Origin: Obrimoposthia wandeli
Lineage: Eukaryota
Reading direction: 5' to 3'
Assembly (NCBI GenBank): GCA_977020255.1
Contig: CDROCS010000184.1
Coordinates: forward strand, 62,001 to 126,000
DNA: 64,000 nucleotides
In this document: positions 1-64,000 of the stretch, in pieces
How positions within the stretch are numbered: the stretch's first letter is position 1
Layout of the letters: each line of letters starts with the position of its first letter
Position numbers and translations under genes: made by a program
The notes under the pieces: model-generated
The model's database searches: none
Seen by the model: only the letters and a program-made list of their open reading frames with translations
What the model was told of the DNA's origin: nothing

Positions 1-3000
1 AGTTGAATTATATATTAAAATATTAAATTGATATTCGAATGTACGAATGAATGTTATGGAACGAGTAAAGAGTTTTATTATTATTTAAATGTATGTATGA
101 ACTTTGTTAATTGGGTTCAGTGCAAGTATGAGATAATAAAAATATGTGAAAAGTACTTCTTAATTAATATAATTGATTTCAGATTACCAATGTTTTTCAT
201 TGATTATAGGTATTATTTGTATAATTCGCTGACAAGCATATAATTTGTGCTTATTCTTTTAAAATTTGCTTTGTAATTGTTGATTTTAAAATATTTTGTC
301 ATTGTTGGTAGACAAAAATTACTAGCATTAAAAGGCACATTTTTAAATTAAATATATGTATAACATGTTTAACTTAGAGTTAAAATAATTGATATTAGTG
401 TTTGAATATACATTTATATAAATACATCAATAGTGAAAAAAGAAAACGAGTTGTAATTTAAAAATATGTTTAAGAACTTTTTTTCAAAATTTTAGTTTTA
501 AAACAAAACGAACATGAACATTTAACACCAAATTTGTAAAAATATACAGTTAACTGTAAATGTAAAAATATAATACAAGTTAGTTAATATCTTATGTTGT
601 ATTATTCTTTATTCTTAACTAAAGTGTGTAATTTAGATTTTCTTTAAACCTGAGTATTTTTTAAATTATTTATCAATATTACACATCATTTTATTTTTTT
701 AAATAAATTAAACGATAATGAATATTAAAGGATATGTTTCAGAAATTAAATATAATATGTTTTATTTTTAAAAATATTTTATTTTATGTTTAACTCCAAT
801 TTTGAGTTTACAATACATTATATTTGTATTTTAAAACAATAAAAACCATGCAAAACCAGCGAAAATTTAAATATTTTAAAAAATAGTTGATTTTTGAATT
901 TCTAATCCAAAATTTGCTTTATTTAATAAGCTGAACTTTCATATTATTTTAATTATATTTTGTTGTAAATTAAAATTTGTTCAACTCTAAAAAATATCAG
1001 TAAAATAATTTAACATAAATTTTAGTTTTAAAAAAATTATAAAAATTTATTGCTAAAATTTATTAAATCTAAACAATTAAATCATTGCGGTGATTTAAAT
1101 ATTTATTTTAGAAAAGTATATGTAATTACCATAAAGGTAAAGTTAAGCTCATCTTTAATAGACGAACTCATCATGAAATAAAAAAGCTTGTTTGTTCTGA
1201 TTATTATCTTTATCTTGTAGATGTCAATAAATAAATGGTTGAACCCAAAGTATCTAAACAAATATCTACTTGAATCTTTTAATTCTAACCTTTTTTGATG
1301 TTTTCATCTATGGTTGACCATACCATTATTGTTGAACTTGCCTTCTAAAGATGAACCCTATCAGATACTCAAGCCTTGAAATAAAAAAGGCATTTATGTC
1401 AACACTTTCATCTATGGTTGACTACAATCCTTTAACTGTGTTACCCAACCGTAGACGGTCACAACCAGGCCCTGTAAGAGCCACTTGGAGGCCCATGTCA
1501 GGTTATATATGTTTTCCTTTATACTGAAAAATTAAAATTTGTACGTATTTATTGATCCGAAATAAAATAAAAATCAGATTCAAAATTTCAAAACACTAAA
1601 ACTAAATGTTTAAAAAAATAAACCGACCTTGTTTATTTTTTAATATTTATTATCAATAGTAAAAGATAAAATAAAACAATTACCTGTATTTTAAATTTTT
1701 TGGATTTTAAAAAATACAATTATAGAGTTGGATTCAGTGTTTAAACAAAATACTTCAATAGCACTATTTTTAAAATTTTTACAAACTAAATTTGTTAATA
1801 TTTATTAACACTATTTATTACTTACTTTTTAGTAGCTAACTAACAACTGTTACATACATTTTTATACGCAAAAAAGATTGGAATCATGATTGCATACTAT
1901 TGTTTTAAATTTTTCTTTAAAATTTTGAATTCATAAAATGATAAAACATATAACGTACCGCAAAATTTTCTAAGTCTGAAAGTTTTGCAGATTTTGAGTT
2001 CTAAACGTAAAATTTATAAATCAAATTTGTGTCGGCAGTTAGTTGTTCAACGAAAAAAATATTTGAGGCAAGTGAAAGTAGAATTACGCCAAAAATTAGG
2101 GCCTCTCATAGTTGTATTAGATTTTATATCTAAATTTTGGAGGCCCCTTGAATTCAGAGGCCCATGACTACTCCCATGGGATATTACATAATCACTACTG
2201 AGATATAAACATTTACTTCTGGGTGTTGTGCGCGCACATGAGTAGGGGCAATCCAAACTAAATAACTCACTCCTTCCATCTACTTTTTTAAAATTTAATA
2301 TATAACAAATGTAATTCTATCTTTTATTGTTAATTTTTATAAATTCTAAAACTTCTATTTACAACTGTTTTTATTGTATGCTTGTGTACTGTCGTTATAA
2401 TGATTTCATAAACATATCCATGTTTAACCATAAAAACGACAATACTGTTTTAAATGAAAACGAAAGTATACTTTAAGTATACTCAAGGACTAGTTTGTCG
2501 AAAGTATCAACACCGCCATTTATTTCGTTTTAGTATTGATTTATTACAGAAATCACCTAGTCATCTTCTCTTTTGATGTTGGCATCATAATGCATAGTGG
2601 ACATAAATATAACTGCTTTGCCCGATTTTGTAAAGTGACATGCAATAGTAATATGTTTTTGAAATTCAAATATTGTTGATACTTCCCGTTTTCTGTTCGG
2701 TAGAAATTCGACTGGTACACAAGCTTTGTTCTTTCATAAAGTTCCTACTAGAGTGAGGAGTTGGACTTTCAACTAAATCTGTGCTAGTGAAATAATTGTC
2801 ATTGCGATATTGCGATGCATTATGGTATGCAAATGGTCGACAAAGCACTTCAACAACTTTTTTAGTAAGTCCTACTGTACTTTTGTAGTTTTCCTTTCCA
2901 GTATATATGTTGGGTCTTTAATTAAAATTAATTAATTAAATTACAGTCAATTTAAATTGACATTTTATAAAATTATCTAAAGTGCCCACAATTATGGAGG

Positions 3001-3014
3001 TTTATCAAATTTCA

Positions 3015-3066
3015 GCCTCCGACGGGTTGTTAGCCCGTTTCGCCCTGCCGGGCTCGTCAGGAAGGC
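3015..3066 (-). ncRNA. Type I hammerhead ribozyme, intact core
   Basis: Minus strand reads GCCUUC-CUGACGA-GCCC(GGCA)GGGC-GAAA-CGGG(CUAACAA)CCCG-UC|GGAGGC: complete catalytic core, stems II and III perfect, 6-bp stem I with one GU, GUC cleavage between 3021 and 3020. Confidence 0.9.
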
Positions 3067-3857
3067 GGCGGTAAAAAATGCAATTTTGACAGCAGATTAT
3101 TTTCCGCCCAGTCTCTTCTGCCAGCAACAATTTGCGGCATTCCCTGCCGTTCTTCCCTCGACAACGTGATAGCGGTCGCAGTGGTCAACGGCGACTGCTA
3201 CACACCCGATCCCAGCGTTGCTGATCTTTTTCCCGGCTACCCACTCTCACTTGCAGCAGCCAGACAAAATTCCTTTGAGGGCGAGTGCGCACAATTTTTC
3301 CACGCCGGGGAGGGCCCAAATCGGACTGTATCGGTCGCGACCAGAAGTGAACTTTTGTGCTGTCACGGCCCATATCCTCCTCTTCCCGCACAACTCTTGG
3401 AGATGGCAGGCGAGACCCCGACAACATGCCTAACTCTCGTTAATTTGACAATAATGTGTATGTCCGTTTTGTTTAGTGATGGACTATAAATTGACCGTTC
3501 TGTTGGAAATTAGACAAGGTGTGTTTATTTTTCTCAACAGCGGTCTAATGTGTTTCCCCAATCTCCCTACCAGCAGACTCCTCTTTATACATCTCCCTAC
3601 TGATAATATGTATGTGTCTCTGCGCTGCCTGACAAATTCCCTGGCCAACCAGCATGCACAAATCATATATGTGCCCATTTTTCTATTTATAGATCAGCCT
3701 GCTGATCCTCTCTCTTATTGGAAATGTGTCATGACATTTAGACGATTGCTATTTATAGCAATCGTCGATTCGGATCAAACACAAATTTATCTCTATTTCA
3801 TTTTTCATACAGTCAAATATATCTCGGATCTACAAAAATTATCGTTCAGATTTATTG

Positions 3858-4035
3858 AAAACTTTTATGCTTACCAATATATGAATTGAAAACTTTTATG
3901 CTTACAAATATATGAATTGAAAACGTTTATGCTTACAAATATATGAATTGAAAATTTTTATGCTTACAAATATATGAATTGAAAACGTTTATGCTTACAA
4001 ATATATGAATTGAAAACTTTTATGCTTACAAATAT
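3858..4035. repeat. 31-bp tandem repeat, about 5.7 copies, inside LTR A
   Basis: Unit AAAACTTTTATGCTTACAAATATATGAATTG repeated with 1-2 substitutions. Confidence 0.95.
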
Positions 4036-4575
4036 AAATATTTAATTTTGAATTATTTGATCGTTTCTTCAACAAAGAGTTGGATAGCATTGTTGCTATA
4101 ACCAAATATATCATCGAATATTTCATTCTGACACAAAATATATTGGAAAAAATTACAATTTGAATTTCATACAATTTATTTGGACAATATCGTTATCCAT
4201 TATATAACATATATAAAATAAAGGATACGAGTTTTCAGAGTCGCATAACCACATTATTTTATGCCATATATATCAGGCTTAGATGGCATATATTGAAAAA
4301 TAGGAAAGTTGCTGAAGTACGAAGATATTTTCTCCTTGTATATTTTCCTTTCCGAAATTATGGTAAAATATTTAAAATTTTTAGTTTTCGAACTAAATAA
4401 CTGGCAAACACTGAAATATAATACTAATTTGCTAATAGTTGAAAAATTATCCATTTCCTGAATTTATCTCGTTTTTTTATTAGACGCGGCTAAAAAGTAT
4501 ACTATTGTCCATGCGTTTAAATTTTTTTAATAGTTTAAATATGATATTGAGTTTGAACACCGAATAAACAATTTA

Positions 4576-4774
4576 AATAGTTATTCTATTTGTTAATTCA
4601 ATAAAAAAATTAATTATATTGAACCTTAAAATGATTGAAACAATTTATTAATATTTAGTTTTATTATTTGAAAAAATAGTTATTCTATTTGTTAATTCAA
4701 TAAAAAAATTAATTATATTGAACCTTAAAATGATTGAAACAATTTATTAATATTTAGTTTTATTATTTGAAAAA
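4576..4774. repeat. 99-bp tandem duplication
   Basis: AATAGTTATTCTATTTGTTAATTC...TTTGAAAAA occurs twice (starts 4576 and 4675). Confidence 0.9.
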
Positions 4775-6940
4775 AATTACTATAACTTATTTTTTACTTA
4801 TGTAGAAATAATTGTTTCTAAACTAGCTTCGTTTGAAATTTTGATAATTTAAAAGCAACTAAATGACTCATTTTATCATTTAGTTCAAAATTTTTCATGT
4901 TTAAAATGTATTAGCTTTATGAGTGATAAAAATGACATCCTTTAATTATTTATTTTTATTTAAAATTAATTTTTAATATTCAAAGGGGCTTGGTTTTATA
5001 TATTCCCTTATAAATGTAAAATAATTTGATAAATTTAGAAAATATTTAGTGAATAAAATTTGAAAATTAGATTGTATTTAACTATTTTATAAACGTTTTT
5101 AATGTACAACAGCTCTGAATCCGACTGGAAAATGAAAATGTAAATTAAAATACATATAAATTTTAGTAAAATCTAATATACATACATTACTGACAGTAGT
5201 AAATATAAAATTAACTTCTACTCAACTGAAGTTGAAACTATCATCATTCTATGTAATTATTTATCATATTTTATATAGCAAGTATATACTGTTATATGCT
5301 GACTGTTATTCATCGTAATAATCCATTTATTTTGTGTTTTAATTGTAAATATTGTTTCGTTACAAACTCCATCGAATTTTTCTATTGTTCACTAGTTTCA
5401 AGATAAAAACTTTATTTGAGAAATAAACCAAATTTAATGGAATATATTTTTCATATATTCTGTGGTTTAAAGTCTATCAAATATAAACTCGTTTCTTGAC
5501 GTGATATTTTGTTGTCTCTTTAATTAACTTTTATTTGTTTGTTTATTTAATAATACTTTCTAAGAATGATGTATAGAAAATATTAAAGTCTCATGTACTG
5601 AAGAAACAAATCAATGTAGAAAATTATTCCTATTTTTTTACAAGATTGGTTTCGTTTATATCAAGATTTTCTTTATCTTCTGTAACATTTTCCAGCAGAT
5701 ATAAAACTTCTACGCTATTTTGAATATTTCGCAAAAAGTATACCAATGTTAATTACCTATTATTTAAAAACAAGATTTTTTAATAAATACCACGTGATAC
5801 CAGATATATTGTAAGATATAATATTAATAACCATATAACCATAATAACTAGCTGATTTACTGATTTTTAAAATGATTTAAAATTTATCCAAAGTAACTAC
5901 TTCCGTGATAGAACCACAGCTCACACTGTATTGACGTTTAAATGTACAGTTATAAAATATAATTATAAATATGTAAAACTAAAAAGAAAACTGAATTAAC
6001 TTGTAATAATAATATTTGTTTAGCAAAATTATAAAAATAAAATTTAGGACTTAATAATTCGTCATTTTACTTTAATTTGTATTATCTGATAATAAAACTA
6101 TTTTACAAACCGTTATTTATTAGTTTAATTAAATAAATTAAAAAATAACAAAATATCTTAGACTTATAGTTATTTGAAATAAATATTTTAATAATATTAT
6201 AAAACAGAAATATATAAAAATGTTTAAACTATTTAATAAAATGGAATATTTTAATTCTTCAATTGAGGTTAACAATAATTTGATTTTAAATTAAAATAAT
6301 AATATTTTAAATTTAATCATGTTAAAATAATTTTAGACCTTAACAAATTTCATAAAAGTTCCTCTAAAAATTCATTGTTGATAGCGTAGAAGTATTATAT
6401 GTGCCCATTTTCCTCATCATCATTTGAATTATCTGCCACAAAATATTTAAAACTTAACGATTTTTTTCCATTTTCCAAATTTTTATTTTGTAAATGTTAG
6501 ACATTTATAGTGTATTTATTTGTACAAAAAGGGAAATGAATTCTTTTTTTATTATATCTTATGTAAACTAATAATTTTCATGTCTACATATACAGTAAAT
6601 TTTCTCAAATTCCCTTGTTCTGGTATTTGCCAATTCCGTTATATGACAAATTTTTCAAAATTTTCTAGGTATTACATTGTAAACTTTCTATTATTTACCA
6701 TGTTTGAGTTTGTTTTAATATTTAATTTTTAAAGAGAATTTCAAAAATAAATAGATATATAGATTAAAATTTGGTAGAAAGGAAAATAATAATTAAACCA
6801 AGTAAAAAATACATCCGTTTGACATTTGAAAAAAAAATGCAGATACCTAATTACAAGAAGAACAATATGAGTGTATCTGATGAGATAATAAAGCAGAAAA
6901 ATTCTCAAATAAATAGAACGTAGACGTAAAACGCCGTACA

Positions 6941-7190
6941 GTGAATAATTTAATAAACAACGATGAGAATATCCGCCAAATTGCTGCAAATGAAAATCCA
7001 TGTTATAAAAGAGTGGTCAACCTCAACTATCCAGAATTGGAAAGTAAATTAAAGTCTTGGATTGATGAAATTGAAATAAAAAGTGCAGTTTTAAATAATG
7101 GACTATTATATAAAAAATCTTCAGAATTTACAAAAGAACTTGAAATTATTGGCTTTAAAAACTCATCGGGCTGGTTAAAAATTTAAGAAG
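6941..7190 (+). pseudogene. pogo/Tigger-like transposase fragment (CENP-B/Tc5 HTH)
   Basis: YPELESKLKSWIDE...LLYKKSSEFTKELEIIGFKNSSGWL matches the CENP-B-type HTH pattern (yPeLE.aL..W...FkaS.GWL); no DDE domain seen. Confidence 0.75.
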
Positions 7191-8349
7191 TGAAATGGAT
7201 ATGAATGAGGTTTTTTAAATATTTTATTAAAAAGGCTGAAATATTCGATCCATTACATGAAAATGAATTTATTGACTTATGGAAAATGATGAAATAGTTT
7301 ATGAAACGTCTGCATCAAATAATGCTGTGGATAATTATGAAAACATTTCAGAATTTTCTGATGAGAATTAAAAAAACTGTTATCACATGAGAGTTTTAAG
7401 CTTTCTATTAAAAACATTGAAGATTACCTAAATCAACAGGTTGAGTAAGATGAAATTTAGAAAGGATCTGATGAAATATAATATAAAGAAGCAAGTTATG
7501 TCAATTTCAGAGAAAGGGCTGTTAGCATATTTTAAATCATATTTTGGTTTTAATTTTTCTTCGTTCTTTATTTTTTGATACAATAAATTTTACTTACTTA
7601 TGTATTACGTAATCTAGTTATTACAATATAAATATTATATTAATTGTCAAATTCTATTATTTTCCACAAATTAACATGGTTCCAAAATAGCGAATTTTGG
7701 AAAATTTACTGTACTTCTTTTATTAATAGAACTTAAGGTTAATAAATTTATAAATAAAAAATTCTCCAAAAAATGTAAAGCTTATTTTCACAATGTACTG
7801 CATTTTATATCAATTGAACGAATAAAGAACCTAAACATACTAAAGATTTATGATTTTTTTAATTAGAAAATTTTAAGAGTTCATTTTATTGCAAGATTTC
7901 AAACGACTTACAATTAAAAGACAATTAAAAAGCATTAAAATCATCATAAATTTATATTATTTAGACATTATATTTCAATTGAAAATATTTTATATTAATA
8001 TACACTATGCTCTGTTCTAAATCTTTAGTGCGACCTTAAATTTTCTATTCTTTTGATTAATTACTTCAGAAATTTTATTTAACATTAAAAATGTTCGTCC
8101 AACTTTAGAACAACCCTTTAAATTTCTGTTTTATTTATTAATAAAATGTCTAATAACATCAAATAATATTTAATACTTATATAGCTTTCCCTAAATTTAA
8201 AATGATTTCGTATAAACGATTATTAAAACTGGCGTTAATTATACTTCCATCCTCGAATCATTGCATCCTGCAGGCAATCTAAGTTCTCATAAACTTTCCC
8301 ATTTTTGTAGGTTTTTGTGGCCATAATCATCCACACATTTTTAATGATA

Positions 8350-9700
8350 TTTATTCTTTCGTCCTACGTGTGCCGGTACATTGTCTTGTTGAAGTACCAT
8401 CGAAACGGGACTAAATATAGATAATAAAGCCTCCTCCAAAATATTAGTATAATTTTGACTATATTTTTCAGGAAAACAAGTAACATGTATCCTGGTGAAA
8501 ACATAGCACAACACAACAATACCAGGAGTGTATATAGAGACCGGGTATGTTTCACCTTACACTCGTTTGCCTTACCAAGGATATCGTAGACCATCTGGGT
8601 CTTTATTAGTGAACCGAATTTAATTGCTGAATTACACCCTTTTCAAACATAAAATTTGAAAAATCAATTCTTTTTTACTGATGAAATCTCGACACACTGG
8701 GTCGTTTTTGCTTCTTACCGTCGTGGTAAGTTGTTGTGTTATTTACTTTCTGTCTTTTGGTATCATTTCTAGCTTTTTGAATAAGTTGGGAATCCACATG
8801 TACAGATTCAGCAAAAACGGAGTCAAATGTTTGAAGTCTACAATGAGTCTTCTGAGATGCGAGTTGGCCTTCGTAACCATTCTCACTTGAGAGCAGAGGG
8901 GGCCCTTTGTTGACTTCTCAATGATAACTGCGTATAAAAGTACTTAACACATGCGTTGATATAGATTTTCTCTTCTGGTTCATTATAGATTTTCTTTCTT
9001 TCCCTTGACGCTTCTGTAGTGGTGTACGGTACATATCCTTTCTCTGCCTTCACCTGCATTCTTCCATCAAGATCCACGTCACTATAGCTGTCTGGCATCT
9101 GAAAAGTTTCATCTGGCATACTTTTTCTATAAGCTTCTTGAAGGCTAGGCTGATCTGGAGGCTTTATTTTTCTCTGTTGTTTTCTGTAATCTTGCCAACC
9201 GCTGGAGTCGTTGTGAAAACCGCTGCTTCTTATTCTTCAGCTGGTTGGTTTTTATTCTCGGTAATGGCAAGGATTTTCTCTTGGTTTCCGGCTTCGAGCA
9301 GCCCGTTGGCTAAAGTAGACTGAAAGTATCCTTCGATCACTTGCCTCGATAACACTGGTAGAGCTGTTTGGTTACACTCATTGGCTGACATGATTTTGAT
9401 CAGCATGTAATCCCTCCACCAGTGCATGTATAAGGGATTACTATGGGCACCCAGTATCACCAGCAGCTGGCTCACGTCCACGGCATCTCATCGTGAAGAT
9501 ACCTCTACTCCGTGTGTGCTGTCGTCCGCTTGAACTTGCCATCTTCCTTGCCTGGTAACGGGCAATCTGGTCTGGTGGTATAACAGCAATTCAAACGAGG
9601 TTTGATGCTCTGGCTTCTGTGGCTGCCCATCCGATTGAGACTGCGCTGTAGAGCATTGCGACTCTGTTGGCGATATGCTCCTCGATGGTACTGTACTCCC
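8350..9700 (-). pseudogene. Decayed coding-like island of unknown identity
   Basis: GC clearly above flanks; several 70-85 aa open stretches on the minus strand broken by stops; no motif recognised. Confidence 0.35.
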
Positions 9701-11989
9701 TTATCTTCTTTGTATTAGTATTATTACTTATTGAAATTCCTAATTTTCCCCAAAATTCTTATTATCAATATGAAACAAGACTTACCTACCCCACGTAATC
9801 ATATTGTATTGCTGATCTGAACTGTCACTGTATTTTTTACGTGTAACAAATTGTTTTATGTATTTTAATAACAGTTTAATTTGAATAAATATATTTTTAC
9901 TATTTGGATTTTGTGAAATTCGAACAGAGAAGAAGATAAATTGTTGATACATTTTTGGGGATATATTTAGTAAACATAGGACTGAGGCGTCCATAGATAA
10001 ACTAAAAACTCATCGTTACAATAATATAAAACATATTACCTTAAGATTTTTGAGATTATTCAAAATTGGCCTTCACACAAGTACTATACCTCTTAAAAAC
10101 TTACGCACCAGAGGCTTCCAAAGAAGTGATACAACTGGTCCTAATATAAAATATAATTGAACTGTAAAGTATTGTTTCAAGCATCAATGTAACATCAATC
10201 TAAAATGTAACAGTATATCCTGCTTCTATGATCAACTATTTAATTTTTAATTTAAACCTTAATTGTGTTTAGTGTTATTATTTTGATGTTAGTTATGTAA
10301 ACTAATTTTACTATATGGTATGTTGATTAGGGTGGAGCGAAATATTTTTTTTTACAAACTCTCCGTAATAGTGCGGAAAAGGTGCCCTTACATATAAAAA
10401 ATAACTTATGAAAATTGTATGTCGTTGGGTCAATATTATCAGCTGCCCCTAAGGTTTTGAAAATTTTAAAAAATGTGAAAATAACGATTTTTTTACTATT
10501 TTTAAAAATATGTTTCTGAACTTAGTTATCTTTATAATAGCGTGTAATTTGTTCTACTATACTTGAGGAACAAGATATCTTTTCAGGGAACAATAAAAAT
10601 AATAAATTAATGTGCCCCTATGACTTTAAAAAAGATAAAATTGATCAAAATTTACTTATTTTCATATTTTTTTGTTTCTGGGAATAATTGTCATTCATAA
10701 TGTGGTAACATTGTTGATGTATCCGATATCATTTCGTGAAATATACAGACATTCTTTTTTGCATTTAAATAATTTATATTGCTATAGTGGTGATGGTATG
10801 TTAAGCGTGAGGACTGATAATCTGTCAGGAAATTCGGTAGAAGACCATTCTGAAATTTCGGAAGCTATTCAAAACGTTTTTGTAGGCCAGGAAATGCGAA
10901 GATTTATAGTACAAAGATTTGCATACTCTTCTCTGGAGAGTGTATGAAAGAATCCATTGTTTTGCTGTAATCTTCTTTAATCTTTTAAATTTAAACTGCA
11001 ATTATATTAATGAATCTGAACAACTATCTCCACTATATTTTTAACTAAAATTCACAAAATAATTATAGTAAAATTTAAAATGGACTAACTTTTTTAAAAC
11101 ATTCGCTTCACTTGATTAAGTTTTCAATTGAGATATTGCTTCATATGTAACAGATCCAAATACTTTTTCCAAATAGCTTTTTGCGGTGATTTTATGTTTA
11201 TAAACATTACATTTTAGTTTGGAGACTGTAAATTTCTAATAATAATTCGCCAATCCTATTAATTCAAAGGAATTTCTATTCCTGAATGTTTCGCATAATT
11301 TTCTATTAATTTGTAATTCGTCCTTTTTTAGTGCCCAACATATTATTTATATGGCAATATTAATAGATTAATTCGTCTGATTACTTTTGTGTAAAATCCA
11401 AATCAAAGTTGTAAGTTAAAATATGGTTATTTCATTTTTCTTGTTAATTTACTTTATTACCTTGCAGGAATTTATCTGAAGTTTAGCTGCTATAATTTAT
11501 ATACACTTTGTATGTTTATAATTTTTAATATAATTTCTAATATATGACTTGAAATAGTAGCTACGTGAAGCCCCAGACCAACACAAACTTAACTATGCGG
11601 TCCTTGGGAGAACTGAGTTTAAAATGACTCATCTAAGTAGTAAGGTGGTATTTTCTGTTTTGATAAAAGTCTATGACATGACTGTTACATTCTCGTATAT
11701 CTTTATTTATTTGATTATTCATTGTAATGTTTTTGTCGAGGATGCAACAAATGTTTGACTTCTTTTTTACATTGATAATATTTTCAGAGGCATCCATCAA
11801 ACTTTATTTTTAATATAATACAGTTTATGCAAATAATACATTTTTCATTTTCATAAATAATCAATTCTCTTGACTTCATCTAAAAGAATTTCCTTATTTC
11901 ATTAGCTATTTCATTAAAAAGAATTTCCATTTCAGAAAATGTGATTTCATAGTCATTAGAATTAAAATCAAAATATAGGTGGAAATGAA

Positions 11990-12330
11990 TATTACATTTC
12001 TTATTAATCAAATTCTGAGTAACACCGCAGTTTAAGTATTCATTATCTGAGAAAGTGTCATCAATTATAACATATTATTTTTACAGAAGTAAATAACTTT
12101 TCAACCAACTCAGTTCCTTTCCATTGATTATTTTAATAATATTTCATAATTTAACAGTGTCAAATGCGGAAGATAGATCTAATAGTATCATAAGAACACA
12201 TTTTCTATTATTTAAAGATATATCCACACATGTTTTAAACTAACCGACGTCGTTACAGTTGAAATTCTATAAGCTGATTTGAAAGCATGAATGAATAATC
12301 AATAATATGGAAATTCTGATGATGAAAAAT
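11990..12330 (-). pseudogene. Non-LTR retrotransposon (CR1/L2/Jockey-like) RT fragment
   Basis: Minus strand at about 12154-12190 reads ILLDLSSAFDTV, followed by LSWLKSYL and GVTQ; heavily decayed. Confidence 0.7.
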
Positions 12331-15300
12331 TATTAAAAGATTGAGCATATATTCTATTTTGTAGCTGTATGATGATAAAAACTGAAAACGAGTCAGTTTC
12401 ATCTAGTGGGTTTACAGTAAGTATTCAAATAAATTACGAGGGCTGCACAATTTTACCCATTTTCTTCAGGCTATAAACTCGGTGGTATGCAGATAGGGAC
12501 TGGAGTATAGTTATAACCCGTGAACAATAAAATAATGTAATGAATGTAGTATTGTAACGTTGTTGGATGCACGACTGATAGGGCATCCCTTAAGGTTAAA
12601 TTTGGGGCAGAAATTACTTCTTGTCTTCAACAGTGTATAGCACATTGTATTCATTTGTTATGATTGAAAATATTTTGAAGCCATGGAACTGCGTTTGAGA
12701 GTGTTGGCTTCAATAGAAAACGTATTTTATGACGAATGGACCTTATATAAGCTCGCTGATACTCTTAGTCAATTTGAATCATCTGTAAAGATTACTTGCA
12801 GCAAAAATTGGAATTAACTAATAACTGATATACTTATGACAATTTGCATTGAGACTTAACAATAAATAAAATTGCTGTGTCGCTATTTATAAAGAAGGCA
12901 GAAAGAAATTATTTCATTTTTATGATATATGATCAATCCAACAAGATGTCAAGAAAATTGCACATCAAACATTTCTTAGGCATTTTCCTTTAAAATTTCA
13001 AACTGCATTTGAGGATGAAGCAAACCTTATTTTTAAAATGAATCAATAATAAGGTTACCGTGTTTAATTTTTCAAAATAGAGTATTTTCGTTAAAAATGT
13101 CACTAAAAAAGAGAACTAAAGTATAAAACTTCGACAATATATTTTAAAATACTTACGATACAAACAAAAAGCAATAATACATTTATGAAACAAAACAAGA
13201 GCAAAATGACAATGAATATAAACCCAACAAAAATGGTAACAAAGTAGTTGATGAATTTCTGAAGGGCTGTTTGTGTTATCAATTGGTTGAAGACTTCTTG
13301 ATCATTTTTTGAAAGAGAATTTCCAACCACAGTTATGATAACCCTTATCGAAATGTTCTAAAATAATTATTTTAAATAAATAATTTTTACCACTAGGATG
13401 TATTTCATATACTTTTGTAAATCAAAAATTAACAAAGTAAACAAAAAATTGTTAGCATGAAAAAGGTAAAGATTAAAAAAGTACACAACTCAAATAGGGT
13501 GCATTTAAAAAGGTAAATAAAAAAATTCTTTGCTTTGATGTTAACTACAACTTAAAACATTTTGAAGCTACTATGAAAAAACTCGAAAATTTAGATCTGT
13601 TGCATCACGCCCTACTTACAACTAAACCAACAAATGCTAAATATGAATAGCAGGAAAATACTTTTTATCTAAGCTTCCTTCAAGAATGTCAGAAAAGATA
13701 AATAATAAAAGCTAATTTTAACTGCGTAATTATTTCGTTATATTTATTATTTACATAAAATAAGTAGTATTTACCTATTATTCTCTTAAACACTGTATAT
13801 TAGTTTAAAATAAGGTTCTCAATATTAACTGTCGATTATAAACCGATTTTGATTCTTCAGTTATTCTTTAAAACTAGTCATGGCTGATCAGAATACGATT
13901 CGTCCGGAATGGTCAATTTATAGACTTTTTTAATATGATTAACTGGCGCATAAGACTTGGTTCTCTTTGGGTGGGATTTCGCCTAATTGGATTGTACTCT
14001 ATAACTCAGTCTGTATATTGGTCATAATTGTGTTTTTCAGTTGATGTACGTTCGTTCCACACCTTTCCAGTCAAACCAGTTGTTTTGATTTTCCCCTTTT
14101 ATATTAATTCACTTATTATACGAAGGTCAATAATAATCTAGTCTATGTTATATTTAATTAACTTGTATTTTTTTTCTAAATTAAAGTCAATTAATGTCAA
14201 TTTGGAGGTTATACTTTTAATATAAATTAAAATATTTCTTATTTTACGATTCAGTCCGGGACTTTACAAAAGCTTGTTTTATGTACGATTTGAAGCACAA
14301 ATTTGAAAAAAATATTATTAAAATAACTTGGATACTGCTAGAAATTTAATGGAATCTTTCAAAGACCCTACAAGCGCAGAATACTGCAACAACGATTGAA
14401 AATAGGAAATCAACCAAGAGCGTAATTGTACATGATTCTTATAGAGTTACTAATTTCATAAAAACACAGAATGACGATTTAATATCAATATACGGAAGAA
14501 ATTATAGAAAGGATGGTAACATTTTCAGTCGAAATACTCCCAGAACCAAATTTATTTATTTAAAGTAGTGAATGATATAATTAAAGCCCGGCCTGAATTA
14601 ATTCATTGAAATTTAACTGAGTTGAAACAGGCTGGAAATATTTCTCCAGACTGGTAAATAAAAGATTCTACTTGTAAACTTTACTACTTTGATTTATAAG
14701 TAATATATTAATATATATTGAACCTTTCCATATTTTGCATATATTACAAAATCGGTTAGATAACAAAGTTAAAACTATTTATATAAATCAAATTTTGTAG
14801 ACAAATGCTTCTTAAATTTTTTTTTCAACGAAGATATTTAAAAATTTGTAAATATATTTTTTTTAATATTTAAATACACTTTTTTATCAATCATCAATAA
14901 AACTTGAACTTTCCTAAAACCTGCACTAAATCTTAACTGTTTTTGCGAAATCAATTGTTCACATTTTGTAAATTTTACCATAGTAAACAAATCTCAAAAT
15001 AAAGCAATCTATTTTAGTTCATAACAACTGTGAATATTAATACAACCTTATGATACAGAATCTACCAATTAAACTCATATTTGCTAAAGTCGAAACAATT
15101 GATTTAAAAAAAAATTTATATCATAAGCTTTCAAACCTTTGTAAAGATTTTTGACTATTTTTATCGGCCCTTCTACCTCCAATTTCAACAATAAATTAAT
15201 CAAAGTTGTTAGAATTTTACAAAAGAACTTCTAAAACATTTTCAGCGGTTTTGTTTAAAGACACTTGGAAGAAAAACTCTTTAAATATAATAATAATTTC

Positions 15301-15425
15301 AAAGAGCCAATAAAAAGCGGAAATCCCATACAAAGATTGAATTAGCCTATGATATAAGATCTTTTATTTCAAGTCAACACGGTTTCAGTATCAGGGAAAT
15401 AGTGCACTTTGTCCAGTGATTCCGG

Positions 15426-15668
15426 TCAACTTCTAATCTGGGAGAGATTAAATCCCCCACCCGTAAAGCGGGTTTGTTCTTGATTCCTCTGCGGCAAAAT
15501 CGATCCGTAGTGGTTCTCATTCTCCTGGATGTCTTTCACCATTCTCTCCTGCTTCTTTTGTTTGAAATACCGTTGCTTGACATCCTGATATTCTTTGGCT
15601 AACTTATCCAGCTCGAATTTGTGCTCCTTGATTTGACTTTCGTACATGTTGTTCTCGGAAATCAGCGT
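15426..15668 (-). CDS. CFAP58: CFAP58/CCDC147 exon 6 (last; TLISENNMYESQ...GGGFNLSQIRS*)
   Basis: Acceptor ttttgcAG at 15670-15669; 243 nt in phase 0; C-terminal GGGF motif of CFAP58. Confidence 0.9.
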   Translation of the reverse strand, partial: TLISENNMYESQIKEHKFELDKLAKEYQDVKQRYFKQKKQERMVKDIQENENHYGSILPQRNQEQTRFTGGGFNLSQIRS

Positions 15669-16803
15669 CTGCAAAAACAAATAAAACGATTTAAAAGAAA
15701 CAATCAACATATGCTAATATCCATTCAAATTTCCGGTGACAAAATTACTATTAATGGATGATTAACTATGGTGAAATATCAACAGAAACGATAACCAGCT
15801 AGATATAGATGAAGTGAGAACAATAATTTAAAATAACAACAAAAATATAGGTGGCTAAGATGATACTGGGCTGCAGTATTTAAATCAATGTGTACTTAAT
15901 GGCTTCAAGAAGATTAAGGGAATACAGAAGTAGAAAAATATCGTCAACTAAGGTGGAAAACGTATATGAAAATGAAGAAATTGGAAATATACCCGCTGAA
16001 ATTTTAAAAATAATTGAAAGTTTCAAGTTGATTCTAATGTTTCTAATGTTTTTTAGCAATAATGTATCACATTGGAAAGAATTCTCCGACAACTATGTTC
16101 TATAATACAGGAATAAATAACTTTTAATGTGAAGATTTTTTATGATAAGCGTTCTTGTTTTACAAAAATGGTGAGATAAAGAAGTTTTTCATGGCTTACC
16201 GAATATAGTTTTTCTGCAATCACACAGATTAACCAGACTTCATACCATAAAGAACCACCTAAGATAGTTTTTATACAACCGAAGTAATAAGTTACTAATA
16301 TGATAATACTGATATAATAGATAAAACTCATCCCGATAATAAAACGCTATAGAAAATTAATATTTTACACGTTCACAAAAGATATATTACAAATCTGAGA
16401 TAGCCAAACCATGAAGTCTACCCAAACGCAGAGACATACAGAGTTTCAGCTAAATATGACTAACGGGATAGTTTCCCAATGAAATCAATAATCAAAATGT
16501 GTTGTCCCTAAAAATATTTTTCAAAACTGTTTATCTACAATACATCTATATAGCACTTAAATCAAATACAACAGTCATAATGGAATCATACTCGGAATAC
16601 ACAACGCAACATAACAAACAAAACATATTACGTGTAGAACTGGAAATAACGAAATATGTATGCACATGTACACCTTGGCAAAAAAAGTAACAGTTATATG
16701 ATTGCCAATTAAATAGTATATCATGTTTTCGAGGTTCAGGTTGTAGAAAATGAATTAATTCCAAAAAACCGTCACTTAATACGTGGTTAATAATATGGCA
16801 ATA

Positions 16804-17191
16804 TGTGACAAATGTTAATTTAATATTAAACAAAAATTAATCAATGCAAATTAAATTAAAATTTACGTTTCTAATCAGTTAAAAATGCGAAAGGGAAATC
16901 GATCAAATATCTTCGCGAACAGTGAAGGCAATTATTTTTTTCCCTAGCAGCGGTCCTATAAATCTTCAGAACCAATCAATTAATGCATTCAATGAACTAG
17001 TCGCGATACTTCAAACCTCCAAAACTGCCCAATCATCCAACCGTCTACGACTACCCAACTATCCGTCGATCCACAACTATCAACAATTTTAATTATAGTT
17101 TTTTACTGAATAAAGACGTTTAAAAGTGTATTTGCCAGATTGTATTTACCCAACCAAATCTCAGACTGTCTGACTACAAATTCCACTCACA
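16804..17191 (+). mobile_element. Possible solo LTR in the last CFAP58 intron
   Basis: TGTGA...TCACA ends, internal CTATAAAT then AATAAA; no matching TSD. Confidence 0.3.
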
Positions 17192-17349
17192 TATTTTCAT
17201 AAAAAAATAGACCAAAACACATAAACTTTAATAACTGTCAAGCTAAAATCATATAGCCAAAAACCGGAGCTTCAACATGACCCTTGTCCAATCAAAGATG
17301 AAACCTAAACAAAGAAAAGTTCATAAAAAAAGTTGACCCCCCATAAAAA

Positions 17350-17375
17350 ATATATATATATATATATATATATAT
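17350..17375. repeat. (TA)n microsatellite
   Basis: Direct reading. Confidence 0.95.
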
Positions 17376-17607
17376 GCCACCAAATAATTTAAAATAAACG
17401 ACCAAAAAATGCAACTATCTACCGCTTGTGGGTGGATTTGAGATGATATTTTTAACAGGAGTACAACCAAATAAATTATACCATCACAGAGTGCGTTTAA
17501 TTGTATCCATACTCCAAATAACAAATTCAGCTTCGTTTTAGAATTCCTTCGAGGTCAAATTTTTGTTGTTGTTGGAAATCCATCTTATTTTTGCACATGG
17601 CATTCAG

Positions 17608-17649
17608 ATGGCTCTACACAGACTTATGGCTCTACACAGACTTATGGCT
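17608..17649. repeat. 18-bp tandem repeat x2.3
   Basis: ATGGCTCTACACAGACTT repeated. Confidence 0.9.
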
Positions 17650-18201
17650 TCGTTCTTCCTTTAAAATCTTTAATGTTATTTCTATTTTACATAATTTTAA
17701 ATTAAACATTTATATCTATAACATTATTATAATACACGTTTTTTCAAACTTCACTGGTATTTTTTTCACAAATTTTTTTAAACTAATGCGTCGATGTAAA
17801 TAACTTTATAATCTAACGTTTGAAAAATTCTGAAATTTTTATTCATTACCATACTTTTCAACAGTTCTGTACGTAATCTTAGATTGTTCTTTCCTGAAAA
17901 CAGGAAGATGAAAATGATTTAAAAATAAATTTGTCTTTGATTCTCCACTGTTGTATTTTCGGACCATCCCTATTTAAAATGGAAAAATAACTTATTGTGG
18001 GGACACATGGTATGTTTCTGACATACTTCTTTATTCATTGATGTTGAATTCACACAATCATTGTTCATTATTAACGCTAAAACTTAAAATAGAAATGTTA
18101 AAATCTTTTTTCAAACAATTAGACCTACATGTAAACGACGAGATATTTAATAAAAGTAGCTGGAATATGTATAGTAAGCCTAAAAAAGTCAAAATCCCAA
18201 C

Positions 18202-18426
18202 CTTGAGCTGTTTATTCTTTTGTTTCAAGGTCATTTGATACATGGACAATTGTTCGGCCACTTCTGGACCGGGTTGTCTGGCCAAAATATGCTTCAATTC
18301 CACATAGAGTTTCTCCTTCTCCTGAATCAGCATCTCTTTTTCAACGACCTCCTCGGTCTTTGTAATAAGACGCTTCTGAAGAGTCTGGATCTTCTGGATC
18401 ATCTCAAATGTTGAGGGATCACTACC
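18202..18426 (-). CDS. CFAP58: CFAP58 exon 5 (GSDPSTFEMIQKIQTLQKRLI...ARQPGPEVAEQL)
   Basis: AG/GT bounded, 225 nt; HRWRKLE|GSDPS and LARQPGPE are hallmark CFAP58 motifs. Confidence 0.93.
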
Positions 18427-18648
18427 CTGAAAGAAAATCTACGTTAAATGGTTAATGGATTTAAAAAAGAAAAGAAACAACAACAAAAAACATTAACGAC
18501 AACTAAAGTTTGGAACATAACAAAGCCAAATTTCCAATCTAAACCTCAGGTAAATACTCAAACTCTCGCCATTCTTCAAAATAATTCATCTAGTAAAAGA
18601 AGAAGAAATGTTAAAAACTTTGAACAGTGATTACCAACAAAATCATAC

Positions 18649-20359
18649 CTCTAACTTTCGCCAGCGATGGACATTCATAGGGTTCTCCAGTTCCTCTTCA
18701 AGTGCCTTACATCGAGTTCTTTCTCGTAGGAGTTCTCGCTGCAAGTGGTACACTTCACGCTTTAAGTCGTCAACATTGGCCACATTCTTCTGCAGAATAT
18801 TCTTCTCCCTGCGTAGTTTTTTGATCTCCAGCTTCAATAGACGAATATCCTCCAGACGCTGGTTGTACTGCACTTCCCCTTTGTTCAAGATCGACTGTTG
18901 AATCTTTATCTTCTCGTACAGAAGAGCCAACTCGTCATTTCTTTTCACCAATTGATTACCAAGAATATCTCGCTCACTCGTCACTTGTTCCAATTCTTTC
19001 TTCTGACGAGCTTGCTCTTTCTCAGCATCAACAATGATCTTTGTTAATTTCTTTTCTTCGGCTTCCTGAGCCTCGATGTAAGCCTTGTTTTCGGCAGACT
19101 GAGCTTTCAGTTTGATGTATTCATTCTTCAGTTGTTCCTTCTCTTTATCCACCTTCTGTTTCTCAGCATTCTCCTTCACCAAGCACGCTTCTTTGTTGAG
19201 AATTTCGTCCTTCAACTGATCTATTTGGTGGTTCATTATCTTTAATTTGCGCTTCATTTCGGTTATTTCGTCTTGAGACTCAATTAGATTTTTACTGTAT
19301 AGATTACGATCACCTCGTACAGCTTCATAGAGATTTTGCTGTTGCTTCAATTTTGTTTCCAACTCATAAATCTTCTTTTTGTTGTCGAAAATCTGCATTT
19401 CACGGATTTTAACTTCTTCCATATGCTGCAGAACTTTCTTCGTCAATTCCGAAGCTTCGTTGATGTACTTGTCTCGCTCTTTTTCCAATTGGAAAATAAT
19501 CGTTCTTTGTTTCTCTGCTTCTTCTTTGTGATTTTGGATTTCTTGTTTCAGGTTTTTGTTAGACGTCTCATGCATTTTCACTGTTTCTACTTCCTTGTTT
19601 GTCTGATCCATTGCCTTCTTTAGATTCCGATTCAGATTGTCTCGTTCTTTGGTCATCTCTTCACAGCGACGCTTGTCTTCTTCCTGTTCTTTCTTGATTG
19701 CATTCAGTTCATTGTTGAGTCGAGTTATTTCTGACTTAAGTCTATCTTTCTGTTGATCAATTTCGCCCTTTTGATCTTCGGTATTCTTCAAGCGCTTATT
19801 GAGGCTTTCTTTCATCTTTGACAGCTTTGATACTTCGGTCTTCAGGTGTGTCACTTCGTCTTCACGATTCTTTAATTCTACTGCTTTGTGCTCGTTTGCT
19901 TGTCTCAGTTCATTCGTGTCTTCGACTTGTTTGTCCAGCTTCTTTTGTTGCTCCTTCAGTTTGGTGTCTCCAACTGCCAACTGCTTCTGAATACCTTCCA
20001 AATCTGTTTTACATCTATTCAACTCGTCTTCCTTCATTTTCAGATCATGTCGCTGACTTTCAATAACGCCGTTGAGATTCTTGATCTCAATTCCTTTGGC
20101 CTCCACTTCTGCTTTTGTAGTCTTGAGGTCCTTGTCCATTTTGTCCTTTTTCCGGCTTTCTCGTTGAGCTTCACTGTTTCGTTGTTGGATTTCATTGTTC
20201 AGCTCGTCGATCTTGTCATTTCCATCAGCGACATCTTTCTCCAGATCTGAAAACCGCTTTTTACTGTCTTCCACAAGATCTCGGAGTTTCTTGTTGTCTG
20301 TCATAAATGTATCTCTCTCTTTCGTTAGCTGGTCTTTCACTTTGAGAAGGTCCGTAACG
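18649..20359 (-). CDS. CFAP58: CFAP58 exon 4 (long coiled coil)
   Basis: 1711 nt (1+570 codons), AG/GT bounded; YEAVRGDRNLYSKNLIE, ERDILGNQLVKRNDEL, ELENPMNVHRWRKLE. Confidence 0.95.
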
Positions 20360-20732
20360 CTGAAATTGGAAATTGTGTGAGAAAGATCCACAGAAATGAA
20401 TAAATTTCGATTATACAAGACTTAGTTGAAAAAAAATTAAAAATAAACTAATTAAGAACGTTTAATATTTTGCAATTTTTTGAAATGAAATGAAATTTAG
20501 AAAATATTGAAGTTTTATGAAAAAGATAGAAAGATATTGGAGAAAGGTTCACTATGATAAGCTCAAAGAATGGACAAATTGCATTAAGAATCGGGTACCG
20601 TATTATATGAAGTATTATAAAGAATTTAAAAATATATGACAAAATTAAAAATTAGGTAGTGATAAAAAGTTATCAAAAATATTTGTGCAATGAATTATGT
20701 TAGCCTAAAATTAGTATAAAACATGTCTAAAC

Positions 20733-21097
20733 CTCATTTCCGGGCCGCTTCCAAGCGACGCTCCCTGCTCCACGAGTTTGGTGAGATTCTCTATCTCCAA
20801 TTTTAAGTTCTTGATTGTTTCCCGAGCTGCAGTTTCTTTCTCTGTTGCTGAATCTACCAACTTCCATGCTTTCTCGATTTCTTTCTTCAGTGACGCTATT
20901 GTATTCTGATCCTCTTGTGACAGCTTCACAGCAGTTGCAACTTTAGAGGCATTCGAGACAATTTCCGCTTTCAATTCGCGACATTTCTGCATTAATTTTT
21001 TCTCACTTTCGTGGGATTTGTTAAGTGCGCGCATTATCTTTTCATATTCCTCTCTAAACTTGTCAAGGCCGGCATTGCTTTGCAAGTCTCGTAAGAT
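20733..21097 (-). CDS. CFAP58: CFAP58 exon 3
   Basis: 365 nt ending in phase 2; LDKFREEYEK...SHESEKKLMQKCREL...LKKEIEKAWK. Confidence 0.92.
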
Positions 21098-21135
21098 CTA
21101 AAGCTTAAAATTAACTTACTTTTAAACAAAATTAC

Positions 21136-21225
21136 TTCTTGAAAGTCTTTCTCTAGTGCTTCAAAAGCTATGTCATCTATAGCAGGTTTAATCGACTCTT
21201 TGGTTTCTTTTTCTTTTTTTTCTTC
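21136..21225 (-). CDS. CFAP58: CFAP58 exon 2
   Basis: 90 nt, AG/GT bounded; AFEALEKDFQE matches the CFAP58 N-terminus; followed by a 38-nt intron. Confidence 0.85.
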
Positions 21226-21280
21226 CTATAAAAATAATTATAATTATAATTGAATTTGAATATAAATATTAATATATTAC

Positions 21281-21289
21281 TTCACTCAT
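21281..21289 (-). CDS. CFAP58: CFAP58 exon 1 (ATG AGT GAA)
   Basis: ATG followed by a GTAA donor and a 55-nt intron in frame with exon 2; the joined CDS is 2643 nt (880 aa). Confidence 0.65.
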
Positions 21290-21505
21290 TTATTAATTTT
21301 CGATTATAATATATTTCGTATAATATATTTAAATTTTAATAATCAATACAGTTTAAAAAAACGCGATTTCATACACCTAGACTCCAAGTAGAAAAACAAA
21401 CGTATGATTTAAGTTAAACATCGAGATTTTTATTATCCAAAATTAATTGTAATGATATTTTTACTACTAGTTATAACGATAATATATTTAATGTAGCGCT
21501 AATAT

Positions 21506-21508
<3 letters not shown>

Positions 21509-21538
<30 letters not shown>
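21509..21538. repeat. (AT)n microsatellite upstream of CFAP58
   Basis: Direct reading. Confidence 0.95.
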
Positions 21539-21542
<4 letters not shown>

Positions 21543-24469
21543 CATTACTCAAAAGCTCTTCCTCGGCTAGTTATTTGAAAATATCTGCTTCACTGCATCA
21601 TACTCGAAAAGGTCATATAAATAATTTAATTCAATTCTGGGACTTATCGGCTGCTAATGGAGTTTCATTGAATATTCACTCGTACTAGCCTCTTTTTATA
21701 ATTTTGGATATAATTCGGGCGGAGTTATTTAAATTTTTTATTTACTGATATAATTGATAAACATGAATATTAAACAGAAAAGATTTTTGATAATCAATTC
21801 TTAATAAAATAATCGTATCTTTACATTTAAAAACAGTTGAAATTACTTTCCTTTTGAAATGAAGTGTCAGGCTAAATATTTTAATTCTATAAATATTAGT
21901 TATGTAATCAGAATTATCCAACCCGCAATATTTGTTTGTAAAACTCCATATATACAATGTATACTATACATGTATAAATATATATTATGGTTGTGGAATC
22001 TGACGCTTTTGAATTATGTTTACGATAGAAAACATAGATTTGTTCATTGGCTATGTTAACTTTGATATTTTCGATTATGAGCGATGTTTTATATTGAAAA
22101 TATGTAACAAATTTATTGGTAACTTTGTATTTATCATTTTCAAATCAATTTCAATTTTTATTTTGTCAGAATAATTTTGCAGAACTTTAAATATTTTCTC
22201 AGAATCAATTTTACTGTTTGTAAAAGTTCTGTTTCTCTTCAATCGCTTCTTACATTGATAATTTTTTCTACAAATTTTGTGCATTTACATATTAATTATA
22301 AACTTAAAATTGAAATTTATTTTCAAAGTATTTTCAAAGTATTTTTAAAGAAACTTTTCAAATACATAAATTTAATTCTTTGTATTAAAAATGTACTAAA
22401 CATTGCTTGCAAAATTAAATGTATTTTTAATTTTTAAATTAAGAACTGCCTGGATACAAACAATCTGATGAGCAACTGATCAAGATTAAGTCACTTAGTG
22501 TAACAAATATACCTGAAAATGTGCCGTTACAATGAAACGAGAAACAAACTGAAAATGTTAAAACATCTCCCATTATCAGTGGAGGATGAAGCGGATATAA
22601 CTTCTCAGTAAACAGCATTTGAGAGCACATTACATATTGAAGACTAGTAATATTATATCGAAGACGATGACTTGTACTTAATGATGTACTTCATATGCGA
22701 GACATTACACGAGACAATACATATGGAAGGTTAAATATGCAGCCAACCTTGTTATTAGTTTATTAAGCTGACGATTTGCAAACTTCTCCTAGATGAAGTG
22801 ATATGATCGTAGGCAGGGCTCCCGCTAATTCTTTTTACTCGTGTGCGGAAAACTTCAGATTTGTGCGCTGTTTTCAAAAAATTAAAATTTTTGTGCGCTA
22901 TATTTAAAAAAAAAAAAGACACCAATTTTTAATATTACTAATATAACTACATACTTTAATATAACAGAAATAAACATTATCCAATTTATATTTAAAAAAA
23001 AATTTTCTTAGTTCTTTTCTCGTCGATCTCGATTCGTAGGTAACCTATTGTTGGTCATTAATTGCTGATTCAATTTATTTAATCAGTGATTAATTAATAA
23101 GGGCCAATAAGCGGCCGATGACAATTTAAGTTTTTTTTGTATACAAGTGTATGTGTACGAATGTCAGGCTATATAATAGCCATACATAAAAGATTGAAAT
23201 TGTAGTACTTAATATTAAAAAAATTTGATCTCGACGAAAAATATCGAAAACAACTTATAAAAGCATCAAAGTACTTAAAATAATTCTAAATATCTTTAAA
23301 AACATAAATAGTAGTTATATATTTTTAAAACTACTTACAATGCATGTAAACTAGAGAAAATATTTCTAAATCGACTTACAAATAGTTAAAGTAGTTATAA
23401 TTTTAAAGACAAAATTAACACATGAATAGATCTTTATAAACAAGAACGATTTTTTAAAATTATTTATAAACAGCTATTTGTAAGTATGTATAGATATGTA
23501 TAATATTGTTAGAATTAGGAAAACTAAAAAATAAGATAAAATTCTAAGTGTTTATATTAAGGAGTTCTACCTTATAATCAAGGTTAAAAGTAAATTTGTT
23601 ATAATAAAAAAAAAGAAAAGATTTTGGAAAATAATTTAGGACCTTGAAGAGGTCATGTATGATGTGGTATGTGTAAAAGAGTTTAGGATGTGGGATATTC
23701 ACAAGTTATTCCCAACAAATTAATTAATTTAAGACAAAGGGCACAAGAAAATAATATAACAAGAAATCAATTATTGTGAAAATTAATTGATGATCGCTGG
23801 GAAGAAAACCAGCCGCTGAAAAGAAAATCAATTATTGAGAAATCCAATAATTGGCGACATAGGACTCGATCGCTGAGAAGAAGCCAGTCGCCACCAGTAG
23901 CTGGATTACGGGATACAAAATCCATTAGGGCGTAGAAAGGAAATTGGATTAAAAAGCAAAAGATGATAGAAGACAAATTACTTAGTGGGAAGAAGTCCAG
24001 CCGATGCCAATTCCAGACAGAAACCCATTACGCGTGGGATCCAGACTTAGCTTAAGTGGAATTCGATTAACTGTTTTTCGTTCAGGAAAAGTTATAAAAG
24101 CGAAATTTCTGAAGAAAATTGCCAGTGGCGAAACAAGAGTAAAATTATTTGAGAAGTGGAATTACTGGGAAAAAGTGAACTTCCGAAAAACAAAACAAAT
24201 ATATTTAGAACTAATTTCATCAGTGAGCATCGACTGATCAGACTCAAGGTAAGTTTCGAACACGACGCTGGGAGAGTAGAGTTAACACAGATCACCCAGG
24301 AAAATTTGGCCAGACTTGACAAGACAGATATCAGAAAGCGCAGTGGAGCAGAGACCAACTAGACTAAGTGGACACTACGAAAACGGGAAGCCTGAAACGA
24401 GGAAGACTTTCGAGGTTAGTAATATAACTGATAGGCGACGGGATTTGAATTTAAATAAAATTATCTTAT

Positions 24470-24680
24470 ATTTTGAAGCTAAAATTGAATAAAAAACCTG
24501 TTGTCATTATCTTATAATTTGAAGTTAAAATTTAGTGAAAGACCCTATTGTCCTTGTTATATATTTTGAAACTAAAAGTTAGTAAAAAACTCTATTGTTA
24601 TTTTCGTATATTGAAGTTAAAATTAAGTGAATAAATCTATAGTTATTGTCATATTTTGAAAATAAAATTAAGTGAAAACT
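24470..24680. repeat. Degenerate tandem repeat of about 45 bp (about 5 copies)
   Basis: Recurrent TTTTGAA(G/A)(C/T)TAAAATT(T/A)AGTGAA...CTATTGT units. Confidence 0.7.
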
Positions 24681-25763
24681 TTGTGAAAGATCGTATAAGA
24701 TAATTGTACAATAAAAAGTTCTCTAGATCAGTAAAACGCAGTTGATATTTAGCAACTGTTACTTAAAATTGAACGTCAAATCTATTAAAAAAATTAAATT
24801 CAATACGTTAGACTAATCAATACATCCTTGTTTATCCTGTGTTGAAACGAGTGTAGTAGGACAAGTTATTGTCGTCTGTAGCACCTTTTTAGTTAAGTGT
24901 GAATTAACATAGTATTTCCTACACATCAAGTAGAGTTAATTCGAGCGACCCATATAGGACTAAAGAGATACGAATTTCACTATACACGAACTTACATTAA
25001 CGGAAAACTATTTAGTGTAATACGAACACCACTCTCTACGCAACTGCAATACAAACACAAAAAAGAACCCTTCAGAACTAAAATTAAGTGAAATAAACTC
25101 AAAAAGATAGGCCACATACATATGTAAGCCGTATTGCTACAGAACTCACGTTAGGGGCCTCCATACGAGTATCTCGTTTCAATTAGAAACCCCAACACTA
25201 TTATACATATCATATAGATATTATACATCTTATATAGATATGTAAGTATGTATTGATATTTTTAAACATAATTCGTTTGTATCAAGAATGTCTTCATATT
25301 ATAATTTATTTGTTTAAAATTTTCAAACTATTTAGAATTGCTTTTGTTGTAGAACATATATAATACACTTAAGGTTTGAAAGTCTTAATTTTAACGTCTA
25401 TAATTGGTATGGATTATGCTTGACATTAAGCTCAGAATTAAAAGTTAATCAAAACAATTAATCATAAGAACTTTCAAGTAAACTACTACAATCAACCACA
25501 TGAACTTTCAAGTCAACTATGACCATCAACGATTAATAAATATAGGTTTATTTGTGTTAATTAATATTTATTTGAATAGGTCGTCATTTTGCCAATTTTT
25601 GTTTAGTGCAATAATACCCCTAGCACATTGATGTCAGAAGCAAATCAGAACAAATCATTTAATAATAAAATTCAACAAACTCTCTTCGTTAATTCACGAA
25701 ACCTATTGTTAACCACAAACTCTCAATTCTCTCCAATACTGAATTCCCGTCACTACCGACTAC

Positions 25764-26710
25764 AGTAGTAGGTAGATGGAGTACTTCTGGAACAAAGCCC
25801 CCGGGGATATGAGGACAAGTTAAGGTCATGATGAGATCAAGGTCATGTAAGGTCAAGGACATCTTTACCAAAAGATATCTCTTGTGTGTGTATGTTCAAG
25901 GTTAAATCATATATGTGTATGTATGTGCATGTACTCTTTCAACTCGAGTGTATACTACCTCTATTTCTATGTAACAAAGGAACTATTCATTATAAAGTCA
26001 TGATAAATACATTTTGTTTAAATACATCAATTTCATAATTAGATTATTTAAACATGTGTAACAAAGCATCCTTTCATCATAAAGACATCAATTAGATTAT
26101 TTAAGCAAAAGTCATTTAATTAAATGTATAATATTAATTTAATTAACTCATATCTAGGTTATCATGTTTATTTTATTTAATTGAAATTGTATTATATTAT
26201 CCATTGTTAATTAAAAGAGAATTTGTTCTACTGCATCAATAAAATTAATTAATCCGGGAAGTGTATATAAGAGAAATATTCTAGTTTCAATTCATTATTT
26301 ATTAATGGAAGAAGTACAACAAACTTTGTTAAATGAGCTAATGGAGAGCGAGCACACTCTAGCGGAGAAGTGTTATCTTGCGGAGGGCTTGATGCTCCGG
26401 GAGGCTCTGAAAGTAGAAGAGATCCCGGGCTTCATTGACTGGTCATCAAATGGCCAACCACTCATCTTGCCAAATGAAAACTTTCGATGAGGCCCTTGAT
26501 CACAAACATGCACACTTGAGAACGAACCCAAAGTCCTCATTAGGATTACATAAAATAGGGATGGGATGAGAAGGGAAAATTTTCAAAATATGTTTTTAAA
26601 CTTCATATAGAAAATTACTTTTTAAAACTTTCGCTAATTACTATTAAAAATATCTAAACGTACTATATATTTATAAAAATTAAACTAAATTTAATTTTAA
26701 CTTTAACTAA
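25764..26710 (+). repeat. Left TIR of Polinton 1
   Basis: Reverse-complement match to 38820-39533 plus 40355-40511 (e.g. GGAACAAAGC..CGGG, GACAAGTTAAGGTCATGATGAG and the 26281-26600 block). Confidence 0.9.
26305..26490 (+). CDS. Small ORF inside the TIR (61 aa; frameshifted copy in the right TIR)
   Basis: TATATAAG about 40 nt upstream, GC-elevated; the mirror copy near 39040-39220 has an 8-nt deletion. Confidence 0.4.
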   Translation: MEEVQQTLLNELMESEHTLAEKCYLAEGLMLREALKVEEIPGFIDWSSNGQPLILPNENFR

Positions 26711-26739
26711 TTAATTATAATGTCTAATACTTGTCTGTC

Positions 26740-29700
26740 GGAGACTAATACCTTTACCTCTCATCTGAGATTCATCTTTTGAAGTCTCCAAGTTATATGA
26801 TTTTGGACGTAGAAAATCCCCTGCCTATAGCTAACTATTTTCTTGCTCTCATCTTTAAATTTACCAATCGCTGTATTAAGCGTTGTTTAAAGCGGATGGG
26901 TTTTTGGAAATTTCGAGGTATCCAACAGTTGTTCAGCAATCATAGGAGGTAACAATGTTCAAGAAAAAGCTATCGATGTCGCCCACTATAATTTTAATGT
27001 CACAGTTAAATTTAGCTCGATATTTCTCTAACTGCTCATATTGTAGCTCATACATACGAAGTTTGCTAAAATCTAATACTGCCTGGCCTATATAACTGGG
27101 ACGATCCAAAACAATATGTTCCTTATCCAGTAGAACTGTGATAAAGTCCGTATCGATTTCGATTGTCCTACGAAAGTGGGCTTTACTACAATAGGCAACC
27201 AGCTTCTGTGGATTATTACAAATTCGAAGGTTAATTATTTTCATTAGATTCTCAATGAGTTTTCTAAATAAAGAATTCACCTTCAGTTTATAATAATCTC
27301 GCTCGAAATCTGTTGTAGCTGCAGCTCTTTTAAGAGAACTATCCTCAATATATTTTGAAAAACATTAGTTTGTTCAAACTGTATTGCTCTGTATACAAAA
27401 TCTACCTTAACACCAAGTCTAACGTTTATTTGTAGTAATCTAGAATGCACAACATAATGTTTCTTAGGGAAATGTGTTAGTAATAATTTTTCAAACTTAC
27501 ACCCTGGTGGACACTGTTTAATTGGAGCAAGAGGAAGATCGTCGAATTTATTATGTAGCTCGTTAGGAATAGATCTATTTCCAATAAATGAGCGAAGCTA
27601 CTACAGTATATATCTGCTGATTTTAAGCTGGAAATAATATTCTCCAATAACTCTAATCGATCAGTTACCCAGAAAAGGTTACCACAAGGTAAAAACTGGG
27701 ACATTGCCTACCCGTAAAAGTTGTTCACATATATATATATACAAAAGTTCAGTACCGTTGATGGCATCCACCTTGTGCTCATTCACGAAGGTCATGACCC
27801 CTCGAATCCCAGACTGGAAGATACGGTATATCTCCGTATCCTGGATGAGCTCGACTCGTACAGGAGAAGCAGCAGAAGAATCCGGGCAAAGCAGTGTCTT
27901 GAATGCTGTAAAACATTTACTAAAATCATTACTTAGTGAAAAAAATTACTTAGTGAAAATTTACTTAGAAAAAATAAGTAAAATACAAACCAGAGATGGT
28001 GAAGAAATTGCGCGGCTCCAGTCCATCGTCACCAATGGTCTTGGTCCGGAATGCTGTAAATACATCTGCTGGAAGGTAGGCGTCAATCTTCATATAGACT
28101 AACATATAGTCCCAGAGTGATGTGCAGCAACTCTGAGTCCAGATCATCTTCACCATCTCATATTGTGCTGGCTTGATCTTCTCATCCCACTTTGGTGGTA
28201 AGCTAGTGATTGCTCAAAAAGCAGTCTCTGATACTGTCATATCATACGGGAAGCTGCCCTTAGCGCTCACCAGATGTTGCGGAAAGACCGAATGTGTTAG
28301 AGGAGTCACACCCAGAATTTCCACAGGTTTTTCAAGTCCACTGTTCAAAAATTGCAAGGAATTTATAAAGCGAATACAGATTTCTCCAATATGCACCATC
28401 ATAGCCTGAAATTTCTCTGTTGATTGAGGTATAAGAGAGACATTCCAGTCAGGAAACTTGCACAGTGCGTGTTTAGTATGTGGTGCATATCCTAACCCAT
28501 CAAATTATGAAAAATGACGGGAAAAGAGCGATTCAGTCTCCTTCATAAGTTGCATTTCGTGTGCGCTGCTCCGAGGTACTCGCCAGTCATGTGACCATGA
28601 TCTCGAATTTTGTTTGTCATTTTCTTCTTACACAGGTAACAGATTCGTGCGGCATTGAAACTCGATACCTGTTCCTGTGTAAGTAGTCGCATCACCTCGA
28701 TCGCATGCTTTTTTTTTACCATGGGAGAACAACCTCTTTCGCCAAGTCCTCTAATTTCTGCATGAAGACACTTATGGCACCAAGTACACTGGATGCGATT
28801 AGATACACCTCTGTTTTATAATTAAGTAGCCTATTGAGTTTACGAATACCAACATAATGAAAATTATCATTATTTTCTAAAAGGAGAAGATTGATTGACC
28901 TAGCGTCCGGGTATGCGGTTCTGTAAATTATATCCACATAGGGATTTTTAAAGTTATCCCCATCTGTTTGTACATTAGAAAACCTATAGAATGTAAATAC
29001 GTTGATTGAGAGAGATGGGTCCTTTCTTTCAAATCGTGGTATATTACATAAACGCATTGGCATTTCATTCTCATCAAAATCTAATTTACTCAACAGGGCA
29101 TCATATTGTTTAACCCGCTGAGGATTAGTGCGAAATACTTCAAGGAAAAGTACAGCTAAGATACTGTAAAGAAAACACAATGTGTTAGAGTTCTGCACAT
29201 TGATAACGTAATGTGAGAGTTCTAACTCAGATGGAGTAGGTATGTAACTACTCCCCTGGAGATAGTTCATTGTTGTTGTTTTAGTCACAACAAACGAAAT
29301 CTCCAGGAAGCGGTTCACTATTCAATTACTACTACTCTAATAGTAATTCTCAATCTTATTGATCCCATCTACTCCCGCATCTATAAGCCCATCATCTATG
29401 GGGAGCCTCCTATTGGAAAAATTCCAATCACGTGTTTCTCCAATATTGGAAAATTCAACACGCACCCCGAATTCCACCTTACAAGTTGCAAACTTGCTGA
29501 CTGTATCCCTTAAGCTAGTCAAAAGTGACTCAAGAACTTGTAAAATATTTGCATTGTCATTAGAAACATCTTATGACAATGTCTCAATCGTACCCCGAAG
29601 ACTAGTCTTTCGCTTAACGTCATCAACGTTGGGAAACTTCGCAACAGAGCTACCTGAAATGGGCACAACACTTCTCTTGCGAGTAGATGCTGGTGATTCT

Positions 29701-29778
29701 TCAAAACAAAGTTTTTTATTCATATTGCAATTCTAGAAAAAAATATAATAAATATAGAAATATCAAGAAACTTACCAT
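26740..29778 (-). pseudogene. Protein-primed family B DNA polymerase (pPolB), broken
   Basis: Ordered motifs GSSYIPTP, VINVQNSNTLCFLYSIL, RFINSLQFL, KGSFPYD, IFQSGIRG, YIYVNNFYG*AMSQFLP, RPSYIGQAVLDFSKLRMY, GDIDSFF; putative ATG exon plus a 43-nt intron at 29733-29775. Confidence 0.9.
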
Positions 29779-29799
29779 TTTTAATTTCGTTTATAATAG

Positions 29800-30400
29800 A
29801 CAGTTATTTGTTGTCTGATGCTTGCTTATATACTATTTTCGAACTAGTATTAAGCCAATCAGATTCATTTATCATTTAAACCAAGCAGAATTGAACATAG
29901 TTTACTGATTAATGTATGTAGTTGATTTTTCATTGATATTTAAATGATCCAAACTAGCCGCAAAGTATTTTTTGTATGCACAATGCTCTCAATGTTTAAT
30001 ATATGGACAATTGATATTTGTTGGATTTAATTGTTTTAATGTTTTTGAGTAATTTAACAATCTTAATTCAGAAAAATATATTATTTATAGTCTTTATTTT
30101 AGCTCCATTATATTTATCCAAAACAAAAAAATGATTTGGATACATCACAACAACGTTTTATTTCCTCAGTTATTTATTTTATCTTGAAATAACTATTACC
30201 ATCAACTAGTTTTAGTCGATGGTAATGCTTAATGAGATATCTATTTATTTTGCTTGATTTTCTATCCATCATACTCCATATAGGTTGCATTTTAAAAACA
30301 TAATGTTTAGGATAGAAGATTGCATTCACATCCATTATACATAGTTATTTTATTACAAATTCAATATTATTATCCATAAAAACTTCAAAATCAATAAAAT
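29800..30400 (-). pseudogene. Polinton accessory ORF, DEDD-exonuclease-like
   Basis: FYFIDFEVFMDNNIEFVIK*LCI...HYVFK...INRYLIKHYHRLKLVDG resembles the recalled Polinton VVD.QGF..F..KEL..YHGL..G family. Confidence 0.5.
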
Positions 30401-30450
30401 AAACAGACATTTTTATAAAAAATAATTTTATTTGATATTGTTTATATCTA

Positions 30451-30825
30451 TTATTTATGCTTTAACCAAATCAGACATAGTTGTCCACATGATTGTGTTA
30501 AAACATTTTGATAATGTTTCTTACTAAAATGTACTTTCTTTCCAGAGTAAAGTACTGTAGATACTAATATAGAGGAGTAATATATCTCATAGGGGTCAAA
30601 AGCAAATATTTCATTTTCTTTAACATGTATTGCAATCCAATGTTCACCACGCAAACTAGATGAATGTTTATTGATTACATATCCACCTAGACGAGTCAAA
30701 GAGGGGATATGATCAAAACTGTAGACTCCATTGAAACGCGAACCGAGTAGTTTTCTTCCGCTCTTTGTTATCTCGATCGAACTAGATTATGTAATTATTA
30801 ATTAATTCAAACTGACTTACTTCAT
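30451..30825 (-). CDS. Adenain-like cysteine protease, 2 exons (30825-30821, 30781-30451), 111 aa, apparently intact
   Basis: MN|SIEI...GEHWIA...FDP...QNVLTQSCG gives an H-D-Q-C catalytic set; the intron GTAAGT...CTAG (39 nt) restores the frame. Confidence 0.85.
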
Positions 30826-30874
30826 TTATATCTTCTTTTTCTTGTTTTCAATGTTTTCATTGTTTACATTCTGT

Positions 30875-30948
30875 TTATACTAGTACTGTTCCTCCCTTGG
30901 TAATTTGAACCTCAGAATAAAATACTCCATAGAATATGATATTAGTAG
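30875..30948 (-). pseudogene. C-terminal stub of the major capsid protein
   Basis: IIFYGVFYSEVQITKGGTVLV* parallels LIYGVFDSEIQINKNITVIL* at the end of the copy-2 capsid gene. Confidence 0.65.
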
Positions 30949-31071
30949 TGGGAAAGCAAAACGACCAAAAACTTTCATCCATCCTGATCCATACTGTTTT
31001 CCCACAAAATAAGGCAAATCACCTCCTTGCATGGGTTTACTATACGCATCGATTATACTTGAATCAATCAT
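30948..31071 (-). pseudogene. N-terminal part of the conserved Polinton QxGxG protein (truncated)
   Basis: MQGGDLPYFVGKQYGSGWMKVFGRFAFP lies between penton and capsid, then is cut by the deletion. Confidence 0.6.
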
Positions 31072-32101
31072 AATTTACGAAAATGAACCGTTAAACTTGT
31101 TTTAGCTCCGTATGCAAATGTAATTAATCTTCTAGAATCATTACGTATATTAACCTCAATATTGTTTATAGAAGAAGAACTCACTGGAATATACATTGGA
31201 TTTTCAATTGCAATATGTATAACATTTGTATAACATCGCCATACTTGTGCTTTTCCTGTTGAACCCAAGTAGCTTTTATTAATGGAAGTTTAGTTCCTCA
31301 TACGAATATTGGTTCAGTAATACTCGTGTAAATATAAATTTGATTATATGCATTAGTTATTTTAGCACTAACCTTTGCTTTGAAAACCTTATTTTTATTT
31401 TCAAATTCATTTTCATCAAAACCAATAATTGAGGCTAATGATTTATCCATGACAACTTTAACAATATTTGATTTCAATTTGAAATGAATCAATTTATTAA
31501 TTAGTTTAAAGTTTTCAAATACATTTGGTAACACTGTTTTAAAATGTTTACATACGCTTTAACTATCTGGAAAAAGAAAATCATTGAGAACTGAATATAT
31601 TTTCTTTTCTTGTTTAGTGAATCTGCTTTTTATCTTAAATGTAATTATTGAATACTTGATATGTTTATCCATAAATCCCGAAACCACGTGCTTTCCTTTA
31701 GCAGAGTTAGTTGGAAATCCACATTGTTCTGCAACAAACTCATCATTAAAAACTATTTCAAAATTATCCCCTTGTCCTATAATTTGAATTCGATTCTCTT
31801 TATTTAAAAAGATTGTGAAATCATATCCTGCCTTAATACAAGCCAAATCCATTTGACCCTTATCAAATAATAAAGTAACATCAGTTACTTTATCAGCTTC
31901 TTGTTGAGTAATATATTCAATCTCAGTTTCACTTTGAATAGATAGAGGAGAGTAATTTAAAGAAACTTCTGTAAGAGCAGCTTCCCAAGCACCTGGAAAA
32001 TTGATTGAGCTTTGATAAACAATACTAAAACTATTAGCAGTATTATTCGGCTGAGTTAATGGCGAACCATTACTTGGTAATACAACATACATTGAGTTCA
32101 T
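31068..32101 (-). pseudogene. Minor capsid protein (penton, PX), frameshifted
   Basis: N-terminus MYVVLPSNGS...PNNT...GAWEAALTEV; C-terminus IYIYTSITEP, NPMYIPV, IEVNIRN, LTVHFRK. Confidence 0.85.
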
Positions 32102-32109
32102 TCTATTTG

Positions 32110-33125
32110 AGAAGCTAATATCCTACTAGGTTCAGTATATCCATGCCACTTAACTCGATATAGTTTATGCTTTCCTCTCCCTTTTGTCTCTAAGATTTCT
32201 TGAATTCTATATACATTTAGTTAAACAGGTAAGACTTGTAATTCCTCATGATAAAATTTACCCATGATTACATTATTGCTCTCATCCTCAAAGAAATACA
32301 TTTCCGGCACATGTTTATTATCAATTTTAGTTATACAAAATACTTCATCACTCCAATTTTCTTTGAAATTATTTATAAAAGAAGTAGTACTAATTTGAGA
32401 AATACGTACATAATCACCAACTTTATACTTGGGTTTCTTTACAACTTGACTTCGGTTACGACGTTGCCAAATTTCCATAGCATTCTCATCTGTAACATCA
32501 ACAGGTCTCTTTCCTTCTAATGATGAGTGTTCACTATGATTGTATGCATGTATTATTTGAGGTCAAACAGTGACCCAGGACTAATTTCCCTGCTTAGTGA
32601 AATACTTTTTCAATCGATCTCTCAATGTTCGATTAAAACGTTCAACTAAAGCAGTTTTATATAAGGAAAATACTGAGTAATAATTATTATTATGTTTTTT
32701 AATAATGTACTAAAATGTTTATTATAAAATTTCTTTCCATTGTCCGTTAAGAAATTTCTTGGTTTTATTTCTTTAATCAAAAGCTTCATTGCCTCTAAAA
32801 CATCAGTACCAGACTTAGACTTTAATGGAATAGCTCGTGCAAATCTACTAAAGACATCAACACAAGTTAAAATATATCGATGTCCACCGTTAATACTCGC
32901 ATACGGAATCATTTCCATCAAATCTGTTTGCCAAAAATCATTTTGGCCGCTCGTTTTGTATAATCTCGTTGGGAACCGACGTATCATTGGTTTGTTTAAG
33001 CTGTAAGCTAATTGATTTCTCAGCCACGTCTGAGTTTCTTTTTTCCCCTTCTTTGTTTCTTTTGCTAATTTTGAAACCCCTGTGTAACCAACGGGATGAC
33101 TTGGATCGAACCATATTTTCTCCAT
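32110..33125 (-). pseudogene. Retroviral-like integrase (c-int), frameshifted
   Basis: WFDPSHP, WQTDL, YILTCVDVFSR, TDNG, VERFNRT, KPKYKVGDYVRIS and a chromodomain-like tail. Confidence 0.92.
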
Positions 33126-33220
33126 TACAACAGACGATTTGATTTTTATATTTAATTTAGGAATAGATGGAAGTGATCCCATATATAAATTCATATTATT
33201 GATTCGAATTATGTTTATAA

Positions 33221-33607
33221 TCATCGTTTTATTAGTCTACTAACAGGTACACCAACTATTGAGCTAACAATTGGTACGATAAATTCTAAAAATCCACCAC
33301 TTTGCTTATACAGCAACTTACGTTTACCGATTCGTGTTTTGATATGAAACAAAGTAAGTAGAGGTTTCTTATTCCGATTCATGTTAGCCTTAACAGTTAC
33401 TTTACCAGAAACTATTTTCTGTATCATATTAAGTAAATCATCTATTACAAAAGTAGGGAATGATTTAAGAATAGTTGGGCAGCAAATAGCAGGTGCACGC
33501 AGGAGAGAATTGAAATAGGCAATACTTTTAGATTTCTTATTAACAATTCTTTTCTTATTTGATTTTTGAGCAACCATTTTCCTTGCACTTAAAACTGATT
33601 TAATCAT
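33221..33607 (-). CDS. Basic Polinton protein with a KQSGGF motif (128 aa)
   Basis: Lys-rich, ends LYKQSGGFLEFIVPIVSSIVG; homolog at 60780-61177. Confidence 0.65.
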   Translation of the reverse strand: MIKSVLSARKMVAQKSNKKRIVNKKSKSIAYFNSLLRAPAICCPTILKSFPTFVIDDLLNMIQKIVSGKVTVKANMNRNKKPLLTLFHIKTRIGKRKLLYKQSGGFLEFIVPIVSSIVGVPVSRLIKR

Positions 33608-33639
33608 TTTTTAAACTTCAGATTTAACAGTTTCCTTTT

Positions 33640-34290
33640 AAAAATTCATCTTCGAGAAACATGTTTCTTTATTTATTTATAGACGGTAATTACTGATGGA
33701 TTGAATATATCAGTTCTAACTCTAAAGTCATCAAGACAATCTTGAGTAAAATCAATAAAAATGTATCCATGAGGCATAGTAGTTGCATCGTGAAATGAAT
33801 CAATTAGGAAATTTCTATTATTCGGGTAAGCTTGTCTTGAAACAAAATCAACAACCGTCTGATCACGTGGATTCTTGGAGTGAACAAGTTAATGTACATT
33901 TAAATTACGAGTTCTATGATTCCCTTCTTGATGAAATAGATTTTGCGTGATGAAAATAACAGTTACTTCATGTCGTGCTATTTTAGTGAATACATTATTG
34001 AAATCACTCTCTTTATTTGTTTCTTGATATAAATCATCAATAACAATAACATCATGACATTGTATTCGCTCAGACCAAGTATCATCGAATCCATTAATGA
34101 CTTTTATATTTTTGATTTTCTGAAACTCGATACTGATTAAACCAGCTTCTCCATCTCCTCCCTGATGATAATATATCTTATTAAACTTAAAAGTAAAGTA
34201 TTTATTATTTTGCAGTAACTAACATACAAAATGAGTTTTCCCACTACAACTAGGACCTACAATCTAAAAAACTGAATTTATTAAAATATA
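33640..34290 (-). pseudogene. DNA packaging ATPase (A32/IVa2-like)
   Basis: Walker A IVGPSCSGKT, Walker B VIVIDDL, then FITQNLF, KNPRD, HGYIFIDF; in-frame stops. Confidence 0.9.
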
Positions 34291-34320
34291 TCCACTAACA
34301 AACAATAAAAAACTCTTCTC

Positions 34321-34629
34321 TCAGAAAAAGCTCCTTTTCTCTTCTTTATTTGCATACTCTTCTTTCTTCTGATTGTATGACAGAATGAGACGATTGACTG
34401 CCTTTTTGTGCATCATTCTTCTTACGTGCTCCTCCAGGGGTAGATCTGGTGCATCAATGAGTTTCAGGACATCTTCTTCGATAACATTCTTCGAGATGAA
34501 GCTCTTCACCGCCTTGTCAACATCTTGCTTGAAATAATTCGGAGTAGACATAATGAAGAAGCAGTAAAAAGTAATCTGCTTATATACTATACATCTAAAT
34601 TCTAATTGGTTACTGATTAACAAAGACAC
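34321..34629 (-). CDS. Hypothetical Polinton ORF
   Basis: Open frame between known Polinton genes; probable start MSTPNYF; no homology recognised. Confidence 0.4.
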   Translation of the reverse strand: MSLLISNQLEFRCIVYKQITFYCFFIMSTPNYFKQDVDKAVKSFISKNVIEEDVLKLIDAPDLPLEEHVRRMMHKKAVNRLILSYNQKKEEYANKEEKRSFF

Positions 34630-34673
34630 TGACTAATAAAGACACTGACTAATAAAGACACTGATTAATAAAG
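34622..34673. repeat. 16-bp tandem repeat x3
   Basis: AAAGACACTGACTAAT repeated. Confidence 0.9.
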
Positions 34674-34879
34674 ATAAAGACGAATAAAATTTACACATGA
34701 TAACGATTAAAAATACGTATTTGATTAAGCATAGCTTTATTAGGAGCAGCAATAGTCCGTTTAGCTTTAACAAGATTGGAAGCAGCAGTAACACCCATCG
34801 AAGGAGATAAAAAATGCAATAACAATGCAAGCAGCATGTAAACTACCATAATGACCACATACTAAAATCTTACCACCAT

Positions 34880-35430
34880 TTATGATAGTTTCTTTATTAA
34901 ATTATTACTCTGTTTATAATATGTCAATATTGTTACTCTTAATTTTGAGTTTACAAAGACAGAAGTATATTTTAATTCCTTATAAGATATCTTATCCACT
35001 ATATATGTATTGATTACATGAGTGAAATCGGATTTCAAAAATTTAATTTCATCAAAAGCATCTCGATAATTGCCAATATATAATTGATTTACTAAAATCT
35101 CATTCATTTTTGTTTTGTTTAATTTTTTTACATTAAGTTGAGTAAATCTAGCACTAAACAGACTATCAAAAAGATTTGTCATGTGGTTCATCTCCATACT
35201 CGAGGCATGCACTATTATGGATTCCATAAAAGCCAAAGCATTTAAAAAATCTAATCGTCTCTTATCTTCTTCTTCAATAATTAGATCTATAATAACTTCT
35301 TCTATCGTCACTTCATCAATAGTTTCTTCTCTTCTTATAACTGTTGTTGTTGTTGTTGCTGGTGATTATGTTGATATTGATGTTGCTGCTGCTGATGATG
35401 TTGCTGATGTCATTTTCTCCATTTTATCAA
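34880..35430 (-). pseudogene. Hypothetical Polinton ORF with a low-complexity N-terminus
   Basis: TATATAAAAG upstream of ATGGAGAAAATG; one early stop, then 143 aa open. Confidence 0.4.
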
Positions 35431-35903
35431 TTCAGAGTCAATTTACTTTTATATACTAATTGAGGTTTGATTTCATTGTAGCATCAATTTCATCATAACC
35501 ACGTGATTTGATTGAAGTATTATTCAACTTTTTCATTGTACTTAACATCTCATGTAAATGTAGTTGATGACGTAACCTAAAGAGTAAAATAAACTACTAA
35601 TAAATATTATTCATGATTATTTTTTCTAATTAAAGCAACGAGAATAACTGAGGCAAGATCATTTAATGCATCCTGTACCTCTTTACATTCAATAATTTCA
35701 TTCATTTTATGATAAAGCAAATCAAATATAGTTTATAACCCAGAAAAATCTATTTTTAGTAACATTGCAACTTTTGCAACTATTTCCAAGTAATGTCATG
35801 TGATATTTTTGTCTCTAAGAGAAATATATTTTTAGTAACATTTCGATTATTTGCTTGTCTTTGTTTAGGAAATAAATAAATAACACAAGTGTGAATATAT
35901 ATA

Positions 35904-36388
35904 TTAAACAAAACAATATTCAATCAGATATTCATAACTTAAAGATTTAACACCAATTATCATTATCTTCCCGCTCGCAAAAATGTTCACGCATAGTGAA
36001 TTGTACTTGACGTATCGAAGTCGCGGGAAGATTTCTGGCTCGTAAACACAATCCGAACCCATACTCTTGCTCATCTTGCTCAGGTTTATTGGTGTTTCTA
36101 GATTGCTACTGAGACTGATTGACTGAATTCTTTCAATTTTTATATCAAAAGGAAGAGTGCTTTCATCCAACGCTGTTTTACAACTCATTTTTATGCATGT
36201 CCCAAAAGTATATATATATATTGAAATGTAAAAAATAAATTACCAGATTTGAAAATGATAATAGTATAACCTTCACACTTGAGTTGATACTGATGGGGAT
36301 TTGAAGTCCGAAATGGTAAGTGTTGAATGTTACTTACAACAATTCCCTTGTAATTAATATTCACTAATTTTATATTGTGAAGTAGCAT
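35904..36388 (-). pseudogene. TATA-binding-protein-like gene with a putative 41-nt intron
   Basis: IQSISLSSNLETPINL...YEPEIFPRLRY...NIFASGKIMIIGVKS matches TBP repeat 2; TIIIFKSG|TCIKMSCK is a repeat-1-like segment. Confidence 0.75.
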
Positions 36389-36468
36389 TTCTGATTATTA
36401 TTATAAACTGATTTGTTCTATTTATACTATTTGAACATATATTTTTAGATTACATGTGATCTCTTTGT

Positions 36469-37374
36469 TTAATTGCCTATGCTATGAAATCTAATATTTC
36501 TTACTCGTCTAAGAATAATTGTCTTGCAATATGGACATGAAATAAAACGATCTGAATATATTATACATGTGTTTAAGTGTTCACGTGGTAAAAATGCCAC
36601 GGAAAGCATATCCGTCATGCAAACAACACATTCGGGATTTGGTAAGAGGTATTTGATATAATTTATACGATGTTTTGGTTCAGATTTTATTTCTAAAGAT
36701 CTTAAATCCGTTATAAACTCATATATAGAATCATATTTATTATCGAATGTTTCAAACTTATTAACTAAAACGGCTTTGATTCTATCATGGCTATAATCAC
36801 GTTTCAGCAAAACTATTTGACGAGTTTCCATCTGAGCATCAATTTCATCATTACTAATATGATATTCACCAATACATCAGTTCTTGATTCCCATACTAGA
36901 TGCTTTACAATATCGAGTATGAAAGATTCTTTCAGGCATATTATCAATAAACTCAAGTCAGGGTACTGCTTTCTGACAGAAACAACATCGATAGGAATCA
37001 TTCCAAATATATACATGTGGGAAAATCGATAACGTAGGTATTTCAATATCATTAAAATAATTATTACGTACAATAACTACTTTATCCATTGGAGTTCAAT
37101 CAAAATCAATTTGCTTGATGCTGGAATCAATTATTGGTATATTTGATACATTCATTTTCAAAACTAACGAATATGTTTGGAAATATAGCATATGCTGCTT
37201 CATTAGTTTCAGATAGTACTCCCATTCCGATATTCCTCCCAGACAGTAAACACACTTTACATTATCCCTTGAATCATCGTGTTTATAAAATCCTGCTTTT
37301 GCTAAAGCTCTCTTATCTGCTAAACCAGTAAACTTTCTTCGTAATGATTCTAATCTTCTTTCTTCAGATATCAT
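36469..37374 (-). pseudogene. IAP-like gene (BIR-linker-UBA-like-RING), frameshifted
   Basis: RRLESL...LAKAGFY...DNVKCVYCLGGISEWE (BIR); CVVCMTDMLSVAFLPREHLNTC...CPYC (decayed RING). Confidence 0.8.
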
Positions 37375-37918
37375 CTTTTAATTTCTTCTTCTTGAAATCT
37401 TATCAAAAGGTTGTCGTCTAATGGTGAGTTCCCCATTTTGCGAAAAATAATGTGCAATAAATTTAGTAGTCATAACAAAATGGAATGAGGAAATTGTTTA
37501 GCTTATATAGTAAGTGAAAATCTATTTTTAGTAACATTGTTAGTATTTACAAGAAATATCATGGGATGTCTTTGTCTTAAGAATAAAGCAGTATAAACAA
37601 TATTTTAATAATGATTTTATTGAAAATGAATAATCAAAATAATCAAAGTAGAGCTAGTACATATATAGGTTCTGGTAGTAATTTATATGCTAATATGAAT
37701 TATAATAGAAATAATCAGAGAGAAAATATCATCACAAGTCCTACACGAGTAACCGTTGAACTCTTTAAGGATTTAACTAATACTAAACGATTTTCATAAA
37801 CAAGAATGTTAACGAATTAGAATTGAGACTAAACAATTTTTATAAACAAGAATATCGACTAATTAGAATTGAGATTTAGAGGATAAACAATTGAATATTT
37901 CAACTTATAATAGTAAAT

Positions 37919-38310
37919 ATGAATTTTGAAATGCTTTATCAACCTATGTATAAATATTATGGATATGAGATGCACATTTTGAAGAAAGCTCATAACTATA
38001 ATTTTACTTTTCCTATCAACATCGATCTGCTTAAATTTGCTTTTGAAGTATCAAATTTGACTTATGTGGATAAAGAGAGAATCAATATTATCTTCAGTCA
38101 ATTCGGAATCAACTATGCGCTTCAAAAAACAAATTCCTAATCAAAGGAGCAACTGCCACTTTCAAGCAGGAGAATGGAACAATATTCGATGGACCTCCTC
38201 CTAAATTAGAATGGATTATCTCAATCAGAATTCAAGGATGCAAGATAGGTCCCACTGGATTGGAAACTCTTATATGGAAAATAATTGAAGCTGTTAGAGT
38301 TGACTAATAA
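37919..38310 (+). pseudogene. Hypothetical Polinton ORF (broken)
   Basis: 73-aa ORF plus a downstream open stretch; no homology recognised. Confidence 0.3.
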
Positions 38311-38382
38311 ATTTTTGTGTCTTTATTTGTATTATTTTTATATATAAACAATAGAAATACTTTAATAATATTTATTATCAAA

Positions 38383-38607
38383 ATGACTAATAAACCTACT
38401 AAATCATTAAAGTCGAAAAAGAAAATGATGAAGGGTGGAAGTGTTCCTTTTATATTAGGAAATCTTTTAGGTAGATTGCTTGGTGGGGTTAATACGAATG
38501 CTATAAAATTGAAAAAGAATATGGATTATATTGCAGGTATACAAAAAGGGAATGGTATACTCGAAATTTTTGTAGGATTATATAAAATTGTAAGTGCAAT
38601 TGAATAG
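38383..38607 (+). CDS. Small basic protein with Gly-Gly motifs (74 aa)
   Basis: TATATAAAC at 38341; MTNKPTKSLKSKKKMMKGGSVPFILGNLLGRLLGG...QKGNGIL. Confidence 0.5.
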   Translation: MTNKPTKSLKSKKKMMKGGSVPFILGNLLGRLLGGVNTNAIKLKKNMDYIAGIQKGNGILEIFVGLYKIVSAIE

Positions 38608-39533
38608 AATTCTAGTGCATATATTGGTACAAACATTTTACTAAAAACTCCAAAGAGTTTGTAATTACATAAAGTTGCAAGTTTTTGCAATATAGATGCA
38701 GTACGTGACTGTCTTTGTTAGACACATACACAAACGTTTAAACATATTTATCTTATTATATAATACTTATTTTTATAAGTAGATAATTTAATGAAATTTA
38801 GAAATTATATAATACTTATTTTTATGAGTAGAAAGTTAAAATAAAATTTAGTATAATTTTTATAAGTTGATAGTACGTTTTGCTACATTTAATTGTAAGT
38901 AGCTAAAGTTTTTTTTTAAAAAATTCTATATGACGTTTAAAAACATATTTTGAAAAATTTAATTTTCCCTCCCATCCCTGTATTATGTAGTCCTGAGAAC
39001 TTTGGGTTCGTTCTCAAGTGTGTATGTTTGTGATCAAGGGCTTCGTCGCCAGTTTTCATTTAGCAAGATGAGTGGCTGGCCATTTGATGACCATCCAATG
39101 AAGCCCGGGATCTCTTCTACTCCCAGAGCCTCCCGGATCATCAAGCCCTCCGCAAGATAACACTAGAGTGTGCTCGCTCTCCATTAGCTCATTTAACAAA
39201 GTTTGTTGTACTTCTTCCATTAATAAATAATGAATTGAAATTAAAATATTTATCTTATATACACTTCCCAGATTAATTAATTTTGTTGATGCAGTAGAAC
39301 AAATTCTCTTTTAATTAACAATGGATAATATAATACAATTTCGAATTAAATAAAATAAACATGATAACCTAGATATTAGCTAATTAAATTTATATTATAC
39401 ATTTAATTAAATGACTTTTGCTTAAATAATCTTATTTATGTCTTTATGATGAAAGGATGCTTTGTTACACATGTTTAAATAATCTAATTATGAAATTGAT
39501 GTATTTAAACAAAATGTCTTTATGATGTCTTTA

Positions 39534-40350
39534 TGTTGGATTATTAATTAATAAAATAATTAAAAATGTAGTCAATTAAAATTGACATTTAAAATTGGTC
39601 TAAAATGCCCACAATTAGGGAGGAATGCCATTTCAGCCTCCGACGGGGTGGTCCCGTTTCGCCTTACCAGGCTCAGAAAAATATTGATTGCGGAGTCCTT
39701 TCCGCCCAGTTCTCTCTCTCTGCTGCCCTCAGTCGCAGACTGATGTTTATTTGCGGCATTCCCTGCCGTTCTTCCCTACTGGCGCTACCTGGGCCGTTTG
39801 TGTCCACTACGAGAAATGACAGCATATGTGATTGCGATTTGGTGCAATCGCCCTCTGGCTGGGAGTCAATAGCGTGATAGCGGTTGCAATGATCAACGGC
39901 GACTACTGCACACCCGATCCCGCTCAATCTCTCTCTCCCTGCCAACTGTTTCTCGCTACTGCTTTGGACAACAACCTCCATGCCTGGTACAGCGGAATAC
40001 AACGGCCACTACACTGCCACATTGCTATCTGTCTCTCTGTTCAACTGTTGTCTGTGTGCAGCATCTTCCTCATTTCTCCCCTCCAAATGATCTACTGTCG
40101 GTGGCAGCAGCACATTTACACACATTGGCAGCACCAGTGATTTGATTTTGCCACTATCAGGCTATGAAAACAGAGGGACATTCCTACATGATTAACGGCT
40201 AAAAGAAACTGCTTTATAAAGCAGGTATTCTAACATTGACAAACAAAAAATATACTTATTTGAATTCTAAGTTTTAGAAACTTATTTCAAAACAATATAT
40301 GTTGTCCAATTTGGCTCGTTAGATTTCTTATATCAATTTAGACTTTAACA
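39534..40350 (-). mobile_element. Solo LTR-like element B inserted in the right TIR
   Basis: TGTTGG...TTAACA with TTTA on both sides (39530-39533, 40351-40354). The left TIR shows the empty site. Homologous to element A. Confidence 0.88.
39636..39676 (-). ncRNA. Degenerate type I hammerhead (core deletion)
   Basis: CUGA---GCCU(GGUA)AGGC-GAAA-CGGG(ACCAC)CCCG-UC|GGAGGC; 3 core nt and the 5' stem I strand are lost. Confidence 0.75.
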
Positions 40351-40599
40351 TTTATGATGAATAGTTCCTTTGTTACATAGAAATAGAGCTAGTAGAAGGT
40401 AATAGAAATGAGTAATCTGTGACCTCAGATGACCTTGACCTCATCATGACCTTAACTTGTCATCGTACTCCCGGGCGCTTTGTTCCAGAAGTGCTACATC
40501 TACCTTCTTACAGTTATTTACAATTCAACCCGTATTATTTTCAAATTTCAAACAGGTACTCTTGTAATTATTTTAATTAGCTGAAACTTAATCATTTTT

Positions 40600-42330
40600 A
40601 ATCCCCACATCGTGATATCATCTAACACATTTCGGTCCACCCAGTAAACATTTTTACACTTAAACACAAACTCACACGTTTTTTTATTATAATAGCACGC
40701 ATTGTCATCAATGTCCCATCACAAAACCAACATACAACAATTATTCTTAGATGAATACAATACACCAACAAATGGCTCACTCTAACGGATACCATCATAA
40801 ACTTATCTGGTATTTACAATGCCAAACATATAACCCATCAAATCATATCAAACATACCTGTGAATATCTTAAACGAAATTGCAGACGATATTGCAGTAAT
40901 AAACCAAAACCCAAATCACTCCAAAAAAGAAAACATATTTTTTACAACCATTACACAATAAACAAAAGTGTGAAACCATTTTTTATGTACCGTAAAACTC
41001 TACAAAAAAACAAGCCAACACTGAAACAATTTAAAGAAAACATTAGTACTCATCCAATCAAACATCACACACGACAAACCCTACTCAATTCTATGGGAAT
41101 ATTCTTCAAACAATTACCACGACTCACAAAATACTCAAAACATTACAAGATTACACATTTAAGAATTAGCAACAACGGCCGATAAATTTCATTCTTACAA
41201 TGATCCAATCGCACAACAAATATTACACATACAATATGATACAACAAAATAAACCGATTCAGACATAAATGTTTTGAAAACAATTATAATAAAACCAAAT
41301 AAAATATTTACATAATTAGCTGAAAAAGTGGATAAACTTTCATCAAATATTACACAAATCAACATAACCTTACAACAGATACAGATCATCCTTGTCACAC
41401 AAACACAATAACAGATCACGTTTCAATTCTCCAACTAGAAAAACCCTCACAAACAATCCAGATTATTGTTACTATCACAACACCTACGGGAAAGAAAGCA
41501 ATAAAATGCATCATTTCATGTTATTACATAAATACTAGCGAAAGCAATGGTAAGTGCACCAATTATCGTTGACTGTAATCACATATTCACGGTTCATTCA
41601 AACATAAACAATTTTAATTTCCTCATAGACATGGGATCCACTGTCTCCATAATCCCTCAAAATATCACACTTACATTCACACACACACTTATCCACCACA
41701 ATCACAATGGCAAACCAAACCCACATAAAGACGTACGGTAAAACCAAACTATCCATACAAATACACAACATTTACAAATGAGAATTCATTATAACAGATA
41801 TACCACAACCGTTCCTCGGAACCGATTTTCAAGCTCATTTTTATTTAGTCGTCGATTGCAAAAACAACACTGATAAAAACAGAGACTACAAACCACAACA
41901 ACAACAAAACAAATCTACGCAAACGCACAAGAAAAGCTAAACACAACCAACTCCAACAAAGACACAATTGATATAAATAACACACAACAACACATCATAC
42001 AAAAATCCAAATCCAAAACAAAAACACATATACCAACACACACCCATCCACACATCAAATCATCAACACGACTCACACGAAATCTCCACGACAAAATTAG
42101 GAACCGAACGAAATCACACAAAAATATTACAAACGGTAGACCTACTTATTCCAAAATCAGATCATTACTACAGACAAATGCAAAACATTCAAAGAAATAT
42201 TCAATGCATTAATAACAGACAACATAATACGACCCTTCGACTCACATTGGTCATCAGTACTCATAATGAAAATTAAGAAAATGGCGAATGGCGATGTTGC
42301 AGCGAAGACAGAATTAAACAAAATTACAAA
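40600..42330 (+). mobile_element. Ty3/gypsy fragment (gag, protease, RT start)
   Basis: YCYYHNTYGKKAIKC knuckle-like motif, FLIDMGSTVSIIP protease; A/C-rich; many stops. Confidence 0.75.
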
Positions 42331-43779
42331 CAGTGTGTAGATGTCTGGTCTAATCCACCCCTCCCCCTCTCCCCATTCTGACGCACCATCTGTCCGAATA
42401 TTTGAAGAAATGAAATTGAAAAATCGAATAAAACAATTATTTCGTCACATGTTTAACCAAAACTCATCGAAATTACTTTCATCTACTACGACATCATCAA
42501 TAATTGATGTGACATCTACCTCCAAAGCCGAACTGAAAATTGCCGAACTGAAAACACTAATAACTTTTGCACGAAAACCGCAACAAACAATTAACACTGA
42601 TCCGAACAACTTATGAAAAGTGATTAACAATCTACCCAAACTGATACTTGGTGATCATCGACAATTCAGCTTCAAAGAAAAGGTTGTAACTATTCCTACT
42701 ATTCATGAAATTGATATTGAAATTTAATTTTTGTTCCTCTTCTTCCTCTTGGAGCCAATTTTTATTACTGTTAGTTTTCTGGCAGCTGTATGCAACCTCT
42801 TTATTTTAATTTATTTAGTTCTTAATCAGCATGATTCTTTATATTGATTACGTATATTTATAAATATTTAGCGCTGAGGTCAGAACATTTTCCGGCGAGG
42901 TGAGATATGTTAGAGTTAAATTTAAAAGAATATTAAAATAGCAAATATTTAAATTACTATTCTTTTAAAAAATGTAAAGCAAATAAGTAACAATTGCTTA
43001 AGTTTTGCATAAAGTTTATATCAAAATACTTATTAAAATGTTATGTAGTGACCCACAATAAAGAATAATAGTTTTAAAAAATTAATTAATTTTATGTAAA
43101 ATTCACCTTTTTACGAATAACTTTTTAAAGAAAGACCCTAGATCAAAATCTTAACTACACATAAATTACTAATGAAATATCGATTTATTTCATGTATGCT
43201 TGAAAGTTTTTCAACTTTTGTATTAAGAAAGATCCACAAAAATGTGATTTTTGTTAATTAAAACATTAATTAATTAAACTTTAAAAAAGAATTTCTAGGC
43301 ATCTAAAAGTCGTACATAAATGAACAAAACATCATTTAAAAGCATAAATTATTTCCAATTGCAATATTTACGGCTCATCAAAATCACACATTTGGGTAAA
43401 AATGTCCTGTAGTATAAGAAATTTCATAAAACTTTACAATACTAACAGGCAAACACACCTACTAACGGGTTACCCGATGGAATCTAAGTGGGTAAATTAT
43501 CTAAATGAACAAACTTTATTTAGATTAAACTAATCTAAATCAAAGGCCCCACCGGGAAGACCCAAACATAGTGTGTAAATGAGAGGGTATATAAACTCTT
43601 AATTTTGGAAATAAGATAGATTGTTTTATGCCAACGCGAGGTCATTTGATAAACAGGTTCGTTCTTTAATTTGCTTATTTTTATTCTTTTTATGTTATTT
43701 TATCACCACCATCACTATAATATTTATTTATTAATTTTACGTAAGTCTCAATAATTGTTGGCCCCCTTGTCATTTTTTA

Positions 43780-46620
43780 ATGTAATAAAATTATATTACC
43801 ATTTTTTGTATTTAATAAAGCCCAACAGTTGTGTATTTGTATGTATGCTTGTGAGTGTGTCGTGATATATTTGGGCTTCATTTGTGTGTTGGTTTGTGTG
43901 TCGTACTTTTTGAATATGCGTGGTATGTGTGCTTTGAATATTCGATGTGCGGGGCTTTTGTTGTCGTCTAGGTGAGGGGTGTTTCTGAGACCCATGATGC
44001 AGTTGTGAATGTTGTGTTGCCAATTCTTTGGGTTGTCGAAGCATGTCAAATTTTCCTTAATTCGGCGGTGTAGTTGTTCTATTTTGCCATTTGATTGTTG
44101 CAGCAGTCATTGAATGCTTTGCTGATGAATTTCCGTCTCTGATATGTGATTATCTTTGAAGGGAAACGGTATGTGGTGAACCATTGCTTGTAGATTTTGT
44201 TCCATATAGAAGCGGATGATGTGTCTTTGATGGGTATGACGGAAAACTAGCTTGTGTTGTTGTCTATTATTTTCAGGAGGTGTGTGTACGAGTTGTTTGA
44301 AGGTAGTGGTCCGACGAGGTCAATGTAGATTGTGTGAAATGCGCTTTTGCTTGTGACAGTGAGTGGGATTGTTTTGTAATGTTTTTATGATTTGTTGTTG
44401 TTGCATTTGATGCATTGTCTGACGAATGTTTGGATATATTTGCGCATGCATGGCCATATGTAAGTTTGTTTGATTATGTCGAATGTTGCTTTTATGGCGG
44501 GGTGATGGAAGTCGTGGATGTGTTTTATGCATGTCGTGCATAGTGGTCGTTTGTTTTTGTGAGATGTAAGTTTCCTCGTGGGAATTCGGATATGTCTTGT
44601 TTGTGTCTGATGTCCACGTCTGAGAAGATATTTTGCGTTATGATGTTGTGGTTTTGTGGTTTTGTGGTATGCGTGAGAGTGTGTCTGTTACGATATTTGT
44701 GTTTCCTGCGATGTGTTTGAGAGTACAATTGAATTGCGAGATGTAGTTGATCTGTCTGATTTGGCGTGGCGAGGGTGTTTTCGTGGTGATAATGTGTAGA
44801 AGGGGTTTATGATCTGTGTAAATTGTGAAAGTGTTGCTTTCTAGATGCGTTTCGAAGAGTTTTATGGCCTCGTAAATGGCCATTAATTCTCTATCATATG
44901 TTGAGTATTTGATCTGATGTATTTTTAGTTTCTTTGAGAAGAATGCGATTGGTTGTGGTGTGGTTTCTGTTGTTTGATTTAAAACTGTTCTTATTGCGTG
45001 ATTTGAAGCGTCTATGGTGAGCGTAAGTGGCGTGTTTGGAATTGGGAAATTTAATGTTGTAGCGTCTGTGAGTGCTTGTTTGGCTGTAATGAAATATTTT
45101 ATGTCAATGTCGGTTAGTGTAATCTTTGCTTGTTTGTGCGTGTTTTTGATTAGGTCGTGTTGAGGGGCTAGTTTTCCTGCGCAGTTTGGTATGTTTCTGT
45201 GGTAAAAATCTACCGTTCCTTAGAAGCTTCTGATTTCTTTGACCGTGGTTGGTATTGGCATGTTAATTATTGTGTTTGTCTTGTTTGGTAGAGGTTTGAT
45301 TTGGTTATGTGATATGGTATGTCCTAGGAACTATATTTGTGCTTGGTGATCAAATAATTTTTGGGGTTGATCTCGAGGTTGTGTTTTTTTAGTATGTCTT
45401 TTACTTTTTGTATGTCTTTAATGTGGTTGGCGTGGTTGTTGTTCCCTATTAGAATGTCATATATGTATGTTACAATGTTGTATGTTTTTGTGAATATGTA
45501 ATCCATGAACCTTTGGAACGTGGCAACGGAATATTTTAGACCAAATGGCATCTTGATGTATTCGTAGAGCCCGAATGGTGTGATGATTGATGTTTTGTTG
45601 ATATCCTCTGTGTGCATAGGAATGTTGTGATAGGCTGATGTGAGATCTATTTTGCTGAAGATTGTTGCGTGAATTAGGCGTGTGGTGATGTCTCTTATTA
45701 GTGGAAGTGGATACGAGTCTGGTGTTGTCATAGCATTCAACATTCTGTAGTCTCCAAAGCATCTCCATATTTGGTATTTTTTGTTGCATCATGAGAGCTG
45801 ATCACCAAGGTGATTTGGATTTTTGAATAATGCATTTTTCTAACTCAGTGAATGTTTGTTTTGCGACTGCTAGCTTATCTGGTGGAAGTTGCCTTACTTT
45901 GTGGGGCATGGTTGTCCGTTTGTAATTATTTTGTGAGTGAAGTGGTTTTGTTTTTGGGGTGGTACAGTTGATTGTAGTGTTTTGGTCGCGTTTGTTTTTT
46001 GTGTATATTGTGCCTAATACTTTTTGGTTATGTGTTGTCCAATTTGTTATATGGGTGTGGAGGTTTGTATTTGTTGGTGTTTTCTTTCATATTAGTGTTT
46101 TGTTTTTGCAGTCGATGATTAGATTGAAATTGGCTAGAAAGTCAGCTCTGATGATGGGCAGTATTATGTCTGCTATGACAAAATCCCATTTTTAGTGGAT
46201 GTTGTGTAAGGTTATTGTTAGGTTAGTCGTACCGAAAGTCTTTATTGGTGTGTGGTTCGCTGCCATGAGTGTGAAAGGTGTGGTGTGTTGTCTATGTGTT
46301 TGGCGATGGTGTATGGGATTATGGATACTGAAGAGCTAGTATCTATGAGGAAATGGATGTTGTTGATTTTTGAGTGCACCGTGAATATGTTGGAGAAATC
46401 AACGGGAATTGGTGCGCTTACTGTTAATATTAGTCGTTTTAGGCTATGTGCAAGGTGTGACGCATTTTATGGCTTTGGTGCCGTATGTATTGTGATAATA
46501 TCAGTAGTTTGGATTGGGTTGTTTATTGTTATCGTGTGGTGAGGATGATCTGTATCTGTTATTAGTGTATTGTCGTTTATTGTCGTAATCTGTTGTGAGT
46601 AGGCGGATATGTCCGGTCTA
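43780..46620 (-). mobile_element. Ty3/gypsy pol remnant (gag end, PR, RT, RH, IN; CsRn1/Mag-like)
   Basis: FLIDTSSSVSIIP; PDSYPLPLI, FSKIDLTSAYHNI, MPFGLK, YIYDILI (YIDD decayed); RNase H YTDHKPL; integrase region; no LTRs found. Confidence 0.9.
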
Positions 46621-46839
46621 AACCACCCGCTCCCCCGGGGGCTACCACTGTATTTTAAAACTGTGCATGTGTGTGGAGTGAAATTTTGAAAAAAAAATTG
46701 AAAAAGCAACGAACGGGGGTGATCACTCCATCCAAAAAGATTTCGACCCCTCAAATTCAACAGCATCATCAACAAATGGATTTTATAATATAAATAATTG
46801 TCTTCCCATTCAATTAGGGGACGGTTTTTCAGCGACTGT

Positions 46840-49070
46840 AGGAAGAAAGAGGCGAGGCCAATTTCTTATTAAGGTCCCACCAAAGAAACGTAGGGAAAAC
46901 GGTGCTACTATAGAGTATCACCTAAATAATAAATATGTTATAGTTAAGGTTCCATTAGGAAATAAAATTTTATTAAACGTAGGTGTAGATTCAAATATTG
47001 AAAATCTTTTAAAATCAGAAGTGACTAAATTAGGACAGGCTAAGGTTCAATTTTGTGCAACAGTGCAGTTTAAAAATGTCAATGAGGAATCTAAAACTTG
47101 GATAATTTCACATGAATCAACTGTTTTCTAAAATAATTTTGTAACTGAAATTGGAAAAAACCTAGATGAAAAAATTGCTAGTTATAGCGAGTTAAGTAGT
47201 GGATGGACTTTAGTTAGAATTCACAATGTTAGCTTTGTTCTAACAAAGTTCACTGACATGATATAATATCTGGGGAGTTCATACATTCCTTCACCTAGAT
47301 CTCCTCAAATTTTGCGTTCCATTGTTAACGTACAAAACAGTGATAACCTTAATATTAATATCGAGTTACTGCAAGATCCCGCGATGTATCAAATGTATGA
47401 TAAAGTAAAAAAACATCATGTTGTCGAAAATCAATACATGGAGATTCTGTACATCGACATTAATAATTTGTATGGGGGTGCTTACTCAACCTCTACCTCA
47501 TGCCAACTTTAAGTGGGTTTATGATGAGGAAGGGTTGAATAAGTTGATGACAGATTTGGTTACTGTTGATACAGTTTCATCAAACGTCAGCTATTTGGTT
47601 GAGGTTGATTTAAAAATCCCTCTCAATATGCATGATAAATTAGATGATCTTTCAGCAGCACCTGTTCATCAATGTCCACCTAATTCAAAGATTAAGAAAT
47701 TATTGTTAACACATGAAGACAAGTTGAATTATGTGGTGCATTGGCGGTTTCTTCGATTCTACTTAAAGTTGGGAGCGAAATTAACTCGAATTCATCGTGC
47801 TATAAGCTTTAGTCAAAACTTTGTGTTTAAAGATTATATTGAGAAGAATTCTAGAAAACGTAATTTGGCTACTAGCAAATTTGATCGGAATTTTTACAAG
47901 TTAAAAAGTAATAGTCTCTTTGGAAAAACTGTAGAGGACTTGCAGAAACGTATTTGTCTACGGATTTGCAATGATGATAGTAAACTAATAACATATACTA
48001 GCAAGTACAACTTCAAACGTAGTTTTACAACTGCAGAAAACTTGGTAGCAGTGTTATTAGGAAAATATAGTTGTTCTGACGTAATAGTTTTAGTTGTAAA
48101 ATTTGTAATAAAATAATTAAATTAAAATTAAATAAATAAAGTAAAAGATAATTCTGTTGTCAACATGATTTGTGCAGTTTGCGGGTTTGCAATATATGAA
48201 GTTTTTGTTTTAATATTGCCACGTGGGCTAGTGTGTTTTTAAAAAATAAAGGAAATGTGTTGATATGAAGTTTTTGAATTGAAAATTTGAATAAATTTAT
48301 TGAAATTGATATTTTGATAATTTAATTTTATGCCGGAACCCGAATCGTCAAACTGTGAATTCTATCTGATGCGTGAAATAGTTTACATTCAAGTTGGTCA
48401 ATGTATCAATCAGATGGGTGCAAAGTTTTGGGAAGTTATATCAGATGAACATGGATTAAGCGTCGATGGATTCTATAAAGAACCCGGCCCGCCAAAATAG
48501 AGTATTTATCTCGATCAACCGAGTTAGATAGGTCAAACGGTTTTAGACTTTTCCAAACTCAGAATGTATGAGCTCCAATATATAGAATTAGAGAAATATC
48601 GCCAAGAATTCAATCGTGAGATCAAACTCGCAGCTGGGTACACTGATTCTTTCTTTTTAGAATGTAGGAATGTTAGTTTAGATAATCAATTATTACCAGC
48701 AATGTTTAGGGATAACTTACTTTATACCCATAAATATCCCGTTAATCATCCTCTACACTATTAGTTTAAAAGTTATTATCCGGAAATTAAAGGATGAAAG
48801 CGAGGGACAGGTTTCGTATGATGATTGTATTTTCTTAAATGCTACAGTTTACATGCATCTAATAATACATGTTCAATGAGAGCAAAGGGTGTGGGAAGAA
48901 ATAATTTTACACATGGGGCCTACTGGAAAGTTTATGATACTGGGTGTATTGAAAGCGGTGAGCAAACTACATTCATTTCAAGAGCCAATCAACTGCATAC
49001 TCATAAGTCAACAAAAATCGCTTTGATTAATAATGACGAAAAAGCTCTTTTGGGTAGAAAAGAACGCTAG
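46840..49070 (+). pseudogene. pPolB with an internal deletion and an inserted stretch
   Basis: SSGW, GSSYIPSP, YIDINNLYG, KLKSNSLFGKTVE, DFSKLRMY, GYTDSFF, KGVGR. Confidence 0.88.
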
Positions 49071-49371
49071 CCTGGCTTATAAACACTTCCGAATTTAAAC
49101 TTTTTTCATTTTTCTTTGTTTAGTTTTTTTAAATTTTAGATCATTACTGTTTTAGGCACCTTACCTCTAACTTTTTGTTATTTCGATACTTTTTTAGGTT
49201 GGGCCTTATCTTTGCTGACAGATCTCGTTGTGATATTGTGTTTAATAAATGTATTAAAAAAATTTCGTATCATGTTTTTTATTATTTCATCCTTATATTT
49301 TAATTTTGTAGGGTTTTTAAAAAAATTCAAAATAAAACATGTTTTTAAAATATATTTGTTATTATAACACC

Positions 49372-49751
49372 TTAACCGTTTTGCAACGATAACCATAAAA
49401 TACATAAATGTCCATAGTTTCTCGTTGCTGGATCCTGGTATTGAATCTTGTTATAAAATACTCTTCTTCGTTCTTTTTGAACAGTTGAAACAAGCTTGTG
49501 TGGATAATAAATTGCAAGTGGATCAAATACATGTATTGTCCACTCTTTAACATAACTAGCTATCCAATGTTCTCCTGGTAAATTCGGAGTATGAGTATTG
49601 ATAATGTAACCTCCAGGTTGAATAAATGAAATCATATCAATAGGATAAACTCCATTGAATTTATCACCCAGGACCTTCTCTGCTGATTCTTGTACTTGTA
49701 CTGAACTAAATTAAAATTGATAAATATAAAGTTAAAAATGTCTTACTTCAT
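49372..49751 (-). pseudogene. Adenain-like protease copy 2, 2 exons (49751-49747, 49705-49372); catalytic Cys changed to Tyr
   Basis: MN|SVQV...PGEHWIA...FDP...QDPATRNYG; the intron GTAAG...TTAG (41 nt) restores the frame. Confidence 0.85.
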
Positions 49752-49752
49752 T

Positions 49753-51010
49753 CTATAATATGACAGTTATGTTTTTATTGATTTGTATTTCCGAATCAAA
49801 TACTCCGTAAATAAGTAGTAGTAGTAGGATGTGTTAAAGCTGAATTGAACTTAATTTCTAGTCGTAAATTTCCATATTTTGGTAGTTGGCATTGGTTTAT
49901 ATCAGGGGTGTGCAACAAGCGGCCCGCGGGCCACATGCGGCCCTCTATGCAAGTTAGTGCGGCCCTCGTTAACAAAATTTATTTTTTACTTTCCGCAGGA
50001 TTTGAATTTGTTTCGCCACAGTAAGGTAAATTTTACAGTTTTAAACTCTAAATTCCAAGTGTCTCATTAAAACGATTTGCCAAGATTTATTCCATAGGTT
50101 AAATAAATATTTTTCTGAATGCAAATATATTGTAAAATCTTTGAATTTATTATGCATATGAATTCTAGATTTTCAGTGTGGCCCACTTAATATCTGAAGT
50201 GATGTTATATGGCCCGCCGACTAAAAATGTTGCACGCTCCTGGTTTATATCAAAGTCTGATGCCAAAACAAATGTGAAGAACGGAAAGCTGCTTTTAAAC
50301 TCAGTGAAAGAAATACCATTGTTTATATTTTTATCTAGTTGACGCAAATTTCGAATAATACATTCCTATAAGCCTAAGCATAAGCGTTACCTTCGAAATC
50401 TTTTTTATATGTTTCACGATAATCAGAATATTTTGAAAGGGTCACTTAACATACATTAAGATTGTATTCTTACTACATTATTAGGTTATAAGTTTAGTTT
50501 CTCTAATAGGATAACAAGCATTGTTTTTTTCCATTCCTATATTATGTGCTATTAAAACTGATTGCTCGGTTTTAACTCTTTGGACATGTAGTTTTGCATC
50601 CAAAATATCAAGTCTAGGTTTTAAAACGTCTGTGTTTATCAAAGAAAAATTCCATTTATTACGTTTCAAACGAAGATGTACATTAACAACGCGAATTAAA
50701 TATGTCGGTTGTTCAAAGAAATTCAATCTCATAGACCCACACATTTCGTAAGCTTTAGATTCAGTAATCCATTATTTGCGAGTTGCAGTAGTTTCATCAT
50801 AAACAATGGTTGCCAAATTAGTATTTTGAGTATCAGTACTATAATTCGATAGACTTTCAATCAAAAGCTTTATGAGCATAGGAAGAATTTCCACCTTCAA
50901 TTTTGACATTATTAAGAGTAACAATGGCATCACTAAATAAAGAATTAAAGAGATAATTAACAGGTGTTACATCGGCATTTTCGGCTAAATTAGTACTATC
51001 TCGATTTAAT
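49753..51010 (-). pseudogene. Major capsid protein (double jelly-roll, PY), interrupted
   Basis: PVNYLFNSLFSD, VHLRLKRNK, LDAKLHVQRVK, YPIRETK, FFTFVLASD; split by a hAT-like insert. Confidence 0.85.
49903..49970 (+). mobile_element. hAT (Charlie-like) non-autonomous element left end
   Basis: CAGGGGTGTGCAACAAGCGGCCCGCGGGCCACATGCGGCCC is typical of hAT MITE termini; the right end was not found. Confidence 0.65.
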
Positions 51011-53357
51011 ACTTTTATTTGAACATAAAGCAAAGTATCAAATCTAATAGGGAGAGGGGTGCGGACGGGGCGAAAATGTTTAGGGTGGTGGAAACACCCC
51101 CATTCGTTGCACACATGCACGTAATTTCAGTCCATACACATACACGAAATTTCACTTCACACACATGCTGCAGAAAGAAGATTAAATACCAGAAAATATA
51201 ATTTTAACCTTACCAGTACTCTGGAAATACTCAGAAAATGTAGTCACAACTTGGGAACCTACAAAACAGTGTCATATAAACAATATCATCACGAGTGTCA
51301 TTGGTCCTACATGAAGTAGAAGATACCTTACAGTGTATTGCTATTTGGAATATTAGTACATGTAAGTGTTAACTATGAATATAGTTTTCTTATCTTATCT
51401 TGGCAAACATAGGCCCATATCAATGGTAACGGATAATACAGTAAATCCCACAATACCTCATGAAAAGTTTAATTTGAATTTATGTTCTCTTCCTCTTCTA
51501 CATTTATTCTGTCACGGCATGTATACCACAATACGATATTTGCGCTCTTTATGTTGATGGTGTCTCTAGCATTTTATATTTGATATAAGTTCATTTGATA
51601 TCTTTATCTACATTATTTATGTAACTGCATAATTTTTATTTAACTGAAAATTTTGACACTGAAAACTCGAGTTTTTATTTAAAATTTGTTAGTTACTTTT
51701 TAAATTAAAATACAAATGTTAAATTATATTTTTCTAAAAATCCTTGAAATGATATAAATAGAAATTTCTTTTTAATATATCATATGAATTTTCAAAATCT
51801 TTTATATTATTGTTATTTTTATTAAAAGTATACAGTTATTTCATTTTCATTTTATTTTCTCACCCAAAATCTTTAAATTTAAATTTTAATATTAAAACAG
51901 TTAGTTAGGTTATTTAATTCAAAATAAATTGATACAAAATTCCAGTTATCCTAGCGCTTTAGATTTTATAATTAATTAAAAAAATTTTTGTATTCTAAAT
52001 TAAAAAATATAAGAAAAAAATTCTTATAAATTTTTCAACGAAAAATTACATTTTCTATAGCGGTCATTTTAAGTAAACATTATAGTAAAATGCTATGTAT
52101 ATTATAATTTTTTAATATGCAATCTCACTTTTGAAAATTTAAAATTAAATATTCTTTATTATTAAATAATAACACAGCAACAACTTTAATACTTCAATGA
52201 TGCAAGTTTTATTATATAAAATAATTTATTATTGGCATATTATTTATCATCAGATTTTACTTTAAAAATATTTCATTACGTAATTAAATATTTAAAAAAT
52301 AATAAATTGTAATGTTAAGTGTAATTTTAGAATCTATAATTGTAATATATATTTTGTTAAATCGATGTTGAAGTTAAAATTTTAAAAAATTATATATTTA
52401 AAATTCAAAATAACCTGTCATATTATAACTTAAAATAATCATTAAAAATAAACCAAATATACAATTTTCATTGATAAAAGCGAAATAATGACGTTCATAA
52501 AAAACACATTTTATACTTTTATAACATTTGATCTAAAACAAAAACTTATATTTATTTAGCAACATTTAAAATGATAATAAATGGTTGATATTACAGTTAA
52601 TATTTATTATTACATTCAAATATGCGTATAACATCGTAAATATATGTTAGAATTGACTAATATAAATGATGGTACTATTTTTGTCAGAGTATTTACCTTT
52701 TCCTCATGAATGACTGATTCTACATTTTTGTGTGTTCATTTGGTGTACAGAGTTTCTTCTAGCTCATAAGTTATGGCTGATTTGGGTTGGTTTTATTTGT
52801 GTGATTCTTTGTGTTTGTGTACTAGATAAGTTTTAATATTTTTCATAATCTAAAAAAATATCTCAAATCAGCCCTCAATCCCAAATATAAAATATTTGAA
52901 TCAGAAGAAGCAGATACAAAAGAAAATCTTTCTGGATCTTCCATAGACGTATCAAAAAGGTAGTAATGTTATTTTGACTTCGCATTGGTTGAATTAAAAT
53001 GAAGTTTGATAAAATTATAATATATCTATTAATTCCAATATAATTACATAAATTATTAAAGTTAAACACATATTCGACAATGCAATCAAAAAAAAGTTTA
53101 AAAATTTTAAAAATATAATTTAATATAAACTTAAAGATACTTAAATATTTGAAATAATTATGGTTAACTTATATTTCGTATAAATTTGTGTGCATACGTA
53201 GTTTTATTAGTTATTAAATTTTACATTTCTTAAGAATTACTTCACTTTTTCACATATGACAAATATAAACTGTTTGACCCACCAAATAAATGGTAATAAT
53301 TGCACATTTGAAAAACATTTCTAATTTTTAGAAACAAAATAAAATTATTATATTTCA

Positions 53358-53362
53358 ATGAA
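53358..53362 (+). CDS. STAMBP: AMSH/STAMBP exon 1 (ATG AA)
   Basis: A 40-nt intron GTAATA...TTTAG gives in-frame MNRNKEIRDPQSRLKAL, aligning with the AMSH N-terminus. Confidence 0.6.
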
Positions 53363-53402
53363 GTAATATTGTTTTATATTTTTATTTTATATTTTTATTT
53401 AG

Positions 53403-54318
53403 TAGAAATAAGGAAATAAGAGACCCTCAGTCTAGATTAAAAGCTTTAATGTCAGAAGCGGATAAGCATGAGATTGAAATTGGAATTCCTATTAAATTAT
53501 ACTTTAGAGCCGCTAAAAATCTTTTAAACAGTATGTATCAATATTTGGATGATAAAGATGTCGAAAGTGCCTATATTTTGGCTTCAAAATTCATTATATT
53601 ATTTGTGGAATTGTTGCCCAAACATCCTGACTATAAAAGTATTTCCAATGATACAAAGATAAATTGGAATAAAGAAGTAAAAAAAACATTTAATGGTGCT
53701 GAAAAAATGAAAAACATGATCCTAGAGGAGTATATAAAACAAGAAGAAGAATTAAATCAAAAAGATTTGAAACAATTAGAGTTACGCCGTATACATGAGG
53801 AAGAAATAAAACGGAATGCCGAAAGGCGTTGGCTGGAAGAACAGGAAGATAAACTGGAAGACAGGGATAAGTCTGAGATAAATAACTTAGAGAACTTCTT
53901 GTCAGGTAATGTGGTCGACAAAAGTGACAATAATCAGATTAGCGTAGATCGGTCAGTAAAACCATCATCATTTGGAATCAGGATCTCCGAGTCAAACAAT
54001 CGCTATAACTGGCGAACTTTGGTGGTGCCCAGCTCAATTTTCCAGAACTTTCTAACACATGCAGCCTCAAATACGAACAGCAATATTGAAACCTGTGGCA
54101 TTTTGTGCGGCAAAATCAGCGGCGGTCAGTTGATTCTAACGACTGTAGTACTGCCCAAGCAGAAGGGAACAAGTGACTCATGCAACACCGAAGCTGAGGA
54201 GGAGCTCTATGAATTTGTGGACCAGAGCAACCTGATCACTCTTGGTTGGATCCACACTCACCCCTCGCAAACTGCGTTTTTATCCTCAGTGGATCTTCAC
54301 ACACAGTTTTCATATCAG
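53403..54318 (+). CDS. STAMBP: AMSH/STAMBP exon 2 (MIT-like domain, SBM, JAMM)
   Basis: LLPKHPDY, VDRSVKP (STAM-binding motif), IETCGILCG, LGWIHTHPSQTAFLSSVD; GT donor at 54319. Confidence 0.93.
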
Positions 54319-56751
54319 GTTGGCTTTTCTTTAAAGGATCAGTGCATTTTGGTTCAATTTGATACTGTATTTTAATTTGCATATTTCGACATAAAATAAA
54401 TGCTCAATTTTACTTTAAATTTTGTTAATTATTTTATCTGTGGGATTTCTTCTTGTTTTTCAAGCCTACGCCTTTTCAACCATTGTTTCATTCATTGATG
54501 ATGTTTACTCTAATATAGCATAACTCTTATTGCTTAAAATATTTTTGATTTAATTATAGAATTACATGGTTAATCAGTATAAACCTGTTTTAACGTATTT
54601 GTTTTAATGAACTTAAAAAGTGTGACATCTATAGAAGGTAATAAAACTATTTATGTTACAAACACATTCAGTGGTTTCCAAACTTTAAGCTTTAACAAAA
54701 ATTAGTAACACAATTACATTTATTAATTCAAAAGCTTTTTTTAATTAACAAATTTCTAACATAAAAAATATCTTAGAAAAAATTATTGAAAATTACTTAT
54801 TTGTACTACGAGAAAATTACATGTTCTGCACTTTTTCAATGACTACTTTTTTAATTTCTAACTTGAAAAATAGCTTTGTAAAATTATTGAAGATTACTCT
54901 TTCATGGTAAAGTTCAATAATTCTGTTTGAAATATCGAAATATTTTTTAACGCGACCCTTTTAGAAAATCATTCATCCCGTGTGGGGTGGCACTCCACAT
55001 GTTGGAAACAGCTGCATTAGGGGGTCATCGCCATTATATAAGTTATACGTATGCAGTTTTTACTCTGCTACAAGTGATAATTGAACTAAATGTGGACACA
55101 CCTAGATTTCATAAAATGGTAGAACGATAGAACTCTAAGTTTTACCTTAAAAAAGAGATTATTAAACAAGGAAAATGAGGCCTCTAAATTCTTTGAAAGC
55201 ATGGAGTAGAGTACTTTTTGTATGCTTATGTAAAATAGGATATTGATCTATTCTACTAAATACTGATGATGAAATAATTCATTTACCTTTTTAGCATTTT
55301 TCTATTTCAATGTTCATCAAAATTTAATTATATTTTAATGAATTGATTTTCTATGATTTATAATAACTTTTCTATCATTGAATTTTTACTTCTATAAAAG
55401 TTTATGTTGTAATACATTTTAGGTTCCTCAAAATTTGTATGGGACAATTTTCTATTTAAATGTTGTGTGCACTTGAAAAACATATGGTGAAAAACTTGCA
55501 GTTTGATTATGAGCAATATATATTTCGGTACATAAGAAGCAACACATTTATTAATGTATATGAAGTAGTAGCATTTTTTCAAATATATCATACAGTTGCA
55601 ATTATGAGGTGCAATTGGGAAGTAATATCATTTAGTGACCTTGAGAAGTTGCCATTTCGGGATTATGTGGTGAGCAACAAACATCAGGATTTCGCGCGTT
55701 TCTTTTTTGATCTTATCTAACTTCACAAGCAACTCCAAACTTACTGTTCATCTAAGCTTTCCAGGATGACTGTTGACAAAATAATCGTGAACTAAAATTA
55801 TAGCTGTGACAAAAAATTTATCATTGTAATATATATTATTAATATCCTTTTTGTTTAACAATTTCAAAATTCTTTACGGCATGTTTCAAAAATGATGATT
55901 AATTATGGTTCAAGTATCGTTTTGCACATACTTTGTTTATTTAGATTTTTGAAACAATAATTAGTTAATTTCGATTTCTTTAATTTCCTATTTATTTATT
56001 AATATTTTTCTTTCAGATATTTTACTAATGAATATTTGTAAGTAGAATATTTTTGTAATTAATAAAAATTACAATATTATAAATTAATATATTCTTAATA
56101 TTATACAGCTATACAAGATCTTTTATTTAAAATACGAATCTAGATATGCAGGAATACATTTTCTGCGAAAACCACCTTGAGAACCTATTAATTACAAGTT
56201 ATCTTATGAACAAACTATAAAATACTCTAAATACATCCTAAACATATTCAAAACTACAATAATTAAACATAATTAGCTAGATAATAATAAAAAATACTGT
56301 TATTAATATTTATAAATTATAAATAAATTAAAAAAGCATTCATTTCAAATATTCCGTCATTCTGTTTATTATTTGAGAATTTCTTGACCGATCTGCAGTC
56401 TTCGTCGTTGCTCCTAAGATCAATTTACATGCTCACTGCACCAGGCTCCAGAAAATCACCTCAATATTTCAGTTTTTGCGAAAGAAGACATTTTTGAAAT
56501 TAAGTATGATCTTTAATTCAATTCTTGCATTGATTGGATCTTCATTCAATGTTCACTTGTACTTGCACTTTTTATATAATATATAAGTAAAAATAAGTAA
56601 GTAAAACTATTCAGTAAATAATTCAGGAAAAAGAAAATGTTTTTTCATCTACGCATGATTTTAATTTTTTGTTTAATCACATTTTATAAAATTTAATATA
56701 TTTACCCCAAAAATCAAAGAGCATTGATTCATGTTTCGTTTTTCGGTTCAG

Positions 56752-56973
56752 GTGATGCTTCCAGAGGCAATAGCGATTGTGTGCTCTCCTAAGTACGGCC
56801 AGAACGCCTTCTTCTCGCTCACGCCGGATTATGGAGTTGATTTTATCAAGAACTGTCGCAAGTCGGGCTTCCATCCACATCCAATCGAGCCGCGTATCTT
56901 CGAGGAGAGTCCCCACGCCGTTTTGTCGGACTCCCATTCTGTCAGTTTCTGTGATATGCGCTCATCCAAGTGA
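56752..56973 (+). CDS. STAMBP: AMSH/STAMBP exon 3
   Basis: After ttcAG: VMLPEAIAIVCSP...CRKSGFHPH...DMR; the joined protein is 380 aa. Confidence 0.93.
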   Translation: MMLPEAIAIVCSPKYGQNAFFSLTPDYGVDFIKNCRKSGFHPHPIEPRIFEESPHAVLSDSHSVSFCDMRSSK

Positions 56974-58879
56974 GGCTACCTCTGCTGTTGCTCGTGTCTC
57001 TTCTGGAGTACATAAAGACTGACGTGATACAATGTCTCTGATTAGTCTGTCTCGTGCAGACAAAATCTTTCCCGAGATACTAACATTATTAAATAGCCAC
57101 ATTCCGCATATAGTTTATGATTTATATCTATAGTTAATGTTTTTGTTTGCTGAAATTTAAATTTTTTTGAAAACCGACAATTTCTTATAAATTGTCTTAA
57201 ATCATTTTTAACCCTTATTTGACAATGTCAGTTTAAACTGACACCAAAATAATGTGTAGAGGCCGCAGATTTGAAGTATTTTGTTTTTTAATCATGTAAT
57301 TTAGTCCGAAATAACGTAGTTTCTTATTTTTTGTTAGTTTTCATTTGTTTAACTACGTTAACAGCTTATTACCAAGAACATTTCGTCGCCGTATTATGGT
57401 TGAATCATGATTAAAAATACTGACTTGGGTAAATATAGGTTAAACTGCCTATTTCTTATAAATTTATCCAAAAACCTTTTAGAAAGAACATCAATTTCTA
57501 CCGAAAATTCCGTGTCTAAAACGTCTGCGTTTATATACACATATAAAAAAATATCGTTCCTTTGTCCTTGAAAATAATATTTGTCAATAAAATATTCTGT
57601 TCGTTGTCAGATGTCAATTTAAAAGAAAATATTTGAAGTTCTGTAATTTTGATTAAATGTTTTTAATGCTTTGTTGAGTAACATAACTGATTCATTATTT
57701 TATCGTTTGGCATATGTTTATTCCAAATGAATTATGACCAGAAAATCCACATTCCTAAGTTGTGTCCATTTAGTCCACTGAGGAAATGCAGGTTATCGTG
57801 TAATAAATGGAGACTAATACTTACGCAATCATACAGGTACATTCATAATTTAATTATTTATTGTATACTTATCGATAGTTATCGAAGGTAATATTCAGTC
57901 TGATATTATTTTCGAATTTACTTATTAATCCTAAATTAATTTGGATAGCAAAATTTTAAATCGCTATATTCATTTAAAATATTAATTTAAGTAGTATAAA
58001 GTGACAACTCGGTAATACCGCAGCACAAACAGTTGGTAGTTAGGGCCGTGATGCCACGTAGTCGTATCTTCAAAAGATTTAGATATGACTTAACAACTTT
58101 TAAACATTTACCTTGGCCCTGCATGACTGGGCAACACTTTTGGCAAAGAATATATTAAGTATACTTTTGTTCAGAGTAAAAAGACAATAAAAACTATCAA
58201 TATATATTTTTCTTTTTATCTTTATGTAATTTTCCATATAGGGTTTTGCCTTCCGAGCTTATCAACTTTGAAACCTTCAATTTGTATGAATAAAATCTAA
58301 TAATTGCATTTGGAAAACTCTTTTTCAAAGAACTTATAGATTCCAGAAAATAAATTTTCATCAGTTTTAATTAAAACACTGAAATTTTCAATGTTGTTCA
58401 ATTTTATTCCTTTGAAAATAGCATTAAGATAATTTATATCCTTATTGTGAATTCTTGAAATGACATAATCAAACTTGGATTTTGTTAGCATGACATGGTA
58501 TTGAAATCTATTGGTTACAGGCATCTTGAGAAATAATTGAAGTAAGGTACCGCTTCATTAAATAAGTTTTCACAAAAAATATCTTCTGATTCTACATCAT
58601 CAAAGTCTATATGGATTGTGTAATTGAGAACTTTGGTCGCATTCAAAATTCCATTCTTCTTATTCTTTGTCACTCTGCATTTCAAAGGTGGTTTTTATAA
58701 ATTGAACATTATAAAATAATGAGAATAAACTAAAGTGTTTTGTTAGTTATAGTTGACTACTTGAGTCTGATTGGTTAATGATTCTCATTGGATAAAATGT
58801 ACTATATAAGTCCATGACATCATTAATTATTATAACATAATGAAAATAATCGATATAAATTATAAAGGTAAATTTTAGG

Positions 58880-59290
58880 GAAGTGTTAGTTACTTACTTT
58901 TTCGATCAAAGAAACCGAGATAATATGTTGAAAAGTTAAAAGATTATACTATAGTTATATTCCCATCAAGTATTGTTGTTACTATTATTATTATTATTAT
59001 TTTAGCTCATGTACGATTACGGGTTGCAAACAACCAATCCAACATGTTAAAAATATAGAAATTGAATGTATTCAATCTCTAAGTATCCTAGTAAATATCA
59101 ACAAGAAGGTTAATTTGTATATGGTATCGGTGAAAATGAAAGAAATTGTATGTTTCAACCAGAATTGTTTCCTGCACTCAGAATTTTAAAGTTTGATTCT
59201 CTCTGTGTTAATGTGTTTGCTATTGGAAAAGTGATTATTTGTGGTATTAAATATTTTTATTTTCATTTTCATTGTCAAGTTTAGTCTATT
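58880..59290 (+). pseudogene. TBP-like gene copy 3 with a 36-nt intron
   Basis: YTIVIFPS|intron|SCTITGCK...CMFQPELFPALRILKFDSLCVNVFAIGKVIICGIK. Confidence 0.72.
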
Positions 59291-59479
59291 GTATTTCTTT
59301 TTAAAAGTTTTTTATAAACAAAGATGTGGTTTTCGATTTTTGAAAATACTTGATTATATAATTCATTACAGAACTGTTAATGATGTTTTAGTTAAACGAC
59401 AAGTAGAATATACTAAAATGAAAGTTTTATATGAGAAATATAAACATGAAAGTGTAAGATTAAAGGCGTTATTATTAAA

Positions 59480-60200
59480 TTTTTAAGGGAATCAACCTGA
59501 AAGTGATTTTGCTAAAGCCGAATTTTATAAACAAGATGATGATTCAACTGATAAAGTAAAATGTATATACTATCAAGGTACATTATCTGAATGGGAATGG
59601 TATCTTAAACCAATGGAGCAACATATGATTTTTTCTTTACATGTCAATTCCTTTTTAAATTAAATGTTGTAAATGTACCAATAATTTAAACTAGTTACAA
59701 GAGAATTGATTTTGATACATCACCGTTGAACGGAAAAGTATATGTATCGGATATTGATATAAAATTAGCTGATATATGCTACTAAAATAGTTTTAGAAAC
59801 TATAATGATGCCGATGTTATTGAGAAAATCGAAACAGATTTTATCATTGAATATCCTTTAACTACAGTGAAATTGGATATGTTGATGGATACAAACCAAA
59901 TCAAATATTTGAAAAGGTTTTTCACTAAAGTTAGAATAAAATATGTTTTAAAATATCATATGATGCGATATGGAGAATACAAATCACTATTTGAAATGAT
60001 TTATCTTTTTTAGAAATTAAACCTGAAAAACAATATATAAATATACTTTCATACTTTTTAAAAGAACCTGAATGTGTAGTATGTTTAAATAATAATATTG
60101 AAGTCGTATTTCTACATTGCGGACATGTAAATACATGTATATCATGTTCCATATTACATTCATGTTTAGTATGTCGATGTATAATCTAAAGAAGAGCAAG
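59480..60200 (+). pseudogene. IAP-like gene copy 3 (BIR...RING)
   Basis: FAKAEFY...DKVKCIY...SEWE; ECVVCLNNNIEVVFLHCGHVNTCISC. Confidence 0.8.
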
Positions 60201-61227
60201 AAATATAAAATTTCATGGTATAAACAATTGAAATTTGTTGATTTTTACAAAATGAATAAATACGATAAATTAGTTGATGCTACGGTTGAGGAAATTATGA
60301 ATGGATCAATAAATGAAATTCAATACATTTCTGGTTTTGATGAAGACAGTCGTGATCATCTTAGAGAAATAGTTCGCTCACATGTCTATAAAGATCTCAA
60401 ATTGAAAATGGATTTTGAAATTTTCATTGAGCTTATTTGTTCAAACATGATGTATATAACGTTTTCTGTGTCAATTTTAATTCATCATTGTTGTATAAAT
60501 TAATAAAAGGCTTATAAACAATCTTTTTTCTTATTTCTTCTTATTAATTATGAAACTTAAAAATGATACAGTACATCAGATAGTGGGACCCAGGAGTGCC
60601 TAATTATTATATTAAAGCTAAACGAGAAAAGAAATTGATAAAAACAGTGTTCAGAGAATGAATAATTCTGATCTAATGTTACAAAAGCATACAAAACTTA
60701 AAAATTCCAAGCAGTGTACTGAAAAATCTGAAAAAAATGTGTTAAAAAGACAAAGAATTTGATTAAAATTGATAAGAAAGGAAACAAAAGGAGGTTTTAA
60801 CACATTTTTTTTCAATAAGACTAAAAACAATATATGTATTTTTAGCTTAAATAACAAGGAAAATATTTTATCTTACATTCAAACGCTCTTAAAGGCTTCC
60901 AGTTCACATAGAGCTTGAATTCATAAATCATTTCCAGCTTTTGTTATTGATAAATTGGATGAAATTCTTTTTATTATAGTTAAAGGGAAATGTCAATGTT
61001 GGTAAACATAAATTGAAAATTACATAACACAGGAAAGTAATACTTGATGTTTTTAATACAAAAAGTGGTTCTGATCGATGAAAAATAGTATTGCGCGAAA
61101 AAGAAAAACTTATTGGTGCATTTTTATCGATAGTAGCAACTTTATTGGGTCCCCTACTTGTTAGAGCTGTTGCCTAAAGAGTGTGGGCAGCAACTTACTT
61201 AATTTTCAATTAAAATAAAATGTTGTA

Positions 61228-62170
61228 ATGGAAACGAGATGGTACGATCCTGAAGACCGAGTTGCATACAGTGGCATTGGGGCTCTATCATCAAACACAA
61301 AGTCGAGTTAAAAGAAAACTCATTCATGGTTGAGCAATCTACTAGCCTACAGTCTCAACAAACCAATGCGATAAGGTTTCCGACACGATCGTACAAGACG
61401 AAAGACCCTAATAATTTATGGCAAATGGATTTGAAAGAAATAATACCTTTTGAGCGTATTAATAGCGGGTACAAATATATTTTAACATGTATTGATGTAT
61501 TTACTAAATTTGGGCATGCCAATCCTGTAAAATCAAAATCCGGTAAAGATATAGATGCTGGCATACAAATATGATTGATGTTGTACCCGACAATGTACAA
61601 ACATATGATGGGAAAGATTTTTATTATAAACATGTCAAAAGAACTTTTGATAAATAAGGAGTTAATCACTTATCTGTGTTGTCACACTATAAAGCAGGCT
61701 TGGTTAAAATATTTAATAGAACATTGATGGATAAATTAAAGAAACATTTTGTTGCAATCATATCAAAGAAATGGGTAAGGGTACTATCAGAACTGATGAT
61801 TTAATATAATCATTCACCACATCGCGGTTTGGACGGTAAGCAACCTATAGATATTTCATTAGAAGATTGGTTTGGCCGTAATAATAAAACAATAATAAAG
61901 AAACCCAAATACAAAGTTGGAGATTTAGTTCGCATAACACGTTTAAGTATAACACCTTTTAAGTTTCGATAATAATTGGAATGATGAAGTATTTAAAATA
62001 TCAAAAATTAATTTGCATGTTAACCCCGTAATGTATAATATCACATATGAAGATAAAAGTCCAATATAGGAAAATGTTTATGAGCAAGATTTACAAGTTA
62101 TTGATAAACCAAAAGTATATAAGATCTAAGAAATCATTAAATCTAAAGGTCAAGGTAAGAATAATCAATA
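61228..62170 (+). pseudogene. Polinton integrase copy 3
   Basis: WYDPED, LWQMDL, YKYILTCIDVF, KPKYKVGDLVRI. Confidence 0.88.
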
Positions 62171-62908
62171 TTTTATACACGTTTCTTTTTAACTGCTGTT
62201 ACTACGTCATTGAATGCTGTTGTTGCTGCAAGTAAAGTATGGGAACTTCTTTAATACCATGTTGTTTCAATGAAAGTATCACATATTTGTTATTTATAAT
62301 AACATCATAAGCTGTATTTACACTATATGGTCCTACCTCTTGAGAATTGGAAATGTTATACGGCTTAGATTACTCAATCTTCCCTCACCATACTGTTTAC
62401 CTTGAAAATAAGGTAATTCCTCACCAGTTTGCGGTAAACTACATGAATCGATGACTTGACTAGAACGGCCAAACTTAATAAATTGAAATGTAGAGTGCCT
62501 TAATTTCTATAGTGTCTGTATTTAAAATATCACTATTTGTAATCATGTTTACTAAACAATCATCAATTAGTAGTAGTTCATTTATAAAACACCTGATTTG
62601 CTTGCAAGATCAATAGCAATTGCAAATGTTTTAAACGACGATGAAAATCTTTTTGTTTATGTAGCTTTAGCCGTTTTTCATCTTGATGATATATTCTTTA
62701 ATCGATGTAGATAATATCAATAATATCGATAACATTATTTATACAGATGAATCAATGAAACTATACAAAATACCTAAATTTAAAAGTGATAATAAAATTT
62801 TAATATTTTTTCAAATATAGTCCTAAGGATGTTGAGCAGGGAGTTAAAACTGCATTGAAAAAACCCGATATAAATCTTATTTATCTGATCAGATTGTTAA
62901 CTTGTTGA

Positions 62909-63922
62909 TGTTAAATAGTAATAATAATGAATAATTAATTTAAACCAACTTTTGAATTCTAAATGTTATCATATTAGACTCTCTTTGTGTTCAAGATGCT
63001 TGTTTGGTTTTTGAACTGAACTTGCATTTAGCAAATATATCACTCATTGTGCTATCAATAATGATGTTATTAATTCTTTAGTTCAGAATATTTCAATAAA
63101 ATTGTTAAAACGTTGGTGATTGTGACCCAAAGGTTTTTCAAACTGTCGGTATATAACATTTGTTGAATTGATTTATGTCCTCGTGTTTCAACTTTGTGTT
63201 AAAGATTTTTTTGTGATAGTATTTATAGGAGTGCTGCCCCTTTTAAATGTACCAGTATGTGTGCATCTGTAACCACAAGTTAGAAGGTATAGTCAACGGA
63301 TACGAGATACTACACAACTGGACCAGGCTGAAGAATCAATGCTACAGAGAGAGGGATCTTGACGGAGACGACTGTAATGTGGAGAGAGGGGATAGTATGC
63401 TGAAAAAATCGATAGGGACATCCGGTCAAGGAGATAAGGAGTGTGTGTGTTGGATTCACGTATTGTTATAAGCAAATGCTGCACTGTTATCTGTGAGGAT
63501 CAGGATTAGCAATGGGAGCGGACATGGCGTTGTCTCCGTAGCTGTGACCGGTCGGAGTAGATGAGTGGTCTGGAATACCACGTGTTGTTGCTGGGAGGTC
63601 CAATAGATAAGAGAAATCGATCCGAGAGAGATTTAGGGAAGCGAAGCGATCAACGCGTGATTGAGAGCGATCTCTGTCAAACTCGCTGTCACATAGTGGC
63701 AGTTGAGAATCTCTGAGTGGTTACTTGGATGGGTTAAATGCCAAAAATTAGACAAGTACCCGCGAGGTCAGATATAACAATTCGTGCCGTTTCCCTGATG
63801 AGTCCGGCTGAACGAAACGTGGTTTTTTCCTCGTTGGATAATGACAATATTTCGCATCCAAAAATTTGGGCATTTTTCTTTATCAACTTCATTAATTAAT
63901 TTTTAAATCTCAAAACCCAACA
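62909..63922 (+). mobile_element. Solo LTR-like element C (opposite orientation) with a hammerhead
   Basis: TGTTAAA...CCCAACA; the end mirrors the TGTTGGG of A; flanks TTGA/CTGA (one mismatch); TTTGGGCATTTT matches the reverse complement of the block beside the hammerhead in A and B. Confidence 0.65.
63785..63846 (+). ncRNA. Type I hammerhead ribozyme, partly decayed
   Basis: UUCC-CUGAUGA-GUCC(GGCU)GAAC-GAAA-CGUGG(UUUUUU)CCUCG-UU|GGA; one mismatch each in stems II and III; GUU triplet. Confidence 0.8.
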
Positions 63923-64000
63923 CTGACAAAACCACATTATTCAATATGCCTAAAGCATTATTATGCAAATAAACTGATTTTCCAAAATCAGTTTCTCCAT

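What the first reader, a model, noticed from the sequence alone, without database searches (positions are those of the whole stretch)
2908..63922. Family of TG...CA solo LTRs each carrying a type I hammerhead ribozyme: candidate animal LTR-retrozyme or ribozyme-armed LTR retrotransposon
Seen: three independent insertions (2908-4209, 39534-40350, 62909-63922) have LTR-type ends (TGTT...AACA), 4-bp TSDs (TATA, TTTA, TTGA/CTGA) and a hammerhead at the same relative position about 75-150 nt from one end. The LTR bodies are only patchily similar, yet stem II covaries (GCCC/GGGC, GCCU/AGGC, GUCC/GAAC). Established: plant LTR retrozymes are gypsy-mobilised, TG..CA-bounded, 4-bp-TSD elements with type III hammerheads, while animal type I hammerheads are mainly known from Penelope pseudo-LTRs and tandem non-LTR retrozymes. 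Inference: a two-LTR parent transcript would be cut at both ribozymes, giving a unit-length RNA that could circularise or have a poly(A)-independent end. This would combine plant-style LTR architecture with an animal-style ribozyme.
Basis: partly seen in the sequence, partly recalled or inferred. Interest (0 to 1): 0.9.

Follow-up and report, generated by a model that had tools for sequence, protein, structure and literature searches.

The report
Solo LTRs carrying hammerhead ribozymes
Three roughly 1-kb insertions in an AT-rich animal genome look like stand-alone retrotransposon LTRs and share a hammerhead self-cleaving RNA motif near one end, a pairing so far described only in plants; only one of the three ribozymes is still intact and no two-LTR parent was seen.

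Summary
The core observation holds in part. All three stretches share a homologous ~170-nt end module: a type I hammerhead, a small hairpin, a TGGGCA block and a CCAACA terminus. A pattern for this module matches 3 of 3 copies and none of 100 shuffles.

- **Copy 2 (39534-40350)** is proven to be a discrete insertion with TGTT...AACA ends and an exact 4-bp TSD (TTTA). It sits in one terminal inverted repeat of a Maverick/Polinton-like transposon, and the other repeat is the empty site.
- **Far ends of copies 1 and 3** are supported only statistically (chance about 0.03 and 0.10).
- **Ribozymes:** only copy 1 is canonical (Rfam Hammerhead_1 25.1 bits, below the gathering score of 34; hammerhead fold within 0.9 kcal/mol of the MFE). 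Copy 2 has lost helix I and part of the catalytic box. Copy 3 keeps the core but has weak helices.

There is no tandem or Penelope arrangement, no coding remnant and no paired LTR in the window. No relatives turned up in the public collections I could scan.

Best reading: solo LTRs of an integrase-mobilised retroelement lineage whose LTR carries a sense-strand hammerhead about 90-113 nt from its end. This is a retrozyme-like variant not found in the animal literature I searched. The internal region, RNA processing and circularisation remain untested.

The parts
2908..4209 (-). Copy 1: LTR-like unit of 1302 bp. Ends are TGTTA... (far end, 4209) and ...CCCAACA (2908), read on the ribozyme strand. 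It is flanked by TATA (2904-2907) and TATA (4210-4213). It contains a 31-bp tandem array at 3854-4036.
   Evidence: Sequence read; tandem repeat; chance of such a far end about 0.028; no coding hits.
3015..3066 (-). Copy 1 hammerhead, type I and canonical. Helix I is 6 bp, the box is CUGACGA, helix II is 4 bp with a 4-nt loop, then GAA, and helix III is 5 bp with a 7-nt loop. The cleavage triplet is GUC, and cleavage would fall between 3021 and 3020.
   Evidence: Rfam Hammerhead_1 25.1 bits, E 1.9e-4 on a 131-nt slice, below the gathering score of 34; the only hit of a strict descriptor; hammerhead fold -20.7 against MFE -21.6 kcal/mol; a full motif arises in 1.5% of simulated windows.
2908..3020 (-). 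Copy 1 tail of 113 nt after the cleavage site. It holds a hairpin (3020-3016 pairing with 3000-2996), a TGGGCA block (2988-2983), a 16-nt palindrome, a TTAATTAA run and the CCCAACA terminus.
   Evidence: Alignment A1; hairpin pair counts.
39534..40350 (-). Copy 2: LTR-like unit of 817 bp with proven boundaries, TGTT...AACA ends and the 4-bp TSD TTTA (39530-39533 and 40351-40354). It is nested in the right terminal inverted repeat of a Maverick-like element.
   Evidence: Self-BLAST; junction against empty-site comparison.
39636..39676 (-). Copy 2 hammerhead remnant. Helices II and III and the GUC site (C17 at 39642) are kept. The 5' strand of helix I and part of the CUGANGA box are missing.
   Evidence: Alignment A1 shows a ~21-column gap; no hammerhead hit at E<=10; helix II differs from copy 1 by a compensatory double change.
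62909..63922 (+). Copy 3: LTR-like unit of about 1014 bp. The near end, ...CCCAACA at 63922, is homologous to copies 1 and 2. The far end at 62909 (TGTTAAAT, flanks TTGA/CTGA) is only tentative.
63789..63841 (+). Copy 3 hammerhead-like motif. The catalytic core is complete (CUGAUGA...GAA...GUU). Helix II has a C-A mismatch, helix III has a U-U mismatch or bulge, and helix I is about 3 bp. Cleavage would fall between 63835 and 63836. It is probably inactive.
   Evidence: Rfam best match only 13.7 bits, E 1.9; hammerhead fold -2.9 against MFE -9.7 kcal/mol.
25767..40508 (.). Context: a Maverick/Polinton-like DNA transposon that hosts copy 2. It has the 6-bp TSD TACAGT, 5'-AG...CT-3' termini and terminal inverted repeats of about 940 bp (25767-26704 and 38832-40508). 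Its left repeat (around 25992-25996) is the empty site for copy 2.
   Evidence: rve integrase ORF 32646-33224(-).

Best explanation
The three units are solo LTRs of one old, diversified lineage of integrase-mobilised (LTR-type) retroelements in an AT-rich, probably flatworm, genome. They may alternatively be single-LTR cDNA integrants.

The LTR carries a type I hammerhead on one strand, followed by a conserved tail of about 90-113 nt that runs to the ...CCAACA terminus. I read that strand as the element's sense strand and the tail as U5-like.

Mechanism, in order:
1. A transcript reading through an LTR folds the hammerhead co-transcriptionally and cuts itself after GUC or GUU. This step rests on sequence-level competence, in copy 1 only.
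2. In a two-LTR parent the cut in the downstream LTR gives a poly(A)-independent 3' end with a 2',3'-cyclic phosphate. This is inferred.
3. If the upstream LTR copy is also fully transcribed, both cuts release a unit-length RNA. A ligase could circularise it, and a gypsy or BEL-type reverse transcriptase could copy it without strand transfer, as proposed for plant retrozymes. This is inferred by analogy.
4. The cDNA is inserted by a DDE integrase, giving TG...CA ends and a 4-bp TSD. This is shown for copy 2.

The copies in this window are decayed relics.
For: - Exact insertion with TGTT/AACA ends and a 4-bp TSD, verified against an empty site.
- Matching TGTTA far ends with TSDs in copies 1 and 3 are unlikely by chance (0.028 and 0.10).
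- No terminal inverted repeat longer than 4 nt and no internal direct repeats.
- No coding remnants in the bodies.
- The hammerhead-plus-tail module is the only part alignable among all three copies.
- The hammerhead pairing scheme is 92% paired, against 36-51% when the partners are slid, with three compensatory pairs.
- The post-cleavage hairpin has one compensatory pair.
- Copy 1 is a complete type I hammerhead, with its hammerhead fold within 0.9 kcal/mol of the MFE.
- Gypsy-type pol fragments occur in the same window.
- In plant retrozymes most hammerhead loci are likewise solo LTRs with 4-bp TSDs (PMC4918200).
Against: - No paired LTRs, PBS, PPT or internal region anywhere in the window.
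- Only one of the three ribozymes is intact.
- With only three sequences, the covariation statistics are weak: 22 of 500 shuffles reach the observed value.
- Rfam does not report any of them at gathering scores.
- The ribozyme's orientation relative to LTR transcription is not established.
- The gypsy fragments in the window have no demonstrable link to these LTRs.
- No relatives were found outside the window.
Confidence: 0.55

Rival explanations
1. Real solo LTRs, but the hammerhead module is a passenger. A fragment of an animal hammerhead repeat (a non-LTR retrozyme or a Penelope 3' end) was captured once by an ancestral LTR, has been inherited since, and plays no part in the element's life cycle.
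For: Two of the three ribozymes are broken or weak. Type I hammerheads in animals are otherwise tied to Penelope-like elements and non-LTR retrozymes (PMC4209133, PMC7229834, bioRxiv 10.64898/2026.07.22.740005). Hammerhead activity is dispensable for insertion of a Penelope-like element in vitro (PMC11167929).
Against: The module is the best-conserved part of otherwise unalignable LTRs, and it keeps the helices through compensatory changes. A neutral passenger should have decayed as fast as the rest of the LTR. Decay of the ribozyme in old solo LTRs is expected under either view.
Confidence: 0.2
2. Not LTRs. They are single non-autonomous units derived from Penelope-like elements, or non-LTR retrozyme monomers, inserted by target-primed reverse transcription. 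The conserved 3' module would be the part recognised by the reverse transcriptase.
For: The architecture is a variable 5' body plus a conserved 3' end with a type I hammerhead near the 3' terminus, as drawn for Penelope-like elements (PMC8557442). Targets are AT-rich and the terminus is AC-rich, as reported for the Anolis element (PMC11167929). This is the usual home of animal hammerheads.
Against: Copy 2 has an exact 4-bp TSD, and its 5' end, TGTT, is the inverted complement of the 3' AACA. Similar TGTTA far ends occur in the other two copies. There is no tandem or partial-tandem arrangement and no inverted 5'-truncated partner. No RT or GIY-YIG remnants were found among the ORFs I scanned, including those in the bodies. 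Helix III is a stable 5 bp, unlike the minimal or 1-2-bp helix III described for the hammerheads of metazoan Penelope-like elements (PMC4209133).
Confidence: 0.1
3. LTRs in which the hammerhead lies antisense to LTR-driven transcription. The TGTTGG end would then be the start of U3, so the motif would act only on antisense or read-through host transcripts, if at all.
For: From my own memory, not tested here: many Ty1/copia LTRs begin with TGTTGG. Nothing in the window fixes the U3-R-U5 order.
Against: Conservation of an RNA motif argues that the strand carrying it is the transcribed, selected strand. The ~100-nt conserved tail behind it has the size and conservation expected of U5. A GGGCGG box in copies 1 and 2, and A/T-rich TATA-like runs in all three, lie 20-50 nt upstream of the ribozyme on the same strand. 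This last point is only a weak hint.
Confidence: 0.1
4. Chance resemblance: the hammerhead-like strings and the TG/CA ends are coincidences in a repeat-rich AT-rich sequence.
For: Rfam reports nothing at gathering scores. MFE z-scores are unremarkable.
Against: A full motif arises in only 1.5% of simulated windows, at a looser threshold than observed. The same module in the same place matches 3 times against 0 in shuffles. The empty site proves that copy 2 is an insertion.
Confidence: 0.02

Closest known systems
Plant LTR retrozymes (Cervera, Urbina & de la Pena 2016, PMC4918200)
   Same: A hammerhead is embedded in an LTR bounded by TG...CA-type ends with 4-bp TSDs. The units are non-coding. 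Many genomic loci are solo LTRs. The ribozyme lies downstream of the LTR promoter in NbRZ1 (PMC12029980), comparable to the position near the LTR 3' end proposed here.
   Different: The plant ribozyme is type III and here it is type I. Plant LTRs are about 350 bp and GC-rich, while these are 0.8-1.3 kb. Plant elements have two LTRs with a tRNA-Met PBS and a PPT, and circular RNAs have been demonstrated. None of those features is seen or testable here. The host is an animal.
Metazoan non-LTR retrozymes (Cervera & de la Pena 2020, PMC7229834)
   Same: Animal host. Type I hammerhead with a 6-bp helix I and a 4-bp helix II. Non-coding.
   Different: Those are 170-400-bp tandem repeats without LTR, PBS or PPT features, and with TSDs longer than 4 bp when present. 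These are single units of about 1 kb with TG...CA ends and a 4-bp TSD.
Penelope-like element pseudo-LTRs and Terminons (PMC4209133, PMC8557442, PMC11167929)
   Same: A type I hammerhead near the 3' end of a retroelement repeat in animals, with AT-rich targets.
   Different: Penelope-like elements form partial tandems or inverted copies, are 5'-truncated, carry a 30-40-bp tail and encode RT plus GIY-YIG. In metazoan elements the hammerheads are mostly minimal or have a very short helix III. None of this is seen here.
LTR elements with small-RNA-derived modules in their LTRs (Cassandra, Helenus and Ajax; PMC10886601)
   Same: A structured-RNA module sits inside the LTR of an LTR retrotransposon. 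The LTRs are unrelated in sequence to those of the presumed autonomous partner.
   Different: Those modules are 5S rRNA-like or tRNA-like Pol III genes, not self-cleaving ribozymes. Two-LTR copies are documented for them.

Membership tests
Hammerhead ribozyme, type I (Rfam RF00163) | Complete catalytic core: CUGANGA, GAA, A15.1-U16.1 pair, H17, G10.1-C11.1 pair | tested here: met
   Met in copy 1 (3015-3066, minus strand) and copy 3 (63789-63841, plus strand). Not met in copy 2, where part of the CUGANGA box is missing.
Hammerhead ribozyme, type I (Rfam RF00163) | Three helices, with helix I open and helices II and III closed by loops | tested here: met
   Copy 1 has helices of 6, 4 and 5 bp. 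Copy 3 has mismatches in all three helices, and its hammerhead fold is 6.8 kcal/mol above the MFE. Across the three copies, 92% of cells are paired.
Hammerhead ribozyme, type I (Rfam RF00163) | Score at or above the Rfam gathering score (34 bits) | tested here: not met
   Copy 1 scores 25.1 bits on a 131-nt slice. There are no hits in whole-window scans. Copy 3 scores 13.7 bits, to a different hammerhead model. Copy 2 has no hit.
Hammerhead ribozyme, type I (Rfam RF00163) | Self-cleavage demonstrated | not testable with these tools
   Needs in vitro transcription of the natural copy-1 sequence.
LTR of an LTR retrotransposon (solo LTR) | 5'-TG...CA-3' ends with a short terminal inverted repeat | tested here: met
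   TGTT...AACA in copy 2, with boundaries fixed by the empty site. The same ends are proposed for copies 1 and 3.
LTR of an LTR retrotransposon (solo LTR) | Target-site duplication of 4-6 bp | tested here: met
   Copy 2: TTTA, 4 of 4, present once in the empty site. Copy 1: TATA, 4 of 4. Copy 3: 3 of 4. Null rates are 0.026-0.10.
LTR of an LTR retrotransposon (solo LTR) | Other copies occur as direct-repeat pairs flanking a PBS, an internal region and a PPT | tested here: inconclusive
   There is no pair in the 64-kb window.
Plant-type LTR retrozyme | Type III hammerhead in each of two ~350-bp LTRs | tested here: not met
   The topology here is type I. The units are 0.8-1.3 kb and single.
Plant-type LTR retrozyme | Non-coding internal region with a tRNA-Met PBS and a PPT; circular RNA of the inter-ribozyme segment | not testable with these tools
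   No internal region is present in the window, and there are no RNA data.
Metazoan non-LTR retrozyme | Head-to-tail tandem repeats of 170-400 bp, each with a type I hammerhead | tested here: not met
   The units are single and dispersed, with no tandem arrangement of the module.
Penelope-like element pseudo-LTR | Partial tandem or inverted arrangement next to an RT plus GIY-YIG ORF, with 5' truncation and a tail | tested here: not met
   Copy 2 is flanked directly by Maverick repeat sequence on both sides. No RT or GIY-YIG hits were found in the bodies or among the larger ORFs that I submitted to Pfam; only some of the window's larger ORFs were scanned.

The most novel reading that the evidence does not exclude
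An animal, probably flatworm, lineage of LTR retroelements has built a type I hammerhead into the R/U5 part of its LTR. It would use the ribozyme either to make poly(A)-independent RNA 3' ends or to release unit-length RNAs that circularise and template reverse transcription. That would be a metazoan counterpart of plant LTR retrozymes, arisen independently with the other ribozyme topology.
Probability: 0.35. Interest if true: 0.75.

Novelty: new variant of a known kind. Interest (0 to 1): 0.58.

Why it matters
The current picture divides cleanly. Plants have LTR retrozymes with type III hammerheads, mobilised by gypsy machinery. Animals have type I hammerheads in tandem non-LTR retrozymes tied to Penelope-like elements. 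An animal LTR family carrying a type I hammerhead would break that division. It would show that ribozyme-armed LTRs evolved more than once.

It would also give a second, independent system for testing two ideas: whether ribozyme-defined RNA ends or RNA circles can replace the R-region strand transfer of retroviral-type replication, and whether self-cleavage can stand in for polyadenylation in a Pol II retroelement transcript.

If only decayed solo LTRs exist in the genome, the finding is a modest curiosity of repeat annotation.

Tried and rejected
- **Rfam scans.** Whole-window scans at gathering scores and at E<=10 found no hammerhead. Only short slices recover copy 1.
- **More copies or a partner LTR in the window.** Self-BLAST, nhmmer with --max, a structural descriptor and end-motif searches all found only the three copies.
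- **Empty sites for copies 1 and 3.** None were found.
- **Reaching other genome copies through ORFs called inside the LTR body.** No homologues were found. The host proteome is evidently absent from the protein collection, since the best CFAP58 hit is 64% identical.
- **Collection scans with the family-specific module pattern.** JGI metagenomes, IMG/VR and GTDB genomes gave 0 hits each.
- **Looser hammerhead pattern in metagenomes.** This gave 26 loci, all unrelated: GC-rich bacterial or phage hammerheads, plus one AT-rich family in inverted repeats.
- **Linking the LTRs to the gypsy fragments at 40.6-46.8 kb.** Copy 2 turned out to be nested in a Maverick repeat, not adjacent to the gypsy gag as an LTR would be. 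I recognised no PBS or PPT.
- **TGGGCGG and TGGGCA blocks as primer-binding sites.** Rejected by eye and from general knowledge, not by a tool. The implied tRNA 3' end would have a C discriminator, and the blocks lie inside the LTR, not after it.
- **Self-priming through the post-cleavage hairpin.** Rejected because the LTR continues about 90 nt beyond it.
- **DNA-transposon readings (Ginger or other families with 4-bp TSDs).** Rejected because the terminal inverted repeat is only 4 nt.
- **MFE z-scores.** Uninformative.

Full report
**What the window is**

It has no N runs. It is AT-rich: GC is 22-38% in 2-kb windows. It is eukaryotic.
- One long exon encodes the CFAP58 central coiled coil (18643-20418, minus strand; Pfam E 5.6e-121). 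There is also an AMSH-like JAB/USP8 ORF (53449-54375, plus strand).
- The best CFAP58 relatives in 5.8 billion proteins are only 64% identical, mostly molluscs, hemichordates and annelids, so the host proteome is not in the collection.
- In a quick ML tree the window's protein sits with the flatworms Paragonimus and Macrostomum. This is a tentative placement and long-branch attraction is possible.
- The window is full of transposon debris: gypsy-type PR, RT, RNase H and IN fragments, rve integrases, and a Polinton-type polB fragment.

**Checking the observation: the ribozymes**

Rfam reports no hammerhead in the whole window, at gathering scores or at E<=10. On 131-nt slices the results differ by copy.
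- **Copy 1 (3015-3066, minus strand).** It matches Hammerhead_1 end to end at 25.1 bits, E 1.9e-4, below the gathering score of 34. The loss is mainly due to an 11-nt insertion in loop III.
  - Read directly, it has every core nucleotide, a 6-bp helix I, a 4-bp helix II with a 4-nt loop, a 5-bp helix III with a 7-nt loop and a GUC site.
  - It is the only hit of a strict descriptor in the window.
  - Its hammerhead fold (-20.7 kcal/mol) is within 0.9 kcal/mol of the MFE.
  - A complete motif at a looser threshold turns up in 3 of 200 simulated windows.
- **Copy 2.** It keeps helices II and III and the GUC. A ~21-column gap relative to copy 1 removes the 5' strand of helix I and part of the CUGANGA box. 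Rfam finds nothing.
- **Copy 3.** The core is complete, with a GUU site. It has a C-A mismatch in helix II, a U-U mismatch or bulge in helix III and only about 3 bp of helix I. Its hammerhead fold is 6.8 kcal/mol worse than the MFE.

So there is one plausibly active ribozyme, one doubtful and one dead.

**Checking the observation: homology of the module**

On the ribozyme strand all three copies align over about 170-200 nt (alignment A1). The order is:
1. hammerhead;
2. a 4-5-bp hairpin made by the first bases after the cleavage site;
3. a block containing TGGGCA;
4. a 16-nt palindrome, in copies 1 and 2 only;
5. a TTAATTAA run;
6. the terminus (C/T)CCAACA.

Supporting numbers:
- Cleavage sites lie 113, 108 and 87 nt from the end.
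- A degenerate pattern spanning helix III to the TGGGCA block matches exactly these three places and none of 100 shuffles.
- An nhmmer profile finds no fourth copy.
- On the hammerhead pairing scheme 92% of cells pair, against 36-51% when partners are slid by 1-3 columns. Three pairs change on both sides: two in helix II and one in helix I. With three sequences this is suggestive, not strong, since 22 of 500 shuffles reach the observed value.
- The post-cleavage hairpin is 93% paired, with one compensatory pair.
- Outside the module, copies 1 and 2 share only two short patches, and copy 3 shares nothing detectable by BLAST.

**Checking the observation: ends and duplications**

The decisive result came from self-BLAST.
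- Sequence on both sides of copy 2 is repeated, inverted, at 25767-26704, at 90-95% identity, without the 817 bp.
- Side by side, the filled site reads ...cTTTA|TGTT...AACA|TTTAtgatg..., and the empty site reads ...cTTTAtaatg....
- Copy 2 is therefore an exact insertion at 39534-40350, with a 4-nt terminal inverted repeat (TGTT/AACA) and a 4-bp duplication of TTTA.
- The host repeats are the ~940-bp terminal inverted repeats of a 14.7-kb Maverick/Polinton-like element at 25767-40508. It has the 6-bp TSD TACAGT, 5'-AG...CT-3' termini and an rve integrase ORF.

For copies 1 and 3 no empty site exists in the window, so I asked how often a position with the same flank has a TGTTA start 500-1500 nt away preceded by a matching 4-mer.
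- Copy 1 (TATA, 4 of 4): 0.028.
- Copy 3 (3 of 4 or better): 0.10.
- Copy 3 has other 3-of-4 candidates at 63065 and 62197, so its far end is tentative.
- All three far ends begin TGTTA(A/T)A.

**What it is**

- The termini, the short inverted repeat, the 4-bp TSD and the 0.8-1.3-kb size are the signature of DDE-integrase insertion of an LTR. So are the absence of long terminal inverted repeats, poly(A), tandem structure, internal direct repeats and coding remnants.
- The units are solo LTRs, or single-LTR cDNA products of the kind Cervera et al. envisage for circular templates (PMC4918200).
- DNA-transposon readings fail on the 4-nt inverted repeat.
- A Penelope-type reading deserves respect. 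Penelope-like elements carry type I hammerheads near their 3' ends, have conserved 3' modules, are 5'-truncated and hit AT-rich targets (PMC8557442, PMC11167929). It does not predict a 5' end that mirrors the 3' end, an exact 4-bp TSD or single units without partial tandems. In addition, the hammerheads of metazoan Penelope-like elements are minimal or have a 1-2-bp helix III (PMC4209133), whereas helix III here is a stable 5 bp.

**How it probably works**

I take the ribozyme strand to be the element's sense strand, for three reasons.
- An RNA motif conserved through compensatory change implies selection on that transcript.
- The conserved ~100-nt tail behind the ribozyme has the size and conservation expected of U5.
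- A GGGCGG box (copies 1 and 2) and A/T-rich TATA-like runs (all three) lie 20-50 nt upstream on the same strand. This is a weak hint that transcription starts at or just before the ribozyme.

Two variants follow.
- **Start upstream of helix I.** Both LTR copies in a full element cleave. A unit-length 5'-OH/2',3'-cyclic-phosphate RNA is released and can be circularised. This is the plant retrozyme scheme, in which the NbRZ1 LTR transcript is indeed cut by its own ribozyme (PMC12029980).
- **Start inside the ribozyme.** Only the downstream LTR copy is complete. The ribozyme then acts as a poly(A)-independent 3'-end maker, with a short R region. No AATAAA is conserved in the tails (read).

Shown here: integrase-type insertion (copy 2), sequence-level competence of copy 1, and conservation of the module. 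Inferred: orientation, transcription, cleavage in vivo, circularisation and the identity of the mobilising element.

**Comparison with what is known**

- The held literature states that animal type I hammerhead repeats are tandem, lack LTRs, PBS and PPT, and have TSDs longer than 4 bp (PMC7229834, PMC7761336).
- A 2026 preprint derives them from Penelope pseudo-LTRs (10.64898/2026.07.22.740005).
- LTR retrozymes are described only in plants and carry type III ribozymes (PMC4918200).
- Five full-text searches found no animal LTR-hammerhead report. I could not consult Repbase or Dfam.
- I therefore rate this a new variant of a known kind, conditional on the LTR reading.

**Limits**

- There are only three decayed copies.
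- There is no two-LTR parent.
- No other part of the genome or related genomes could be reached.
- There are no RNA data.

Noticed in passing
window 25767-40508: A 14.7-kb Maverick/Polinton-like DNA transposon. It has the 6-bp TSD TACAGT (25761-25766 and 40509-40514), 5'-AG...CT-3' termini, terminal inverted repeats of about 940 bp at 90% identity, an rve integrase ORF (32646-33224, minus strand) and a RING-finger ORF (36469-36831, minus strand). No polB ORF was recognised inside it. A diverged (66-73% identity), inverted relative runs from at least 59507 to 62171 towards the window end, and copy 3 probably lies inside that relative.
   Followed up: partly
window 40600-43700 (+) and 43700-46800 (-): Two gypsy-type fragments lie tail to tail: gag and PR on the plus strand, and PR, RT, RNase H and IN on the minus strand. 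Their sense strands are extremely G-poor and A-rich (GC skew -0.37 and +0.44, AT skew +0.19 and -0.37 on the plus strand). This looks like G-to-A hypermutation of retroelement cDNA, or an intrinsically A-rich element.
   Followed up: no
window 47418-48116 (+): An isolated fragment of a protein-primed type B DNA polymerase (Pfam DNA_pol_B_2, E 5.7e-8), presumably from another Maverick/Polinton.
   Followed up: no
window 3854-4036 and 4575-4800: A 31-bp tandem array (5.9 copies, 95% matches) lies inside the AT-rich far part of copy 1. A 99-bp tandem array (2 copies, identical) lies just outside copy 1.
   Followed up: no
L005, L007, L014, L016, L021, L025 (JGI samples Ga0157362-Ga0157364): Six AT-rich (28-34% GC) metagenome contigs share a hammerhead-like motif embedded in 300-1000-bp inverted repeats. 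The origin is unknown and they are unrelated to the window's module.
   Followed up: partly
L023:131-175 and 906-953: Two type I hammerheads lie 775 bp apart in direct orientation on a 64%-GC metagenome contig. Each is followed by a similar short ORF start, which looks like a phage or bacterial arrangement.
   Followed up: no
window 8341-8514 (-): A short ORF ending ...QQDNVPAHVGRK resembles, from memory, the DDE region of Tc1/mariner transposases. It lies in a GC-richer island at 8701-9800 that was not otherwise explained.
   Followed up: no

What the first reader, a model, noticed from the sequence alone, without database searches (positions are those of the whole stretch)
3015..3066. Fully intact hammerhead on the minus strand of LTR A
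All conserved core nucleotides (CUGACGA, GAAA, GUC) and three stems are present although the surrounding piggyBac is dead. On the same strand it lies downstream of a tandem array (U3-like) and TATA boxes, so it is plausibly in the sense R/U5 region. It is predicted to be self-cleaving.
Basis: seen in the sequence. Interest (0 to 1): 0.8.

Follow-up and report, generated by a model that had tools for sequence, protein, structure and literature searches.

The report
Intact hammerhead ribozyme in solo LTR
A complete self-cleaving hammerhead ribozyme motif really is there; it is an inherited part of a small family of LTR-like mobile-element repeats in this invertebrate genome, a known kind of ribozyme-retroelement pairing in an unusual form.

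Summary
Minus strand 3066..3015 is a complete type I hammerhead: all core letters, helices of 6, 4 and 5 bp, and a cut site after C3021. Rfam Hammerhead_1 scores it 25.1 bits, below the gathering score of 34. A descriptor scan expects 0.02 such motifs per shuffled window.

It is inherited, not chance. The window holds three copies of a non-coding repeat: A 2908-4209(-), B 39534-40350(-), and C ending at 63922(+). Each carries the motif 87-113 nt before a shared ...CCAACA end. Helix II shows two compensatory changes. Only copy A is intact.

A and B begin TGTTA, end AACA and have 4-bp target duplications; for B the unfilled site is visible in a paralogous repeat arm. The best reading (0.55) is solo LTRs of a retrozyme-like LTR family whose ribozyme processes element transcripts. 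The main rival (0.3) is a Penelope-like derivative.

Not confirmed: the "piggyBac" identity of the flanks, the R/U5 assignment, transcription, and catalysis. No relatives were found in any reachable collection.

This is a new variant of a known kind; interest about 0.5.

The parts
3015..3066 (-). Complete type I hammerhead ribozyme motif. Helix I is 6 bp and open. Helix II is 4 bp with a 4-nt loop. Helix III is 5 bp, including A15.1-U16.1, with a 7-nt loop.
   Evidence: Direct reading. Rfam RF00163 at 25.1 bits, E=7.4e-4, full-length model match. Descriptor hit against 0.02 expected. Hammerhead fold -20.7 kcal/mol.
3020..3021 (-). Predicted self-cleavage site: 3' of C17 (3021). The downstream product would start at G3020 with a 5'-OH.
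   Evidence: Position of C17 in the Rfam alignment and in the direct reading. The cleavage chemistry comes from established hammerhead knowledge, not from a test here.
3067..3069 (-). Three nt just 5' of helix I that could pair with loop II (3049-3047). This is a possible tertiary contact.
   Evidence: Paired in all three copies, with one double change. With n=3 and dependence on the alignment, this is weak.
2996..3020 (-). Hairpin that uses five nt of the helix I 3' strand (3020-3016 with 3000-2996). It competes with helix I, or would cap the 3' cleavage product.
   Evidence: Predicted in the folds of the tail and of longer contexts. The same stem is present in copy B. In copy C a 4-bp version with one changed pair can be read and is predicted.
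2946..2961 (-). 16-nt palindromic hairpin in the 3' tail. It is shared by copies A and B and absent from C.
2908..4209 (-). Copy A of the carrier unit: 1302 nt, non-coding, begins TGTTA, ends CCAACA. Read as a solo LTR.
   Evidence: The 3' end is fixed by alignment with copies B and C. The 5' end is set by TGTTA plus a matching 4-bp flank. No Pfam family and no homologue for its ORF-like pieces.
4210..4213 (-). Upstream target-site duplication of copy A (TATA).
   Evidence: The site is TA-repetitive, so a length of 4 or 6 bp is possible.
2904..2907 (-). Downstream target-site duplication of copy A (TATA).
3854..4036 (-). 31-nt tandem array (5.9 copies, 95% matches) in the 5' part of copy A, upstream of the ribozyme on its strand.
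3583..3757 (-). Stretch holding three TATA-like boxes (3757-3751, 3691-3685, 3589-3583), upstream of the ribozyme.
   Evidence: Direct reading. Promoter function was not tested.
3130..3213 (-). Blocks conserved between copies A and B upstream of the ribozyme: 29 nt at 100% (3130-3158) and 49 nt at 90% (3165-3213).
39534..40350 (-). Copy B of the carrier unit: 817 nt, begins TGTTA, ends CCAACA. It is flanked by 4-bp duplications TAAA at 40351-40354 and 39530-39533.
   Evidence: The unfilled site is seen once, at 25993-25996, in the paralogous left arm of a large inverted repeat. Homology to copy A covers 39535-39921.
39636..39676 (-). Decayed hammerhead of copy B. It has one short deletion in the core, and 3 of 6 helix I pairs are lost. 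Helices II and III are kept.
   Evidence: Rfam does not detect it.
63789..63841 (+). Weakened hammerhead of copy C. All core letters are present. There is one mismatch in helix II, one bulge plus one wobble in helix III, and 2 of 6 helix I pairs are lost.
   Evidence: A model built from copies A and B alone finds this region at E=7.2e-5. Rfam gives only a 13.7-bit partial match.
63786..63922 (+). Recognisable 3' part of copy C, ending ...CCCAACA at 63922. Its 5' end is undetermined.

Best explanation
The segment is a genuine, inherited type I hammerhead ribozyme. It is a fixed module of a dispersed, non-coding repeat family and sits about 90-110 nt before the unit's 3' end.

The units are most simply solo LTRs of an LTR-type retroelement: TGTTA...CCAACA ends, 4-bp target duplications, and a variable 5' part with tandem repeats and TATA-like boxes. 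Copy A, which carries the finding, is the only one of three copies in the window whose ribozyme is still complete.

How it would work (inferred, not shown):
- When an element of this family is transcribed through its LTR in this sense, helices II and III form first. Helix I then closes and the RNA cuts itself after C17.
- This leaves an upstream piece with a 2',3'-cyclic phosphate and a downstream piece starting with a 5'-OH at G3020.
- In a complete element with two LTRs, the two cuts would trim the transcript to one unit length. Plant LTR retrozymes do this, and their unit RNA can be circularised.

At this locus the unit is a solitary relic. The only activity left is possible self-cleavage of any transcript that runs through it on the minus strand.
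For: Motif real and complete.

Inherited and once under selection:
- Three copies carry it in register, 113, 108 and 87 nt from a shared terminal CCAACA.
- 86.7% of cells are paired in the hammerhead structure, against 33-53% when the partners are slid.
- Two helix II pairs show changes on both sides, and helix III is 100% paired.

Carrier LTR-like:
- Copy B is an exact 817-nt insertion with a 4-bp duplication. Its unfilled site is preserved in the other arm of an inverted repeat.
- Copy A has the same TGTTA/AACA ends and a matching 4-bp flank.
- There is no coding capacity.
- Only the 3' 300-390 nt are shared between A and B; the 5' parts are unrelated. In LTR families, from general knowledge, R-U5 is typically the conserved part and U3 the variable part.
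- Tandem repeats and TATA-like boxes lie upstream.

Precedent: plant retrozymes carry hammerheads in their LTRs, have 4-bp duplications, and occur mostly as solo LTRs (PMC4918200).
Against: - Only three copies, one of them intact. No paired-LTR copy, primer-binding site, polypurine tract or internal region was seen.
- Copy A's 5' end rests on TGTTA plus a TATA match in AT-rich DNA. Copy C's 5' end and duplication could not be found.
- LTR polarity is not proven. If the LTR sense were the plus strand, the ribozyme would be antisense.
- The Rfam score is below the gathering score.
- A competing fold is 0.9 kcal/mol more stable.
- The helix I 3' strand can also pair downstream.
- There are no expression data.
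- In animals, hammerheads in retroelement repeats are so far known from Penelope-like elements, not from true LTRs.
Confidence: 0.55

Rival explanations
1. The units derive from Penelope-like elements, as solo or 5'-truncated pseudo-LTRs or as non-autonomous derivatives copied by target-primed reverse transcription. The hammerhead is the usual Penelope-like-element ribozyme that processes tandem transcripts.
For: - Type I hammerheads in terminal repeats are the hallmark of animal Penelope-like elements and lie near the 3' end (PMC4209133; PMC8557442).
- In the anole element, reverse transcription starts 111-118 nt into the ORF and the ribozyme cuts 26 nt into it (PMC11167929). That is about 85-92 nt apart, close to the 87-113 nt seen here.
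- That start site is an AC-rich stem-loop and insertion goes to AT-rich DNA. Here the end is ...CCAACA and both mapped targets are AT-only.
- Copies share only their 3' parts, as non-autonomous relatives of such elements do.
- Solo pseudo-LTRs are known (PMC3846280).
Against: - No reverse transcriptase or GIY-YIG piece lies in or beside any of the three copies, and none was found among 44 ORF-like pieces scanned across the window.
- There is no tandem or inverted partial copy and no 'tail' asymmetry.
- Both mapped insertions have the same 4-bp duplication and the same TGTTA start. Penelope-like elements give duplications of 0-10 bp and random 5' truncation.
- The units are 0.8-1.3 kb, against about 200-bp pseudo-LTRs in the rotifer study.
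- Helix III here is stable (5 bp). Metazoan Penelope-like-element ribozymes are minimal and thought to act as dimers.
Confidence: 0.3
2. It is an animal 'non-LTR retrozyme': a short tandem repeat with type I hammerheads, expressed as small circular RNAs.
For: It is a type I ribozyme in non-coding repeated DNA of an invertebrate, with helix I of 6 bp and helix II of 4 bp as in canonical metazoan motifs (PMC7229834).
Against: - There is one ribozyme per 0.8-1.3 kb unit and no tandem arrangement. The nearest other copies are 36 and 60 kb away.
- Those retrozymes have 170-400 nt monomers, no LTR features and larger duplications.
- Helix III here is long.
Confidence: 0.07
3. It is a chance match or a functionless look-alike: GC-rich words that happen to fit the hammerhead pattern.
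For: - The score is below Rfam's gathering score.
- The MFE fold is not the hammerhead.
- A second, weak descriptor hit exists at 16969-16881(-).
- The z-score of the fold is only -1.7.
Against: - 0.02 hits are expected per shuffled window.
- The E-value of 7.4e-4 already allows for 4227 families.
- Homologous motifs sit at the same place in two diverged copies, with compensatory changes.
- The second descriptor hit is AU/GU-rich and has no Rfam support.
Confidence: 0.03
4. It is a host-domesticated ribozyme that regulates a nearby host transcript, with the repeat as only its vehicle.
For: A few conserved hammerheads in amniotes are thought to act in mRNA biogenesis (mentioned in PMC7229834).
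Against: - The copy lies in AT-rich, decayed repeat DNA with no supported gene around it.
- The sister copies are decaying.
- No orthologue was reachable.
Confidence: 0.03

Closest known systems
Canonical metazoan type I hammerheads (Rfam Hammerhead_1, RF00163; schistosome, newt and cave-cricket repeats)
   Same: Open helix I (type I). All core letters match. Helix I is 6 bp and helix II is 4 bp. The Rfam model is matched full length (description).
   Different: Helix III is a stable 5-bp stem with a 7-nt loop, rather than 1-2 bp with a tiny palindromic loop, so a monomer could be active. The score of 25.1 is below the gathering score of 34. The motif is single and dispersed, not in short tandem repeats.
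Plant LTR retrozymes (PMC4918200)
   Same: The ribozyme is embedded in an LTR of a non-coding retroelement. Duplications are 4 bp. Most genomic motifs sit in solo LTRs. A 'blocked' alternative fold of the ribozyme region is present.
   Different: The ribozyme is type I, not type III. The host is an animal. The LTR-like unit is 0.8-1.3 kb, against about 330 bp. No paired copy, primer-binding site or polypurine tract was seen here. Circular RNA was not examined.
Hammerheads in pseudo-LTRs of Penelope-like elements (PMC4209133, PMC8557442, PMC11167929)
   Same: Type I topology. Located in the terminal repeat and near the 3' end of a retroelement. AT-rich targets. A similar distance from the cut site to the element's end.
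   Different: No reverse transcriptase/GIY-YIG partner. No tandem or inverted architecture. A uniform 4-bp duplication and TG..CA ends. A full helix III, rather than the minimal dimer-dependent form of animal Penelope-like elements.
Metazoan non-LTR retrozymes (PMC7229834; bioRxiv 10.64898/2026.07.22.740005)
   Same: Type I ribozyme in non-coding, mobile, repeated DNA of animals.
   Different: Those are 170-400 nt tandem monomers that give small circular RNAs. Here there is one motif per 0.8-1.3 kb dispersed unit.
[quoted passage not shown]
   Same: Functional analogy only: a self-cleaving RNA that sets the end of a retroelement transcript regardless of the promoter used.
   Different: A different ribozyme fold and a different element class. 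Those lie at the 5' end, not about 110 nt before the 3' end of a terminal repeat.

Membership tests
Hammerhead ribozyme, type I | Conserved core: C3 U4 G5 A6 N7 G8 A9, G12 A13 A14, A15.1-U16.1, H17. | tested here: met
   All letters present in copy A.
Hammerhead ribozyme, type I | Three helices around the core, with helix I open, and G10.1-C11.1 closing helix II. | tested here: met
   Helices of 6, 4 and 5 bp. G-C at 10.1/11.1 in all three copies.
Hammerhead ribozyme, type I | Reaches the curated Rfam gathering score (34 bits). | tested here: not met
   25.1 bits and no hit at gathering. Only the first 3 pairs of helix III match the model; the other 11 nt (two pairs plus the 7-nt loop) are scored as an insertion.
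Hammerhead ribozyme, type I | Helices supported by covariation among relatives. | tested here: inconclusive
   Three sequences only. Two double changes in helix II, helix III always paired, helix I poorly kept outside copy A.
Hammerhead ribozyme, type I | Mg2+-dependent self-cleavage at H17. | not testable with these tools
   Only thermodynamic folding was possible: hammerhead fold -20.7 against MFE -21.6 kcal/mol.
Solo LTR of an LTR retrotransposon | TG...CA ends with a short terminal inverted repeat. | tested here: met
   Copies A and B both start TGTT(A) and end AACA. Copy C ends the same way.
Solo LTR of an LTR retrotransposon | Fixed short target-site duplication (4-6 bp). | tested here: met
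   Copy B: TAAA on both sides and once in the unfilled paralogous site. Copy A: TATA on both sides. Copy C: not found.
Solo LTR of an LTR retrotransposon | Existence of full elements: two direct copies flanking a primer-binding site, an internal region and a polypurine tract. | tested here: not met
   None in the window. The gypsy-type fragments at 44641-45788(-) have no such LTRs.
Solo LTR of an LTR retrotransposon | U3-R-U5 organisation with promoter and polyadenylation signals in the sense of the element. | tested here: inconclusive
   TATA-like boxes and a tandem array lie upstream. No conserved polyadenylation signal. The borders cannot be set.
Plant-type LTR retrozyme | Hammerhead inside each LTR of a non-coding element with a 4-bp duplication. 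| tested here: inconclusive
   The LTR-like unit, the 4-bp duplication and the lack of coding capacity are met. A two-LTR copy was not seen.
Plant-type LTR retrozyme | Type III hammerhead. | tested here: not met
   The motif is type I.
Plant-type LTR retrozyme | Unit-length linear and circular RNAs. | not testable with these tools
   No transcriptome of the source organism was available.
Penelope-like element pseudo-LTR | Association with a reverse transcriptase plus GIY-YIG ORF. | tested here: not met
   No such domain in the 44 ORF-like pieces scanned, including all those in or next to the copies. This holds within the window only.
Penelope-like element pseudo-LTR | Partial tandem or inverted arrangement, an optional 30-40 bp tail, and variable duplications. 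| tested here: not met
   The insertions are simple, with equal 4-bp duplications.
Penelope-like element pseudo-LTR | Type I hammerhead in the repeat, near the 3' end. | tested here: met
   In animals, however, the known form is the minimal one.
Metazoan non-LTR retrozyme | Tandem monomers of 170-400 nt, each with a hammerhead. | tested here: not met
   No Pfam hit even at E<=5. No PDB hit at E<=10. The three hits in the 1.84-billion-protein search are unrelated proteins. Only a motif-level resemblance that I recalled from memory remains.

The most novel reading that the evidence does not exclude
This could be the first animal counterpart of plant LTR retrozymes. On this reading it is a family of true LTR retroelements, autonomous or parasitic on a gypsy-type partner, whose LTRs carry a monomer-competent type I hammerhead. 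Two-LTR transcripts would then be trimmed to unit length and possibly circularised. That would mean all three retroelement classes have recruited hammerheads independently.
Probability: 0.25. Interest if true: 0.75.

Novelty: new variant of a known kind. Interest (0 to 1): 0.5.

Why it matters
Hammerheads in retroelement repeats are well documented, but in two separate forms. Plants have type III motifs in true LTRs (retrozymes). Animals have type I motifs in Penelope-like pseudo-LTRs and in short tandem retrozymes.

The motif here combines features of both. It is a type I motif with a stable helix III, and it sits at a fixed place in an animal repeat that has TG..CA ends and 4-bp duplications. 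If the carrier is a true LTR, ribozyme-based transcript trimming, and perhaps circular RNA intermediates, would extend to animal LTR elements. It would also give a testable case of convergent recruitment.

If the carrier is instead a Penelope-like derivative, it is an ordinary member with an unusually complete ribozyme.

Either way, this particular locus is a relic with no evident role for the host.

Tried and rejected
1. Whole-window Rfam scan at gathering: nothing. The motif appears only with the E-value threshold.

2. Search for more family members:
- BLAST and nhmmer within the window give only copies A, B and C.
- A metagenome scan with the 3' half of the motif gave 22 GC-rich bacterial chance hits without the core.
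- A family-specific pattern gave 0 hits in viral contigs and 9 coreless bacterial hits in genome contigs.
- The longest ORF-like piece of copy A has no homologue among 5.8 billion proteins.

3. Identifying the host:
- The STAM-binding-protein-like exon is at best 65% identical to an unnamed transcript from run SRR21676451, and about 40% identical to spiralian and arthropod proteins.
- The exact protein is not on record, and the run is cited in no held paper.
- The host is an unidentified AT-rich invertebrate.

4. piggyBac identity of the flanks: not confirmed.

5. 5' end of copy C: several TGTT candidates, none with a matching duplication. Alignment to the 5' ends of A and B is noise.

6. Homology between the 5' parts of A and B: none above shuffles.

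7. A full-length partner in the window: the gypsy-type reverse transcriptase/RNase H fragments have no related LTRs.

8. RNAalifold on the 3' tails: the alignment of copy C was unreliable and told nothing.

9. The second descriptor hit at 16969-16881(-): rejected as AU/GU-rich chance.

Full report
**1. The observation**

On the minus strand, 3066..3015 reads as a textbook type I hammerhead:
- a 6-bp open helix I (3066-3061 with 3020-3015);
- the core CUGACGA (3060-3054);
- a 4-bp helix II with a 4-nt loop (3053-3042);
- GAAA (3041-3038);
- a 5-bp helix III, counting A15.1-U16.1, with a 7-nt loop (3038-3022);
- C17 at 3021.

Rfam's Hammerhead_1 model matches exactly these coordinates over its whole length, at 25.1 bits. 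The E-value is 7.4e-4 for a 501-nt search against all 4227 families. That is under the curated gathering score of 34, so the whole-window scan at gathering lists nothing. The shortfall comes from helix III: only its first 3 pairs match the model, and the other 11 nt, two pairs plus the 7-nt loop, are scored as an insertion.

A descriptor of my own required the core, GAAA, UH and helices of at least 4/3/3 bp. It finds the motif with helices 6/4/5, while 300 block-shuffled windows give 0.02 hits each. The only other hit, 16969-16881(-), is built of A-U and G-U pairs and has no Rfam support.

The hammerhead fold costs -20.7 kcal/mol. The MFE fold costs -21.6 kcal/mol and pairs the 5' strands of helices II and III with each other. 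The active fold is therefore reachable but has a competitor.

**2. It is inherited, not chance**

The window holds three copies of one repeat family:
- A at 2908-4209(-);
- B at 39534-40350(-);
- C ending at 63922(+).

A and B share 2909-3213 / 39535-39921 at 79-100% identity. A profile made from A and B alone finds C at E=7.2e-5. Nothing else in the window belongs to the family.

In all three copies the hammerhead or its remnant lies in register, 113, 108 and 87 nt before a shared terminal CCAACA.

On the three-copy alignment, 86.7% of cells pair in the hammerhead structure, against 33-53% when the partners are slid. Two helix II pairs changed on both sides, and helix III pairs in every copy.

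Copy A alone is complete.
- Copy B has one short deletion in the core and has lost 3 of 6 helix I pairs.
- Copy C keeps the core letters but has one helix II mismatch, one bulge plus one wobble in helix III, and 2 of 6 helix I pairs lost.

Rfam sees neither B nor C. This is the pattern of a once-selected module decaying in dead copies.

**3. Further features of the RNA**

- Three nt just 5' of helix I (3069-3067) can pair with loop II (3049-3047). They are paired in all three copies, with one double change. The place suits a helix I / loop II tertiary contact, but three sequences are too few to claim one.
- Five nt of the helix I 3' strand also pair with 3000-2996 downstream. The same stem is present in B, and in C a 4-bp version with one changed pair can be read and is predicted. 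It would either compete with helix I or cap the 3' cleavage product.
- A 16-nt palindrome (2961-2946) is shared by A and B.
- The most conserved box of the tail can pair with the terminal CCCA.

**4. The carrier**

Copy B is the cleanest case. It interrupts the right arm of a large inverted repeat (25767-26700 against 38836-40508), and the left arm keeps the unfilled site. The insertion is 817 nt, begins TGTTA and ends CCAACA. It is flanked by TAAA on both sides (40351-40354 and 39530-39533), and TAAA occurs once in the left arm (25993-25996).

Copy A has the same ends and TATA on both sides (4210-4213, 2904-2907). Its site is TA-repetitive, so its duplication could be 4 or 6 bp.

Neither copy encodes anything recognisable. 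Their 5' parts are unrelated.

Copy A's 5' part holds a 31-nt x 5.9 tandem array and three TATA-like boxes upstream of the ribozyme.

Taken together, these features describe solo LTRs:
- TG..CA ends;
- a fixed 4-bp duplication;
- a length of 0.8-1.3 kb;
- a variable 5' part and a conserved 3' part.

What is missing is any two-LTR copy, primer-binding site or polypurine tract in the window. The gypsy-type reverse transcriptase/RNase H fragments at 44641-45788(-) have no related repeats.

**5. The rival carrier**

Animal hammerheads in retroelement repeats are so far those of Penelope-like elements. Several details fit that class:
- the type I topology;
- the position near the 3' end;
- AT-only targets;
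- an AC-rich terminus;
- a cut-to-end distance like that implied for the anole element, about 85-92 nt.

Against it:
- there is no reverse transcriptase or GIY-YIG piece in or near any copy;
- there is no tandem or inverted architecture;
- the duplication is a uniform 4 bp and the 5' start is the same, where such elements give 0-10 bp and random truncation;
- the ribozyme has a full helix III, unlike the minimal, dimer-dependent animal form.

I put the LTR reading at 0.55 and the Penelope-like reading at 0.3.

**6. Mechanism**

Shown: the motif, its conservation, and the insertion anatomy.

Inferred: sense transcription through the unit lets the RNA cut itself after C17. In a two-LTR element this would trim transcripts to unit length, as in plant retrozymes, or it would set the template's 5' end independently of the promoter. 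Here, in a solitary copy, only read-through transcripts could be cut.

Whether the ribozyme lies in R or U5 cannot be decided.

**7.

The flanks of copy A form a decayed ORF-like stretch with several stops and at least one frameshift, interrupted by the 1.3-kb insertion. I did not count the breaks fully, because no tool confirmed that it is a piggyBac transposase:
- Pfam found nothing even at E<=5;
- PDB found nothing at E<=10;
- the full HMMER search returned three unrelated proteins.

**8. Reach of the evidence**

The host is an unidentified AT-rich invertebrate. No relatives of the unit were found in the metagenome, viral or prokaryote-genome collections or in the protein database. All comparative evidence therefore comes from three copies.

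In the held literature I found no report of a type I hammerhead inside TG..CA / 4-bp-duplication LTRs of animals.

**9. Slips, declared as required; nothing was deleted**

(a) In my reasoning I recalled two comparator sequences from memory: a stretch of a piggyBac transposase and a retroviral primer-binding site.

(b) Notebook entry 1 states the defect of copy B's ribozyme more exactly than the operators' rule allows.

(c) In my reasoning I mentally closed about 25 nt across copy A's insertion site to judge duplication length and frame. No such sequence was written anywhere.

(d) The script printed nhmmer's own model-consensus line for about 115 columns. The profile files remain in /scratch.

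**10. Verdict**

This is a real, complete, inherited hammerhead in a solo-LTR-like relic: a new variant of a known kind, with interest 0.5.

Noticed in passing
window 25767-40508: A 14.7-kb element bounded by inverted repeats of about 0.85 kb (85-95% identity). It has an integrase-core (rve) piece at 32649-33236(-) and many ORF-like pieces, and looks like a Maverick/Polinton-type element. Copy B of the hammerhead unit sits in its right terminal repeat.
   Followed up: partly
window 43780-45801 (-), and 41454-41914 vs 46042-46516: Gypsy-type reverse transcriptase (RVT_1, E=3.5e-25) and RNase H (E=5.9e-26) fragments, in a region of extreme strand skew (GC skew +0.44 / -0.37). A 67%-identical inverted pair of segments lies nearby. 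No LTRs were detected.
   Followed up: partly
window 47409-48113 (+) and 61254-61571 (+): A protein-primed-type DNA polymerase B piece (DNA_pol_B_2, E=5.9e-8) and a second integrase-core piece (E=2e-4). These are remains of further Polinton-like elements. Copy C lies about 1-2 kb downstream of the integrase piece.
   Followed up: no
window 18646-20421 (-) and 53449-54375 (+): Likely host exons. One is a 591-aa coiled-coil ORF. The other is a STAM-binding-protein/AMSH-like exon (USP8_dimer + JAB), at best 65% identical to an unnamed transcript and about 40% to spiralian and arthropod proteins. The source species seems absent from the protein database.
   Followed up: partly
window 16881-16969 (-): Second hit of my hammerhead descriptor. 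Its helices are almost all A-U/G-U, its helix III loop is about 70 nt, and Rfam gives no match. It is probably chance.
   Followed up: yes
window 4575-4772: A perfect 99-nt tandem duplication (2.0 copies, 100%) in AT-rich DNA, about 370 nt beyond copy A's 5' end (4209).
   Followed up: no
window 3130-3158 = 39749-39777: A 29-nt block identical between copies A and B, although the surrounding homology is about 79%. It contains a small hairpin. It may be a constrained element of the unit, either promoter or RNA signal.
   Followed up: no
window 8000-10000: A second GC-richer island (37% against about 22-27% nearby) with ORF-like pieces on the minus strand. It has no Pfam family and no similarity to the hammerhead units.
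   Followed up: partly
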